This document shows, piece after piece, positions 1 to 64,000 of a stretch of 64,000 nucleotides of DNA (within the stretch, counting starts at the first letter, position 1; each line of letters begins with the position of its first letter). The stretch covers positions 7,300,889 to 7,364,888 of the forward strand of contig OZ037772.1 in assembly GCA_964035545.1 (NCBI GenBank). The letters run 5' to 3'. The position numbers and the translations under genes were made by a program. The notes beneath the pieces were generated by a model, which was given only the letters and a program-made list of their open reading frames with translations, was not told the DNA's origin and did not search any database. This DNA is from Bugula neritina (lineage: Eukaryota > Animalia > Bryozoa).

Positions 1-404
1 TTGAAAGTAAATGCTAAAAATAAACATTAAAATATTCAACATATTTTATTGCATGGATAAATTATAATATGTTATATTATGAATATATGAAATTGATGTT
101 TATTTAGATTAAAGCGCCCATGTAAAGCTTTGTTGCTATGGTTACATAATGTTGTCATCTTGTTGAAACAACTAGCAATGCCAGTTGGCTATGAAATAAG
201 TTTGCTACCACAAGCCATTTCCTTATTTTATTGTTACTATATTATAGTACTTCTGTCTGCAATAGTAAAAATATAAAAAGCCTGAACTTTTTCTCACTAA
301 TTAATATAACAGTGAAACAATATTTTTTTCATGAAATTATTTCATTAAAGTTATAATTATTAGCTTAGATTTAGCAAATACTCTTATTATAATAAACTAT
401 AGAA

Positions 405-672
405 ATTTATTCATATATGTTACAATAGTACTATAGTAATATATTATATGTTGCAATAGCATAATAATATATATTCTACGATAGTACTATAGCAATATAT
501 TACATGCTGCAATAGCACAATAATATATATGCTACAATAGTACTATAGTAATATATTATATGTTGCGATAGCATAATAATATATATTCTACAATAGTACT
601 ATAGTAATATATTATATGTTGCAATAGTATAATAATATATATGCTACAATAGTATAGTAATATATATGCTAC
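405..672. repeat. AT-rich minisatellite (~56-57-nt compound unit)
   Basis: tacaatagtactatagtaatatattatatgttgcaatagcataataatatata repeated 4-5 times. Confidence 0.85.
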
Positions 673-1509
673 AAAAGTGAAGAGAGGTAGGAATAAGTGA
701 TGACATCATGTTCCAGTGGCCAAGCGCACCTGTTGAGCCTGTCACAGGTGGTGTCATGTTGGTGTCATAAGTACTCATACTTTTCACAGGAAAGCTTTCA
801 TTATCTGTATGCTAGAGTATTATAAGCATAGCCAGCTTGAATACTCTCAATATTAGGTTCTTACAGGGACTGTGAGGTTATGAAGGGCATTAGACATAAT
901 AGTATAACATAAGGTGCATGTAATTATGTTTCTGTTAACAACTTTAAATTGCCACCCAGGGTGTGCAAATTTCTTATTTAACTACTGAACAGAGAGAAAG
1001 GCTATAATTTATGGCTGTTGTCGGTTTCTCACCAGATGCTCAGATATTGTTCAACAGGACTGCATCCTCTAAAGTCTAAACTCCAACACCTATGCATTAG
1101 TTAAGTTTAAAGTCATGTCACCTGTTTCCAACAAAAATAATTACAGTGTATGACTGGTTTGTGAACTTTCATATTATATATATGGTTGTTTGTAGCTAAA
1201 CAGAACATATGAAAGAAAACTTTGTATTGTATAATATAATACTGAATGTATGCTGTGAGCCATTAGAAAAATCATTGGAATAGAAGATATATTAGTTTTT
1301 AGACCTTAAGGCATTACAAAAATACTACTTATAGCTGCTACAAAAATGTATAAGCAATAATAAAATGATGAATTAAAATTGACTGAGATTTGAATCCTTT
1401 GCAAAATACATAAGTACGAAAGCAAAATAAACTTCGTATAATTTCCTAAATTTTTGTAGGTTCCTATAATGGCATTTTTTAGTGTATAATAAAGGTTTAA
1501 TAAATATAA

Positions 1510-4500
1510 TTAATAACTACAGTCATGATAAACTCTATAGGTATCTCTAGTATGTTGGCCACACCCTCTCTGTAGACACAAAATCTCTTCGTAAAGTTGT
1601 ATGTGATTTGAATACAGTCCTTCCCGGGAGATGTTCTGGAGCTACAAGAAATATTACATAAAATATAATGTAACTTTTAGCTGTGGTCTAGGGGTTAGAG
1701 CGTTTGCCTAGTAAACATGAAGGTCATGGGTTCGAGCCCAGACAAAGGCCATTGGTGATGTTAGGAAGAGCATCCAGTCATAACTGCTCCTGTGCCTCAT
1801 TTAAATAAGTCCTTAGCCCGCTTTAACAAAAACCCTTTTTATCAGGGGTTTCTCACAGGGATAGTGACTATAAACTTGCGTGAGTTTTTTTATATGTAAC
1901 TTTTAGCTCTCTAAAATAAAAAAGCTCATGTTAGATTATAGCCACAATTCCTGTGAGAAACCTAATGAAAAGGGTCATTTGAGTAGGCTAAGGACTTGCT
2001 TTCTATTGTGACAAAAAAACAATTAAGACTGAATGACTGAATTCTAGATTTTATTATAAATTTATTATTTAACCAGTATTGGCCAAATTAATTGGCAGAA
2101 ATTTTTAGGTCAAACTGGAATCAGCCATAAAGTTATGAGTAAAATAATGTGTACAGTTGTCATGTTGGTTAGCACGCCTGCTTGCAAGCCCCAGGTCTCC
2201 GGTTCAATGCCCAGTGAAAGGGGGGGGGCAATTATTCTATTTGTAAGTATAGGAAGTGTTTAGTTATCTATTTGGTTATAAAATTGCACTAAATACACTA
2301 AAGTTATTAAACTATCTTTCATCGAAAATAAAAATCTTTTGAACAAAGACTATGAACTAATTTGAGAGTATTAAATCAACTGCAAGTCTTTACGGATACT
2401 TACAGAATATCCATCCTGATCACAATCTTCCGTCACTCCAAGTTGTATCAGGTTCATGATAATGTCTACACTTTGACTCAAGTAGTTAAAGGAGACATTC
2501 AAGTCACCGTACTCTGTTTCCAAGTAACACTTGTGACGCTGTAGTCTCTCTACCACACTTCCTCTTCTGCTCTGTAAGCATACAGCACAACAAAGTTTCT
2601 CATTGGCTACAACTGAATATACGGCCTATGATGTGAACTTACAATGAATTTTTTGTCAGCTCATTAAATTAGCAAAATAGTTATTCCTTAAATTACTTTA
2701 AAGAAAGATAAATTGAAGTTTGGTGGTGCATCTCATGTATTTAAAAGTATTTATATGTTGTATCAGAGGAGTTCTACAAAGGAAAATTCGTTTTAATTTT
2801 AGCAACTCTTCATATACTTAAGTTTAAAATGCTGAATATTCAGTAACATTATAATTCTTATTTTCTATACACATATCAATAATATGAACACAAATAATAC
2901 TATAACTATAATTACATAATATATGTATATTATATTATTAATTATATTATATTATGTTATTAGCAAAACACTATTTATATTATAAATTTTGTATTATAAT
3001 AGATATTATATATACTACTAAATATATTAAATATATTTCTATCAGAACATTAAATTATTATGAGCATATACAGTTTCGTTACCTGAACACTGTAGCAGTT
3101 CAAAGCTCTTGATGTACGTGATTGTGTTCCATGAACACATAACTCATTTCTCTGAAAATTATGAGAAGATAATCAGTATAGTTATAAGCCGTTTAAACTT
3201 TTAACAAACACAATATTTGCTCTAAAATCTGGCCAACTATAAAATGTTTCATGAGTTTTCTACAAATCAGATAATTGAGTTCAACTGCTTAATATAACAT
3301 TATTATACGAAGAAAAATATACACAACATGTCTATCAGGGTAGATGCTCACTAGTTTCACAGTGTTGTATTTTCACAGTCTTTCTTGTGGTGTAGTGGTT
3401 AATGAGTCTGCATGCAGGCTAGAAGTCTCTGGTTCGAATCCCGGTAAAAGCAATTTTTTTATTTGAGTTGCACTGCTAGTCCAAAACAATAATGTAACAC
3501 AGTGATAAGACTTACAGCAAAGTGGTTAGCTAAGTGTTTAATTTCCCTGTGAGCTTGAGCTAGTTCTCTGCCAGCCACTTCACCACAGAGGAAACTTGAT
3601 GCAGATCTTCTATTTCTAGAAACTTCTGTGCTATTTCTAAAATTAGCCATTACTGATTGTTTTAAACAGGAGTAAATTTTACACAGAGTCAGTTGCAAAT
3701 CCTTATATATAAAAATAGACTTGATAGTTTTCTTTACTCAATTTTTTTAATGTTTATCCTAGCTTACTGATCAAAAACTAAAGTTTAATTTTTTTCAATC
3801 TTCGTCAGCGTACCCGATACCGAAAGAGTTTCAACTTAGTCAATTTTAACTTAGTGCAGTCCTCTATGTAGCATTTTATAAATATATTTATTGCTGTTGT
3901 GCGTGAAAGAACAACTACCGTTAATAAGGCAGATTAAAATTTTAAGAATTTATTTGTAGAAAAATAAAATGATTTATTTAAAACTTATGAGTTTCATAGT
4001 CAAAAGAATAGTTTTTAAATTGGGATACTTAAGAGATGTTTTGTATGTTGTCAAAATTCAATACTTGTCATGTTAAAATAAATGTAGAAGAAACTTTTTT
4101 AACTGAAATATAGTTTTGTGGAAGCTTTAGTTACATATTGAGTTGCTATAATATAAAGTATATATAGGCTACTAAAAATATTTTATTTGGTTTGTTATAC
4201 AACTTCTTTCTTATACAGCTACTTTTAGGTTATGTAATAAATATTTGGAAATACCTGTGAGAAGTTTGAGTGTTGATAGATGCCAGTTCCACTGCTGTTA
4301 TGTAACACATGACTAGAACAAGTTTTAAATTATCTAAAACAAGATAATATTATGCAATGTAGAATAAACTATATTGAAACTTTTGTATAAATATTGTGAA
4401 CAATTTTAGCTGGGAGAAAATCAAAATTATTTTGCTCATTCTTGTTATTTTCCAAAATTAGTGACAACCTTCAAAATTGCTTTTCAATATATTATTGTAT

Positions 4501-4574
4501 AAGCAATTATCAATTCGCAATTATCCTTTGGGTTATTCGAAAAAGTTTAAAAGCATTATAAAAGACTTACCCAT
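1510..4574 (-). CDS. Secreted Cys-rich helical protein, paralog 1 (190 aa; candidate four-helix cytokine-like precursor)
   Basis: Exons 4574-4571, 4333-4255, 3636-3516, 3151-3083, 2571-2404, 1641-1510; all GT-AG; phases 1,2,0,0,0. Open frame: MDNLKLVLVMCYITAVELASINTQTSHRNSTEVSRNRR/SASSFLCGEVAGRELAQAHREIKHLANHFARNELCVHGTQSRTSRALNCYSVQSRRGSVVERLQRHKCYLETEYGDLNVSFNYLSQSVDIIMNLIQLGVTEDCDQDGYSLQNISREGLYSNHIQLYEEILCLQRGCGQHTRDTYRVYHDCSY*. The same exon structure occurs in two paralogs. Gene model is well supported; function is inference. Confidence 0.9.
1679..1891 (+). mobile_element. tRNA(Thr-AGT)-derived SINE, family 1
   Basis: A-box/B-box head (gtggtctaggggttagagcg...ctagtaaac...ggttcgagccc), ~140-bp body, T tail, TSD atgtaacttttagct. 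Confidence 0.88.
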
Positions 4575-4671
4575 AGTAAAAATGTATGTTAGTTAAATAT
4601 TAACTATATCAGACTCTCCAAGTTGTTTTCAAACTAAGATTTTGCTTTGTTAAGTCTACAGAACTTTGCAA

Positions 4672-4865
4672 CTTTATATATATGAGAGGAAAAATAAATT
4701 ATTCATAATTTTTATATAAATATTTATCATTTGTTTTTATAAAAATATTTCACTCAAGCACGATAGCACTGGATTATGTGTATTTCAGGGCAGGTTGTTA
4801 TTTCACCAGATTGCCTCACAGTCTACAGCTCTTATGTAACTGGGTCAAACTGGTGTTACCAGGAA
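4672..4865 (-). promoter_or_regulatory. Promoter of paralog 1 (TATA box and TTATGTAA block)
   Basis: TATATAAAG ~100 nt upstream of the ATG; TTATGTAA at 4832-4839; both conserved in position in paralogs 2 and 3. Confidence 0.65.
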
Positions 4866-6642
4866 ACTCTGGTTAAACGTTGAAATGTGGTTTAGCGGCT
4901 GATGAGGTCATTTGGGTTATTTGAAAATGTTGTTTTGAATTTGTTGACTTACAACTAAAATCTAATGCAAAACATTTTTTTACTAAAGGCTACGGCAAGA
5001 AAAACAATTCCATAAATGTTTAAAAGATGATGATAATTGAATAAAAAACATGGCGTAATATATTCTTTAACACGTCGCACAAACAGAAATACAAGTTTAA
5101 GTTGAGTGCAAATCATAATAATTAATGAAAGACATGTAGGTGTAAATTAGGTAAATAAATTATCATACAGAAACAACAACTCAAAACTGAAACCGATAGC
5201 TTGCAATAACTGTTCTTAAATAGCAATATTCCAAAAGTATAAGAATATTGGTATAAAACTTTGCAAAATTCTAATTTCAAGTATAACATGTATTTTTCCA
5301 TTTACATTCAAACACAATTTTCAATATTTAACTCATTAAAGTGTCGTAAACTTTGGCAGGCCGTCAGACTTTCAAATATTCCAGTTTACAGGAAGCCAAG
5401 TAGATTCTGCCAAATTTAATTGGAAGACATCCAGCTGCACTGTTTGCTAAGTTACAATAACAAATAGGTTTTATAAAACAAAAGCAGTACATTGCATTAA
5501 TCACTTCCTTTATTAACACAAAACTTATAATCAAACTGTTTTAAAAACTAGACATGACCAGGTAAAATCTTAGTACAACTACAAAACGAAGCCAAAAACT
5601 TCTGTTCGGTCAAAACAGAACACTTTTAAATTTTGTCGCTTTCAGCTGAGCTTAAAAATGCTGTTTGAACCAAGTTTCTTTTTTGAAAATTTTAAATAAA
5701 AAAAGTCTTTTATAGAAAAGAAACATTAGTTGACCATTGCATTATTACCTGGTGACAGCTGTGATAGTAGTGACAGTGAGACATCGCAACTTATACTTCA
5801 CGCTAAATAAAAAATACATTTTTCAGCAGAATAATCAATATAATCATAGAATAGTATAAGTTTTAGAGTTCAGCAAAGTAAGCTTCACTTGAAATACTAT
5901 AATCGGCACTGAGATTTAAAAAAACCTTAATTTACAGACACGTACTAAAAACAGTTTGTCATGTTTTATAATATTGATAATTACAGGGCAACTGCATAAT
6001 TTTTGTTTTATTCTAAATGCTGGCTTATAATTTAGAACCTTTCCAAAAAATTAAATACAAGACAATTATGCATCATAGATTGAAATTTTAGTCTATTGCA
6101 AGTGTAACATGTTCTATAATGCCGCTTGTAGCTTAAATGCCTCATAATTCAAAGCAGCTTTTCCTAGCATTGCTTAGCTGAATCTAGCATAAACTGTTAG
6201 AAGTAGATACAGGATTCTGATATTAGAGAGAGCAAGGCTGAATATTAATTACATTTTCCCAGAACCAATGTTGACCGCTGGAGAGAATAGTAAAGAAGCC
6301 AACAATACTGCAAGTGAATATACAGTGGTTGAGCTAGAAGCTAGACAATGTCATAATTTTTCTGTGAATAAATCATCTGTAATAGCACTGGCTGAGTTTT
6401 GTTGCAAGATTGATGCAAGCTGTCAAGGCATGAATAAATGATAAGCCTGGTAATTTCTATAAATATATTCATTTATATAAATATGATAATATATTCTGAT
6501 TATGAAAAAATTGACATTAACTTGTCTTGAAGTTGACAAAAGTTACTTCCAGAATAATCATTAACTTTGATCTTGTTGGGATAAATACATCATGGGCTTA
6601 AAATAGTTTTAATAGTTTTCATGTTTATAATATTTATATGAT

Positions 6643-6862
6643 AAAAAAACTCACGCAAGTTTATAGTCACTATCCTTAGGAGAAAACCCCTGGTGGAAAG
6701 GGTTTTTGTTAAATCGGGCTTAGGTCTTTTTAAAATGAGGCACAGGAGCAATTATGACTGGATGCTCTTCCTAACATCACCAATGACCTTTGTCTGGGCT
6801 GGAACCCATGACCTTCGTGTTTACTAGGCAAACGCTCTAACCTCTAGACCACAGCTGCTCCC
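6643..6862 (-). mobile_element. SINE family 1
   Basis: Reverse complement of 1679-1891; TSD-like tataata(t/a)ttatatgata. Confidence 0.88.
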
Positions 6863-6908
6863 TATAATAATTATATGATAATAATAATTAAAATCATTAG
6901 TTTACAAT

Positions 6909-7597
6909 CACCGGCTTTCCATGTACCGATCTCAGATCGATCTCGCTGAGATCGATCTGAGCATACCTCTCAGATCGATCGTTTTTCCATGAGAAGTGTC
7001 AGATCGATCTCACGGAGTTGCCTCCTCTTAAGTGAAGAGTACTTTAATAGTATAATTTGTTCACAAATCTGGATGATTAAAGCTGCTGAGGTTAAAAAAC
7101 AAGATTGTTGATGTCTAAAAATTAATGGTGCTTGTAAACAATACGCAACAAAGCTTTTAGTGTAAAGTAGTATAGCCAATTTAAGATAATCACTTTTAAT
7201 TTTTTAGCTCAACAGCTTAAATAAAATTAATAGCTATCTTGCAGATTATTCATAAACTTACAGGATTGTTAAGCTTGAAATTACGCAGCAAATAACTAAT
7301 GAAAGTAAGTTTTACTAGTCATTTAAATTCAATTTAAATGCTCCAATTTTTTGTAATTTCTATGGACTATAATTTTATATAATTGAGTTTTTTTAATCAT
7401 AGTACTGAAAGTCAAAGTTTTGGCATCTGAAAATGTGGCTATCGTAATTATTAAGTAATTTGCTTAGTAATTATCAATAAGTTGTCATTTTTATCAGCAG
7501 ACAACATTTTAGCGAACAGTCTTTTTCTACTTTTCAGATCGATCTGGAGTCTTTCCATGGATCGATCTCACTGAGATCGGTACATGGAAAGCCGGTG
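6909..7597. mobile_element. MITE / non-autonomous DNA transposon, copy 1
   Basis: Perfect 27-bp TIR CACCGGCTTTCCATGTACCGATCTCAG, flanked by AAT on both sides; several subterminal AGATCGATCT palindromes; no ORF. Confidence 0.92.
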
Positions 7598-9056
7598 AAT
7601 AGCTAAAGTGGTTATATTAGCTTTAATAATTAGGCTGGCTATTGTGGTAAGTATGGCTTTGTTGTGAAAACAGCAGATTTTTAATAATAAGACTAATTTG
7701 TTATTATGTAATCTTATACCATAATTCCTACATTGTGTTGTAGAAATTCAGTAGTAGTCAAACTGTGTTGTGGTTACGTAACAATATGCTATTTTATGAC
7801 AGTTGTCTAGTTCTAAAGCATGTTATATATCAGGAGAAAGCTATTTTAAGTGTATAGCTATAAATAACTATACTAGTTTCAACAGATATCTATCAAGTTT
7901 TAAGAAACTTGATATATAGGCAGGGTGTAATAGAGAAGAGCAGAAAAATTTGTTCAATTTAAATAGAGTCAAACAGCCTTATATCAGAATTTCATATAGC
8001 AATTGTTTCTTTTGTAGAGTTCCCTCATCTTTTAATTTTGGAAACTTTTAATAAATGTTACGATATTTAACCTAGGTCACTCAAAAATATCTTAATTTAT
8101 TTATCTGTTGTTTGATGTTTTACATTTTTCAACTATATGACTCTATTGAAGTTATACAAATGTAATTATATATTAGCTATCTCTAGTTTTAATACAGGCA
8201 CACAGTTTGAGTTTTAGAGTGTTGAAAATTTTTTCCCTGAAATAACTACTCAAAAGATTAAGTGATATGCACAAAAAATATTCGCATGTTTTCACAATTA
8301 TGCTGAAATGTAATAATTTATACCTTGTATCTCATGTAGTAGTCTATACTTAATAATTCATATATTTTATTGCAAAATTGTATTACAAATTGATGCATAA
8401 AATAATGTTTTACAGATGAAAATTATTGAAAAAGCAAATTTACATGCGTAAGCATATGTGTCATTGCTACATCCGAATAGTCATAATTTGAAGCTTCGTT
8501 TCCGACTTTTGTCTTGTAAACCAAAGAATTATTATTACTCAATCAATTTACTAATACATATTTTACTAGAATGGGAAACAAATGACATCAGAAAAGGAAA
8601 CAGTAAATATGCAACTGCAACATAAAGTTATTAATTTCTCAGTTCACTGCCCTGTTTGAATATATGAAATAGTCACTAAATAAATATTAAGTCATTGAAA
8701 TATGAGGAAATATGAAATATATGCATCATGCAGTTATCAATGTTGCATTACTTACAACTTTACAAGGAAATCCTGTGTTTACACAAAAGGTCTAAGTTAT
8801 TATTGCTGAGAAAGTTTTAGAGTTTTGTAATTTTATCAAATGACACATGTATAATATTGACTTACGCAGTTCATAAATGTACGGATATAAATTAATGGGC
8901 AACGATTATAAAAATTAATGCGCATGTTATAAATACATAAATACATAAATGAGCATCAGACTGTAGAAAAATGTTTGGGGTTGTCTAAGACTGCAACTTT
9001 ATACAGTATAAATTATAAACTTATAAATATACTATATATTACTATATATTATTACG

Positions 9057-9378
<322 letters not shown>

Positions 9379-9654
9379 ATATATATGTATATTTCTGGAA
9401 TATTTGTTAATGTGTTAAATTTGTTAAATCTGTTAATCTAGTAGTTATACAATTGCTGTATTATTGAGTGATAAAAATATTTGTTAAAATGACATGCGGG
9501 TACAAAATATGACGTATGCATGTACAACAGTGATTTTCTATGACTATGTTTTATATTATTATAATATATTATTATATTATGTTATTATATAGTACTATAT
9601 GATATTATTTTGTAGTGTTTTAGGCCATATACTATGGTGATGTTATTGTTGTAT

Positions 9655-9970
9655 TCAATACAATAAAATACAATACAATACACTACAATACAGCAAAGTA
9701 TAATACAATGCAATAAAATAGGCTTAAAATAAAATACAATACAATACAATACAATACAATACAATACAATACAATACAATACAATACAATACAATACAAT
9801 ACAATACAATACAATACAATACAATACAATACAATACAATACAATACAATACAATACAATACAATGCAATGCAAAGCAATGCAATACAATACAATACAAT
9901 ACCATACAATACAATACAATGCAATATAGAAAACAATAAAATACAATACAGTACCATGTATTGCATTGCA
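9655..9970. repeat. (AATAC)n pentanucleotide repeat
   Basis: Visible directly. Confidence 0.97.
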
Positions 9971-10456
9971 TTACATAAGATTGTATATATATATTAGAAA
10001 AATTAATGTGAACTCATGTAGTCACTATAATTTTATGTTAATAATATATTTTATACCCTCTGAGGACTCCTGGTGGCAAGAGTTTCTTCTAAGCAGCATG
10101 CGGAGTTGCCTTCTATTTTGGGAAAGAAGAATTTAGTACCGAATACCCTTTCTATAACATCACCACTTACCTTTATTGGAAGTTGAACCACTGACCTCTG
10201 TAACTATAAGGCAATGCTGTAATTATCATAAACAACTTGCATGCTGCTCCTTTTTGTATCTGTTATTATATATTATTATTATTTACATTTTTATTCTGTT
10301 TTGTATTTTATTAGAGAATTTTCATTGTGCTAAAGGGTGTTGTATTGTTTGTATTGAACTACTCTATTTTTATATTATATCATGTAGTATTGAATGTATG
10401 ATAAAAATGGTATGAACATCTTGAAGTATTTATGTCGTTAATTATTGCATGTGCAT

Positions 10457-11478
10457 GTTTGTTTGTTTGTTTGTTTTTATTTTGTCGTAGTAGGGGACAA
10501 AATTAATTGAGAAAAAATAAACAAAATGACAGGGCCTATGGCGCAATAGCACTGTAGCTAGTCGAGGCACCGAGCCATGAATGGTTGACAGTTATATAAG
10601 ATTTTTGTTTAGGTTTTTGGAAGTTTTTAGCAACTCAAAAAGTATTATTTTTTTATCTGGAAATTTGCCATTAAATGGTCTCTCAGGGCAAGTTTGAAAC
10701 CAGCCTCCCTCCCCACAGCACGAATAGAACTAGGCAACTTATTCCATAGCGACGAACATTGGAATTCCACTCCTCGTTGACCTGCAGCAGTTGATGATGG
10801 AGGAGTTTGTAGGCTGAACTCTGAAAATCTTGTAGGATAGTTATGTGTGAGATGTGTTAGTTGAGAATAGTAAAGTTTATGTGAGAGCAGTATTAGTTTG
10901 AATTTGTGTAGAGTGTGAATAGGCATGATTGAAGAACTAAGAAACAGTGGTTTAGATGGGGAAAGGTGATGCTTTTTATATATAATTCTCAGTATTTACT
11001 TTTGCAGTAAATGTAGTGGTTCAAGATAAATGTTTGCTGCATTACCCCACGATTCTAGGCAAAATGTTAATTTAGAATTTACAAAAGAGTTATATATTTG
11101 TGTTAGAATTTTTCTAGGTAGGTGATGGGAACATTTACTTATCAAGCCTACTAAGGGCCTTAGGTTTTGACAAAGTTTGCTGCAATGTTGTTGCCAAAAA
11201 AGAAGTGAATCTATTATAATACCTAAGAAGGTAGTTGATTTTACCTCCACTAATTTTTTGTTAAACATTTCTAAGGCAAAGCCATTTAAATCTTGTTTAT
11301 TTTGCGCTGTTTTGATTATCATATAGTTTGTTTTACTCATGTTTACAGTTAATTTATTTTTATTGCACCAATTTTCAATTTTCTTTAATTCACAGTTTAT
11401 GATGTCCATATTGTTTAATAGATTTTTTGATTCAAAGAAGAGGTTCGTATCGTCGGCAAATAATATAGGGTCTTTGTT
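10457..11478 (-). mobile_element. 5'-truncated non-LTR retrotransposon (CR1/L2-group RT C-terminus)
   Basis: Minus strand reads DPILFADDTNLFF, WCNKNKLTVNMSKT, FLGIIID, YNSFVNSKL...WG, LWNKLP; aataaa followed by an (AAAC)n tail at ~10457-10482. Confidence 0.88.
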
Positions 11479-11845
11479 AAATTTTATTACATAATAGTAT
11501 ATATTAATTAAATATTAAAACACCTTGGTTTAATCTGGATATACAATACAAAGAATCTACTGCCTCACAAAATAACCTGAACATGTTAGAACAATAATTT
11601 TAAGTAAAAGATATAATACTTTAGGTTAATATATAAAATGTATAGGAATTGCACTTTTATATGATACCAAAATAGCCAAACATAAAATTTCCCAAAAGTC
11701 TACATTTAAAAAAAACAAAAAGCATACATGCATATGTAAAAATATCGATATAATATGTTATATTTTAACTATACTAAAGAAGTTACTCTACAAATCATTG
11801 AACTGTGTAAGGATCAGCATATATGTCAATATTATTTAGATAAGA

Positions 11846-14800
11846 TTAATTACAACTTTGGTAGACTCTAAAAGTACTTCCAGTGTAATAACCACACCCC
11901 TTCTGTAGACACAGGATCATCTCATAAAGCTGCTCGTGATGTACATACAGTCCATTCCGAGACACACCTTGAAGCTGCAATAAAAGTCACAGGGTAGATA
12001 ACTCCTAAATCTCCAGATACAATATATTATAATTAATTTGAAACAAATTATTAGAAGGTAGTTTTTAGAACTTTGTACAAAAGGCCTTCAGCTTGTTGTT
12101 TAAGATTCGAAGCTAAACTATAATCAGCAGTGAGCAAAATACAGAGACAATTGCCTTAATGCGATATTTAACAGTTGATTTTTGAAAATTTTACCTAAAT
12201 ATCTAGACTTTTTAAAAAGTGACTATATCAACTGCATTATTTATACATATATATTCAAATGGAATCTAATGTATTATTTTATCTTAACCATATGGATATA
12301 TAACTGTTTCGTGTAAAATTTAATTTTTAAAAACATGATGTAAAATAAAATAATATTTTATAAGAAGAAAGACTCTTACATTGAAACGATCTTCTTCACA
12401 TGACTCATTCACACTGCCATCAATCAGATGTCTGATAATGTCGACACTCTGACTCAGGTGGTTGAAACAAGTGCTCATGTCACTATATTCTGCCTCCAGG
12501 TGACATTTGTGATGTTTTAGTCTTTCTACTATGTTCACACTTCCATCCTATAATATATATACCGAAAAAATAACTGATTATGGTAGTTGACATGTTCTAA
12601 AATTGAAATCTTAGTTTGTTACTGATAATTTTATAAACATACCTAAAATAAAATACAAAGCTTTAAGCTTAGTCAATTGTTGTTCATACCAAAAACTTTA
12701 ATATATAAGTACGATAGATTTCTATAAAATGACTGTATAGTTATGCCGTAAATTGCCTAAAATATATTTTTGGTTATAATAGTGCTTACAAATAATTAAC
12801 TTAAAATAATTTGCATTAAAATATTATAAAAGCTAATGATAATATTATAGGATGAGATTATATATTGACCTGAACACCAGCGCAGTTCAAAGTTCGTGAA
12901 GTGTGTGATGGAGTTCCTTGAGCACACAACTCTGTTCTCTGAAAATATCGAATAGAAAAATTGTATAAAAATGTTCATAGATAAAATTATTACATGCTGA
13001 TTGTACTTTGAATGTAAATATAAATATTTTTTAAATAATTCTACTTCATATAATTTTGAATTTACAGAGCAATAACTTTAAAAGAAACATAATATAGTTG
13101 CTATATGATTTAGACAAATGACTATGCAGCAGCTAAATTAACTCACACCCTTTATGTTAATAGGTGAAGGGAGCAGCCGTGGTCTAGGGGTTAGAGTGTT
13201 TGCCTAGTAAACATGAAGGTCATGGGTTCGAGCCCAGACAATCACCGGCTTTCTATGTACCGATCTTAGATTGATCTTGCTGAGATCGATCCATGGAAAG
13301 ACGCCAAAGATCGATCTCAGTCGTTCTGAGCTGGTCAGTCTGTAGAGCTCGAACTCAGATCGATCTCAATGCAATAAGACCATGGAAAGACGCCAGATCG
13401 ATCCGAGAAGTAGAAAAATGACTGCTCGCTAAAATGTTGTCTGCTAATAAAAATGATAACTTATTGTTAATTACTAAGGAAAGTACTTAATAATTAAGAT
13501 AGCCACCTTTTTAAGTGGCAAAACTTTGACTTTCAGTAAAATGATTAGGAAAACTTAATTATGTAAAATTATGGACGGTAGAAGGTACAAAAAGTGAGAG
13601 CATTTAAATTGAATTTAAACGACTAGTATAACGCACTGTCATTAGTTATTTGCTGCGTAATTTTAAGCCTAATAGTTCCGTAAGTTTATGAATAAGCTGC
13701 ACAACAGCTATTAATTTTATATAAGCTGTCAAGCTAAAATATTAAAATTAATTACATTAAATTGGCTAAATTACTTCATACTAAAAGCTTTACTGCGTAG
13801 AGTTTATAGCTGACGGTAAATTTTAGACTATGAAAATTTTGTTTTTCAACAGCAGTAGCTTTCATCACTCAGGTGGGTGAAAAAATTATGCTATTAAAGT
13901 AGTCTTTACCTAAGAGGAGGCAACTCCGAGAGATCGATCTGACACTCTCATGGAAAAACGATCGATCTGAGCACATGTCTCAGATCGATCTCAGCGAGAT
14001 CGATCTGAGATCGGTACATGGAAAGCCCGTGATTGGCCATTGGTGATGTTAGGAAGAGCATCCAGTCATAATTGCTCTTGTGGCTCATTTAAATAAGTCC
14101 TTAACCCGCTTTAACAAAACCCCTTTTTATCATGGGTTTCTTACAGGGATAGTGACTATAAACTTGCGTGAGTTTTTTATGTTATTAGGTGCAAATTGTC
14201 CTAAAAGTTACAGTCAAAAATCAACAACACTGTGTCATTGTGAACTTGGGTTGTATAGTTAGTATAATAATAAAACTTACAAAAAAATGGTTTGAGAGTT
14301 GTACTATCTCTCTGTGAGCCTGAGCTAGCTCTATTCTAGCCACAAAACCACAGAAGTCACTGGGTACAGCTCTTTTGTTTCTCAAAACCTCTTTAATCTT
14401 ATTGGCTCTAAAATAATTTATTCTACTTTACAATGTATATTAGACAAGGATTTTATTGCTTCTACAAACATATTATTACAAGTTTGTTGACATATATGTC
14501 TAAATTTATACTAATAAAAAACTGTCATTATTTTAATCAGCTAAATAATCATACAATGATATAATATTCAGCACACATTATCATTTTCTGTCTTTTATCA
14601 ACATGCAAGTACAATGAAAGTTCATCAAATTAAATTTATTCTTAGATTACAATACCTTTGAGATGCTTGAGTGCTGATAGCTGCCAGTTCAACAGTTGTT
14701 ATGCAACAGACGACCAGAAGAAGTTTTGAATTATCTAAAACAAATAGATATGTATAAATAATATATAGTTATAATGCTGGTTCTTATTAATGTATAAGTA

Positions 14801-14864
14801 GTATTTGTGTGTTTTAGTTTTATTTAATTGATATAGGTATAAATAATAATAAAAACTTACCCAT
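11846..14864 (-). CDS. Secreted Cys-rich helical protein, paralog 2 (191 aa)
   Basis: Exons 14864-14861, 14734-14656, 14407-14281, 12938-12870, 12547-12380, 11974-11846. MDNSKLLLVVCCITTVELAAISTQASQRANKIKEVLRNKR/AVPSDFCGFVARIELAQAHREIVQLSNHFFRTELCAQGTPSHTSRTLNCAGVQDGSVNIVERLKHHKCHLEAEYSDMSTCFNHLSQSVDIIRHLIDGSVNESCEEDRFNLQGVSRNGLYVHHEQLYEMILCLQKGCGYYTGSTFRVYQSCN*. Confidence 0.9.
13167..14178 (+). mobile_element. SINE family 1, split by MITE
   Basis: Head 13167-13240, body 14035-14178; TSD tttatgtta(a/t)taggtg. Confidence 0.88.
13243..14031. mobile_element. MITE copy 2 (inverted relative to copy 1), nested in a SINE within intron 3 of paralog 2
   Basis: Same TIRs and internal sequence as 6909-7597; interrupts the SINE between gcccagaca and ggccattgg. 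Confidence 0.92.
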
Positions 14865-14965
14865 AGTATAAAACTGCAGTGTATGTTTGTTAACAAAACT
14901 ACTATATTTTATTCCAGTTGCTAGAAAGCTCGATTACATTGTGCTAAATTAATGAAACTTTGCGA

Positions 14966-15200
14966 CTTTATATATCTTAAGGGAAATTAATTTATTCAAA
15001 ATTTTTAATTTAAATATTTATTACTTGTTTGTACAAGATTATTTTGCTCAAATTAGATTTATATCAAATAGCGATGTCTATTTTTGGGCTCTTTTTATTA
15101 TGTTCATGGGTTGATTCACTGAGCCGTATTTATATATATATACACTGACGTACGCAGATATTATGTTATGTAAATTAGTCAAATTGACGTTACAATGGAA
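14966..15200 (-). promoter_or_regulatory. Promoter of paralog 2
   Basis: TATA 14966-14975, TTATGTAA 15166-15173, TGACGTTA 15185-15192. Confidence 0.65.
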
Positions 15201-16619
15201 CACAGTTTTGTAAGTGTGAAAAGTGATGAGCTTTATAATGATTAAAAATTTATGTTGTTTTGAATTTAATATAGCTAATATATTTATTATAAAGAAAATC
15301 GTAAGATGTTTAAAGTAAGATACTAATTGAACAATTACAAGCGTGATAATAATACTTTATCTAAAATATTGCAATAATTGAAATATAAGCTTGAGTTGAC
15401 AGAAAAACTATCATGAAATTTGTGAAAATCGTGTAGGTGTAAAATAAGTAAATGTGTGATTATAAAAACAACTCCTTAACTATTTTGAACAATAATAAAT
15501 TTCTTTGAATGAACGGAAGCTATTGTAGAATTTGCATAATATATATGAATTCAAAAGCCTTGAAATCCGCAGAGTAAACTTATTCATAGCATATATGCTC
15601 CGAAACTTTGCACTTTTCTTGCAATCTAATAAATATGACTCAAGTAAATTAATGTGAATTTTGGCAGGCATCTCAAACTTTCACATTTTCATATTTTTAC
15701 ATAATTTATGGAAGTCGTGCAGTTTACAGAAGTTGAGCAGAAACTGCCAAGTTTTATCAGAGGACATCAAGCTAAGTCTCTATGCTATACTTATTGTTAT
15801 ATTATAGATCACTTTGTAAAATCTGCTGTTTCAAATCCTAAATAACACACTTGAGTTTGCAGAACAAAAATGAAAGGTCACATTCAAGCAACGTATAAAA
15901 GTTTTCATTAGGTCTTTATTGGGCATTTGGAACAAAGAATTTTTTTTGACAAGTGCTATATAATACGAAATTAGTGAAATATTTATAATTTTATTTTCTC
16001 AATCAGTTGAAACTATACAATATTCTCGTTGAATGAACTACAATTCAATAAAACTTATTCTGTTGCGTAATGTGAATTACTTTGACAGATATATTTAGCA
16101 AAACTTCATGAAGAGATAAATAATAATTTTATTGGAGGAGGGGGGGGGGGTTAGCAGAACTGAAAATAATGGTATGATCATAAATTATTAAAGTAGTCAA
16201 CCACTAAGTGTTAAAATTATAGTTACCAATATTTCTTGTAGATCTGAAATACAAAAGAGTTATTTAGTTATATAATAAGCAACTACGAAAAACTTTTCCT
16301 TGGCAATACCATTAGATTATCTCTTACAATAGCTCAAGTATATATAATAGTGTTATAAAAAAATAGTGTATATAATGTCAACCTATAAAAATAATTTATT
16401 AGCATAAATAATCCATAAATATAAAATGAATTGGGACTGGTTGAGCCAAATATTTCATTTTTGAAAACAGTTTTTGAATAAAGTTATTGTCAATGTCTAA
16501 AAGTCAGTCCTATGCTGCTGTATTCTTTGTCTATTAATAGTAAATACATAATTATTTTCCTCCCTAATAGATAAAGTTAATATCTAGCCTGTAAGAATTT
16601 TGGCACAACTCGTCTCTGT

Positions 16620-17812
16620 ATATGCGGGGCAAGTTGAACTGCCTTGTGGGAAAGTTGAACCAGTGCCATTTATATTATAATATAAATTTATCCAATTGCA
16701 TTTGGAGAGTAGAATAATGATTTAATAGAGGTTTTTAGAAAAACACAGAAAGATAATTAATTAGCATAAACAAGTATAGCAGGAACTTTTGATGTGATGT
16801 GTCATAGTAACCGCAATATAGACTTCTCAAAGATAGGTGATGCAGAAAATACTTTAGCACCTCAGGCAGCAGCAAGTGGGTAAGCAAGTTTTCAAAAGTT
16901 GCCTTTCCATAGTTTATCTTAAACAAGCATATAGTAACAGATTTAAAGTGGGGTTCTCTAGCTCATATAGAATAAGAAAATACGAGGCATGACTTTCTTA
17001 GATGGCTGTTTGAAGGCTCTCAACAATGTCACATGATTTATGCCTGTCCTTATAGTAGCAGCATGCGTTATGCCGTACTGCTTTGCTTTAGCATATATTT
17101 ATTGCTGTAGCTAAGTTTTCCTATAAACTGCTCCCTGTTTGTTTCTGTATGTTTTTGCATTAATCTGAAAACATTGGCAGAATATTTGAATTACATGCTG
17201 TAGATCTAGAGGTTCATTTGTTCTAGGACTAAAATGCGCATGCTTATATATTTTTTATATAATTAAGATAAAGATCAAATTAAATGCAAAAATGGTGTGC
17301 CCATGCAATTACAACTAATTACATAGTAAAAGTAATTAGTGGCAAAAGTTGAACATGGTTCAACTTGCCCTATACTTTTTATTGCAGTTCAACTAGCCCC
17401 ATGCTGCCGCATGCTACAAATTATTGTCAATATTTGTTGTGAACGCAGCTAGGATATGCTTGCAACTTTAGATTATTTATACCTGCAGGTTTTAGATCAT
17501 GCATTGTTGGCAATACATGCCTAAATTTATTTGACTGAATTATGAAAGCATGAGAAGCAATACATATATATTTTTATAGAAATATAAATTTTTAATTCGC
17601 TCTGTTATTATGCAAATAAAGATGGAAAAAAGGCTCGCCTGAAAATAACTGCTTTGATTCCATATATACTTTAATACATCTGATAATTCACTTAGAAAGC
17701 TCTTATGTAAAGGAGGTAAAATAATGCAATGATGTAAAGAAGAAAATTTCGAGCATTTGCAGTTCTTATAAGCTATCCCTATAATGCAGGTCCAACTAGC
17801 CCCACCCTTCCT
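16620..17812 (-). mobile_element. Degraded pogo/Fot1-like (HTH-psq, DDE_1 type) DNA transposon relic
   Basis: Terminal and subterminal ggggcaagttgaac / gt(t/c)caactagcccc inverted motifs (16627, ~17360-17400, ~17790); frameshifted minus-strand peptides resembling HTH-psq (ENLATAI...GINHVTLLR) and FL..HLSLR. Confidence 0.55.
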
Positions 17813-19904
17813 GACATTAGTATAAAAAAACTTTAAACTCCACATATAACAAGTTTTCCTAAAAGAAAGTTAGAATTTTCTATTAAAAATTGACATATAA
17901 TTGTCACAGATTTAAAGTGAATATTATATATTAATTATATGTTAATTTCAATATATATAAAACTATTATGTTTGTTTCAATTCGACTATATATTTATATA
18001 CTAGGTAAAAATCTACTACCAACAACTCTAGTATATGTAAATGAAATAAAATGAAAAATTCTGGCTGGCAACCATTAAACATTTCATTGTCCATATTTGA
18101 ATAAATTATCTATAAAAATACTATAGTATAAATATGTTACAAACTTAGTGTGAATTGTCAACTCGTGAATGATTAATTATCCAAGTTGTCTATAAATAAA
18201 TACATTCATATAAATATATAAATAGATTCTAATAAACACAGTTGATATGGACTTGGTTTTCAATAACTCAAAAAAACTAGGTTGAATTACATTAACAAAT
18301 CAGATTCTGCCTTAAAATAGATAAGCATATTATTAGCCTATGCTTTATAGTTTAGTTTTGACACATGTATAATAACATATATCATTCCTTAAAGCAGAAG
18401 AGAGTCCTGTAACAATTAGGTGTAAACATAGCTTTACATTGGCAATCATTATAATTGATCTATCACAGTTGCCTGGATAATGTCTATTTATACCAGAAAG
18501 CTTACTTGATTCTATTTTTTATGAATGAGATGTAAAAATTCTGGAGCCCTTCGATAAAGCTATTTTAAAGAACTGTGAAATTGAATAGAATAATTATTCA
18601 ATTAATTTTCTGTGATAATGAAGAGTATATAAATATATTATAGCAATCATGTTAATAATTTATTGTCATGCAAACAAATTATAAAGATAATGTTTATGTT
18701 TTTAATGTTAAACATTTATATTTGTTCAAGTTATAGCCTTCAGTACTAAATGATCTTTTGGTGTGCTTCTTTTTTGTTCTTTATTCTTTTTAAAACAAAC
18801 TCAAGCAAATACATGTATTTTTATTGAACACCATGAGTAAGCTTTTAATTTTATTGGCCAGTGCAAGGTAATAATTCTCTGTGTATTACTTGTTTGAAAG
18901 AATTTATTTTTGATAACCCAGTGACAACTAAACTAAAAACTAAAACTAAAATTTATAGTATGTTTTATATCAATAGACATTTCAATAATTAAATGCATTC
19001 TTAAAATTTGGATGAATAAAATGGTTATATACTGCATGAAATGTAACTAAATTTGATATTTTAATCATTTGATTACATAAACCTATTCTATCTTTTCTTT
19101 ATTTATTTTCATCATTAATTGAACATTGAATATTTTATAATAGTTATAATATAGTTATATAATTTATACATTTAATTTATAATAATATTTCTATATGACC
19201 ATCATATAGTGGTTTTTATAGGAATAGTATATAATCATTGTTTATGTAGCAGTCATCTAACTTATATATAGATATAGTCATTATAAATATATATAATAAT
19301 TATATATATTAAATACCGACAATAGTCTTAATAATTAAAACATGATATAATAAAATCAAAACACAGTTTGCTAAACATATCTTTTTCTTAAAGAAGACGT
19401 AGCAAAGAATAAACCATAGCCATGTAAAATTTCACCAGCGACGTTTTTATAGCAATAAGACAAAGAATTCAGTTTAGTCAATTTTCTTGGAAGCACATAT
19501 ATGGCTCACACACTCGCGTGCATTTAGGATTTTATAAGGAAGCCATAGTTCAGCAAGGTATGTGATAATTAATCCAGTTCCAATTTGAATGTTAGTTTGA
19601 ATAAATTATTTATATTCTATAAAAATACTAGAGTAATCCATTACAAACCTCATTTAGGTTGTCAACCCATGAATGGTTTATGAGTTTAGGGATTCTAGAA
19701 AAAGAATTTACTTCCTATGAATATCTCACTAAATTTGAATCATTAATCATGTATACTCAGTGAACAAATGGACAAAGCTAGCAAGAGTACATATAGTGGC
19801 AACATTCAAAACTTAGTTATGCTTCAATTAAGACACAAGTATGCATGATTTATGTATATGACTATTTTTTCTCGCCTATCTCCGCTTTGTCCTGTTCAGA
19901 CTCA

Positions 19905-20115
19905 AAAAAGTTTATAGTCACTATCCCTGTGTGTAACCCCTGGTGGATAGGGTTTTTGTTATAGCACGCCAAGCTAAGAATTATTTAAATGAGGCCCAAA
20001 AGCAATTACCACTGGATGCTCTTCCTAACATCACCAAAGGCTTATGTCTGGGCTCGAACCCATAATCTTGTGCTTACTAGGCAAACACTCTAACCCCTAG
20101 ACCATGGCTACTCCC
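19905..20115 (-). mobile_element. SINE family 1
   Basis: Diverged reverse-complement copy. Confidence 0.8.
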
Positions 20116-20124
20116 TATATGACT

Positions 20125-20823
<699 letters not shown>

Positions 20824-22940
20824 AGCAATTAGCTAAACAGACTCTGAACATTAACATAAAACTAAAATACTATGCATACCTAATTGTTTACTTTTATAAC
20901 AAAAGATAACTGATACTAATTAAGATGACCAAACAATCTTTAATATCTCTCGTCTCAATAAGTTATCGAATACATATGTTACAAGAATAAAGAAAACTAT
21001 GAAATTATAAAAATGAAAGTAATTATAGGTATAAAACATGAAGTCAATTATTTCTTGGTTGATTGCCACTTTTGAGAAAACAAAATAGTCGGCCAAATAC
21101 ATTTCAATCTATTAAAGTTAAAAAATATAAAAAACTGTGTTATATTCATATTTTCTATAAATTATATGAAACAGTATTGTGGCTACAGAAGAGGTGTACA
21201 AGTGATTTTAGTACACTGGAGAAACTTTTTATAGAGTTTACCAAAGTTTCAATTCCAAATAATACATTCATGCTTATCCTTTATTAATATTAATATGCAG
21301 TTTAATGATAAAAAGAGTATAACCTAATTAATTCAATTAGGATATTAATACATTTTTCAATGTTTTCTTTATTGATAAAAATATTTGTGACCCATATATG
21401 GATATTTTTTGTTTCATTTCATCAAGAAGTTTAATATAAAGTTATTGCGAAACATAAAGGCATCACCCAAAAGGAGGTAACAATTTACATTTCATGTTCA
21501 ACACTATATATATTATAAAACAGCTTTTATTGTTAATTCTTTTATTTATATACTTTTCATTTCGTACTCAGTATATTATAGGAAATAACCTGGTGCCGTA
21601 AGATAGTTGTATGTAATATGTCTAATGTCTTCAACCTTGAACAAGAACTTTTGTTGGTACATATGTTTGTGCAATTAAACTTATAATAAAAACTTTGTAT
21701 ATTATACTGTAACACAGAAGTGTTAAAGATATAAATGTTGTCTTTTAGTTCACTTATTATAGGGTTACACCTGGCTTTGTGGTTGAAAAAGCTTGGGTTT
21801 ATGGATTGCCTGCACTCCACTCGCTGCTGTACCTTATCCATGCTTGCTTGTGTAGCTTTTAAATGACTTAAGTTATAGTTCAATGAGCAATGGAGTTTTG
21901 TTGTGTATCTCACTGACAGATGCATATGTAATAGATTCAGTTGCAAACAGTCACTCTCAGATCTCTGTTGTAAATAGTAATGAATTTTGTATAAAATATT
22001 ATAGTGTGTCAGCAGGAGACCAAAAGTCAGTAAAGTTTCATTTGTTTAATTTTGTTTTTTGTTTATAAAATCCTGCATTTTATTATTGTATTGCACCACA
22101 GTTATTTTATTGTTTTCTTTGTGATTTGGTTTCCATATTGGTATAGTTTATGTTAATTTAGGTTTCACGGCATATAAGATAAGTAAATAAAGAAGACACA
22201 GTGACACAGTGACACACTCACTAATTAGTATACAACCTCAGTCAAAGTTAAATACTCAGAAGTAGTTATAAGGATCAAAGTCCTGTCTCTGAATCACCAA
22301 TATATAAACTACAAAGCATCACCAAATGCCCAGTCAGCCAATCCTCAAATAATTATAGATTATTTCAATTTCAACTTCAATTTGCAATCAATTATTATAA
22401 CTACCATAATCATGGTGCATAAAAACAGGTTATCATGTATGAAAAATATTTCCACTTTGCTTGTCTCTCTCTTTCAAATAAATTTAAATAAAGTTGGCTA
22501 TATAGGGCTAAACCTTGTATATGCTAGCCGGTCAAAATAAAAGGGGTTAATTATTTGGTTTTTGTATTATCTAATTATACATGATGTTACTTTAAACAAA
22601 AACTGGAAATGTTTAAGGTAAAAATTGCATAACACTGTACATATATATGATAAGTAAAATATTAAAACTTATAAAACATGATCTGGGCCAAAATATATAA
22701 TATATAAAGAGTCATAATATTACAAATAATACAGAATGTATGTTAGACTGTTAAAACAGCCATACTTTGAGAGAAAGATAAGAATTTACAAAAATTTACT
22801 CTCGCATGTTACAGAGATACAAAAACATAAAAATGCTAAAAGCATTTAAAAAGACAGATAAAACATCTAAACAAACATATGCAAGAAAATTTATATAACA
22901 TTATATTCGAAGTATATATACTAAAAATTACAATACCTGC

Positions 22941-23321
<381 letters not shown>

Positions 23322-23337
23322 GTTAATATCATTTTGG

Positions 23338-25624
23338 TTAGTTACAACTTTGGTAGACTCTAAAAGTACTTCCAGTGTAATAACCACACCCCTTCTGTAG
23401 ACACAGGATCATCTCATAAAGCTGCTCGTGATGTAAATACAGTCCATTCCGGGACACACCTTGAAGCTGCAATACAAGTCACAGGGTAGATAACTCCTAA
23501 ATCTCCAGATACAACAATTGGTTTCTTTTTCTGACATGATTTTGAAACAATTATTTATAGAAAATATTAAACTGTTTGAAACCTCAGACTTTCAGTTTAG
23601 GATTTGAAGTCAAACTGTAATCAGCAAAAAGTAAAATACAGCAAAATTTTTATAAGTGATATAATAATTAGTTTTTGAAATATATTGCATAAAATTTTAA
23701 AAATTGTAATTGCTACAATATATTTTATAATGTATATGTCAAAGTAAACTATTATTCATGAGTTTATTATAGTGGCTGTTATTGTTTTTAATAGAAAATT
23801 TAAACTTTTAAAGATATGACTTGAAAATTTATAAACATGATTTAAAATAAAACAATTAATTAAATATTGTATTAATATTGTATTAGAACAAAGACTCTTA
23901 CAGTAACAGGATCTTCTTCACATGACTCATTCACACTGCCATCAACCAGATGTCTGATAATGTCGACACTCTGACTCAGGTGGTTGAAACAAGTGTTCAT
24001 GTCACTATATTCTGCCTCCAGGTGACATTTGTGATGTTTTAGTCTTTCTACTATGTTCACACTTCCATCCTATAATATACAGAAATGACAAGTTATAATC
24101 CTATTGTTTCAATAATATACCTGGTATAGTTTATATATAGGGTCTATGATTCAATGCTTTGTTTACTACTGGTACTTTAATTAAAACAATTGAAGACGAA
24201 AAATTTTTTTGTAGGTTTAGTTGCTTGTTGTCCATGATAAGAACCTAAATAAGTACATGCAGTATTTTTCCATTACTTGAAAGAATTTAGTTCAGTTTTC
24301 TAAAAGGACGTAAAATACATCTCTAAAAATGCTCACAAACTATTCATTTTAAAAACATTTTATTAGTAAAATTTATTAAAAAAATTTTGTGAAAAATTAT
24401 AATATTATAGAATGAGATTATATATTGACCTGAATAGCAGCGCAGTTCAAAGTTCGTAAAGTATGTGATGGAGTTCCATGAGCACACAACTCTGTTCTCT
24501 GAAAATACAAAAATAGAAGAATTGTCTAAAAATGTTGATTGAAAATAGTCATTACATAGTAGTGTTTCAAATGCAAATCTAAAATGTTTAAAACCTGTGC
24601 TTCTTAGAATTATGAATTCACAGAACAATAAGCTTAAAAAAAATATTTATATAACATTAAATGAAGGACTAAATGAACCAACATACTGAGTTTTAAAGTA
24701 AATGAAACATATTGTGATAAATTTCGCTAAATCTCTACTCCAAAAAACCCAATAAAGTTAGGATAAAATTCTACCAATACTTTTATACAAATATGAGAAA
24801 TGTTCATGTTTGGAGCGCTAATAATGTGTTTATTTTCAATAATTATCACAAAACTATCACGAACTTAAAATGTCATACTAAACTTTTTACCAGCGCCAAG
24901 TCTCCATTATAGAACTTATAACAGGTAGCTAAAAGGCATGTAATATAACATTGCATGCTCTCAATTGGAACATCAGTAATCAAGTTAGTAACAAAAAGTT
25001 TGCTTTTTCAAGCAATTAGAATCTGAGTAATTGTATGGTGAATATTATATAATAACAGAACTTACAACAAAACGAGTGGACAAGTGCTTTATTTCTCTGT
25101 GTGCCTGAGCTAGTTCTATTCTACCCACAAAGCCACATAAGTGTCCTGGTACAGATCTTCTATTTCTAGAAACTTTTTCGCTGCTACTATTTCTAAAATT
25201 ATTCAAGTTTCTTAGTATTTATTTATGATTCTGCTTACAAGCACTGCAGTAAAAGGTTTATTTACAAATTGGCCTAAACTAATATTATTTATAAAATATT
25301 CTCATTATTTGATCAGCTAAATCTGACAGTGATATAAACTTAAAACTTTCTGAATTTTATCAACTAATTACCATGCAAATAGTGTGAAAATTAAAAAAAA
25401 TTCTTTTAGATTATTATAATACCTTTGAGATGTTTGAGTGCTGATAGCTGCCAGTTCAACAGCTGTTATGCAACATAGGATCAGAAAAAGGTTTAAGTTA
25501 TCTAAAACAAAGAAATAATATAATTAATGCAATTTTTTATTTATATATTATTACAAGTAATGTTTTTCTGTCTTATAGTTTGATTCACCTAAAAAATACA
25601 TAAAGAATGGTAAAACTTACCCAT
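23338..25624 (-). CDS. Secreted Cys-rich helical protein, paralog 3 (191 aa)
   Basis: Exons 25624-25621, 25501-25423, 25192-25066, 24498-24430, 24069-23902, 23466-23338. MDNLNLFLILCCITAVELAAISTQTSQRNSSSEKVSRNRR/SVPGHLCGFVGRIELAQAHREIKHLSTRFVRTELCAHGTPSHTLRTLNCAAIQDGSVNIVERLKHHKCHLEAEY...LCLQKGCGYYTGSTFRVYQSCN*. The last three exons are nearly identical to paralog 2. Confidence 0.9.
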
Positions 25625-25729
25625 ATAGTTAACAAGATGTACTCTTTATTTATAACAAAACTAATATATTTTATTCTAGTTGCTAGAAAACTTGGCTTTA
25701 ATGTGTTATAGGTTGATGGAACTTTGTGA

Positions 25730-25950
25730 CTTTTATATATATATGGCAAAAATAAATGTATTCACAATTTCCAATATAAATATGTATTATTTGTTTTTAC
25801 AAGAATAATTTACCCAACATAGATTTGTATCAAAAGGTGGCGTCTATTTTTGAGCTGTTTATTATTTCAATGGATTGCTTCACTGAATTGTATATATATA
25901 CTGAGTTACAGAGTTATGTAAATTGGTCAAACTGACGTTACAATGTAATT
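25730..25950 (-). promoter_or_regulatory. Promoter of paralog 3
   Basis: TATA 25730-25740, TTATGTAA 25914-25921, TGACGTTA 25933-25940. Confidence 0.65.
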
Positions 25951-27408
25951 CAGTTTACGTGTTAAATCTGATGTTATACGCAGTTCAACATTAATTTAAA
26001 ATATTTATGCATTTTAAACTTAATATTAGTATTTATATTATAAATTTACCAATAATTTATTAAGGTTCAAAAAAAAGTATTGTGCATGTGTATATACAAG
26101 TGTGAAAATAATATAATATCTAAAATATGATTGCTCCAAGAAAAAAATAAGCACTAGTTAAAAAAATTGTAATTATTTATGAAAATATACAGTAAAATGT
26201 AAATATGTAAATCAATTATTATAAAAAAGCAGCCACTAGTTTAAACAATAGTCTACAAAAGCTTTCTTAAATGATTAACAGGCTATAGCAAAATTTAATA
26301 TAAATATAAATTTAAAAACATTTGAAGCTGCAGCATATAATTTCCATTAACACGATTATTGTGCTTTGCTCAACAGTTTGCCATCTAATTAACATAACCC
26401 AAGTTATTATACGTGAATTTTGGCAGAACTTTAAGACTTTTACATATTTTATGAAACTCTTCCAATTTTCTGAAGTTGCACCAAGTTTCATTGGCAGACA
26501 GCCAGCTATAATAAGGTTTTAATACTATATAATACTGATTGTTGAAATGCATTGTTCAATTATTTTGCATTAAAGCCTAAAACTTAAAATAAAGCTGTGC
26601 ATTATTAAATAATTTGACCCTTAATATATTATATAAGTTTTTAAATTGCCAGTGACAATTTATAGGCAAGTAAAAGAAGCGATATTATATTAATTATTTG
26701 GCAACTTCAAGTGAAATAAAATACAACATTCTGGCTGGCAACCCCACAACATTTCTCTGTTCATTTGAATAAATTATCTATAAAAATACTATAGCATAAA
26801 TATGTTACAAACCTAGTGTGAATTGTCAATTCTTGTGAATGATTGATGGCCCATGTTTTCTATAAATAAATACATTCATATAAATATATAAATATATTTT
26901 AATAAGAACAGTTGACACAAAACAAACTGTTCAAGTTACAAAACTTGATTTGAATTGCAACAAATTAAACTCTATCTTAAAATAGACAAGCCTTTAATGG
27001 TTTATAGTTTAGGGTTGACAATCGTAACACAAATCATTCATCACAAGAATTACAATGTTATACATATAATCTGCAAGTGTAAACATCGAATTGCATTGAC
27101 ATTAATTTATTCATTACCATATATAGCCTTTAGTTACAAATTATATTATATCAGCCAAAACTATTTGATTCTAAGTTTTTGTGAATGAGCTTCATAATTT
27201 AGAGCTCCTTTTGATAATTATATTTAAAGTAAGTGTAATGAAAGGTAAACAATGGGATACAATTTTCAGAACATAAGCTGATATTCCTATAAGTTATAAT
27301 AAAGTTTCATTCATTTAAATAATTTTCAATTAGACCATATAGTGAGGATGTTTTTGTTTTTATAAAAGGATTCAGTGGACTTTTTGGAGCTAGGATATAT
27401 TAGTTGAT

Positions 27409-27635
27409 TAGGGGCTCAGCTGTGGTCTAGAGGTTAGAGCATTTGCCTAGTAAACAAGAAGTCATGTGACAAAAACCATTGGTGATGTTAGGAAGAGCAT
27501 CCATGCAGTCATAATTGCTCATTTAATTGCCTCATGCATTTAAATAAGTCTTTAGTCTGCTTTAACAAAAACTCTTTTCATCAGGGGTTTCTCACACAGA
27601 GATAGTGACTATATAAACTTGCACTAGTTTCTTTT
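27409..27635 (+). mobile_element. SINE family 1
   Basis: Copy with part of the B box deleted. Confidence 0.8.
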
Positions 27636-30236
27636 AGTCTATTTATTGATTCACCACAACAAATGGTATTTCATATTGTCTACAATGGTATACAATATTT
27701 ATAAGACTCAAATATAATTTATATTGTAATATAGGTTTTTATGTAATTTATAGTAGTTTTATGATATCAATAGATAAAAGGTGCGTGGTATTATATAGTT
27801 ATGTTAATTACAATAGCTGTTTTATTATATATATACTTATAGAACGAAGAAAAAGCTACCAAACATATATCTTTATTTAAAAAAGCATATAAAAAACTGG
27901 AAACAATAGTTGAGTGCAATCATGTACACAGACAGAAACAATACATGTTAAAAACTTCAGTGAAGATAAGACAATGCCAAATTTTGATATTTTACTCAAT
28001 TATATTCTAAAACCTTTTTAGTCTAAATTAAGGTCTAAATTGATCTGAATGCCGATGAACCCAAGGGTTCATCGGTCCGAAAATCCATTGACAAGAAAGT
28101 CCATCCGTCAGGAAGTCTATTGGTCAGAAAGTTCATTGATCTGAGAGTTCATTGGTCTAAATAGAGTTATTTAATAAAATAAAACTGCTATAATTTTTAT
28201 TGCACAGGCTTATATTATATGCATATTATACTTAATATTTTTGAGGCACGCCCCCTATTATATAACAGCCCAAAAAACAGCTTGCTCCACGTGCATGTAG
28301 TATTGAACTTTTGTACGTACTTTAGAATATTTTATTGTACAACATTCAACTAAAACATAATGCTATACTGTTTGCAAATGTAACGTTCTAAATTTTTCAA
28401 AATAAAAAATGGTTTTATCAAAAATACACACCTTATATATAGGGCCCACAACTTCAAAAAATTTAATTTTTACAAAAAAACTTTATTTGTGCGGCTGTAT
28501 ATATGTAGTAAAATGGTTCTAATTCAAATGCTATGATGCCTATGAATTAGTTGAACAGATTTGCAATTGTGTTTGCTGATTTGAGAAAAGATTAAACTAG
28601 GCTTTTCTGTATACATTAAATGCACTTATACATTCATGAATTCTCCACTCAACACAACACTTGTTATATCTTTCCACGTGAATAACCATGAGATAGATTT
28701 AACAAGGGTGTGATATTAATAAAGGAAGCAGCTTCAAATGAGGATCATGTTTTAATAATCAATTTTTTTTTAAAGTGTTGAAGCTGTCATAATTAATTGA
28801 AAATCTATAGATAATAGAAAACTGGCAATATCACAAAATTTCTTTCCATTTGAATAAATTAAATTATACAACAAAACTACAAAATAACTTTGTTGCAAGC
28901 ATGTAGCTGTCAATCTATGCACGATTGATCACCTTTACTTTCTATAAATAAATATTAATATCACAACAATATATTTGAAATATATATGAAAGCAGTAGAT
29001 ATGTATAAACTTAATTTCTGAATTGAAAAAGTTGACTTTTAATTGCAAAAATTCAAATTCTGTTTTAAAATAGATAAATATGCTACATTATGATTATAGT
29101 TGAATGTAAACATTTGACAGATCTTATACTCAATTAAAATATTAATAATGACTAAATATAGGCTTTTGGCAGTAATTAATTCATTGTATTTAACCGCATT
29201 TTCAATTTACAGAAATTGAATTTCTTTGGTACTATAAGCTGATCTTTATTCACATTTTTGGGTTGTTATTTCAAATAAAGTCTTTTAATATGTAAAAATA
29301 TGTAAAAACTTGGCCTATGCTAAATTTGTAATATATGCCAGCATGGAAAAATTTGAACACAGTCTTGTTGCTATAATAAACAAGCCAATGAAGTTTTGTG
29401 AAACAAAATTGGTTTTTGCCAAAAATAGACAGATTGACAAACATTTAATTCTTGGATCACCATATTAGCTGAATTTCTGGCTCTTGCATAAATTTTGTCA
29501 AAATATTTGACAAACATTAGACTATTTAATAATGAGAAGTGAATGCTAAATTTTCAATGTAAAATTATCATATGAAGTTGTTTGATTTGATATATATAAC
29601 ATAATGCATTTAGTAAATGTTTAAATACACTACTAACAGCAGCATATATTATAGCACAAAATAAAGTCATAATTATACTCTATTACATTTTACATCAATA
29701 TTTTATAGAAAATGTTTCATTTTAATTTTCATACTAAAAATAATTAATTTTTAGTTATTTGCAAATTATTTTTTTAATACATATTTACTTTTGTAATATT
29801 TACAACTGCTGTCGTATGCACTTGACAATGCTGTATATATTCATATATTTTGTTACTCATAGCTTTGTTGTTATACAGGCTTTAAGAGAAAAAGCTAATG
29901 CTTTCTTTACAACTCAGAATACTATAAACATGTTAAATGCTCAATAAAGCATATTCATATAATGCATATACATACAATAGGCAAAACCATTATAATGATT
30001 ATAACATATATATAGCTAAAGACATTAATATTATAGTTATATATAAGATAATTATAATAGTTATATATAATTGAAAAATAATTGCCCCCACTGGGATTCG
30101 AACCACAGACCTCCAGCTTGAAAGCAAGTGAGCCAACCATTACACCACAAGGACCAGGTAAACCAAGTACTGCAATAGTGAAATTAAAAGCGCAATCAAA
30201 TCCTCCATGTAATATAGTGTAAATATTTTATGATTG

Positions 30237-30448
30237 CAGCAGCATGATAGGGGTTAGAGCGTTTGCCTAGTAAACACAAAGTCATGGGTTTGAGCATAGA
30301 TAAACGCCATTGATGATGTTAGGAAGAGCATCCAGTCATAATTGCTCCTGTGCCTCATTTAAATAAGTCTTTAGCCCGCTTCAACAAAAACCCTTTTCAC
30401 TAGGGGTTTCTCACAGAGATAGTGACTATAAACTTGCAAGAGTTTTTT
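30237..30448 (+). mobile_element. SINE family 1
   Basis: Matches the family consensus. Confidence 0.82.
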
Positions 30449-30654
30449 ATATTATGATTACCTTAGCAAGTCTAAATTCTTATAATATAGTTACTATTTA
30501 TTTACCAAAAAAGATTGGTGTTAATTGGCGGATGACCTATATTTAATTTGAGCATAACTTTCTGTGATGAATGTATTAATATTGCAATGTAAATGTAAAC
30601 TTCTAATCATGTAAACTCTTAATATTATTAGGAAGTATATTTCCTGATAATATT

Positions 30655-30697
<43 letters not shown>

Positions 30698-30730
30698 GTA
30701 TGTAGACAGTATATTATACAGTACATATTA

Positions 30731-30790
<60 letters not shown>

Positions 30791-31689
30791 TATATATACT
30801 AATTTATGTACTGTATAATATACTGTCTACATTAGTTACCAATATAAACTCAACTGGGTAGTTTTATTTAAGTGCAAATAAGTAAAAGTAAAACATAATT
30901 TCTTTTGAAAAACTAATAACTAAAAATTATTAATAATATCAATATACTGCATGTCACACTCTGCAGTACCTTAAATAACATGAGTTAGCATGATATCACT
31001 TTCACTAGAGTATTGCATGCTAATTATACTCTTATTAAAAGATGAGCAGCTTGAAATTAAAGACCGACTCAAAATAGTATATAGATACTGATATAGAGAA
31101 GAAAATGGTCACACTCTCTTAGAATTTAGATATAAATTCCTTCAACTAGGAGTTGTTTTCTCTTTAAAACAAAGAGTGTAGGAGTTATTCGCTCTCCACA
31201 TGTTGTCACGCTTGAATATTTTTAGAATTAACTCCACTTGTGAATTTCTAGTGGCTAAAATCTTTTAGCTCTTTCGTGATAAATATTCAGTTGAGTAGTT
31301 CAAGCATTTAATTTAATTGTATATTATTTTGTATCATATTTTATGTATTATAATCGGTTTAATTGTTTTACTGTCTATCATTATGTGTAAAACCGATATC
31401 CTATTATTATATTGCGTTATGTAATATTTCATGTATATGTATTATAGTAATTTTGTTTTTATATTTTGCATTATATAGTATTATAATAACTGATGTAATA
31501 AATTGCATAATTTGAATTAAAAGTTACGTTTTTTATAATAGTTAATTATAACTTCACTTAGCTTGAGTTTATATAACTGTTATATAGTTTGGGCCTTTGT
31601 ATTAGTGACATATATGTATGAGAATGGTGTGGTGACCATATATTATATTATATTATATTATTCTACCCATACCTGTTCTTTCTCTACTT

Positions 31690-32150
31690 TACTCTCTCTA
31701 CCCTACACTCTATACCCTACCCTCTGTACCCTACCCTCTGTCCCCTACCCTCTGTACCCCACCCTCTGTACCCTACACTCTATACCCTACCCTCTATATA
31801 CCCTACCCTCTATATCCTACCCTCTGTCCTCTACCCTCTCTGGTCTACCCCATGTACCCTACCCTCTGTACCCTACTCTCTGTACCCCACACTCTGTACC
31901 CTACCTACTGTACCCTACCCTCTGTACCCTACTCTCTGTACCCCACACTCTGTACCCTACCTACTGTACCCTACCCTCTGTACCCTACCCTCTATACCCT
32001 ACCTTCTATACTCTACCCTCTATACCCTACCCTCTGTACCCTACTCTCTGTACCCCACCTTCTATACACTACCCACTATACCCTACCCTCTATACCCTAC
32101 CTTCTGTACATTACCCTACTTTCTATACTGTATATACTCCACCCTACATG
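31690..32150. repeat. 14-nt minisatellite (taccctaccctctg)n
   Basis: About 30 degenerate copies. Confidence 0.93.
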
Positions 32151-32539
32151 CATTAAGTTACCATTGCTATCCTTCCTTACTTTTACTTATCCCACCTTAT
32201 CATCTCCCTACTCTCTTTTAACTTTTTTCCTTACCCTTTTCTGCACCACCTGTCTTGACCACTTTTTACCTTTTGTAAAATAATCCAGCTGCTACTGGGA
32301 ATCAAACTGCAGACCTCTAGCTTGCAAACTGACATGCTAACCATTACACCACAGGGACCACTGCAGTGTTTAAAGTGCCCATGGGCACTCTCAACACTAC
32401 ACCATACCAATTATTCTTTACCGACCTAATGTTGACCCTACCCCAACCTTATAAGCTTCTCTTCTCTAGCTTTATTTCTTTTCTTATAACCAACTTTTAA
32501 TGGGGCAATTATTTTTCATGACCCTTTTTTACTCCCTAA

Positions 32540-33680
32540 AATACCTTACCCTTTATCCTGCTACCGTAATATTTTCTCAACTTCCCCACAATCACATAAG
32601 TAGAGCACTTTACATCAACACTGGGTCTCAAATAACATTCAAATTTATCACATAGCCCACTGGAATGACAAATTTGCTGACTGTAATTTTTTGCCAAAAG
32701 TAGAATTTTATGCTGAAATATTACTATTAAAGATATAATGCCTACATACATTTCCTTATCTTTATGATGCAATTTATGAAATTAAGTTGCCTTTATTGCA
32801 CTCTCCATACCAAAAGTTAATCATTAGGTTAACCTCAATAATACCCCACCGAGGGTAATGACATGCACACTGGGCGATACTGAATGATAACTAAAACTCT
32901 TTCATCTTGTGGCTTTAACATTTGAGGGGATTCAACCCACCCCCCAACAAAGATACATGGCATATTAATAGGAAATGAAGCAAAGCCATATGACTGACAT
33001 GTTTACAAAATACTATAGATAAATGATTAATGTTTGGTTCCAGCAAACACAATAAGATTACAGCCATGTAGCCTACTAATGATTGCAGTGTATTTTAGGG
33101 TGGTCTGCTGAAGCCCCTCAATAAGTAGTTTATATATTTTGCTGATGCAGTAAATCTCGGCATGCTCACTTGTATAGCCAAGTGCTTGTGAACTTTGTTA
33201 GCTTTTCATTTATGTTGCAGCTTGTAAATTGAATGACTAAAATCTAACTAAGTAACAGCATATGCTATAATCAACTTGATTGCATTTTCCTTCACATTTT
33301 TTAACTATCTCCAGTTTGAATAGGCCTAAGTGGTTATAATCTTAGCAAAGTCTCTTGCATATAGTAATGATAATTACTATAGGGTATAGGCAATTCATAC
33401 ACTTTCTAATGTTCTCATTTTGAATCCAGCAATTTTTGTTTACATTGTATAGACATCGCTGAGATAATGAATTGCATGGTCCTTGATTATAGGTAAAATA
33501 AAATTGTTGTTAAATGAGCAATTGCTTGGCTTCCTAAAGGGCACACAACTCCAAAGTGTGTCATGTATCATTGGATTACCATCTTCATTAGGGGAAGATA
33601 TTTGGTTTGATGTAAAATGAATCCAGGCCGAAGCTCTGCATTTACCAACTAAGTGAAAAGTGTTTGATTATTAGCATATA
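32540..33680 (-). pseudogene. Possible highly decayed SWIM / YqaJ-type exonuclease transposon fragment
   Basis: Frameshifted minus-strand fragments (GKCRAS, WSC..F.KPSNCS, W.....R/FTAS, NYSQQI..SSGL...EC.L) fall in the order expected for such ORFs; weak. Confidence 0.3.
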
Positions 33681-34167
33681 TAACCATAACTCATTAGCTT
33701 CTAACATTCGTATTGTTGTAAGAAAGATCAATTTTAAGGCACTGCTGAAGAGAAAAGGATCTGAATGCTTCAAAGTTTAAAAAACAACATTTAAGCCCAA
33801 CATGTTGAGTAAAAGCTGGAAAATCAAATAGTTTGCAGCATATTAATGACTGTTTTATTATTACATTAGTTATAATACCTTTATCACTATTACACCAACA
33901 CTACTGACTAGGATATGCATACCTATTCTATCTTAATGTTGTAGCTTGTATTATGATAGCACCAGCAGTAAAAATCATACAAATATTCCAGAATCATAAA
34001 GATAAAAACGCTTTAGTAGGAAATAGTATGACAACAAGTACTAACTAATTACTAACACAAGTAGTACTGATAGTTTCAACTGCATAGAAAATAATTTATC
34101 ATAATTACATAATGGTATATCTAAATATCTAAATAGTGTCATTCTAAATTGAAAGCTTTGTCAAGAT

Positions 34168-34250
34168 ATCAGTGTGCCTCAGTGAGTGTGTTTCAGTGAG
34201 TGTGACTCAGTGAGTGTGACTCAGTGAGTGTGACTCAGTGAGTGTGACAA
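34168..34250. repeat. 14-nt repeat (tcagtgagtgtgac)n just 3' of the gene A stop
   Basis: 5-6 copies. Confidence 0.9.
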
Positions 34251-34290
34251 TCACTGACAATGTCAATGCAAGTAAGTGAGTCACTAAGAC

Positions 34291-37200
34291 TCAGAAAGCT
34301 GACTGAGAACTAGGCTTAAATATGTCAATGAAGATCTGTCGACTGTTTCTATCAACAGTATAACATAAGTTAGCATATTGTGTAAATCTGGACGTATCTC
34401 TCATTATTCCAGCTACATCTGTGAGTAAATCAAGTAGGTTTACTCTCATTACCGGCTTTTCTTTTCTGCTAGAAGACATAGAATTGCTGCTGTCTGATAA
34501 CACAGAATCATCTGTTGACATCTGTATGTCTGTTTGTTCTGTGATGTCATCAGAGGAGCTGGTAGCAGGTGTCAATAGTTTACTTCTGTAATCACTGGTC
34601 AGATCTCTCAGATGTTCTGACAGACACTTGAACATCAGTCCAGGCTTTGACCTGGTATAAAATGTAGAACATAAAAGTAATACGGAAATTTTGATTTTGT
34701 AATATTTTTGCATAGCCTATTCCATAATATTGAATTTTTTTTGGCTTGGGAAATACACCAATTATTACACTTGTAAAAACAGAGATAAAATTGGAAATAG
34801 GGCACCTTATAAAAACGTCAAAAATACACATCAAATAACTTTAATTTTAATTAAACTAGTGTATTTGTAACGTAAAACACCATTACAATGTAGCGCAGCC
34901 TTTTGACCAAGATTATGAAATTCTTTTTCCATACTTGCTGTCTGGTAGAGTAGAGAACATAATATAGCAGTCTACAGGAACTTCTAATGGTGGGAAAGCT
35001 GGTTGTCTGCTCCACTCCTGCCTTCTCAAAGTTTCATCCAAACCCCTCCTTACAGGTTGATACATAATTGTCACTTCATTCTCTGGCCATGGGAAATTAG
35101 AACTGGACTCAAAGCTGTGTGGAATTCTGTTGTACTGAGGGGGAATACCTCCTCGGCAAGCAGACAGAAATAGGAGCTACAAACAATAACCACATTATAC
35201 ATGTATTTCAATGTCTGAAGAACGCATGTATTTGTATATTCATGCAAACAAAGCAAACATACTATTTATATTTGTTGAACTATCAATATAACTATCTGTT
35301 TACTAACTGTTTTCAATTTTGGTCGGATAATTCCATTTCTGATTAATATTGTCAAATATTCTTAAATTAGATAGAAATCACAAGCTAAAAAGGCTGCATG
35401 TGTAAAAAATTACTTGACTAATCAAACCTTAGGAATATTCTGTACATTCCCTGTGTTGAATGAATCAACTACTTCCTGTACAGAACATAGTGATTGGTTA
35501 TCAGCTCCCATTATGTTTCTCTGATATCCATGAGAGAGGATAGTCAAAGCAGCCATTGAACCATGTCCTTCTGATCTGGAGAACTCAGATATAGAACTAA
35601 GCATTTCTTCTGCAGAGAGATCATACTTGACTTCTACCTGGTTTAGAGAAAGGTCAAGAGATTGAATCAACAAAAAAGAAAAATGATATTTGTTCTGTTC
35701 AGCATATCCTGTGCTGGTAAGTCATGAATTATTGAAACCATATTAATCAACACACTCCATGCATGAGAGTAGGAAATCATATTTGCAAAAATATACATTT
35801 AATAGTTTGGTAAAACCTATTATAACGATCCTTGGCGGTATGGAAAAGTTAACAGAGACAGATTGAAAATAGTAACTCCTCATTATAGAAGTCCGAAAAA
35901 ATTGGAATCATTTTGTTTGACTAAAAGTGTTTCTAGGAATCGGTTATGAATTTAACATTTGGGTAAATAACAAGCTCACTTATAAGCCTATTATCTTAGA
36001 TGTGCTTATCTGGTAGAATTGCAATCAAAAACATATTTATTACAAATCCCTACAGAATATATTTTTTTATTTTAATAAAGCTTACTTCAAAGCCAAAATA
36101 CTTTTTAAACACTTCAATACTCTTCTGGAGAGTGACTCTTCGAAACTTCAAGGGCTGATGTTCATACTGATTGCATAGAATCAGAGCTTTTCCTCTCCTC
36201 TCACAACATAGAGCCAGGTTGTTTTTGAGCTTCATTTCTTTAGGATCTGATTGATTCACTTCAGCATAAGAATTTCTTCTCATTTCACCGTTGTCAAATC
36301 TACTAGGTACACCATTATCTGGTCTACTCACTTCACTGTCTTCTGTCAGATACCAACCATCATCTCTGATGTATCTCTTGCTCAGAGTTGAGTTTACACC
36401 AACTTTCTGTACATCAGGATCACAGGTGAACACAGTGATCAGAGAATGTATAGACCCATGTTTCTCCATGTCCAGCATTGACTTTCTGAGCAAGACATTA
36501 AAATTTTGCATTAAAAGTAGAACATGTAATTTAATGTAGTAAAATATAGATCAATTTAAAAGTTAATTATATGTTTTTAGTGTTACCTTGCATATTCATC
36601 TGCATAGTACTTCACTGAAAGTATCAGGTAGTCAGGACCTGGTGGTATCAGATTTAGATCTGCTTCTTTCACAGAACTTCGTATCACTGCTATCTGTAAA
36701 CAGAACTCATGCATAACTTTGCACAACATAAAAACCTGATACACAGACAATACTATATAATTTATTTTTATACACAATTTCTCACTTAACAGCCTTAGAT
36801 ATTTTCCCTCAACTCCCAAAAAAAAAACAAACCTGAAGATAAATTACTTATTTGCTTTTTATTTTAATATAACTGTAGTCCAGCTGTAACTCAAACACAA
36901 AACAAAACAGAACATATAAAAAAACTTTTCCTGTGAAACAGTGACAAAGAAATGTACGCCACCTTGGGTTTACCACTATATATGGGTGAATCTACATCAT
37001 TGAGTTTTTCTTGTATAACCTCTTGCTTCAATTCTAAGGATTCTTCTAGACTACTCGCGTCAATGAAAATAATTTCACTGTCTTCTTCAACTTTCGACTA
37101 CAAACCGAAATAATCTGTAAATTATAATGGCGCCGAATGAACTGCATACACTTCATAGTAAATACCACTACAATTTTATATTTTTACATTCAGTTATACA

Positions 37201-40200
37201 TTCGAAAACAGTTTCTAGATTTGAAATAAAGTACTAAGTAATAAACCATATAATCACACAAATCGACATCCATAAATGAACTTACAAAAAGATGGCTTGA
37301 TGTAGGAAGATGTAAAGATTCTTTCTCATGGAGAGTTGGGGTGAACAAAGAGTGGGATAGCTTGAAAGCAGAGTCAAGCAAAGAGTATTCATTTAAACAA
37401 TACTTTAGTACTTTTAAAATTGTCTCATCATATCTATAATACTTTGAGTGCAATAAAGAAAATCCATTTGAAGAATATCGCAGCATGTCGAAACTTTCTG
37501 ATGATAATGAGACGTGTTTTGGAAAGGGATTAGTGTGATCAGCCAATCTGTATAGAAGAGTACTTGCAGATGTGTCGCACAGGACTTTTTGAATGTAGAA
37601 CTTCTCATCAAAATTTCTTCTGTGAATAATTGATAGGCAGTCGGTTAACTGTGTGTTGTTTACATTGATGATGTGTTGTCTCATTGGCAGGGGTAAATGC
37701 AGCATGAAGTCAGCAAACACTCGGGTGTTATACTTAGCAGCAACATAATGAATAGGTGTGTTACCATATACATCAGCATGCATCATATTTTCGATATTTG
37801 ATATGTAAAATGAGTATTCCTGAAGTACACTATACAGGTCCCCCAGAAAAGGTGACAGAGCTGCAAGGTGCCAAATGTTTTGGTGGCTGTTGTTTCGTTT
37901 TTGCAAAAGGGCAGCCATTGTATCTGAGCCACAATTCTGCTCAACACAGTTTAATAACATGTTTAGAGCACCGCTGTTTCCAAGGGAAATTATCGAAAGA
38001 ACTGGTGTGTGACCAAAGAGATCTTCATATGCTAGTAAATGCTCTAATGTATGGCTATTGAAAGATTTCATGATTATTTCAACAGATTCTTTATCATTAG
38101 CAAGATGCAATGCAGTTCGCCCATTGGCATCAACTGCAGCCAATAATCTAGTTGATCGGTAATTGGACAAATATTCTACTACAGACACCCGACGGAATGA
38201 AACAGCCATATGCAATGAAGTACGCATATTTTTGTTAGCAGCCAACAAAAAATTTTCCTGCTCAATCCTTGGAAAGGACTCAACGAGAGTCTCGGCTATC
38301 TTTCCAGTTTTAGCAAGATGTAATGCTGTGCACCCCTCAACATCTCTTTGTAGTATGAATCCATCAAACATTGAGCTGAAACTGCAGAGATATTCTACTA
38401 CATCTGTTAGACCACTGCCGGCAGCCAGATGCAAAGCTGTACGCTGATCATCATCAACAGATAGTATAAAATCTCTTCGTTTTTCAGGTGCAACTGATTC
38501 TACAAGTAGCTGAGCAATTTCCTTAGTTTTAGCAATGTGAAGAGCTGTCCAACCATCACTATCAGATCTTAGCAGTAGTTGGTCACTAGCTGAATGGCAA
38601 AGCAGTTTCACCACATCCATTCTTGAAGAAAGAGCTGCTAAATGTAAAGCTGTGCATTGATGTTCATCGGCAAGCACAATGAGATCATGCCTTTTACATG
38701 GCGAAAGTGACTCGATTAATAATTTTGCAATGTCTCTGTTTTCAGCATAGTGAAGAGCTGTTCTACCAAAGCAGTCCTCCTTTGTTAATAAACTATCGAG
38801 ATCAATATTTAGGCTGCTGAAGTACTTAATTACGTCAATTTTACCTGAAATTGCAGCAGTATGTAAAGCTGTGAACTCATTTTCATCAGTAAGAAGCACA
38901 AAAGATTCTTGTTTCTCAGGTGGGAGGCTTTTCACAATAAGTTCTGCTATCATTCTGCTTTGTGCAAGATGGAGAGCAGTTCTACCTTCATTATCCACTT
39001 TTAGTATCAACTCATCACTACTTGGATACACACTACAGAGGTATTCTACTACACCAATCCTGTTTCCTTTAGCAGCTGTATGTAGTGCTGTACACTGGCT
39101 CTCAGTAACAGAAAATATCAAACTTCTCCTTTCAGTCGGTGTAACTGACTCCACAAGTAGTTTGGCTATTTCTTTATTTCCTGCATAATGTAGGGCTGTG
39201 CTACTATTGCTATCTTTCTTTAGTATCAGTTCATCATCAGCTAGAGACAAACTACAGAGATATTCTACTACATCAGCTCTACCATTTTCTGCAGCTAAAT
39301 GCAATGCTGTACATTGATCGTTATCAACAGATAATATAAGATCTCTTTGTATTTCTGGTCTCACCGAGTTAACAAGTAATTTAGTTATCACTTTCTTTTC
39401 AGCACAGTGCAAAACTGTTCTACCATGACTATCTTTTTTCAGAAGAAGCTGACCGTCATTTGAATATAGACTGCAGAGATATTGTACTACATCAGTTCTA
39501 CCTAACAGAACCATTACATGCATAGCTGTACGCTGACTCTTATCAACAAACAACAAGAATTCTATCAGACGTTCAGGAGTAACAGACTCAACAAGGATTT
39601 TTGCAATTTGTTCATTATGAACGCAGTATAGAGGTGTCCAGCCACCACTGTCTGATTTCAGAATCAACTCTTCACTGCCTTCAGATAGATTGCATAAGTA
39701 TTCCACCACATCCACTCTATTTTTATGTGCAGCTCTATGCAATGCTGTGCGTTGCTTTTTATCAACCGACAATGCCAAGTATTTCTGGCTTTCAGGTCTT
39801 ACTGACTCTATCAGTAGTTTTGCTATATCTTTGTTTTTAGCATAATGTAAAGCTGTATCACCATCTCTATCTTTTTTCAGTAGCAAATCACCATCAGACA
39901 AGCTACAGAGATATTCTACTACATCTGTTCTACCACTTTCAGCAGCTGCATGTAATGCTGTGCAGTGATTCCTATCAACAGATAATATAAAAGCTTTCTG
40001 GTTCTCTGGTAGAACTGTTTCTAAAAGTAGCTTGGCAACTTCTCTATTTTCAGCATAGTGTAAGGGTGTCCAACCTTTAGCATCTTTCTTTAAAATCAGT
40101 TCATCATCTGTTATAGACAAGCTACAGAGATATTTTACTACATCTGTTCTACCATTGGCAGCAGCTATATGTAACGCTGTGAGCTTATCTTTGGTAACTA

Positions 40201-40504
40201 ATAGTATAAAATCTCTCTGTTTCTCAGGTACTACTGACTCCACCAGTAATTGAGCAATCTTCTGATTTGTTGAAAAATGAAGAGCTGTCTCGCCTTTGTT
40301 ATCTTTTGCCAATATCAGTTCATCTTTTAATGGCAAACTACAGAAGTATTCCACTACATCTGTTTTACCATTGGCAGCAGCTTCATGTAGTGCTGTGGAC
40401 TGATTCTCATCAACTAATAGTATCAAATTTTCCCGTTCGTCTAAAGTAACTGACTCTATTAGTTGTTTTGCTGTCTCCTTATCTTTAACATAATGCAAGT
40501 TCAT
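34291..40504 (-). CDS. Ankyrin-repeat / pseudo-caspase / caspase protein A (~1557 aa)
   Basis: Exons 40504-37286 (~26 ANK repeats), 37097-36963, 36693-36587, 36485-36086 (RGKALILCN), 35637-35428 (ILSHG), 35176-34935 (LFLSACRG...VPVDCYIMFSTLPD), 34651-34291. All GT-AG, frame continuous to TGA. An upstream exon is not excluded. Confidence 0.9.
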
Positions 40505-41747
40505 TGTTATTTTGATTTTCTATTCAATGTAAATTAATAAACTCACCAGTCCTGTAAGATTACAACCTTTAAGAATAGAGTAGTCATTTGATGATTGATA
40601 ATCCAACACGAGCCTACGCTTACTAGTTACTTACTAAATAACTGAAGCGTGAGTAACTGCTCCCTGCCATAGGCATATGAGTTACTAAGCTTCGAAATCA
40701 TTAAGTATAGTGGGATAATGTGTTATCTTATAGTCTACAGTTTTGCAGTCAACGCGATATCACTAAGTAAACGCGCTGAGTCATTACGATATCCCTTAGT
40801 ACTAGTGGCGTATTGTCGCTTTGGTTAGTAGATAGCTATGTGCATGACTACTAGCGGGTATAATGATATTATTGGCTTAGCGCAAGCATTCTTAGCCTAT
40901 GCCCTCTAGCTTTCAACAAGGCTAGCGCTATTGAGTAGTTGCGTAGGCCTGCCAATTAAAAACTACGGCTTTATTTATAAAGGCATATTCGGTATTGCTA
41001 ATAATAGCGACTTCTGTAACTAAGGCTATCATTAATTACTATAATATCTGTTTTACCTCATAAGCAACTGCCATTCAATAAAATCAATGCCGTGAAAGAC
41101 GAAGTGAGATAGGTGCAATATAACAATTATGTAGAGCACAATAAAGCTGAATTATTTACCCTTGAATAAAATCACTCAACTATATAAAGACAATTTGCTA
41201 TCAATACTGCAGTTTTAATTGAAGGCTTCAGAAATATGTAGTCTTAACAATTGTTATTTAGTAGGTATAATACATAATTTAACTTATACAATAATAGTTT
41301 TTGGTCATTTGCATTTAAATTGGTGCTCCAGTTTTACGTTCAATGAACAGATAATCAAAATAAACTAAAATAGCCCAGTTTTCTTAATTTTCTATAGCAA
41401 TATAGGTTAGGATCACAGGCTAATATTTTAGCTATGTAGCTAAAATTCTTTCCTGTAATTTTTTACCTGCACCTGACCATGCAGTTTATATTATGATTTA
41501 TTGTGATTATGCACTCTTCAATATATTATAACTATTTTAAGAACAGTTGGGTAAAGGTCACAAATAACAATCACCCTGACAAGTAAAAACTATGTATTAG
41601 GAGATACACATTATTGCTGTAATCATGCTTCAGCTTTACATAACAAATGCCAACTTTACAGGAAATGTAGGTTATAAAGCCCAACAGTAATTCTTAGCTA
41701 ATGGTGGAAGCTAAATGCATGGGCATATGTTACTGCTGTGGAATATA

Positions 41748-41759
41748 GGGGAATTCCCC
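41748..41759. promoter_or_regulatory. Perfect palindromic NF-kB/Rel site GGGGAATTCCCC
   Basis: Exact 12-bp palindrome in the spacer between divergently transcribed genes A and B. Confidence 0.6.
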
Positions 41760-42976
41760 AAAAGTACGAGTGTGCAGCAAAGGTGTCACTTGGCCTTCAC
41801 CCAAGCGATTAGCAGGAAAAGGCTCATGGTGAAAAGAGTTATGAAGGCTAACTTTGATTAAATTATGTGACTTAGTCTAATACTCGTTCAGTTACTTAGC
41901 CTATTTTATGAATGAGTATATAATTTGGAAAAACTTTGCCCCCCACCGGGATTCGAACTATAACAGACTTCTGGCTTGCAAGCAGACGAGCTAAACCATT
42001 ACAACACAGGGGCTGCTGGGTTAACTCAACATTACATAATTCAGGCAGTAACTAAACTAGTTTGTTCATAATTCTGTAAAAAAGGGCACATGCTGCTACT
42101 GGGTGAGGGTTACCTGAGATAATCAAATTTAACTTTCAGTTTTAAAACTTGCAGTTATAGCTGGTCAAAATAAATTGGCTTGTTTGAAACTCTAACTGGC
42201 AGAGGCTAAATGCTAACGTAAATAATTGCTAGAATAAAAACCGATTACACTACGTATAGACTGTAGTGCAAGAGTTGTCTTCTCTTTTTTCTTGAGTACA
42301 AATAAATAACTCCATTACACCTAGTTGTTAGTATACTGCAGTTGAGTTAATATACATGATTACGCAATTTATTATCATTATTTATGCATAATTAAGACAA
42401 CTTTTACAACCACAATTTTTTTTATATTGGAAAATATAGTATGACTGTATGCATGATTGGAATTGCACACAAGTTTCTGTAGGAGTGTACTTGAGCCCTG
42501 TATAATATACTGTAGCTTAAACAGAGTCACGATTCATTACTTGAAATAATGAACTTTGTTTAATGTTGCTTAAGTACACACTTTCAGCAACACAGCATCC
42601 TGTAGCATGTCATCATCTGTACATCACTAACTACAGTGCATTTTATATCTATAGGAAAGGTCGTGACCTTATGATTGTCATGTGCTGGCATTGAAGTAGG
42701 GCTGAGCCCATGTTTAACTATACTTACTGGTTAATTAACAGCAATTATGCTGGAAATCATATATTTAAGTAACACAACATATATGTAACTTGCATTAAGT
42801 AAGTTGTATGGTTGCCTAATGGACACAGCCTATCATGCAGCAATAAAATCAAACTCAGTTATATCATAATGAAATCATGAAAACAGTCATATACCATAAG
42901 ATTGAACTATAATAAAGTTATCTGCTTTGACTAAACATAATATTAGAGATACTTTTTATTTTAAATAATTTGAACA

Positions 42977-43081
42977 TGTAGTGTTGAGTTTACCCAGTGG
43001 TCCCCTTGGTGTAATGGTTAGCACACTTGCTTGCAAGCCGGAGGTCTTAGATTCGAATCTCAGTGGGGGCAAAATTATTTT
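42977..43081 (+). repeat. tRNA(Ala-TGC)-like short dispersed repeat, family 2 (representative copy)
   Basis: tgtagtg(t/a)tgagtttacccagtggtccc-tggtgtaatggttagcacacttgcttgcaagc...ttcgaatc...gggggcaattattt. Other copies: ~2150-2240(+), 3385-3456(+), 30078-30175(-), 32285-32365(-), 41935-42035(-), 53440-53537(-), 53663-53765(-), 61830-61910(+). Confidence 0.8.
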
Positions 43082-43637
43082 ACAGAACAGATAAAAACAT
43101 TTGTGATAAGTACTTAGTTTGCAGCTCATTTGTGAAATCCTGTTAGTATAATCACAGAGTTTTGTTGTACAGTTCTTTGAAAATCTTCAAGCATGATCAA
43201 ATGTGTTTTAGAAGATCGGCTCAGCCCTAGTTTTGCATATAACAATAATATTGGCATGGAATGATAGATTGTGCATAAGTTGTAAACGTGCAGGCAGTAG
43301 GTGAGCCTACACCATCAGTGCCTTATATAGAGGCAAAGGATGAATTTAGAGCTATGTTACTACAGCTCACTAATACAGCTAGTAGCTTGCTTATGCTAGT
43401 ATTGTGATTAGTAGAGATAAGGACGTTTGCTCTGCTTATCTAGCCTTGTGATAGAGTATTAGTAACTCCAGTCACTGATACATGGTTATAGTTATAGAGG
43501 CATAAAGATTATTCACTGCAAATAACAAGAGATAAAATTTTGGAGAGGAGCTCACCCTAAGCCTAAAGCTGAAGCATCTCATTTTTAGCAAGGAAAGAAA
43601 GTACCTATATACAACGCTGTATAGACATAAACAGAAG

Positions 43638-46600
43638 ATGGATAAAAATCTTGGTGGAACACCTCTACACTATGCTGAAAATAGAGATAGAGCAAAACTA
43701 CTCGTAGAGTCAGTTACAGCAGAAAAACAGAGAGAATTTATACTATCTGTAGATAAGTATCAGTGTACAGCACTACATAGGGCTGTCGTTAACAATAGAA
43801 TTGATGTAGTAAAATATTTCTGTAGTTTATATCCAACTTCTGATGAACTAATACCAAAGAAAGGTAAAAATGGTTGGACTGCTCTTCACTATGCCAACAA
43901 TGTAGAGATTGCAAAGTTACTTGTGGAGTCGTTGGCACCAGAGAATCAAAAGCAGTTTATATTATCTGTTGATGATAGTGAGCAGACAGCACTGCACGTT
44001 GCCATCTCTGTTGGTGAGGCTGATGTGATCAAATATTTGTGTGAGGTACGCCAAAATAATGATGAGCTGCTATTCAAAAAAGACAGTTTTGGTTACACTC
44101 CTCTTCATATAGCTAAAGCCGATACAATAGCGGAGACACTTTTACAGTCAGTTACGCCAGAATTGAGAAAGAAATTTCTGTTCTCTGTAAGTAATAATCA
44201 ATGCACAGCATTGCATGAAGCAGCCATCTTTGGTAGAACCAAGGTTGTCAAATATTTGTGTAGTTTACCTCTAACTGATGATGAGTTTATAATGAAAAGA
44301 GAAGAGGAAGGCAAAACAGCTTTGCACTTGGCAAAAAACAGAGAAATTGCGCAACTGCTTGTTGAGTCAGTTTCAACAAAGAAACGAAACAGCTTAGTTT
44401 TATCCGTTGATGAAGAGGGCATGACTGCATTGCATGCGGCATCTGTACTAGGAGCAGCTGATGTAATAGAATATCTTTGTGGTATATCTTTAGAAAACGA
44501 TCAGTTACTGTTGAAAAAAACATTTACTGGCTGCACGGCTTTACATGTTGCATATGATGAAACTGCTATCACCAGTCTTCTCCATTCAAGCAACCATAAT
44601 TGTATAAAAAGGTTACTGTTGGACAGAGATGATGAAGGTAACACGCCACTTCTCTCATTAGTCAGATTTGGCAAAGACGACGCCCTGAAATCGCTTCTTC
44701 AGCATATAGAGCAAAGTTATGGTTTAGGCACTTTGGTTTCCTCTTTACATAGGCGGAACAAAAAGAAGCAAAATATTTTGCACCTTGCGGCTTTGTCACC
44801 AACCTTGAGAGAATTGTATAGTGTACTGGAAGAGTATTTACCAGACATAAATATTAAAAATATGATGTACCCAGATGTATACGGTAACACACCAATTCAC
44901 TATATCGCTGCCAAGTATGACACCAGAGCCTGTGCAGACTTTATGCAGTATGTTCCCTTATCAATGAGACACATTATTGTAAATTCAACAAACAAACAGC
45001 AAACCAACTGTAGAAACATTGTTCAACGGAAAGCATTTGACGAAAAGTTTTACATCCAGGGAGTGCTTTGTGATGATTCTGAAAAATCTTTACTGTCCAA
45101 ATTTTCCAATGTTCGGCAGTTCTTTTTTAATGAGTTCCAGCAACAGCTGGACCTGATTGTGCCTGAAAATGCCTATAAATATAATGAAGTGTTTTTCAAA
45201 GTGGTCAAATATTCTTTAAATGAATATTCATTGCTAGACTCTGCTTATACAACGTCACACACATTGTTTTCTTCAGCTGCTGATGCACAAAAATCCCTTT
45301 TGCTTTTTTTGTCAACAAATACGCAACCTGAAAACATCGTAAGTGGGCTCATGCTGGCTATGTAATTGACTGTATCAGCATAATAAATTGCAATTTTACT
45401 TTGTTTGCTTCAACAATTGTGAGAAAAACTTTAGCTGTCAGTAAAAGCAGATTGTGTTGGTGCTGCAGCAGTTTTATTAATGACCAGAAGTGCAAGCTAT
45501 CAATTTGATTAAAATTGTCAAAACTTTTAAATTTAGTTTCTATCTTTGTAATAATCTATGATGATGAGAGGTTTATCTGCATTCTAGACTTGTTTGATTG
45601 TAGGGCAAATGAAATTTTAATTCTATCCATTGTCTGATATTAACAATTAGGACCTTTTTTAAATTAGAACCTATATTATGACCTTGAGTATCGTTTAAAA
45701 CAATAGTATTCTTTTAGCAGAAGTCAGCAGAAGACTATCTACTTATAGCCATAGACATGGAAGACGTGGAAAAACCTAAACAAGAAACTGTGCAACAAAC
45801 ACTCAATGAAATGGACTTGGCTACATTCAACAGCAAACCCAAGGTCTTATTCTTATATCTATACTACCTATATACCTGTCAGCTGTATCATTGCATGAAA
45901 TCCCAATGTGTCGAAGGTAAACGATAGTTGATTCAGTCCTAAGTCACTATAGCTATGTATATATTGTGGTAGAAATACGTACATTGTGGAGTTGTCTTTT
46001 CTTATGTTTTTATTGTGTGGAATTACCTTCTGCTAATCTCATTTTTTACAACTTATGAAACACAATCATGTAATTCCATCCTGTCCGAAAGTCGGATTGC
46101 TGATTATCGGGCTACTGATAATCGAACCAAGTTCCAATTATCAGACTTTCGATTATCGGAGAGCCGATATTCGGGCCCCCCCCCGACTTTCGGACAGAAT
46201 GAGAACAAAGGATTCTTTGTCTACTTTTATTTTGTTTTGTAAACCATTTCTCTATCTTATTTCAGTATAAAAGCATGCGAGCTCACAGTGTAGATTCAGT
46301 CTATTATACTGGAGCTCTCCTGATACAGACTACCTATTAAATAATCTACTACACAATAAAGATTGATACTCTTGGCGATTACAACACCTGTTGTTATTTT
46401 CATATTAGAGTTATGTTTCACACTTAATTACATTCAACCCAAAAGTTAAAACATTGGTAGGGGACCTATTGAGGGTTTAGAAGAACAAGATGGCCAAAGG
46501 GGAGGAAGAGGACCAGCCCCAGAAGAGCCAGCAGGACCAGGCCATGAAGAGCCAGCAGGACCAGTCCCTGAAGTGCCGGCGGGACCAGCCCTTACGTTGG

Positions 46601-49600
46601 AAGCTCTGGTGACAGCCCTCCGAGAAGTCCAAGAGGCTAAAGATGTGCCACCTGGTGACAGGTACCGCTTCAAGCCCCCAAATTTCAGAGGGGACAGCGA
46701 TGTGGAGCAGCTTATCTGCGAGTTTGAGGATGTGGCCACCATCACTGAATAGCCAGCACCGGTGCGCGTCCTCCAACTCTGGGCTTGTTTAACAGGCCAG
46801 GCCAGGAGCTTTGCTCTCGAGCCTGATAAAGCCTACATAATGCGGGCTCTCCAAACTCGTTTGGGGTTGACAGCCCAAGAAGCCGTGGACAAGCTACAAG
46901 GGCTCCGAAGGGATTGGAGGACAACCCTAGAAGACCATGCAAACTCGATTGAGAGGCTGGCCCAGACTGCTTTCAGTCAGGCTGAAGAAGAGAAGAGACG
47001 CCTGTTATATAATGCATTCTTTCGAGCCATTAATAACCCAGAACTACAACGCTACTGGTTGGCGGCCAAGGTAAGTAGCATTGAGGAGGCCTTGGAGATA
47101 GGCAAGGCCTATTTTCAGGTTGATGGGCCCCATGGATCGGACTTTATCGCCCACGAGGTGGCCGAAGAGGAAAAGGAGACCACCACACTCCCTATCCTGC
47201 AGGTGGCGGCAGCAGCTACAAAGTCGCCAGAGCAAACGCAGCTCACCACATTGATGAACATGGTGAAAGGCCCGCAGGTTACGGTGACTGAGCTGCAACG
47301 TGACCAGGCCAACAGGCGGGCTTCCCAATCGTGGGACGACCCTGTATGCCCCTCACAACCCACCTGCTTGGGAATGTGGTCCGTCAAAACATATGAGAAA
47401 GCTTTGTCCCAGGGGAGGATGGCTGCCTTTAAACTACCGAGGCTCACGGTAACTTCCGCCAACCGTAGGCCCCAAGCCAAACCCATCCGGGAGAAGGATC
47501 AGAAGACAATCAGGAAGGCCTTTATGGAGTCTGCTGATACTGAGTGGCAGGAACATCAGAGACCTCGGAGACCGCAAGGTCTACCCGATTCTCCAGCTCG
47601 ACCACTTAGTACCCGGTTGGAGTCTCAGGGCGCAGGATGGCAGGCACCTCGGAGATCTCGGAGACCGCAAGGTCTACCCGAATTGGCTAGACTGTCGGAA
47701 AGAGCTTCTCGCGCAGTGTATCAACCCCTTCACGGAACCCGTCCGATTATCAGCTGGAATGCTTGCGGGGAAGTACCACTTCATCCAGGAAGCGGATGTG
47801 GGGCTGGTACTGAAGACAGTGGCTGACACTCAGGGAAAACCCCCTCCTGCCAGTTGAGGAGCAGTCTCAGCGCACTTGGCTGACCTGTATGAAGGAGCGT
47901 GTAGCAACTGAACGCCAAGTACTGGCTCAACTACTCATGGAGTACAGTGATGTTTTCAGTCACGGCGATGGAGACATGGGGCTGACTAAGGTTGTCTCCC
48001 ACGCGATATCCCTAGCAGCCAGTACCACCCCCATCAGGCAGCCAACCCGACCTCTAGGGCAGGAGAAGGAGGTGAGCCGACAGGTACAGGATCTTTTCGA
48101 CCAGGACCTGATTGAGCATGCCCATGGTGGGTGGAGCTCGCCAGTAGTTCTGGTCAAGAAAAAGGATGGTAGCTGGAGGTTCTGTGTGGACTACTGCAGA
48201 CTCAACAGTGTTACCATCCAGGATGCCTACCCTCTGCCATCCGGGCTTACTTTTGCCCAGGCAACTTTCCAGCGGCTCATGGAGCAGGTCATCAGTGGAT
48301 TACACTGGAAGACCCTCCTAAACTATCTGGACGACGTCATTGTTGACTCATGTCAGTCATCTGCGAGCAGTCTTTAACCATCTCCGAGAAGCTCGACTAA
48401 ATTTGAAGCTCTCCATGTGTGCACTCCTGCAGCCAGAAGTCACGTATCTAGGCCATGGGATTGGCGGTGACGGGGTCGCTACCGACCCAGAGAAGGAGCA
48501 AGCTGTGAAGGAATAGACTGTTCCCCGCAACCTCCCTGAGTTGCGGGCATTCCTGGGCCTGGTAGGGTACTACCAGCAGTACATACCTGGGTTTGCAGGG
48601 GTGGCTCAGCCCTTGAATCGACTAACCTCCAAGGGGGTCCGGTGGCAGTGGACACAGGAGGACCAGCAGGCATTCGACCACCTCAAACAACGACTAATGG
48701 AGGCGCCATTTTGGCGTATCCTGATCCAGCCAAATAGTAGATCCTTGACACCAACACTTTGCTAATGTATTCTGCCTGTGTGGCAAATACTCACACCAAC
48801 GCAATTGTGAGTTGCGTCACTAGCGCATAGCGCGTTGCCACACGGGCAGCACATTTGTGGACAACGAGGCCACATTTTCGGGGTTCCGGGATCTCATCTT
48901 GCCACACGTTGGTGACACTCGTAAACGAGCCTCTCTCACTCTGGGTTTCCCAGCCTCTTCGGGTCATGCTGACACGGGTCAGTGGGAATTCCAACTCCAA
49001 TGCTCACGACCTGGATCGCCAACCCGCAGCAACGAGCAAGAAGAAGAAGACGGAGCGCCGTTCCACCACCACCACCACCCGGATCTCTCAGCCCACTCAA
49101 GAGCCCCTGCCATCAATGGAAGAGGAGGTGTGATGCCTGCGCCGGCAGATGCGGAGATATGAGGAGGATATGACGGCCCTACGGAGGCGGCTTAGCCACC
49201 TTGAGCATTCCAATGGCGGCCGACGTCACTGATGACAATTCCATTTCTTATGTATATGTGGTAGTGGGTGTGTGGTGTTTTCACATTTTTTTTCTGTGCG
49301 TGCAATTTATTTTACGTGTGTAGTTATTATTTTGTGTGTATTCCTACAGTTTTTTTTGGTTAGCTTCCCCTTTAGTTTTTTTGTGTGTTTAATGTATCGG
49401 AAAGTAGGCTTTCCGATAGGGGGTGTGTGTGGCAGAAATAGGTACATTGTGGAGTTGTCTTTTCTTATTTTTTTACCGTGTGAAATTACCTTTTTCTGAT
49501 CTCATTTTTTATAACTTATGTAACACAATCGTGTAATTTCATCTTGTCTGAAAGTCGAACGACTGATTATCGGGCTCCCGATAATCGAACCAAGTTCCGA

Positions 49601-52600
49601 TTATTGGAGAGCCACTATTTGGGCCCTCGACTTTTGGACAGAATAAAAATAAAAGATTCTTTGTCTACTTTTCTTTTGTTCTGTAAAAAATTTCTTTAAC
49701 CTATTTCGGTATAATAGCAAGTGAACTCACAGTGTAGATTTAGTCTACTACTGGAGCTCGCCTGATACAGACTACCTATTAAAGCATCCACTACACAATT
49801 AATATTGATAATCTTGGCGACTACAACACTTCTAGTTTTTCTCATACTAGAGTTATGTTCCACACTTAATTACATTCGACTCACAAGTTACTACAATATT
49901 TTATGCTTTGTTTAATGTAAAACTTCTAGATTTTTAAAATAACTCATAAAAATAACATTGAAGAGCAATTATCACGGTTGAGTTAGCAGTTGCATAAAAA
50001 TCAAGGTGTATTAGAATATTGCTAGGACATTTTTAAAACAATCGTAATTTATTTACTCTAGAAACTGAATAAATCTTAAAAAATTAATTATACTTGGCTA
50101 ACGTTATTTACCAAGACATTTATAATAGAAGAGGTATAAATACTTAATTGCAGTTTACTCATCTTATTAGAGAACTGGCAATGTGTTTTTACAAATTGCA
50201 TAAAATTACAATTCAGAGTGCCCAATCACATATAAAAACTCATGCAAGTTTATAGTCACCATCCCTGTGGGAACCCTAGATGAAAAAGGTAATTCTTGTT
50301 AAATCGGGCTTATAAAGATGAAGCACAGGAGCAATTGAGACTAGATGTGTTTCCTAACATCACTGATAGCTTTTTGTTGGGCTCAAACCCATGACTTCGT
50401 GTTTACTAGGCAAACACTCTAATCCCTAGACGACAACTGCTCCCTAGTGCCCAATCACATATAGCGACTTCAAAAAACAATACAAAAAATTAATAATGTA
50501 TTTTTTACCATGCCAATTAACAACTTGACACTTTTCAATTAAAAAGCGAAAATATTGTGTCATTTTTTACGCATAATTGTCATAATTTGTATTTACCAAT
50601 TATATATGTAAAACAGCTACTTGCAGGCAAGTTTTTATATAGAAATCAACTTTTTTCATTTGTATGTACAGCTTACAGTGACACTGAGATAGTACATAAA
50701 ATCTCTAAAAATTGTCCCACTGTTTAATTAAACTGGTGATTAAATTTTGCAGATAGCAGTGATACAGAGTTCTGTGAAAGAAGAGAATCTGAATTTACTA
50801 CCACCAGGTCCGGACTATCTGATACTTCTGATAAAACATGAAATTGATAATGACATTAAAAGGAGGTAAATTAAAGCAAAATGTATTTTGCATAACACCT
50901 TATTTTCAACTTTTTTTATCAGGTAGAATTATTGCTATATTATTATTTCTGTTGAAAGTCAATATTTAATGACATGTTAAATTATTTATGAAAAATAGTT
51001 ATTATCTACAGAACAACATTACCCGACATGAAAAGATGCAAATCATTTCATTCTCTGATCTCTGAGCTTACCTGTGATCCTGATGTACAGAAAGTGAGTG
51101 TAAACTCAACTCTGAACAAGAGATACATCAGAGATGATGATGGATTTCTGGTAGAAGATGGTGAAGAGAGAGGAACAGAAGATAGTGAAGAGAGAGAAAC
51201 AGAAGATGGTAAAGAAAGAGAAACAGATGATGGTAAAGAAAGAGAAACAGAAGATGGTGAAGAGAGAGAATCACAAGATGGTAAAGAGAGAGAAACAAAT
51301 AATGGACAAGAGAGAGAAGCAGATGATGGTAAAGAGAGAGAAACAGTTGATGATGAAGAGAGAGGAACAGATGGTGGTAAAGAGAGAGAAACAGAAGATG
51401 GTGAAAAGAGTAAACCACCTACTAATACATCAGAAAACTTCCTTCTTATTACCGGAGGCATCAGAGGCAAAGCTCTTATTATTTGCAACAATCTAACACT
51501 CTCGACTAAAGCAACTGAGCATGATAAGAAAATTTCTCAAAAGCGGATGAGAACTTTACCAATTGCCCAAAACATTCTAGCCAAGTACTTCGGACTTAGT
51601 GTAAGTATGGTTACCTTTATTGTTACATAGATCAGGTTGCATATGATTGCACACATGCACTAAAAATGAGGAAATTTTTTACTTTTCATCCAATTTCAAA
51701 GAGCATATATTGACTTGCTTATAAATGAAGGTAGTTAAAAATTTGTTGATATGCTTTTCATTGGTTCATTTTAAAGAAAAGCTAAAGCATAAATTTACCA
51801 CATATGGTTCCAGGCACCACATACATTAAAGAATCTGTCTAAGATTTTAGAAAGCTTTTCAGATACTGACTTGTAGGTGAAGCCAATGAAGCTTTCATTG
51901 CTAGGTATTTTATTAGCTTATTTAAAAAGTTCTCACTTTTATTATTGTGAAAAAATGAAACTGGTATTTGATCAACAGATCATTTCGTCTAATGTTATCT
52001 ATATATTCAAAAATAAAGCTGAAATTTGCATCATACCAATACCAATGAAAGGAAATTTTGCCAGCAACTTCTTTGCACTTTTTAATTAAATTAATTAAAA
52101 ATCCATAGATTGTCAAAGAGTGAATTTTTCTCATCCGAGGATCAGACAAAATTTCAAACTTGCAGTCAGAAATTATATTTTCCAGGTAGAAACAAAATGT
52201 GACATGTCTGCTGAGGAAATACTCAGTTCTGTATCAGAATTCTCAAGATCAAAAGGACATGGTTCAATGGCTGCTCTAGTTATCTTCTCTCATGGTAAAG
52301 ATGGACTGATTTATGGACATGATGGAAAGTCAAACTTCTCAGTACAGGAAGTGGTGGATAACTTCAACTCTGGACATGTTAGAGATATTCCGAAAGTAAG
52401 TTTAATTGCAGAGTTTCATTTGTTTAGTCTTAAAAAACATTTATTGAAGTAAAAATATAAAGATGATTGGTCTCATCTACCAAGTTGACTTGAAAACTTA
52501 TGATAGTCTGCCGAGATTTAAAAAAGCATCCAAAATATGTTTAGGTAATGTTCCTGTCCTGCTGCAGAGGAGATATTTCAGCCATATACAACAGGGCTCC

Positions 52601-53220
52601 TCATAGTTTTGAATCTAGCAATGAGTTTCCTGACATACCTTTCCTATATAGACCGGTGGGACAGGAACTGCCTCTTGCAGTCAAAGCTATAGAATGGGAA
52701 AGACAAGCTACAAAGCAAAGTCGTCCTCTTGATATTCCTGTAGACTGCTACGTCTGCTTTACAACTCTTCCAGACAGCAGGTAAAAATAGTATTCAAATC
52801 TTTGACTATCATCAGCACTTTCTAAAATGTCAAAACAAACAATTCTTATATCAAATTACTTATTAACAATATAATTTTATGTTTAGGTCAAAAGCCGGAA
52901 AGTTTTTCAAATACTTTTCTGAACATTTGTCCGAACTTACCAACAATAGTGCTCTCGACTCACCAACAGGCACAGACGTTGAGAGAGACACCATGTCTAG
53001 TTGCCCTTTACCAAATAGACAACTTCCACCAAATGTCTCTGTAGGACTTCCTGTTTCTCATCTATCTGTACAGAGAGTAGAACTAGTTGATCTGCTAACA
53101 GATGTAGCTGGAGTTCTGAGAGAGAAATTTCAATCTAAACAATGCTTTAACTTATGTTACTCTGTCAATAGAGAAAGCAAACAGGTGTTTATTGATCTCC
53201 TGCCTTTCCATATGCATTAA
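43638..53220 (+). CDS. Ankyrin-repeat / pseudo-caspase / caspase protein B (~1101 aa)
   Basis: Exons 43638-45338 (~12 ANK), 45721-45843, 50753-50865, 51012-51600 (acidic repeat, RGKALIICN), 52186-52395 (IFSHG), 52545-52780 (MFLSCCRG), 52887-53220. Intron phases match gene A. Intron 2 carries a Gypsy element. Start codon uncertain. Confidence 0.88.
45965..49895 (+). mobile_element. Decayed Ty3/Gypsy LTR retrotransposon in intron 2 of gene B
   Basis: LTRs 45965-46453 and 49428-49895 (TG...CA), ATAT target duplication (45961-45964 / 49896-49899), PBS-like TGGTAGGGGACC after the 5' LTR and a purine run before the 3' LTR. Gag-like frame with a stop; RT motifs [21 protein letters not shown] and YLDD; [10 protein letters not shown] connection region. 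Confidence 0.93.
46490..48765 (+). pseudogene. Gypsy gag-pol remnant
   Basis: In-frame stops and frameshifts; internal deletion in RT (DAYPLP joined to [13 protein letters not shown]); no recognisable protease or integrase. Confidence 0.85.
50233..50444 (-). mobile_element. SINE family 1
   Basis: Reverse-complement copy with 18-bp TSD agtgcccaatcacatata. Confidence 0.85.
51154..51410 (+). repeat. Coding 24-nt minisatellite encoding (EDGKERET)n linker in gene B
   Basis: About 10-11 copies of gaagatggtaaagagagagaaaca-like units; a shorter array is present in gene C (~57040-57140). Confidence 0.9.
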
Positions 53221-53439
53221 ATCTGCAGAAACAATAAACTCTGATATGGCTCAAGCAGTGATCTGCATCTATAAAGTATAAAGGCTGTTATATATACATA
53301 CTACTCACCAAAATAAAAGTATTATTGAAATCATAGTTTCTATTTTAGTTTTAAAAATGCAAGCTCTATAAACTTGTTTTTAAAACTTGAAGTGTCTGAT
53401 TCTTGAGTATAACACTAATTTGATGCTACAACATAAAAA

Positions 53440-53765
53440 TAATGCCTCCACCGGGAATCAAGCCCGAGACCTCTGGCTTGCAAGCAAGTGTGCTAACCAT
53501 TACACCACAGGGACCACTGGGTAAACTCATCACTACATCCCACCCAGTTCTCTGAACTCTACTAGCCCATCTACTACTCCTTCAGTTTTCAGGCTTCCCT
53601 GGCCACTCAATTCTCTCAGAGTATTACCACTACACTTCACTAAAGGCCGAAATAGCTTGAAGAATAATTGCTCCCACAGAGAATCGAACCCGAGACCTCT
53701 GGCTTGCAAGCAAGTGTGCTAACCATTACACTACGGGGACCACTGGGTAAACTCATCACTACACA
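53440..53765 (-). repeat. Two direct copies of family-2 tRNA-like repeat between the 3' ends of genes B and C
   Basis: cccgagacctctggcttgcaagcaagtgtgctaaccattacac...gggaccactgggtaaactcatcactaca occurs at ~53463 and ~53689. Confidence 0.85.
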
Positions 53766-54468
53766 ACACGACATGAACCATGACACTTTGCTTGGTATTG
53801 CTTTGTTCTTACTGGTTGAATTGTTGCTTCCTAATTCTTATTAATACCAGTGCAGCTAGTTGTTTGCATATTAAAAACAAATTGCTATTATAGTAAAACA
53901 TGCAGGTAAAAGTGTCCTAAACTCTAATTACCAAATAAAAGAAACTTGCAATAAAATATTGTACCAAATATTGATTGATAAACTGTGAGATTAATTGAGC
54001 TACATATTATTACAATAAATGTAATGATTAAACTTCTCATTAAACTGAATTAGCTTATTACGGCCAAATAATTTAGAAAAATCAAGCAATTTTACTTGCA
54101 CCAATTTTGCATGCACAGTTTTGCTATTACAGCAGCTCCAGTAATATGAAATATAATTATAGATATAATAATATGTTAAAAGATAATAGAATAATCACTA
54201 TAAATAATTATTCACTAAATAATGATAAATGAAAATAGCCGTTCTCATGATAAATAAATGCAATATGTGTGTGAAAAAGAAAATAGAAAATATAGTTCCA
54301 ATTAGAGGCATAACCAAGATGATTTTTAGTAAAGCAAAATAAGCTTGTCTATTGTGACAAAGGATTGCATGAACTGCAATTGTACTCCAGAGTTTCATAA
54401 ATGTATCAAAGCTTATATTACAATCAAAGAGCTACACAAATATATACTTTTGCAGTTAGGAAACAAAA

Positions 54469-57400
54469 TTATAATTTCCATTGAACTTTAGCCACGCATG
54501 GTAAGATATCAATGAAAATCTGCTTACTGTATCTATTCACTGAGTAGCATAAGTTAAAGTATTGTTTAGATTCAAATTTCTCTCTCATTACTCCAGCTAC
54601 ATCTGTTAGCAGATCAACTAGTTCTACTCTCTGTACAGATGGCTGAAGAACAGGAAATGCTACAGAGACATCTGGTGGTAGTTGCTGACTTGGGAGAGAG
54701 TCTTTAGACGTGGGACATCTTTCAACCTCTGGGACTGTTTGGAGCTGAGAGGCTTTACTGTTGGTGAGTTCAGAGAGATGTTCAGAAAAGTACTTGAAAA
54801 ACATTCCAGCTTTTGATCTAAAAATAAATGAAAACTACAGTAAGTAATTTGATACAAAATATATTTTTAAAATTTTGCAGACTTAAAGAACATAAGTAAA
54901 ATGTGCCAGGAAAGTATGATTGCAATCCAAATACATTGCTAGTTTAATTTTTGAAGCAAAAATACTGTGAAAATCATACCTTTTACATCTAGACCAAAAA
55001 CTTTAAGATGTAAAAGCATTTGCTGTACCCACATTTACCTGCTGTCTGGAAGAGTTGTAAAGCAGACGTAGCAGTCTACAGGAATATCAAGAGGAGGAAT
55101 TTGCTTTGTAGCTTGTCTTTCCCATTCTATAGTTTTGACTGCAAGAGGCAGTTCCTGTCTCACTGGTCTATACAGGAAAGGGATGTCTGGAAACTCATCG
55201 CTAGATTCAAAACTATGAGGAGCTCTGTTGTATATGGCTGAAATATCTCCTCTGCAGCAGGACAGGAATAGTAGCTGAAATCAGAATCTTTCGGCCTAAT
55301 ATTACAGCAACTTGAAAACAAAGTTACTACTAATCAACTATTTAATCAATTTGAAATATTAAAAAAAATTAAAATAAAGTAATTAACCAAACATGAGTTC
55401 GACAGTTTTGAATGCTTCTGGAACTTCTTTGGCATGTCTCAAGTTAAAGTTGCTCTGTATGACCAATAAACAAATTTTAAGTTCAATTGACAGAAATACA
55501 CCTAAATTTATTGCTAGAATTTTTCAACGTTGAAATCGAAGTGGAGAGAAGCTTTCTACTACCTTGGGGATACATGCAGTAGTCCCAGAGTTGAAGTGAT
55601 TCACCACTTCCTGTACTGAACAGTTTGATTTTCCATCATGTCCATAAATGAGTCCATCTTTACCATGAGAGAAGATAGCTAAAGCAGCCATTGAACCATG
55701 TCCTTCTGATTTGGAGAACTCAGATATGGAACTGAGCATTTTTTCTGCAGATAGATCTTGTTTTTCAATAGTCTGTAATATATATAATATATTGGACTAG
55801 CCCTGTGCTATTATCTAAGTTATAACTAGGTTTTGCATCCACTCATGAATAAAGTTGTTGGGTGATTTGTGTTTAACTCTAATGCCCAATTGAAGCATTT
55901 CCATTATAGAATATTTGTTTTGAATAATTTATTAGTGTAGCAAACGACTTTTCTATGCATTACCTGTTTTGGTGTCTTATAACAAGTCATGCATATACTA
56001 ACGAATTTACTATAAGACAATATAGGAAATGATCTAATGTAAGCATTTTGCAAGTTGGCTGCTTTTTATTCAATAACACAGCAAAGAATTAGCTCATATG
56101 TTCATTTGGATTTTGCAAACACAAAACCTTTCCAAGCATTTGAAATATTTTCTTCAACCTAGACTTGGCAAACACTAGCTATAAAACAGAGTCAAAATCC
56201 TTTAATTACCATAAGGTTTTGAGCACATAGAAAAAATAGTTGCATATACTTACCTGAAATCCAAAGTGGTGAGCAAAAACCTTTCTGGAATGTTTCAAAG
56301 ATTGAGTGCGTCTCCCAGAAATTGTTTTACTTCCACTTGTTGGGTTATTAGAGAGTTGTATGTTGTTGCAAAGGATCAACGCCTTTCCTCTGTTACTTTC
56401 ATTTATGAGAATACGGCAATTTGGTGTACCAGTGGTGGCGGAATCATCCATCTTACCATCAACATGGCTATTTACTTCGAAATCAGAGAATTGACTTGTT
56501 TCACCAACACATGGCTGACTCCATTTGCTAGCCCCAGATTGAGTTACTGACTCATTATCTGATATCATCTCCTCACAATTATTTGCACTATGAGGAGGTC
56601 CTTCATTTACGAAAAAGCTTTGCACATCTGGATTATTAGTGAGCTCAGAAGTCAGTTGTTTAACTGATTTGTATTGTCCCATGTTGATCATTCTTTTTCT
56701 GTATATACAATATTGAATAACAACCATCATTAGCTCTTGCCACAAAATTAGTGCACACAAAATGTTTCGTTTTGAAATGGATTTAAAAGATAATAATAAT
56801 AATACTTCACCTTTTATAATCTTCATTCTTGTACTTGATTGAAACTTTGACATAATCTGAGCTTGAAAGTGCAGAACTTGAACTTTGCTCCATTAAGCAG
56901 CTCTGTAAGTTTGTGTAAATACATGTTTATTAGACACTTTGTGTAAATTGGATGTATTTACTTGTTTAATGTAGCATAGTTGCTTATAAAATTTCCATTG
57001 TATCTACATCATTTGATCCACTCACTTTTTCCTCGTTCAGTTTATTCTCTTCCCCATCTGTTTCTCTCTCTTCAACATCATCTGTTTCTCTCATTTTACC
57101 ATTTTCTGTTTCTCTCTCTTCACCATCACCTGTTTCTCTTATTTGAGTGTTACCTGGTTCAATATTTTCATAACCTTCTACCAAAGACGTATCATTATCT
57201 CTGATGTATCTCTTGCTCAGAGTTGAGTTTACACTAACTTTCTGTACATCAGGATCACAGCTCAGCTCAGAGATCAAAGAATGAATAGATTTGTGTTTCA
57301 GTAAGTCTGGTGCTGCATTCCTATGCAAAATAGTTAAAAAATTTATTTTAATATAATATAACATGTATAATGCAATGTAGCAAAACGTAGAAATTTTTTT

Positions 57401-60400
57401 CTATTTTAGTGTTACCTTGTATAGTTGTCTTTTTTGTATTTCACTGAGAGTATCAGGTAGTCAGGACCTGGTGGTATCAGATTCAGATCTGCTTCTTTCA
57501 CAGAACTTTGTATTACTGCTATCTTAAAAAACAGAGGCAAATGAAATATTACGTTTTCCATATATTTCTAGACTATTTGGCCATTTCATATAGTACAAAG
57601 TTCATTCTCAATAAATTAAAATACAACTATCAAGCAAAATAACGATGTATATAAATATAATTTAAATTTTAATATGTCAATAAAAGACATGAATTTGTTT
57701 TAAAAGCCATACTAAGGCAGTAAGCTATTTGTTGTTAGGTTTATTTGGCACATTCAATTAGCAATACTGAAATACTATTATAGTTGATACTATAATATAT
57801 ACATGTAGTTGATTAAAGACACTTTAATTTATACTATAAGTACCTTAGGCTTTCCATCGTGCACAGATATGTTCATTTCATTGAGTACACTCTGTATGGT
57901 TTTCTGCTTAGGTTCTTCCACATTGATTGTGTCTATGACTATAAGCTGCAAGTCTTCAGCTGAACCCTGAAACCAAACTAGTTTAGTACACAACATGATT
58001 ATCAGACTATATAGCTAAACGATTTTGTGATTATCAACACCAGATGTCACATTTGATATTAAATATCAATTTTAATAATTTGTTGAATGCTTTTTGAAAT
58101 GAACGATGTAATTTGCACAATAAGGGCATCAAAACTGTCGCTTTTACTAAAAATCAGTCAATATCCCCTCGGAAACTTTCTGACAGTTTTTACCTCCAGA
58201 TGGAGCAGGGCTAAATATGAGCACCACATATATGATGTTTGACTTTTCTAAAACTACACTTCCCAATGCTCATATCATAACTATATGTTTAACAACCAAT
58301 GCAAACGCAATTTTCTGGTGCTTCAACAATACAGAAAGCCTTAATTGTAAAAATATAGAAACGTTATTCAGGATGGTTAATCTAGCTACCCAAACAGAAA
58401 AAAGCAAAAATAGGTGAGAAAAGGTAACAAATTTGGAATAGTCATTGTAAGGTATAATTAGAAAATTATGTCATAAACGTGATAATATACACATGTTAGT
58501 TTATAACAGAGAATGCTTTTTATTATGTACCTAAAAGTATAGGCTTGAGTGCGGCACCTGAAGAATTAAATACCCTGTATAACTAGATAAGTTGGTTATA
58601 GCAAGGTGTATTGATGTTTTTTGAAATACATGTGTGTAGTAAATACATTAGGTAATGAGAAGCATTGGAGCACAAAGGTAATTAATATCAACTGCTTTCC
58701 TTCATTATATATAACAAGGAAAATTTAACCTATATACGCAACTACTAAAGAGTTTATTATTATACACATCAAGATACTTTAGGTGAGGGCATTACATAAT
58801 TAGCATCAACTACATAATTAGCTCTAACTATCATTGCTTATATAAAGACTCTATGGCAATAAGAAATATATTATATACACACTCTTCAACAAGAAGTCAG
58901 TGTATAAATTTGAACTAAATTAGAGATAATAAGCGTTTATACTAATGCAGATAGAATACTTCTGTGAGGAAGGAAATTAAGTCATATTGCAATAAATACT
59001 TCATACCCTTCAAATCGACCAAATGATACTTTTAGCTGCATAAAATGTGCATAATCATATAATCAGTTGAGAAAAACATTTTGCATTACATTTACTTGTA
59101 CCATGGCAGTATCGTGGCTATGTAAATATATGCTTTAAATGGCTAGCTATAGGGATATCTGATAAGAGAACATATAACATAATTATTATCTACAATAACT
59201 GATTATAACTACTAACTAGAGATATAAGATATAAAAAAACATATAATATGAGTAAGATTTAACAGATCAACTCACTGTGTTCTCTTGTCCAGATTTCTGT
59301 TGGCATACAGCTGCTAAAGACAAGCTGTGCGACGTTGTGTATGCAGAGTCAAGTAAGGAATATTCATTCAGACAGTATTTCAGCACCTTGAGAATTGTCT
59401 CATCATATTTATAGAAACTCTTTGGATGTGTCAACTGCTGCTCGAAGTCTGTTCTGAGAATGTATTCAGCTGCAAACTTTGTAGCCAAGGAACTATGCTT
59501 GTCATCTGCTAATACCTTTTTAATGTAAAACAATTCAGAAAAGTTTTTCTGGTGAATTATTTTTCTGCAGTCAACTAGTTGTGAATTATGTGAATCTGTA
59601 ATTTTTTGTCTCATTGTTAAGGAAAGATGGAGCATGAAGTCAGCAAAGACCTTAGTGTCATACTTAGCAGCAACATAATGGATTGGGGTGTTACCATACA
59701 CATCAGGGTACATCATTTTCTCAAGCTTTAAACATCCGACATAGTCTTGCAGTGCATTATATATACTGTCTAAAAACAATGACAGAGCTGCAAGATGCAA
59801 AATATTTTGACCAGCATAGTTGTGTTGCTCTAGATAAGTTATTATATCCAAGTCAGTTTTATTTTCAATATGTTGAAGAAGTTCTGCTAGTGATTCATGT
59901 TGTCCAAATTCAACAAGTGACAGAATAGGAGTGCTACCTTTGGTATTGGTGACAAAAAGCAGTTCATCTATTTGTGCAGATTTTAGTTCACTCAGCATGC
60001 AACTGACAATCTTTTTGTTGGTAGCATAGTGCAGTGCTGTGTGGTTAAAGCAATCTAGCCAAAACGTAAGAGAAACAGATAACTGAGACAAGCCACAGAG
60101 ATATTCTGCTACATCTGTTCTACCACTTATAGTAGCTGTATGTAGTGCGGTATGCTGATTCTCATCAGCACACAATATAAAAGTTTTGTGATTCTCTGGT
60201 AAAACTGACTCTACAAGTAACTTTGCAATTTCTCTATTCTCAGCATAGTGTAGAGCTGTCCTACCATCAGCATATTTCTTTAGTATCAGTTCATCATCAG
60301 CTAGAGACAAGCTACAGAAATATTCTACTACATCTGTTCTATCACATAAAGCAGCTGTATGTAGTGCTGTACACTGAGTCTCATCAGCACACAATATAAA

Positions 60401-61588
60401 AGTTTTCTGATTCTCTGGTAGAACTGACTCTACAAGTAACTTTGCAATTTCTCTATTCTCAGCATAGTGTAGAGCTGTCCTACCTTTAGTAGCTTTCTTT
60501 AGTATCAGTTCATTATCTGCTAGAGACAAGCTGCAGAGATATTCCACTACATCTGTTCTACCACACATAACAGCTATATGTAATGCTGTACACTGAGTCT
60601 TATCAGCACACAATATAAAAGTTTTCTGATTCTCTGGTAGAACTGACTCTAAAAGTAACTTTGCAATTTCTCTATTCTTAGCATAGTGTAGAGCTGTCCT
60701 ACCATTAGCATCTTGCTTTAGTATCAGTTCATCATCAGCTAGAGACAAGTTACAGAGATATTCTACTACATCTGTTCTATCACTATAAGTAGCTGTATGT
60801 AGTGCTGTACACTGATTCTTATCAGCACACAATATAAAAGTTTTCTGATTCTCTGGTAGAACTGACTCCACGAGCAATTTTGCAATTTCTCTATTTTTAG
60901 CTGCATAGTGTAGAGCTGTCCAACCATCAGCATCCTTCTTTAGTATCAGTTCATCATCAGCTAGAGACAAGTTACAGAGATATTCTACTACATCTGTTCT
61001 ATCACATAAAGCAGCTGTATGTAGTGCTGTACACTGAGTCTTATCAGCACACAATATAAAAGTTTTCTGATTCTCTGGTAGAACTGACTCCACGAGCAAT
61101 TTTGCAATTTCTCTATTTTTAGCATAGTGTAGAGCTGTACGACCATCAGCATCCTTCTTTAGTATCAGTTCATCATCAGCTAGAGACAAGCTACAGAGAT
61201 ATTCTACTACATCTGCTATACCACTATAAGTAGCTGTATGTAGTGCTGTACACTGAGTCTTATCAGCACACAATATAAAAGTTTTCTGATTCTCTGGTAG
61301 AACTGACTCCACGAGCAATTTTGCAATTTCTCTATTTTTAGCATAGTGTAGAGCTGTACGACCATCAGCATCCTTCTTTAGTATCAGTTCATCATCAGCT
61401 AGAGACAAGCTACAGAGATATTCTACTACATCTGCTCTACCACATGCAGCAGCTGTATGTAATGCTGTATATCCATTTTCATCAACAGATAGTATAAACT
61501 CCTTTTGCCTACATAAGTGAATTGAATCCACTAGTTGTCTCGCTTCATCCACATTGTCTATTGTGTGTAATGCTGTTTCACCAGACAT
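54469..61588 (-). CDS. Ankyrin-repeat / pseudo-caspase / caspase protein C (~1389 aa)
   Basis: Exons 61588-59276 (~18 ANK), 57966-57844, 57522-57416, 57320-57026, 56902-56811, 56698-56254 (RGKALILCN), 55772-55563 (IFSHG), 55274-55039 (LFLSCCRG), 54817-54469; frame continuous. An acceptor (tttgtag) directly precedes the ATG, so an upstream exon is likely (candidate donor at 62379). Confidence 0.87.
60075..61490 (-). repeat. Coding tandem repeat, 219-nt (73-aa, two-ankyrin) unit, ~6.5 near-identical copies
   Basis: Anchor (g/a)aactgactc recurs at 60202, 60421, 60640, 60859, 61081, 61300 (spacing 219, 219, 219, 222, 219). Confidence 0.95.
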
Positions 61589-63329
61589 CTACAAATGATT
61601 GATAGAATAAAATTATTAATAGGTGCTGATATTTTCTGTTAGAAACTTGTCCAGTTTAGTTCAATGCATTTTTTTAAATTTTCTTTTATTTATTCAGTTT
61701 ATTGTAGAAACTTTTTTAGTAATATCATACAGTGTATGTAATTATGACAACCTACACAATAGCTGCCTACTCTATCAAACACTGTAAGAAATATAAGAAC
61801 TACCAATACTTCTGTAGATTACCCATGCAGAGGCCACTATGGTGCAATGGTTAGCGTGCTTGATTGCAAGCAGGAAGTCTTAAGTTCAAACCCGAGGAAA
61901 GAAAACTATTTTATAACTTCTGTCACAAATTCTACTCTATAAACTACTATTATATAATTGTAAAACTAACCTTTATTTTAATTACTAATTTGCGTGGCGT
62001 GCAACTTTAGGACACACCTCTACTGCAGAATACCCTCTTTTATTGTTTAGTTTCATATCAATAAAGTTGCAGCGTATACAACGACATTTACCAGACTCTT
62101 CTACCAAGAGCGTAAAAGTAGATGCGATCAGAGTTTAATAACAAAGTTGTTGCATAAACCAAGAAGCACAACAACTAAATACGATTATTAGTTTTGGCAG
62201 AGAGACATTTTCATATTTTCAGCCAACAGACGAAATAGCCTTGACACTGATCTCAACTTTGTGACCAATACTTGCCTGTTAGTGTAGATAGTGACAAATT
62301 AAACTCTTCTTTCTTCTGTCTCTTCTGCTTCAGTGTTCTGGTTTATATATTAACACTTCAACTTATCACCACAGCTTACCTGGTATATGTGCCGGTCAGT
62401 ATTTAATCTTGAGGTAAGTGAAGTAATAAGATAATTGAAATTGCATGGCATCAAGATAACTAGAGTAAATAGTTTTATCACTTCTATAAAACTATCTCAT
62501 GATCACTAAGCTACAGTTGACTAGTGTAGCCTCATATAAATGACTTTAATCTATTCCTTCTCTTGCAGGCATCAGATTTACATGCATGACTATACTAGAT
62601 GTTAGAAAACAAGCTATGCATTAGTACATACTGCACTCCATCATCACCATAATCTAACATGTACAATATTTCAATGTACTGCAGTGAAGATTGAGAGATC
62701 CGTATATACAGTTGTAACATATTATTATGTTAAGTTGAATTGGACCTATTGTAGGATATTAATAGACTTCTAGTCTTGAAATGATTTGTTTTTTTAAAAG
62801 ACTGCTAAAAATATACAATTTATAACAACAGGCAGGCGTGTTATAACAGCTCTATTTCACCTAAAAACTGGAAATTTTAACTTACATGTAAGTAATGAAA
62901 TTTTGTCATCAAACTGCTGATCAATTTACTATGCGTGTGATGTTGAGTGTGCAATTGTAGACATTTCGTTTAATGTTAAATAAAACTAATTAAACAGAGT
63001 ATATTAAATTATATAATAATTATTAAAATATGAGTCATGTAAACATAAACATAATACTAATTAGTATAACCTACAAGTATGATTATCCCCACCTGCAGAG
63101 ACATGATGTATATTACCAGGGGAAACATATAATAGTCAAATACTGTGTGATCTGATTGTAAATATTAACTGAATATAAACTTCTTTAAGTGCATGTAGAG
63201 GTTGAAATGGATACATTGCTATATGCAAAAATAACATTGTTTACTAAATGATGTAGCATCATATATATAGCATTGTATGTTTTATGAAGTAATTAATTAT
63301 TATAATATAATAATTTAATATAATATATC

Positions 63330-63456
<127 letters not shown>

Positions 63457-64000
63457 ATATTATATTAAATTATTATATTATAATAATTAATTACCTCGGT
63501 TGTACAGACATATAAACAGAATGCTATTTAGTGTAACCTGTGATTATCCCTACCTGTGGATACATGGCTTATGTTACCATAAAATAAATGGATAGTTAAG
63601 AGGGGCTTAAAATTAGCCAATAACCATGTTATCAAAATGTAATTAGGTAAGCTTCTTGAAGTGTAGAGGTTGAAGTTGATAAAAATTGCTAGGCGAAGAT
63701 AGCATTGTATACTGGGTGACTCAGCATAGCATTGTATATAGTTTACAAAGTGGCTTATAGCAGACTAATTTCATGAATATCCTAACACTCTGTTAACCCT
63801 GACTCTACTATTTTCCAATTGAAGCTGTGCCTGAGTATAAATTCCAGCATAAAGATTTAACTGCCTGATTCCATGTTATATCAGTGTTTACTATTAAAAT
63901 ATAATTAAATAAACATTGAATTGCATGCCATACCTAGGCAAATTCAAACTACTACCTTGCTTGTCAAAAGTATGATTTCAAAACTGGTATCATTTTGAAT

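Follow-up and report, generated by a model that had tools for sequence, protein, structure and literature searches.

Regulation of active enzymes by their own pseudo-enzyme relatives is a recurrent theme, exemplified by c-FLIP(L) with caspase-8 and by the dead half of separase. The first of these, c-FLIP(L) (CFLAR), partners caspase-8 in vertebrates as a pseudo-caspase; it is a separate protein that contains a full six-stranded domain and DED recruitment domains. In separase and the CHAT proteases (TPR-CHAT/Csx29), a single chain carries a pseudo-protease and, after it, an active caspase-like domain, behind a helical-repeat region; these are distant clan CD families (C50 and CHAT), and their two halves pack directly against each other, with no long linker. 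To our knowledge, no animal caspase carrying a dead caspase remnant on its own chain has been described, and our search of the literature on tandem or double caspase domains, ankyrin caspases, and Bugula caspases found none. The free-standing C. elegans protein CSP-3 is a partial caspase homologue that lacks an active site and was reported to inhibit CED-3; a later paper failed to reproduce the anti-apoptotic phenotype (PMC3591282).

Our analysis of a 64,000-nucleotide window of the Bugula neritina genome (contig OZ037772.1, positions 7,300,889 to 7,364,888) reveals three genes, A, B, and C, in which a conserved segment of ~120 aa is located between ankyrin repeats and an active caspase. We consider it likely, with a probability of about 0.7, that the segment derives from a caspase domain, is truncated and catalytically dead, and retains strands 3-6 of the fold, with helix 3 after the first of them and another helix before the last; it likely arose by partial exon duplication and may dock on the active protease. 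As in separase and CHAT, the dead copy is N-terminal to an active clan CD protease in one polypeptide, behind helical repeats; unlike in separase and CHAT, the two halves both belong to the animal caspase (C14A) type, with the dead one shortened and an acidic linker of 40-110 residues lying between them. Whereas c-FLIP(L) is a partner in trans, the Bugula domain has four strands in 120 aa and lies on the same chain as the protease, after ankyrin repeats, and its pairing with the protease is our proposal. Like CSP-3, it is a truncated caspase paralogue without an active site but, unlike CSP-3, it sits in cis with a protease and retains strands 3 and 4 in addition to the small-subunit part.

Gene A was rebuilt on the minus strand with GT-AG introns. 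In the resulting splice model, exon 1 (40504-37286, minus strand) encodes the ankyrin repeats and closes with a post-ankyrin tail (37286-37735, minus strand) that is conserved in the family, has no Pfam match, and lies outside the caspase-like fold. The dead domain proper (36359-37097) follows. Specifically, exon 2 (36963-37097, minus strand; splice model, AF2, and hhalign) encodes the first strand, IIFID, which occupies the place of the caspase His strand, then a helix and GKPK, and ends at a phase-0 intron, with strand and helix predicted at a pLDDT of 78-92 (AF2). Exon 3 (36587-36693, minus strand; same three sources) encodes the second strand, IAVIRSS, in which the catalytic-Cys position is Ser, the loop LNLIPPGP, and the third strand, DYLILSV, and ends at a phase-2 intron. 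Exon 4 (36485-36086, minus strand) comprises three parts: a 5′ part (36359-36485, minus strand; splice model and AF2) encoding helix SIHSLITVF and the last strand, VQKVGVNSTLSKRYI, where the dead domain ends; a variable, Asp/Glu-rich linker between the dead domain and the active caspase (36212-36358, minus strand; translations); and a 3′ part (36086-36211, minus strand; splice model and Pfam) encoding strand 1 (RGKALILCN) and helix 1 of the active caspase. In the homologue P0009, the Pfam Peptidase_C14 match starts at the RGKAL-equivalent region.

The remainder of the active caspase is encoded by three minus-strand exons supported by the splice model and RNA contigs and, for the first two, by Pfam. 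Exon 5 (35428-35637) encodes strand 2, helix 2, strand 3 with ILSHG, and helix 3, and ends with IPK at a phase-0 intron; exon 6 (34935-35176) encodes strand 4 with SACRG, the inter-subunit loop, and strand 5, and ends at a phase-2 intron; and exon 7 (34291-34651) encodes the remaining small subunit and the stop codon. In gene B, on the plus strand, exon 2 (LLIAID to NSKPK) is at 45718-45843 and exon 3 (starting IAVIQSSVK) at 50753-50865, separated by a ~4.9 kb intron that contains a retroelement, and the 5′ part of exon 4 (helix and last strand) is at 51012-51138. In gene C, on the minus strand, the corresponding exons are at 57844-57966 (LIVID to DGKPK), 57416-57522 (starting IAVIQSSVK), and 57194-57320 (5′ part of exon 4, helix and last strand). 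A preliminary description of this DNA had reported a dead segment between ankyrin repeats and caspase in all three genes, and the strings that it quoted (IIFID/LLIAID/LIVID, (G/S)KPK|IAVI(Q/R)SSVK, the strand aligned with IPxxADFL, and the last strand) are indeed all present in A, B, and C.

The same segment, again encoded by three short exons that separate the ankyrin exon from the caspase, occurs in 13 paralogues elsewhere in the genome. At least 16 Bugula genes thus join ankyrin repeats to a caspase in this way, a count that is a lower bound for the family. Exon layout and intron phases are identical in 12 of the further paralogues and in the divergent 16th, and the frames of all 16 are intact, with no stop codons. 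The dead domain has a median dN/dS of 0.32 (active domain, 0.28) and a mean identity among paralogues of 52% (active domain, 58%), and its most invariant stretch is VNSTLxK, in the last strand. The loss of the catalytic Cys, as claimed previously, holds in A, B, and C, which all have Ser at that column; across the 16 paralogues the column contains S, Y, F, L, V and, in one copy, C, and the His that would follow the first strand is also absent. The missing His/Cys dyad is expected, since the domain is dead. Contigs from RNA-type runs contain exons only, with joints E3|E4, E4|E5, E5|E6, and E6|E7 present; a loose end reads NGKPK joined to IAV, and one contig connects 36586 to 36484, at most 1 nt from the gene A splice model. 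Purifying selection has most likely maintained the dead domain in this family of 16 or more genes, which is restricted to Bugula, linked to long ankyrin arrays, and expanded in tandem clusters.

Comparison of a profile of 16 dead-domain sequences with 23 canonical caspase exons of the same genome by hhalign gives a score of 32.7 (P 2.1e-5, 30 columns), which was reached by none of 200 column shuffles (shuffle maximum 24.7). The match corresponds to helix 3 and strand 4, with GKPKIAVIQs aligned to GKPKxVIlqaCS. In particular, the GKPK-hydrophobic strand-Q motif that precedes the nucleophile is present, as GKPK(I/V)AV(I/V)Q in the dead domain and as GKPKxVIxQxC in the 23 canonical caspases. The significant sequence signal is carried largely by this one motif, GKPK plus strand 4. 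Against the canonical small-subunit profile, the best local match is STLxK of the last strand, at the collinear end, and was reached by 8 of 200 shuffles. As a correction to the preliminary description, the significant similarity is to the canonical caspases of the genome, and that to the adjacent active domain is not above chance: hhalign scores the latter at 17.8, a value that 6.5% of column shuffles reach, and scores the reversed profile at 23.2. A BLASTP/hhalign likeness to the downstream caspase of the same gene (always helix 3/strand 4, E 0.03-0.08) was dropped as evidence because column-shuffled and reversed profiles do equally well.

Database searches weigh against the assignment to caspases. 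Pfam PF00656 (Peptidase_C14; cut-off 21.4 bits) matches the C-terminal domain only, with no hit in the segment up to E 10 (hmmscan, P0005:100-365 and P0009:1-275). A profile search of PDB sequences with the segment gave nothing at E 10, and a word-indexed protein search with it matched only the segment itself and one fragment. An HMMER profile search of 1.84 billion representatives gave 28 matches, none of them a caspase and all of them exon-sized fragments from Bugula neritina or JGI/Logan samples. The reference proteins used are partial, with strand 1 and helix 1 missing from P0005, the small subunit from P0009, and exon 2 from P0041.

The intron positions of the dead domain repeat those of the active domain, as had been noted. 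Specifically, in the dead domain KPK is followed by a phase-0 intron and the third strand (EYA-R) by a phase-2 intron; in the active domain, IPK is followed by a phase-0 intron and LPDS-K by a phase-2 intron. The two phase-2 positions differ by 3 residues when counted from the Asp that starts the strand. In contrast, the 23 canonical caspase exons of the same genome read through QACxG, with a phase-1 intron past QACxG in all five whose donor was examined, and three canonical small-subunit exons have a phase-1 intron ahead of GYxSWR. Intron phases 0/0/2 are therefore common to the dead and active domains and unlike those of the canonical caspases sampled, which makes an internal duplication plausible. 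A partial duplication, in an ancestral ankyrin-caspase gene, of the exons that now form exons 5-7 would be the most likely origin of the dead domain. Predicted structure, strand-4 motif, and intron pattern together support caspase ancestry. Shrunken domains like this one are missed by HMM libraries, and intron phase and structure prediction can recover them.

Structures were predicted from a shallow alignment of paralogues. The dead domain is predicted at a pLDDT of 82-95 in context and, alone, at a mean pLDDT of 77.5 and a pTM of 0.73 with unchanged secondary structure (AF2). The main rival to caspase ancestry is a generic fold of the DegV/EIIA kind: the segment would have no relation to caspases and be a small three-layer alpha/beta domain of the flavodoxin, DegV N-terminal, or EIIA-mannose type, and its caspase likeness would reflect a common strand-helix-strand arrangement plus a chance GKPK. 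Matches to the DegV/FakB N-terminal and EIIA-mannose folds, which belong to bacterial lipid- and sugar-handling proteins, do occur, but they cover 87-93 residues, end before the last strand and so leave it uncovered, and have 4-11% identity and no shared motif, whereas the caspase alignments cover 110-125 residues at 14-22% identity. Moreover, the Foldseek top 50 consist exclusively of caspases with two separate models of the dead domain; an ESM Atlas shape search places a c-FLIP cluster alone at the top (TM 0.58, 118 residues aligned; next rows ~0.4); the GKPK/strand-4 profile match exceeds all 200 shuffles; and the intron after PK and the phase pattern mirror the adjacent caspase. The Atlas's own model of the segment matches caspase-7/8 at a TM of 0.68-0.69, and an ESM Atlas feature search gives caspase clusters at 0.90, which serves as a lead only, since 4-10% of shuffled proteins reach 0.90 and the method has not been measured for protein parts. 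We therefore regard an unrelated fold as unlikely and read the DegV/EIIA likeness as a common arrangement, with no kinship.

The confident model and the Foldseek matches point to a caspase-derived fold, as had been expected, but a shrunken one: of the six strands of the caspase fold four are predicted, and the first two strand-helix units (strand 1, helix 1, strand 2, helix 2) and the long loops are missing. The previously described cFLIP-like domain, which by its coordinates would be complete and reach to 37620, comprises only the C-terminal two thirds of the caspase fold. A complete pseudo-caspase would require the exon-1 tail (37286-37620) to supply these elements; the tail is conserved across the family and is directly upstream of the segment, but AF2 predicts only low-confidence helices there (pLDDT 29-81) and then ~60 disordered residues, without a strand, none of the fold matches extends across it, and the caspase alignments begin just before the His strand, so that a complete domain is very improbable. 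The loss of the catalytic residues and of half of the fold might suggest that the segment is a functionless, decaying relic or a mere flexible linker, but the conservation data contradict this (16 intact frames, dN/dS 0.32, near-invariant motifs, and pLDDT up to 95), and we give this reading hardly any weight.

The data show the exon structure and its conservation, spliced transcription, a confidently predicted fold, and a similarity specific to caspases. A probable role of the truncated, caspase-derived domain is to regulate the active protease with which it shares a chain. In real caspases the last strand forms the dimer interface. Because the dead domain keeps this strand, as its most invariant stretch, we infer that it could dock at the surface through which the active domain dimerises, either in its own chain or in a neighbouring one, and docking would then set the state of the protease, held monomeric or active. 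The ankyrin repeats would bind a ligand or serve as a scaffold, with the acidic linker as a flexible, possibly cleavable, tether. If the remnant docks, the family would be a natural single-chain model of how occupancy of the dimer interface controls caspase activity, and strands 3-6 would be a minimal piece of the fold sufficient for a regulatory role. Long ankyrin arrays together with tandem expansion are typically seen in the immune or self/non-self systems of colonial animals. A more speculative reading, which we hold only tentatively, is that these are single-chain caspases with the dimer interface filled by a built-in half-caspase, in which an intramolecular switch, thrown by an ankyrin ligand or by linker cutting, replaces dimerisation, and that the family has expanded as a sensor-executioner of bryozoan innate immunity or allorecognition. 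Complex prediction of P0005:235-368 with P0041:125-438 (ESMFold2 without family alignments, the partner being poorly folded in at least one run) gave 0.00, 0.64, and 0.00 in three runs, which we count neither for nor against docking.

Four named proteins of the family are from Bugula neritina, and two of these are among the 28 HMMER matches. The linker varies in length among paralogues and, in gene B, is a long run of DGEERET-type repeats.

The window is AT-rich eukaryotic DNA whose best named protein matches come from Bugula neritina, and rebuilding gene A (minus strand) with canonical GT-AG introns gives seven exons encoding 1557 amino acids. In particular, a 3.2-kb ankyrin exon (E1, 40504-37286) is followed by two short exons (E2 and E3, 37097-36963 and 36693-36587), a composite exon (E4, 36485-36086), and three Pfam-recognised caspase exons containing ILSHG and SACRG (E5-E7, 35637-35428, 35176-34935, and 34651-34291), with intron phases of 0, 0, 2, 0, 0, and 2 at the ends of E1-E6. 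E2, E3, and the 5′ part of E4 encode the segment between the ankyrin exon and the active caspase. A preliminary description had read this segment as a cFLIP-like pseudo-caspase at 36380-37620; each string it quoted is found in place in genes A, B, and C, confirming the observation, and its left limit, 37620, reaches into a helical part of E1 that lies outside the domain.

To model the segment, we used AF2 with residues 95-368 of P0005 (an NCBI model of an ankyrin-caspase protein) aligned with the exon translations of all paralogues. In this context, the segment is predicted with pLDDT 82-95 as strand, helix, strand, strand, short helix, helix, and strand; the E1 tail is helical at low confidence and is followed by ~60 disordered residues. 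The domain modelled alone (mean pLDDT 77.5, pTM 0.73) retains the same elements: VFIAID, helix, KIAVIQNS, DYLILLVK, helix, and VQKVSVNS. In Foldseek, the top 50 PDB matches of both models are exclusively caspases and c-FLIP(L), led by procaspase-8 (6px9_B, E 0.011/0.015) and c-FLIP(L) (3h13, E 0.031/0.021), at 14-22% identity and with no match below E 0.001 for either model. A shape search of the ESM Atlas with our model places a c-FLIP cluster alone on top (TM 0.58, 118 residues aligned; next rows ~0.4), and the Atlas's own model of the segment matches caspase-7/8 at TM 0.68-0.69.

We conclude, with a probability of about 70%, that the segment is a dead, shortened version of the caspase domain, corresponding to strands 3-6 and their helices. 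The domain is not full: strand 1, helix 1, strand 2, and helix 2 are missing, the catalytic His is absent, and the inter-subunit loop is reduced to ~14 residues. The Cys position is Ser in genes A, B, and C, and is S, Y, F, L, V, or, in one copy, C across the family. The main rival, an unrelated generic alpha/beta domain, is unlikely. Pfam Peptidase_C14 matches the C-terminal domain only, a search of PDB sequences returned no match, and in an exhaustive search of 1.84 billion representatives, the HMMER profile retrieved 28 exon-sized fragments, all of the same family, with no caspase among them.

When the segment is compared with the downstream active domain, the alignment originally proposed, GKPK-IAVIQ against IPK-LLFLSCC, is the one that BLASTP and hhalign select every time; its hhalign score of 17.8 lies within the controls (reached by 6.5% of column-shuffled profiles; reversed profile, 23.2), and by this comparison alone the likeness does not exceed chance. 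Arguing for the truncated caspase domain is a comparison of the 16-sequence segment profile with 23 exons from canonical caspases of the same genome (SHG, GKPKxVIxQxCxG), which in hhalign scores 32.7 (P 2.1e-5, probability 77%) over 30 columns comprising helix 3 and strand 4. The highest score among 200 column shuffles is 24.7 (mean 11.6), and reversing the profile gives 13.1. The best local match to a small-subunit profile is the last-strand STLxK, which is collinear and marginal (8 of 200 shuffles as good). Strand 4 of the active neighbour has diverged to (D/N)IPKLLFLSCCRG, and, judged from the profile comparison, canonical caspases are closer at strand 4 to the dead domain than to its active neighbour.

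The intron positions bear on the origin of the domain. All 23 canonical exons run uninterrupted through QACxG, with a phase-1 intron directly after it in each of the five whose donor was examined; in three small-subunit exons, GYxSWR is preceded by a phase-1 intron. In the ankyrin-caspase active domain, (I)PK is immediately followed by a phase-0 intron, and a phase-2 intron lies a few residues past strand 5. The dead domain repeats these phases, as first described: its phase-0 intron follows KPK, and its phase-2 intron lies nine residues past its third strand, 3 residues beyond the active-domain spacing. This is exactly the ankyrin-caspase pattern, and it fits a duplication within that lineage in which exons 5, 6, and the 5′ part of 7 would have given rise to exons 2, 3, and the 5′ part of 4, with the copies later shrinking from 70 to 45, 80 to 35, and ~110 to 42 residues; copying from a sister paralogue would leave an identical pattern. 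An ankyrin-linked caspase locus, L083 (G000:C9:8253500-8256500, minus strand), has its large subunit in one frame with ankyrin repeats; the frame ends at EGKPK, the place of the ankyrin-caspase intron, where at the translation level the next letters read like a GT donor, and no dead-domain exons were seen in this locus.

Within the genome from which the window comes, a search locates the three-exon unit in 15 genes, and a profile search adds a more divergent 16th copy (G000:C1:1.012-1.017 Mb). All 16 copies have tblastn matches and splice sites at homologous positions with identical phases, and none has a stop codon. Mean identity among paralogues is 52% for the segment versus 58% for the caspase exons, and median dN/dS is 0.32 versus 0.28; three blocks, GKPK(I/V)AV, PPGPDY, and (V/I)NSTL, are near-invariant. 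Contigs from four RNA-type runs contain exons only and carry the E3/E4, E4/E5, E5/E6, and E6/E7 joints, and one loose contig end joins NGKPK to IAV, the E2/E3 joint of a close paralogue. The segment is thus expressed, spliced according to the model, and under selection, which rules out a mere linker or relic. Among genes A, B, and C and loci L031-L042, dS is discordant between dead-domain and caspase exons of the same gene pairs (0.64 and 1.24 for A versus C; 0.77 and 0.35 for B versus C), suggesting gene conversion or exon exchange among clustered paralogues.

The caspase dimer interface is formed by the last strand and the adjacent helix, and initiator caspases are switched by its occupation. 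Within the dead domain, the last strand varies least, and with its STLxK it is closer to the canonical form than its counterpart in the active domain. A tether of 40-110 residues, Asp/Glu-rich and variable in length, joins the two domains. For these reasons, we favour a model in which the dead domain would dock onto the protease's dimer face, either within its own chain or between chains. The docked domain could be a cap that restrains the protease until the tether is cleaved or a ligand binds the ankyrins; alternatively, it could be an activating partner. In gene B (51140-51470, plus strand), P0018, P0020, and several paralogues, the linker is a long acidic array of DGEERET(D/E)-type repeats, the copy number of which differs between genes. 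One X12 RNA-Seq contig joins 36358 to 35637 (GT..AG) in gene A (minus strand), skipping the linker and strand 1/helix 1, with a frame shift that ends the protein 5 residues later and leaves just the ankyrin and dead-domain parts; this joint has 22 letters on its shorter side, making it weak evidence. P0005 has an equivalent, in-frame skip in its own gene.

Dead caspase partners are known (c-FLIP(L), CSP-3), as are tandems of dead and active clan CD domains (separase, CHAT). Literature searches found no case of a shrunken caspase remnant that is joined in cis to an animal caspase, follows an ankyrin array, and is fixed in an expanded, lineage-specific family.

The caspase repertoire of this genome is very large: PF00656 matches at exon level number at least 179, and many lie in tandem clusters on C1, C6, and C7. 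Two loci, L047 (G000:C4:5000994-5001812, minus strand; one open frame, no stops) and L079 (G000:C5:12533558-12534592, plus strand), have long caspase-like frames with full-length PF00656 matches and a lost nucleophile (GKPKFIFFDASFG and GKPKFVFFDVDS at the site), and may be free-standing pseudo-caspases.

In gene B, the intron between exons 2 and 3 of the dead domain (45844-50752) contains a GC-rich (47-51%) retroelement (46000-49500, plus strand) with gag-like and reverse-transcriptase-like open frames split over several frames. In gene C, the E4 region (~56250-56700, minus strand) must contain an extra intron or a local duplication, because a second, degenerate copy of the E4 start (..SVKQLTSELTNNPDVQSFFVNEGPP..) lies in another frame upstream of the RGKALILCN part and the first copy reaches a stop.

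What the first reader, a model, noticed from the sequence alone, without database searches (positions are those of the whole stretch)
34291..61588. Three-gene family of ankyrin-array caspases: candidate single-chain sensor-protease immune system
Seen: the three long ankyrin ORFs do not end where the ORF track stops. Each has a phase-0 GT donor (37285, 45339, 59275) that splices through 6-8 more exons into a caspase domain with intact SHG and S-A/C-CRG. Ankyrin copy number differs (~26, ~12, ~18). Known: metazoan initiator caspases normally carry CARD or DED prodomains and need a separate sensor and adaptor. Inference: here the ankyrin array is the sensor or auto-inhibitor fused directly to the effector, with paralogs covering different ligands. 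How widespread the architecture is needs a search.
Basis: partly seen in the sequence, partly recalled or inferred. Interest (0 to 1): 0.9.

Follow-up and report, generated by a model that had tools for sequence, protein, structure and literature searches.

The report
Bryozoan ankyrin, pseudo-caspase, caspase genes
Three neighbouring genes of the bryozoan Bugula neritina each join a long ankyrin-repeat array, a dead caspase-like domain and an intact caspase in one predicted protein; they belong to a family of at least 20 such genes that looks like a set of one-piece sensor-proteases for cell death or immunity, not yet tested.

Summary
The phase-0 GT donors (37285, 45339, 59275) lead through 6, 6 and 8 GT-AG, stop-free exons into a caspase with His-Gly and Cys-Arg-Gly (models of 1557, 1102, 1389 aa; about 25, 12, 18 ankyrin repeats). 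The genome is Bugula neritina. There are three corrections. (1) Between array and protease sits a degenerate caspase-fold domain without His or Cys (TM 0.63 to caspase-3, 0.60 to cFLIP; GKPK motif; shared phase-0 intron; dN/dS 0.2-0.45). (2) The family has at least 20 genes on seven chromosomes, with about 5 to over 60 repeats. (3) ANK caspases are already named in flatworms, and inactive-plus-active tandems in corals (caspase-X); I found no paper on the combination. Predicted binding-face positions of recently copied repeats change about three times faster than the framework and modestly faster than silent sites (1.37, CI 1.11-1.64). Gene 1 is a mosaic of an old front and a recently exchanged protease module. 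Splicing rests on conserved splice sites in 15 paralogs and on NCBI models. Function is inferred. The scan noted this family before on other DNA of this genome.

The parts
37286..40504 (-). Gene 1 exon 1: about 25 ankyrin repeats (alternating 36/37-aa units) plus a post-ANK segment that probably begins the pseudo-caspase
36963..37097 (-). Gene 1 exon 2: pseudo-caspase strand where His would be (no His), ends in GKPK at a phase-0 intron
36587..36693 (-). Gene 1 exon 3: pseudo-caspase strand where Cys would be (IAVIRSS, no Cys) and PGPDY strand
36086..36485 (-). Gene 1 exon 4: end of pseudo-caspase, linker, start of the catalytic caspase (RGKALI strand)
35428..35637 (-). Gene 1 exon 5: catalytic His (SHG)
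34935..35176 (-). Gene 1 exon 6: catalytic Cys (SACRG), inter-subunit linker, start of small subunit
34291..34651 (-). Gene 1 exon 7: small subunit and stop codon
43638..45338 (+). Gene 2 exon 1: about 12 ankyrin repeats plus post-ANK segment
45718..45843 (+). Gene 2 exon 2: pseudo-caspase, ends in SKPK
45965..49895 (+). Decayed LTR retrotransposon inside gene 2 intron 2 (terminal repeats 84-88% identical, RT fragment); observed only
50753..50865 (+). Gene 2 exon 3: pseudo-caspase
51012..51600 (+). Gene 2 exon 4: end of pseudo-caspase, acidic repeat linker, start of catalytic caspase
52186..52395 (+). Gene 2 exon 5: catalytic His (SHG)
52545..52780 (+). Gene 2 exon 6: catalytic Cys (SCCRG)
52887..53220 (+). 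Gene 2 exon 7: small subunit and stop
59276..61588 (-). Gene 3 exon 1: about 18 ankyrin repeats, with recently duplicated 219-bp double units, plus post-ANK segment
57844..57966 (-). Gene 3 exon 2: pseudo-caspase, ends in GKPK
57416..57522 (-). Gene 3 exon 3: pseudo-caspase
57026..57320 (-). Gene 3 exon 4: end of pseudo-caspase and acidic linker
56811..56902 (-). Gene 3 exon 5: extra exon resembling the 3' part of exon 3 (a similar exon occurs in the C9 paralog)
56254..56698 (-). Gene 3 exon 6: second degenerate copy of the exon 4 start, linker, start of catalytic caspase
55563..55772 (-). Gene 3 exon 7: catalytic His (SHG)
55039..55274 (-). Gene 3 exon 8: catalytic Cys (SCCRG)
54469..54817 (-). 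Gene 3 exon 9: small subunit and stop

Best explanation
These are three intact members of a bryozoan family of cytosolic, single-chain zymogens built as ankyrin array / pseudo-caspase / acidic flexible linker / catalytic caspase. Shown or strongly supported: the exon structure, the intact His-Cys dyad, the caspase fold of the middle domain, and purifying selection on all non-ANK exons. Inferred: the pseudo-caspase packs on the catalytic domain of the same chain, as modelled for coral caspase-X and seen for cFLIP/caspase-8, and keeps it quiet. The ankyrin array, whose binding face diversifies by unit duplication and substitution, binds a variable protein ligand, probably non-self. Binding relieves the brake or clusters the chains so that catalytic domains dimerise, and the caspase cuts death or defence substrates without a separate adaptor. 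Recombination re-pairs sensor fronts with protease modules.
For: Exon models. All 20 related SHG exons in the genome have an ankyrin exon upstream on the same strand. Conserved splice dinucleotides. The NCBI model KAF6024967 from another colony's assembly uses the same junctions (AUGUSTUS with transcriptome hints, PMC7576161). Middle domain: ESM Atlas structure search of residues 100-280 gives TM 0.63 (161 residues) to caspase-3 and 0.60 to cFLIP, and 29 of 30 feature hits are Peptidase_C14. Caspases dominate the weak Foldseek list of my own model. The GKPK exon aligns flush with the SHG exon at the same phase-0 intron, hhalign E 0.008, 0 of 60 shuffles as high. dN/dS is 0.23-0.45 in every exon class. 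Binding-face pN/pS is 1.37 (CI 1.11-1.64) against 0.43 for the framework, and 2.4 in gene 3. Gene 1 catalytic exons group with a cluster about 200 kb away (82-98% aa to its closest member C8b, pS 0.14-0.31) while its post-ANK part does not (40-43%, pS about 0.8). Coral caspase-X is more cytotoxic once its inactive domain is removed (PMC4715348).
Against: My AlphaFold models are weak (pTM 0.43 and 0.40) and show no contact between the two caspase-fold domains. No PDB match to the pseudo-domain alone reached significance (best Foldseek E 0.07; VIA Z 4.9, below unrelated DegV folds at 5.3). Pfam, PDB-sequence and whole-domain hhalign tests do not detect it. The excess at the binding face is modest, the repeat pairs are not independent, and it is about neutral in two of four arrays (1.11, 1.15). 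Two short-array orthologue pairs between colonies show face pN below pS. The S1 pocket is altered (Gln before the catalytic motif replaced by Ser or Cys; loop before the small-subunit Arg about four residues short against canonical caspases recalled from memory), so activity and Asp specificity are unproven.
Confidence: 0.5

Rival explanations
1. Integrated bait or tripwire: the pseudo-caspase or the long acidic linker is a decoy for pathogen caspase inhibitors, modifying effectors or proteases. Attack on it frees the catalytic domain, and the ankyrin array is a scaffold or holds the zymogen shut.
For: The pseudo-domain keeps the canonical GKPK surface although the catalytic domain itself has drifted to xIPK. 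The linker varies widely in length and composition, and two genes duplicate part of the pseudo-domain. Bacterial effectors that target caspases exist (PMC9239266).
Against: A bait under attack would not explain why the array's binding face changes fastest. No pathogen effector is known for this host.
Confidence: 0.15
2. Non-immune targeting protease: the ankyrin array picks substrates or a location for a regulated caspase used in tissue turnover such as polypide regression or metamorphosis, and the pseudo-domain sets its activity.
For: Flatworm ANK caspases were proposed as apoptotic initiators (PMC11463336). Short-array members are conserved between colonies. Purifying selection acts throughout.
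Against: It does not predict 20 paralogs with 5 to over 60 repeats, recent unit duplication, face-biased change or module exchange.
Confidence: 0.2
3. The proteins are catalytically weak or inactive scaffolds or modulators of the genome's many other caspases, and the array turnover is mostly neutral repeat instability.
For: Altered S1 pocket and divergent small subunit (AlphaFold pLDDT under 50 there). Face pN/pS is close to 1 in the largest arrays. At least 179 caspase-domain matches in the genome.
Against: His-Gly and Cys-Arg-Gly are intact in all 18 loci examined. The Atlas model of the catalytic part matches caspases along its whole length, TM 0.59-0.63.
Confidence: 0.1
4. The ankyrin ORF and the caspase exons are separate transcripts, or mostly produce an ANK-only product ending at the in-frame stop in intron 1.
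For: Each ORF reads through the donor to a nearby stop. Public NCBI models are fragmentary and carry at most the last few repeats. No RNA was examined.
Against: 20 of 20 loci keep the linkage and orientation. Donors are in phase 0. The small intervening exons are conserved and under purifying selection. In the C6 paralog and in a foreign homolog the GKPK segment is in the same exon as the repeats.
Confidence: 0.05

Closest known systems
ANK caspases of parasitic platyhelminths and Alitta virens (PMC11463336)
   Same: Ankyrin pro-domain in place of CARD or DED, in front of a caspase domain, in a lophotrochozoan.
   Different: That survey covered no bryozoan. It describes a clade sister to DED caspases, and the passages I read mention no pseudo-caspase and no lineage expansion. 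Here there are at least 20 paralogs, arrays up to more than 60 repeats in one exon, and an extra dead caspase domain. No homolog search returned a named flatworm protein, so origin is probably independent (not tested by tree).
Coral caspase-X (Acropora; PMC4715348)
   Same: N-terminal inactive caspase domain lacking His and Cys, followed by an active domain in one chain; small paralog family.
   Different: No ankyrin array in caspase-X. Its pseudo-domain is readily recognised by domain searches, whereas this one is shortened and below Pfam detection. Reported as coral-restricted; convergence is likely.
cFLIP-L / caspase-8 heterodimer (established knowledge; structural hit)
   Same: A catalytically dead caspase fold paired with an active caspase.
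   Different: Two separate DED proteins recruited by FADD; here one chain, no DED, ankyrin front.
Repeat-array immune receptors such as fungal and plant NLRs with variable WD40, TPR, ANK or LRR sensors (established knowledge)
   Same: Repeat number variation, concerted evolution of units, faster change at ligand-contact positions, modular exchange of sensor and effector.
   Different: No nucleotide-binding (NACHT or NB-ARC) switch was found in these genes; the middle module is a pseudo-caspase.

Membership tests
Caspase (peptidase C14A) | Caspase fold with large and small subunit regions | tested here: met
   Pfam PF00656; Foldseek E 4e-9 to caspase-2; Atlas TM 0.59-0.63 over residues 385-690 of P0011
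Caspase (peptidase C14A) | His-Cys catalytic dyad (HG and CRG motifs) | tested here: met
   SHG and S-A/C-CRG in the three genes; intact in all 18 loci examined
Caspase (peptidase C14A) | Canonical S1 pocket (two Arg plus Gln of QACxG) giving Asp specificity | tested here: inconclusive
   An invariant Arg follows strand 1; Gln is replaced by Ser or Cys; the small-subunit Arg/Lys lies in a shortened loop. The comparison with canonical spacing is from memory.
Caspase (peptidase C14A) | Proteolytic activity | not testable with these tools
   needs biochemistry
Flatworm ANK caspases | Ankyrin pro-domain without CARD or DED | tested here: met
Flatworm ANK caspases | Caspase domain falls in the flatworm ANK clade sister to DED caspases | not tested
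   No flatworm sequence was retrieved; all named hits of the three homolog searches, apart from low-complexity matches to bacterial kinases, were Bugula neritina
Coral caspase-X type (inactive + active tandem) | First domain has a caspase fold but lacks His and Cys | tested here: met
   Atlas TM 0.60-0.63 and 29/30 feature hits; no His or Cys at the equivalent positions in 15 paralogs; own AlphaFold/Foldseek support only weak
Coral caspase-X type (inactive + active tandem) | Inactive domain pairs with and restrains the active domain | tested here: inconclusive
   Two-domain AlphaFold model pTM 0.40, no usable inter-domain information
Coral caspase-X type (inactive + active tandem) | Descent from the coral caspase-X clade | not tested
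   Profile search of the pseudo-domain over 1.84 billion proteins gave 48 hits; those I traced were B. neritina records or unnamed metagenome contigs
NLR-type (STAND) immune receptor | NACHT or NB-ARC NTPase domain | tested here: not met
   No such Pfam hit in the exons or models scanned; the spliced models leave no room for one

The most novel reading that the evidence does not exclude
A class of animal one-chain immune receptor in which a diversifying ankyrin array replaces both receptor and adaptor, a built-in dead caspase replaces cFLIP (or the NLR switch) as the brake, and a caspase with altered specificity is the effector. Sensor and effector modules are re-paired by recombination, and the family extends to other marine species, probably bryozoans.
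Probability: 0.3. Interest if true: 0.85.

Novelty: new variant of a known kind. Interest (0 to 1): 0.62.

Why it matters
Initiator caspases are normally switched on by death-fold adaptors on a separate platform. A family that carries its own variable binding surface and its own dead-caspase regulator gives a direct test of whether ligand sensing, inhibition and proteolysis can be done by one chain. It also offers a handle on how bryozoans, a colonial phylum absent from published caspase surveys, detect pathogens or non-self tissue. Both building principles are already known separately (flatworm ANK caspases, coral caspase-X), so the novelty is the combination, the scale of the expansion and the sign of sensor diversification.

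Tried and rejected
Logan contigs checked for spliced sequence were DNA with introns. Pfam, PDB-sequence and whole-domain hhalign did not detect the pseudo-domain. Other exon-to-exon profile comparisons (IAV, p10x, post-ANK) were not significant. The first selection test conditioned on low pS and inflated the ratio to about 1.9; it was redone on total distance, and the lower figures are the ones used. An upstream exon with a death-fold domain is judged unlikely because Met positions agree across paralogs, but an AG just before the ATG in genes 2 and 3 leaves a 5' exon possible. A GTPase reading of the middle domain is rejected (TM 0.44-0.46 against 0.60-0.63 for caspases). Literature searches found no bryozoan caspase study.

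Full report
Organism. The assembly has 216,009,554 bases in 321 contigs, with contig lengths of 35.64, 33.58, 32.42, 24.80 and 16.05 Mb. These match the published Bugula neritina assembly tzBugNeri2.1 (216.00 Mb, 320 scaffolds plus mitochondrion; PMC11480708). The named protein homologs are B. neritina gene models.

Observation. Exon boundaries were fixed by hand and checked by script. Gene 1 (minus, 40504-34291) has 7 exons and 1557 codons, gene 2 (plus, 43638-53220) has 7 exons and 1102, and gene 3 (minus, 61588-54469) has 9 exons and 1389. All introns are GT-AG, phases are consistent, and there is no internal stop. Ankyrin motifs number 25, 12 and 18, in alternating 36/37-residue units, all in one large first exon. 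SHG and S-A/C-CRG are intact. No exon has a transmembrane-like stretch. Gene 2 carries a decayed LTR retrotransposon in intron 2; I only observed it.

Is the splice real? The evidence is comparative. All 20 genomic matches to the SHG exon have an ankyrin exon upstream on the same strand: 18 were found with the post-ankyrin segment at 1.6-7.3 kb and two more divergent ones. The exon order is kept in the 15 other loci fetched. At six homologous boundaries in 15 loci, 88 of 89 positions carry GT or AG and one a GC donor. NCBI model KAF6024967 (P0011), predicted on an earlier assembly by AUGUSTUS with transcriptome hints (PMC7576161), runs from the last ankyrin repeat through the same junctions to the caspase end. 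It is a prediction, not a transcript. My own joined models were not searched or folded; searches went exon by exon, and folding used P0011.

What the finding left out: a dead caspase in the middle. The end of exon 1 plus exons 2-4 encode a segment with a GKPK motif followed by a phase-0 intron. The catalytic domain has a phase-0 intron after the equivalent xIPK, and both carry a phase-2 intron in an Arg/Lys codon after the next strand. Exon-level profile comparison aligns the GKPK exon flush with the end of the SHG exon (E 0.008; 0 of 60 shuffles as high). In the ESM Atlas, residues 100-280 of P0011 match caspase-3 at TM 0.63 over 161 residues and cFLIP at TM 0.60, and 29 of 30 feature hits are Peptidase_C14 clusters (the two searches count as one source, and features may be influenced by the rest of the chain). 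My AlphaFold model of the region gives a confident alpha/beta core. Its Foldseek list is led by procaspase-8 and filled with caspases, but none is significant (E 0.07), and VIA Z is only 4.9. No paralog has His or Cys at the catalytic positions. The domain looks shortened, with one helix rather than two in the small-subunit part; whether its first strand and helix lie at the end of exon 1 is suggested but not shown. These exons are under purifying selection like the catalytic ones (pooled dN/dS 0.23-0.45). I put the pseudo-caspase identity at about 0.85. Gene 3 and one paralog repeat part of this module.

The family. There are at least 20 genes on seven chromosomes. First-exon open frames run from 491 to 3025 codons, and motif counts from about 5 to 62. 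The catalytic dyad is intact in all 18 loci examined. This ankyrin type is almost confined to these genes; one further array at C1:1.714 Mb was not examined. A profile search of the pseudo-domain over 1.84 billion proteins gave 48 hits. Those traced are B. neritina records or unnamed metagenome contigs. One of the latter (P0030) is at most 40% identical to anything in this genome, yet has ankyrin repeats, the post-ankyrin segment and GKPK followed by GT in one exon, so the design exists in another species of unknown identity. The C6 paralog has the same single-exon arrangement.

Evolution of the sensor side. Among recently duplicated repeats within arrays (70 minimum-spanning-tree edges, nucleotide distance under 0.2), positions equivalent to the randomised binding face of designed ankyrin proteins have pN/pS 1.37 (bootstrap 1.11-1.64), against 0.43 for the framework. 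Per gene the ratio is 2.40 (gene 3), 1.58, 1.15 and 1.11. This is clear relaxation and modest, uneven evidence of positive selection: edges are not independent, and two short-array orthologue pairs between colonies show no excess. Gene 1 is mosaic. Its catalytic exons group with four genes about 200 kb away (support 94/89, 98/99, 100/100; pS 0.14-0.31), while its post-ankyrin part is excluded from that group (99/96; pS about 0.8). Because silent sites show the same contrast, this reflects recombination or gene conversion and not only selection. The direction of exchange was not tested.

Mechanism. Shown: architecture, dyad, constraint, repeat turnover, module exchange. Inferred: the pseudo-caspase folds against the catalytic domain across the flexible acidic linker and restrains it. 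This follows coral caspase-X, where deleting the inactive domain increased killing and a cFLIP/caspase-8-like pairing was modelled (PMC4715348). Ligand binding to the array would release or cluster the catalytic domains. My two-domain model (pTM 0.40) neither supports nor excludes this. The S1 pocket is non-canonical (Ser or Cys for Gln, shortened loop), so the cleavage preference is open. Rivals are a bait/tripwire role, a developmental targeting protease, inactive scaffolds, and separate transcripts.

Comparison with what is known. ANK caspases were described in parasitic flatworms and one annelid, in a survey without bryozoans (PMC11463336). Inactive-plus-active tandems were described in corals. 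The genes are caspases by fold and dyad. Membership of the flatworm or coral clades was not tested and looks unlikely, since no such sequence was retrieved. They are not NLRs, as there is no NTPase. I found no paper on the three-part combination or on bryozoan caspases. The scan's earlier AI notes, read after my reading was recorded, describe the same family at other loci of this genome, including the pseudo-caspase. They also mention other ANK-caspase clusters and a large LRR-Roc-COR-caspase family; those I did not test, although at least 179 caspase-domain matches fit a broad expansion.

Verdict. The feature is real, correctly located and richer than reported in one respect (pseudo-caspase, 20-gene family), but less new in another (ANK caspases are known). 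It is a new variant of a known kind, with untested function. Interest 0.62.

Noticed in passing
window 45965-49895: Decayed LTR retrotransposon (terminal repeats 84-88% identical, gag-like ORF 46762-47826, RT fragment) inserted in sense orientation in intron 2 of gene 2.
   Followed up: partly
window 11819-18387 versus 23316-27039: Two copies of a region at 68-78% identity with conserved short open stretches on the minus strand; probably another tandem gene pair of unknown identity.
   Followed up: partly
window 10996-11409 (-): 137-codon ORF that reads like the C-terminal part of a non-LTR retrotransposon reverse transcriptase (judged by eye).
   Followed up: no
window 1678-1905, 6641-6866, 13168-13241, 14035-14189, 19900-20119, 27417-27636, 30248-30455, 50221-50446: Dispersed repeat of about 210 bp, SINE-like, 70-95% identical between copies.
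   Followed up: no
window 30064-30163, 32263-32363, 41917-42039, 42976-43097, 53435-53766: Second dispersed repeat of about 100 bp with tRNA-like box motifs; ARAGORN finds no tRNA gene, so probably a tRNA-derived SINE.
   Followed up: partly
window 30700-30832; 6905-7579 versus 13361-14035: A 133-bp near-perfect palindrome (96%), and a 678-bp inverted duplication (85%).
   Followed up: no
G000:C1:1713737-1715644 (-): 872-codon array of the same ankyrin type with no post-ankyrin or SHG-exon match nearby; may be an ANK-only member or a different fusion.
   Followed up: no
G000 whole genome: At least 179 Peptidase_C14 matches, clustered on C1, C6 and C7: a very large caspase expansion.
   Followed up: no
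L047 (ENA metagenome contig), L048: Divergent homologs from another organism; L047 has ankyrin repeats and the GKPK segment in one exon.
   Followed up: partly
window 56254-56902 (-) and L029:4996-5442: Gene 3 and the C9 paralog share an extra exon pair that repeats the second half of the pseudo-caspase.
   Followed up: partly
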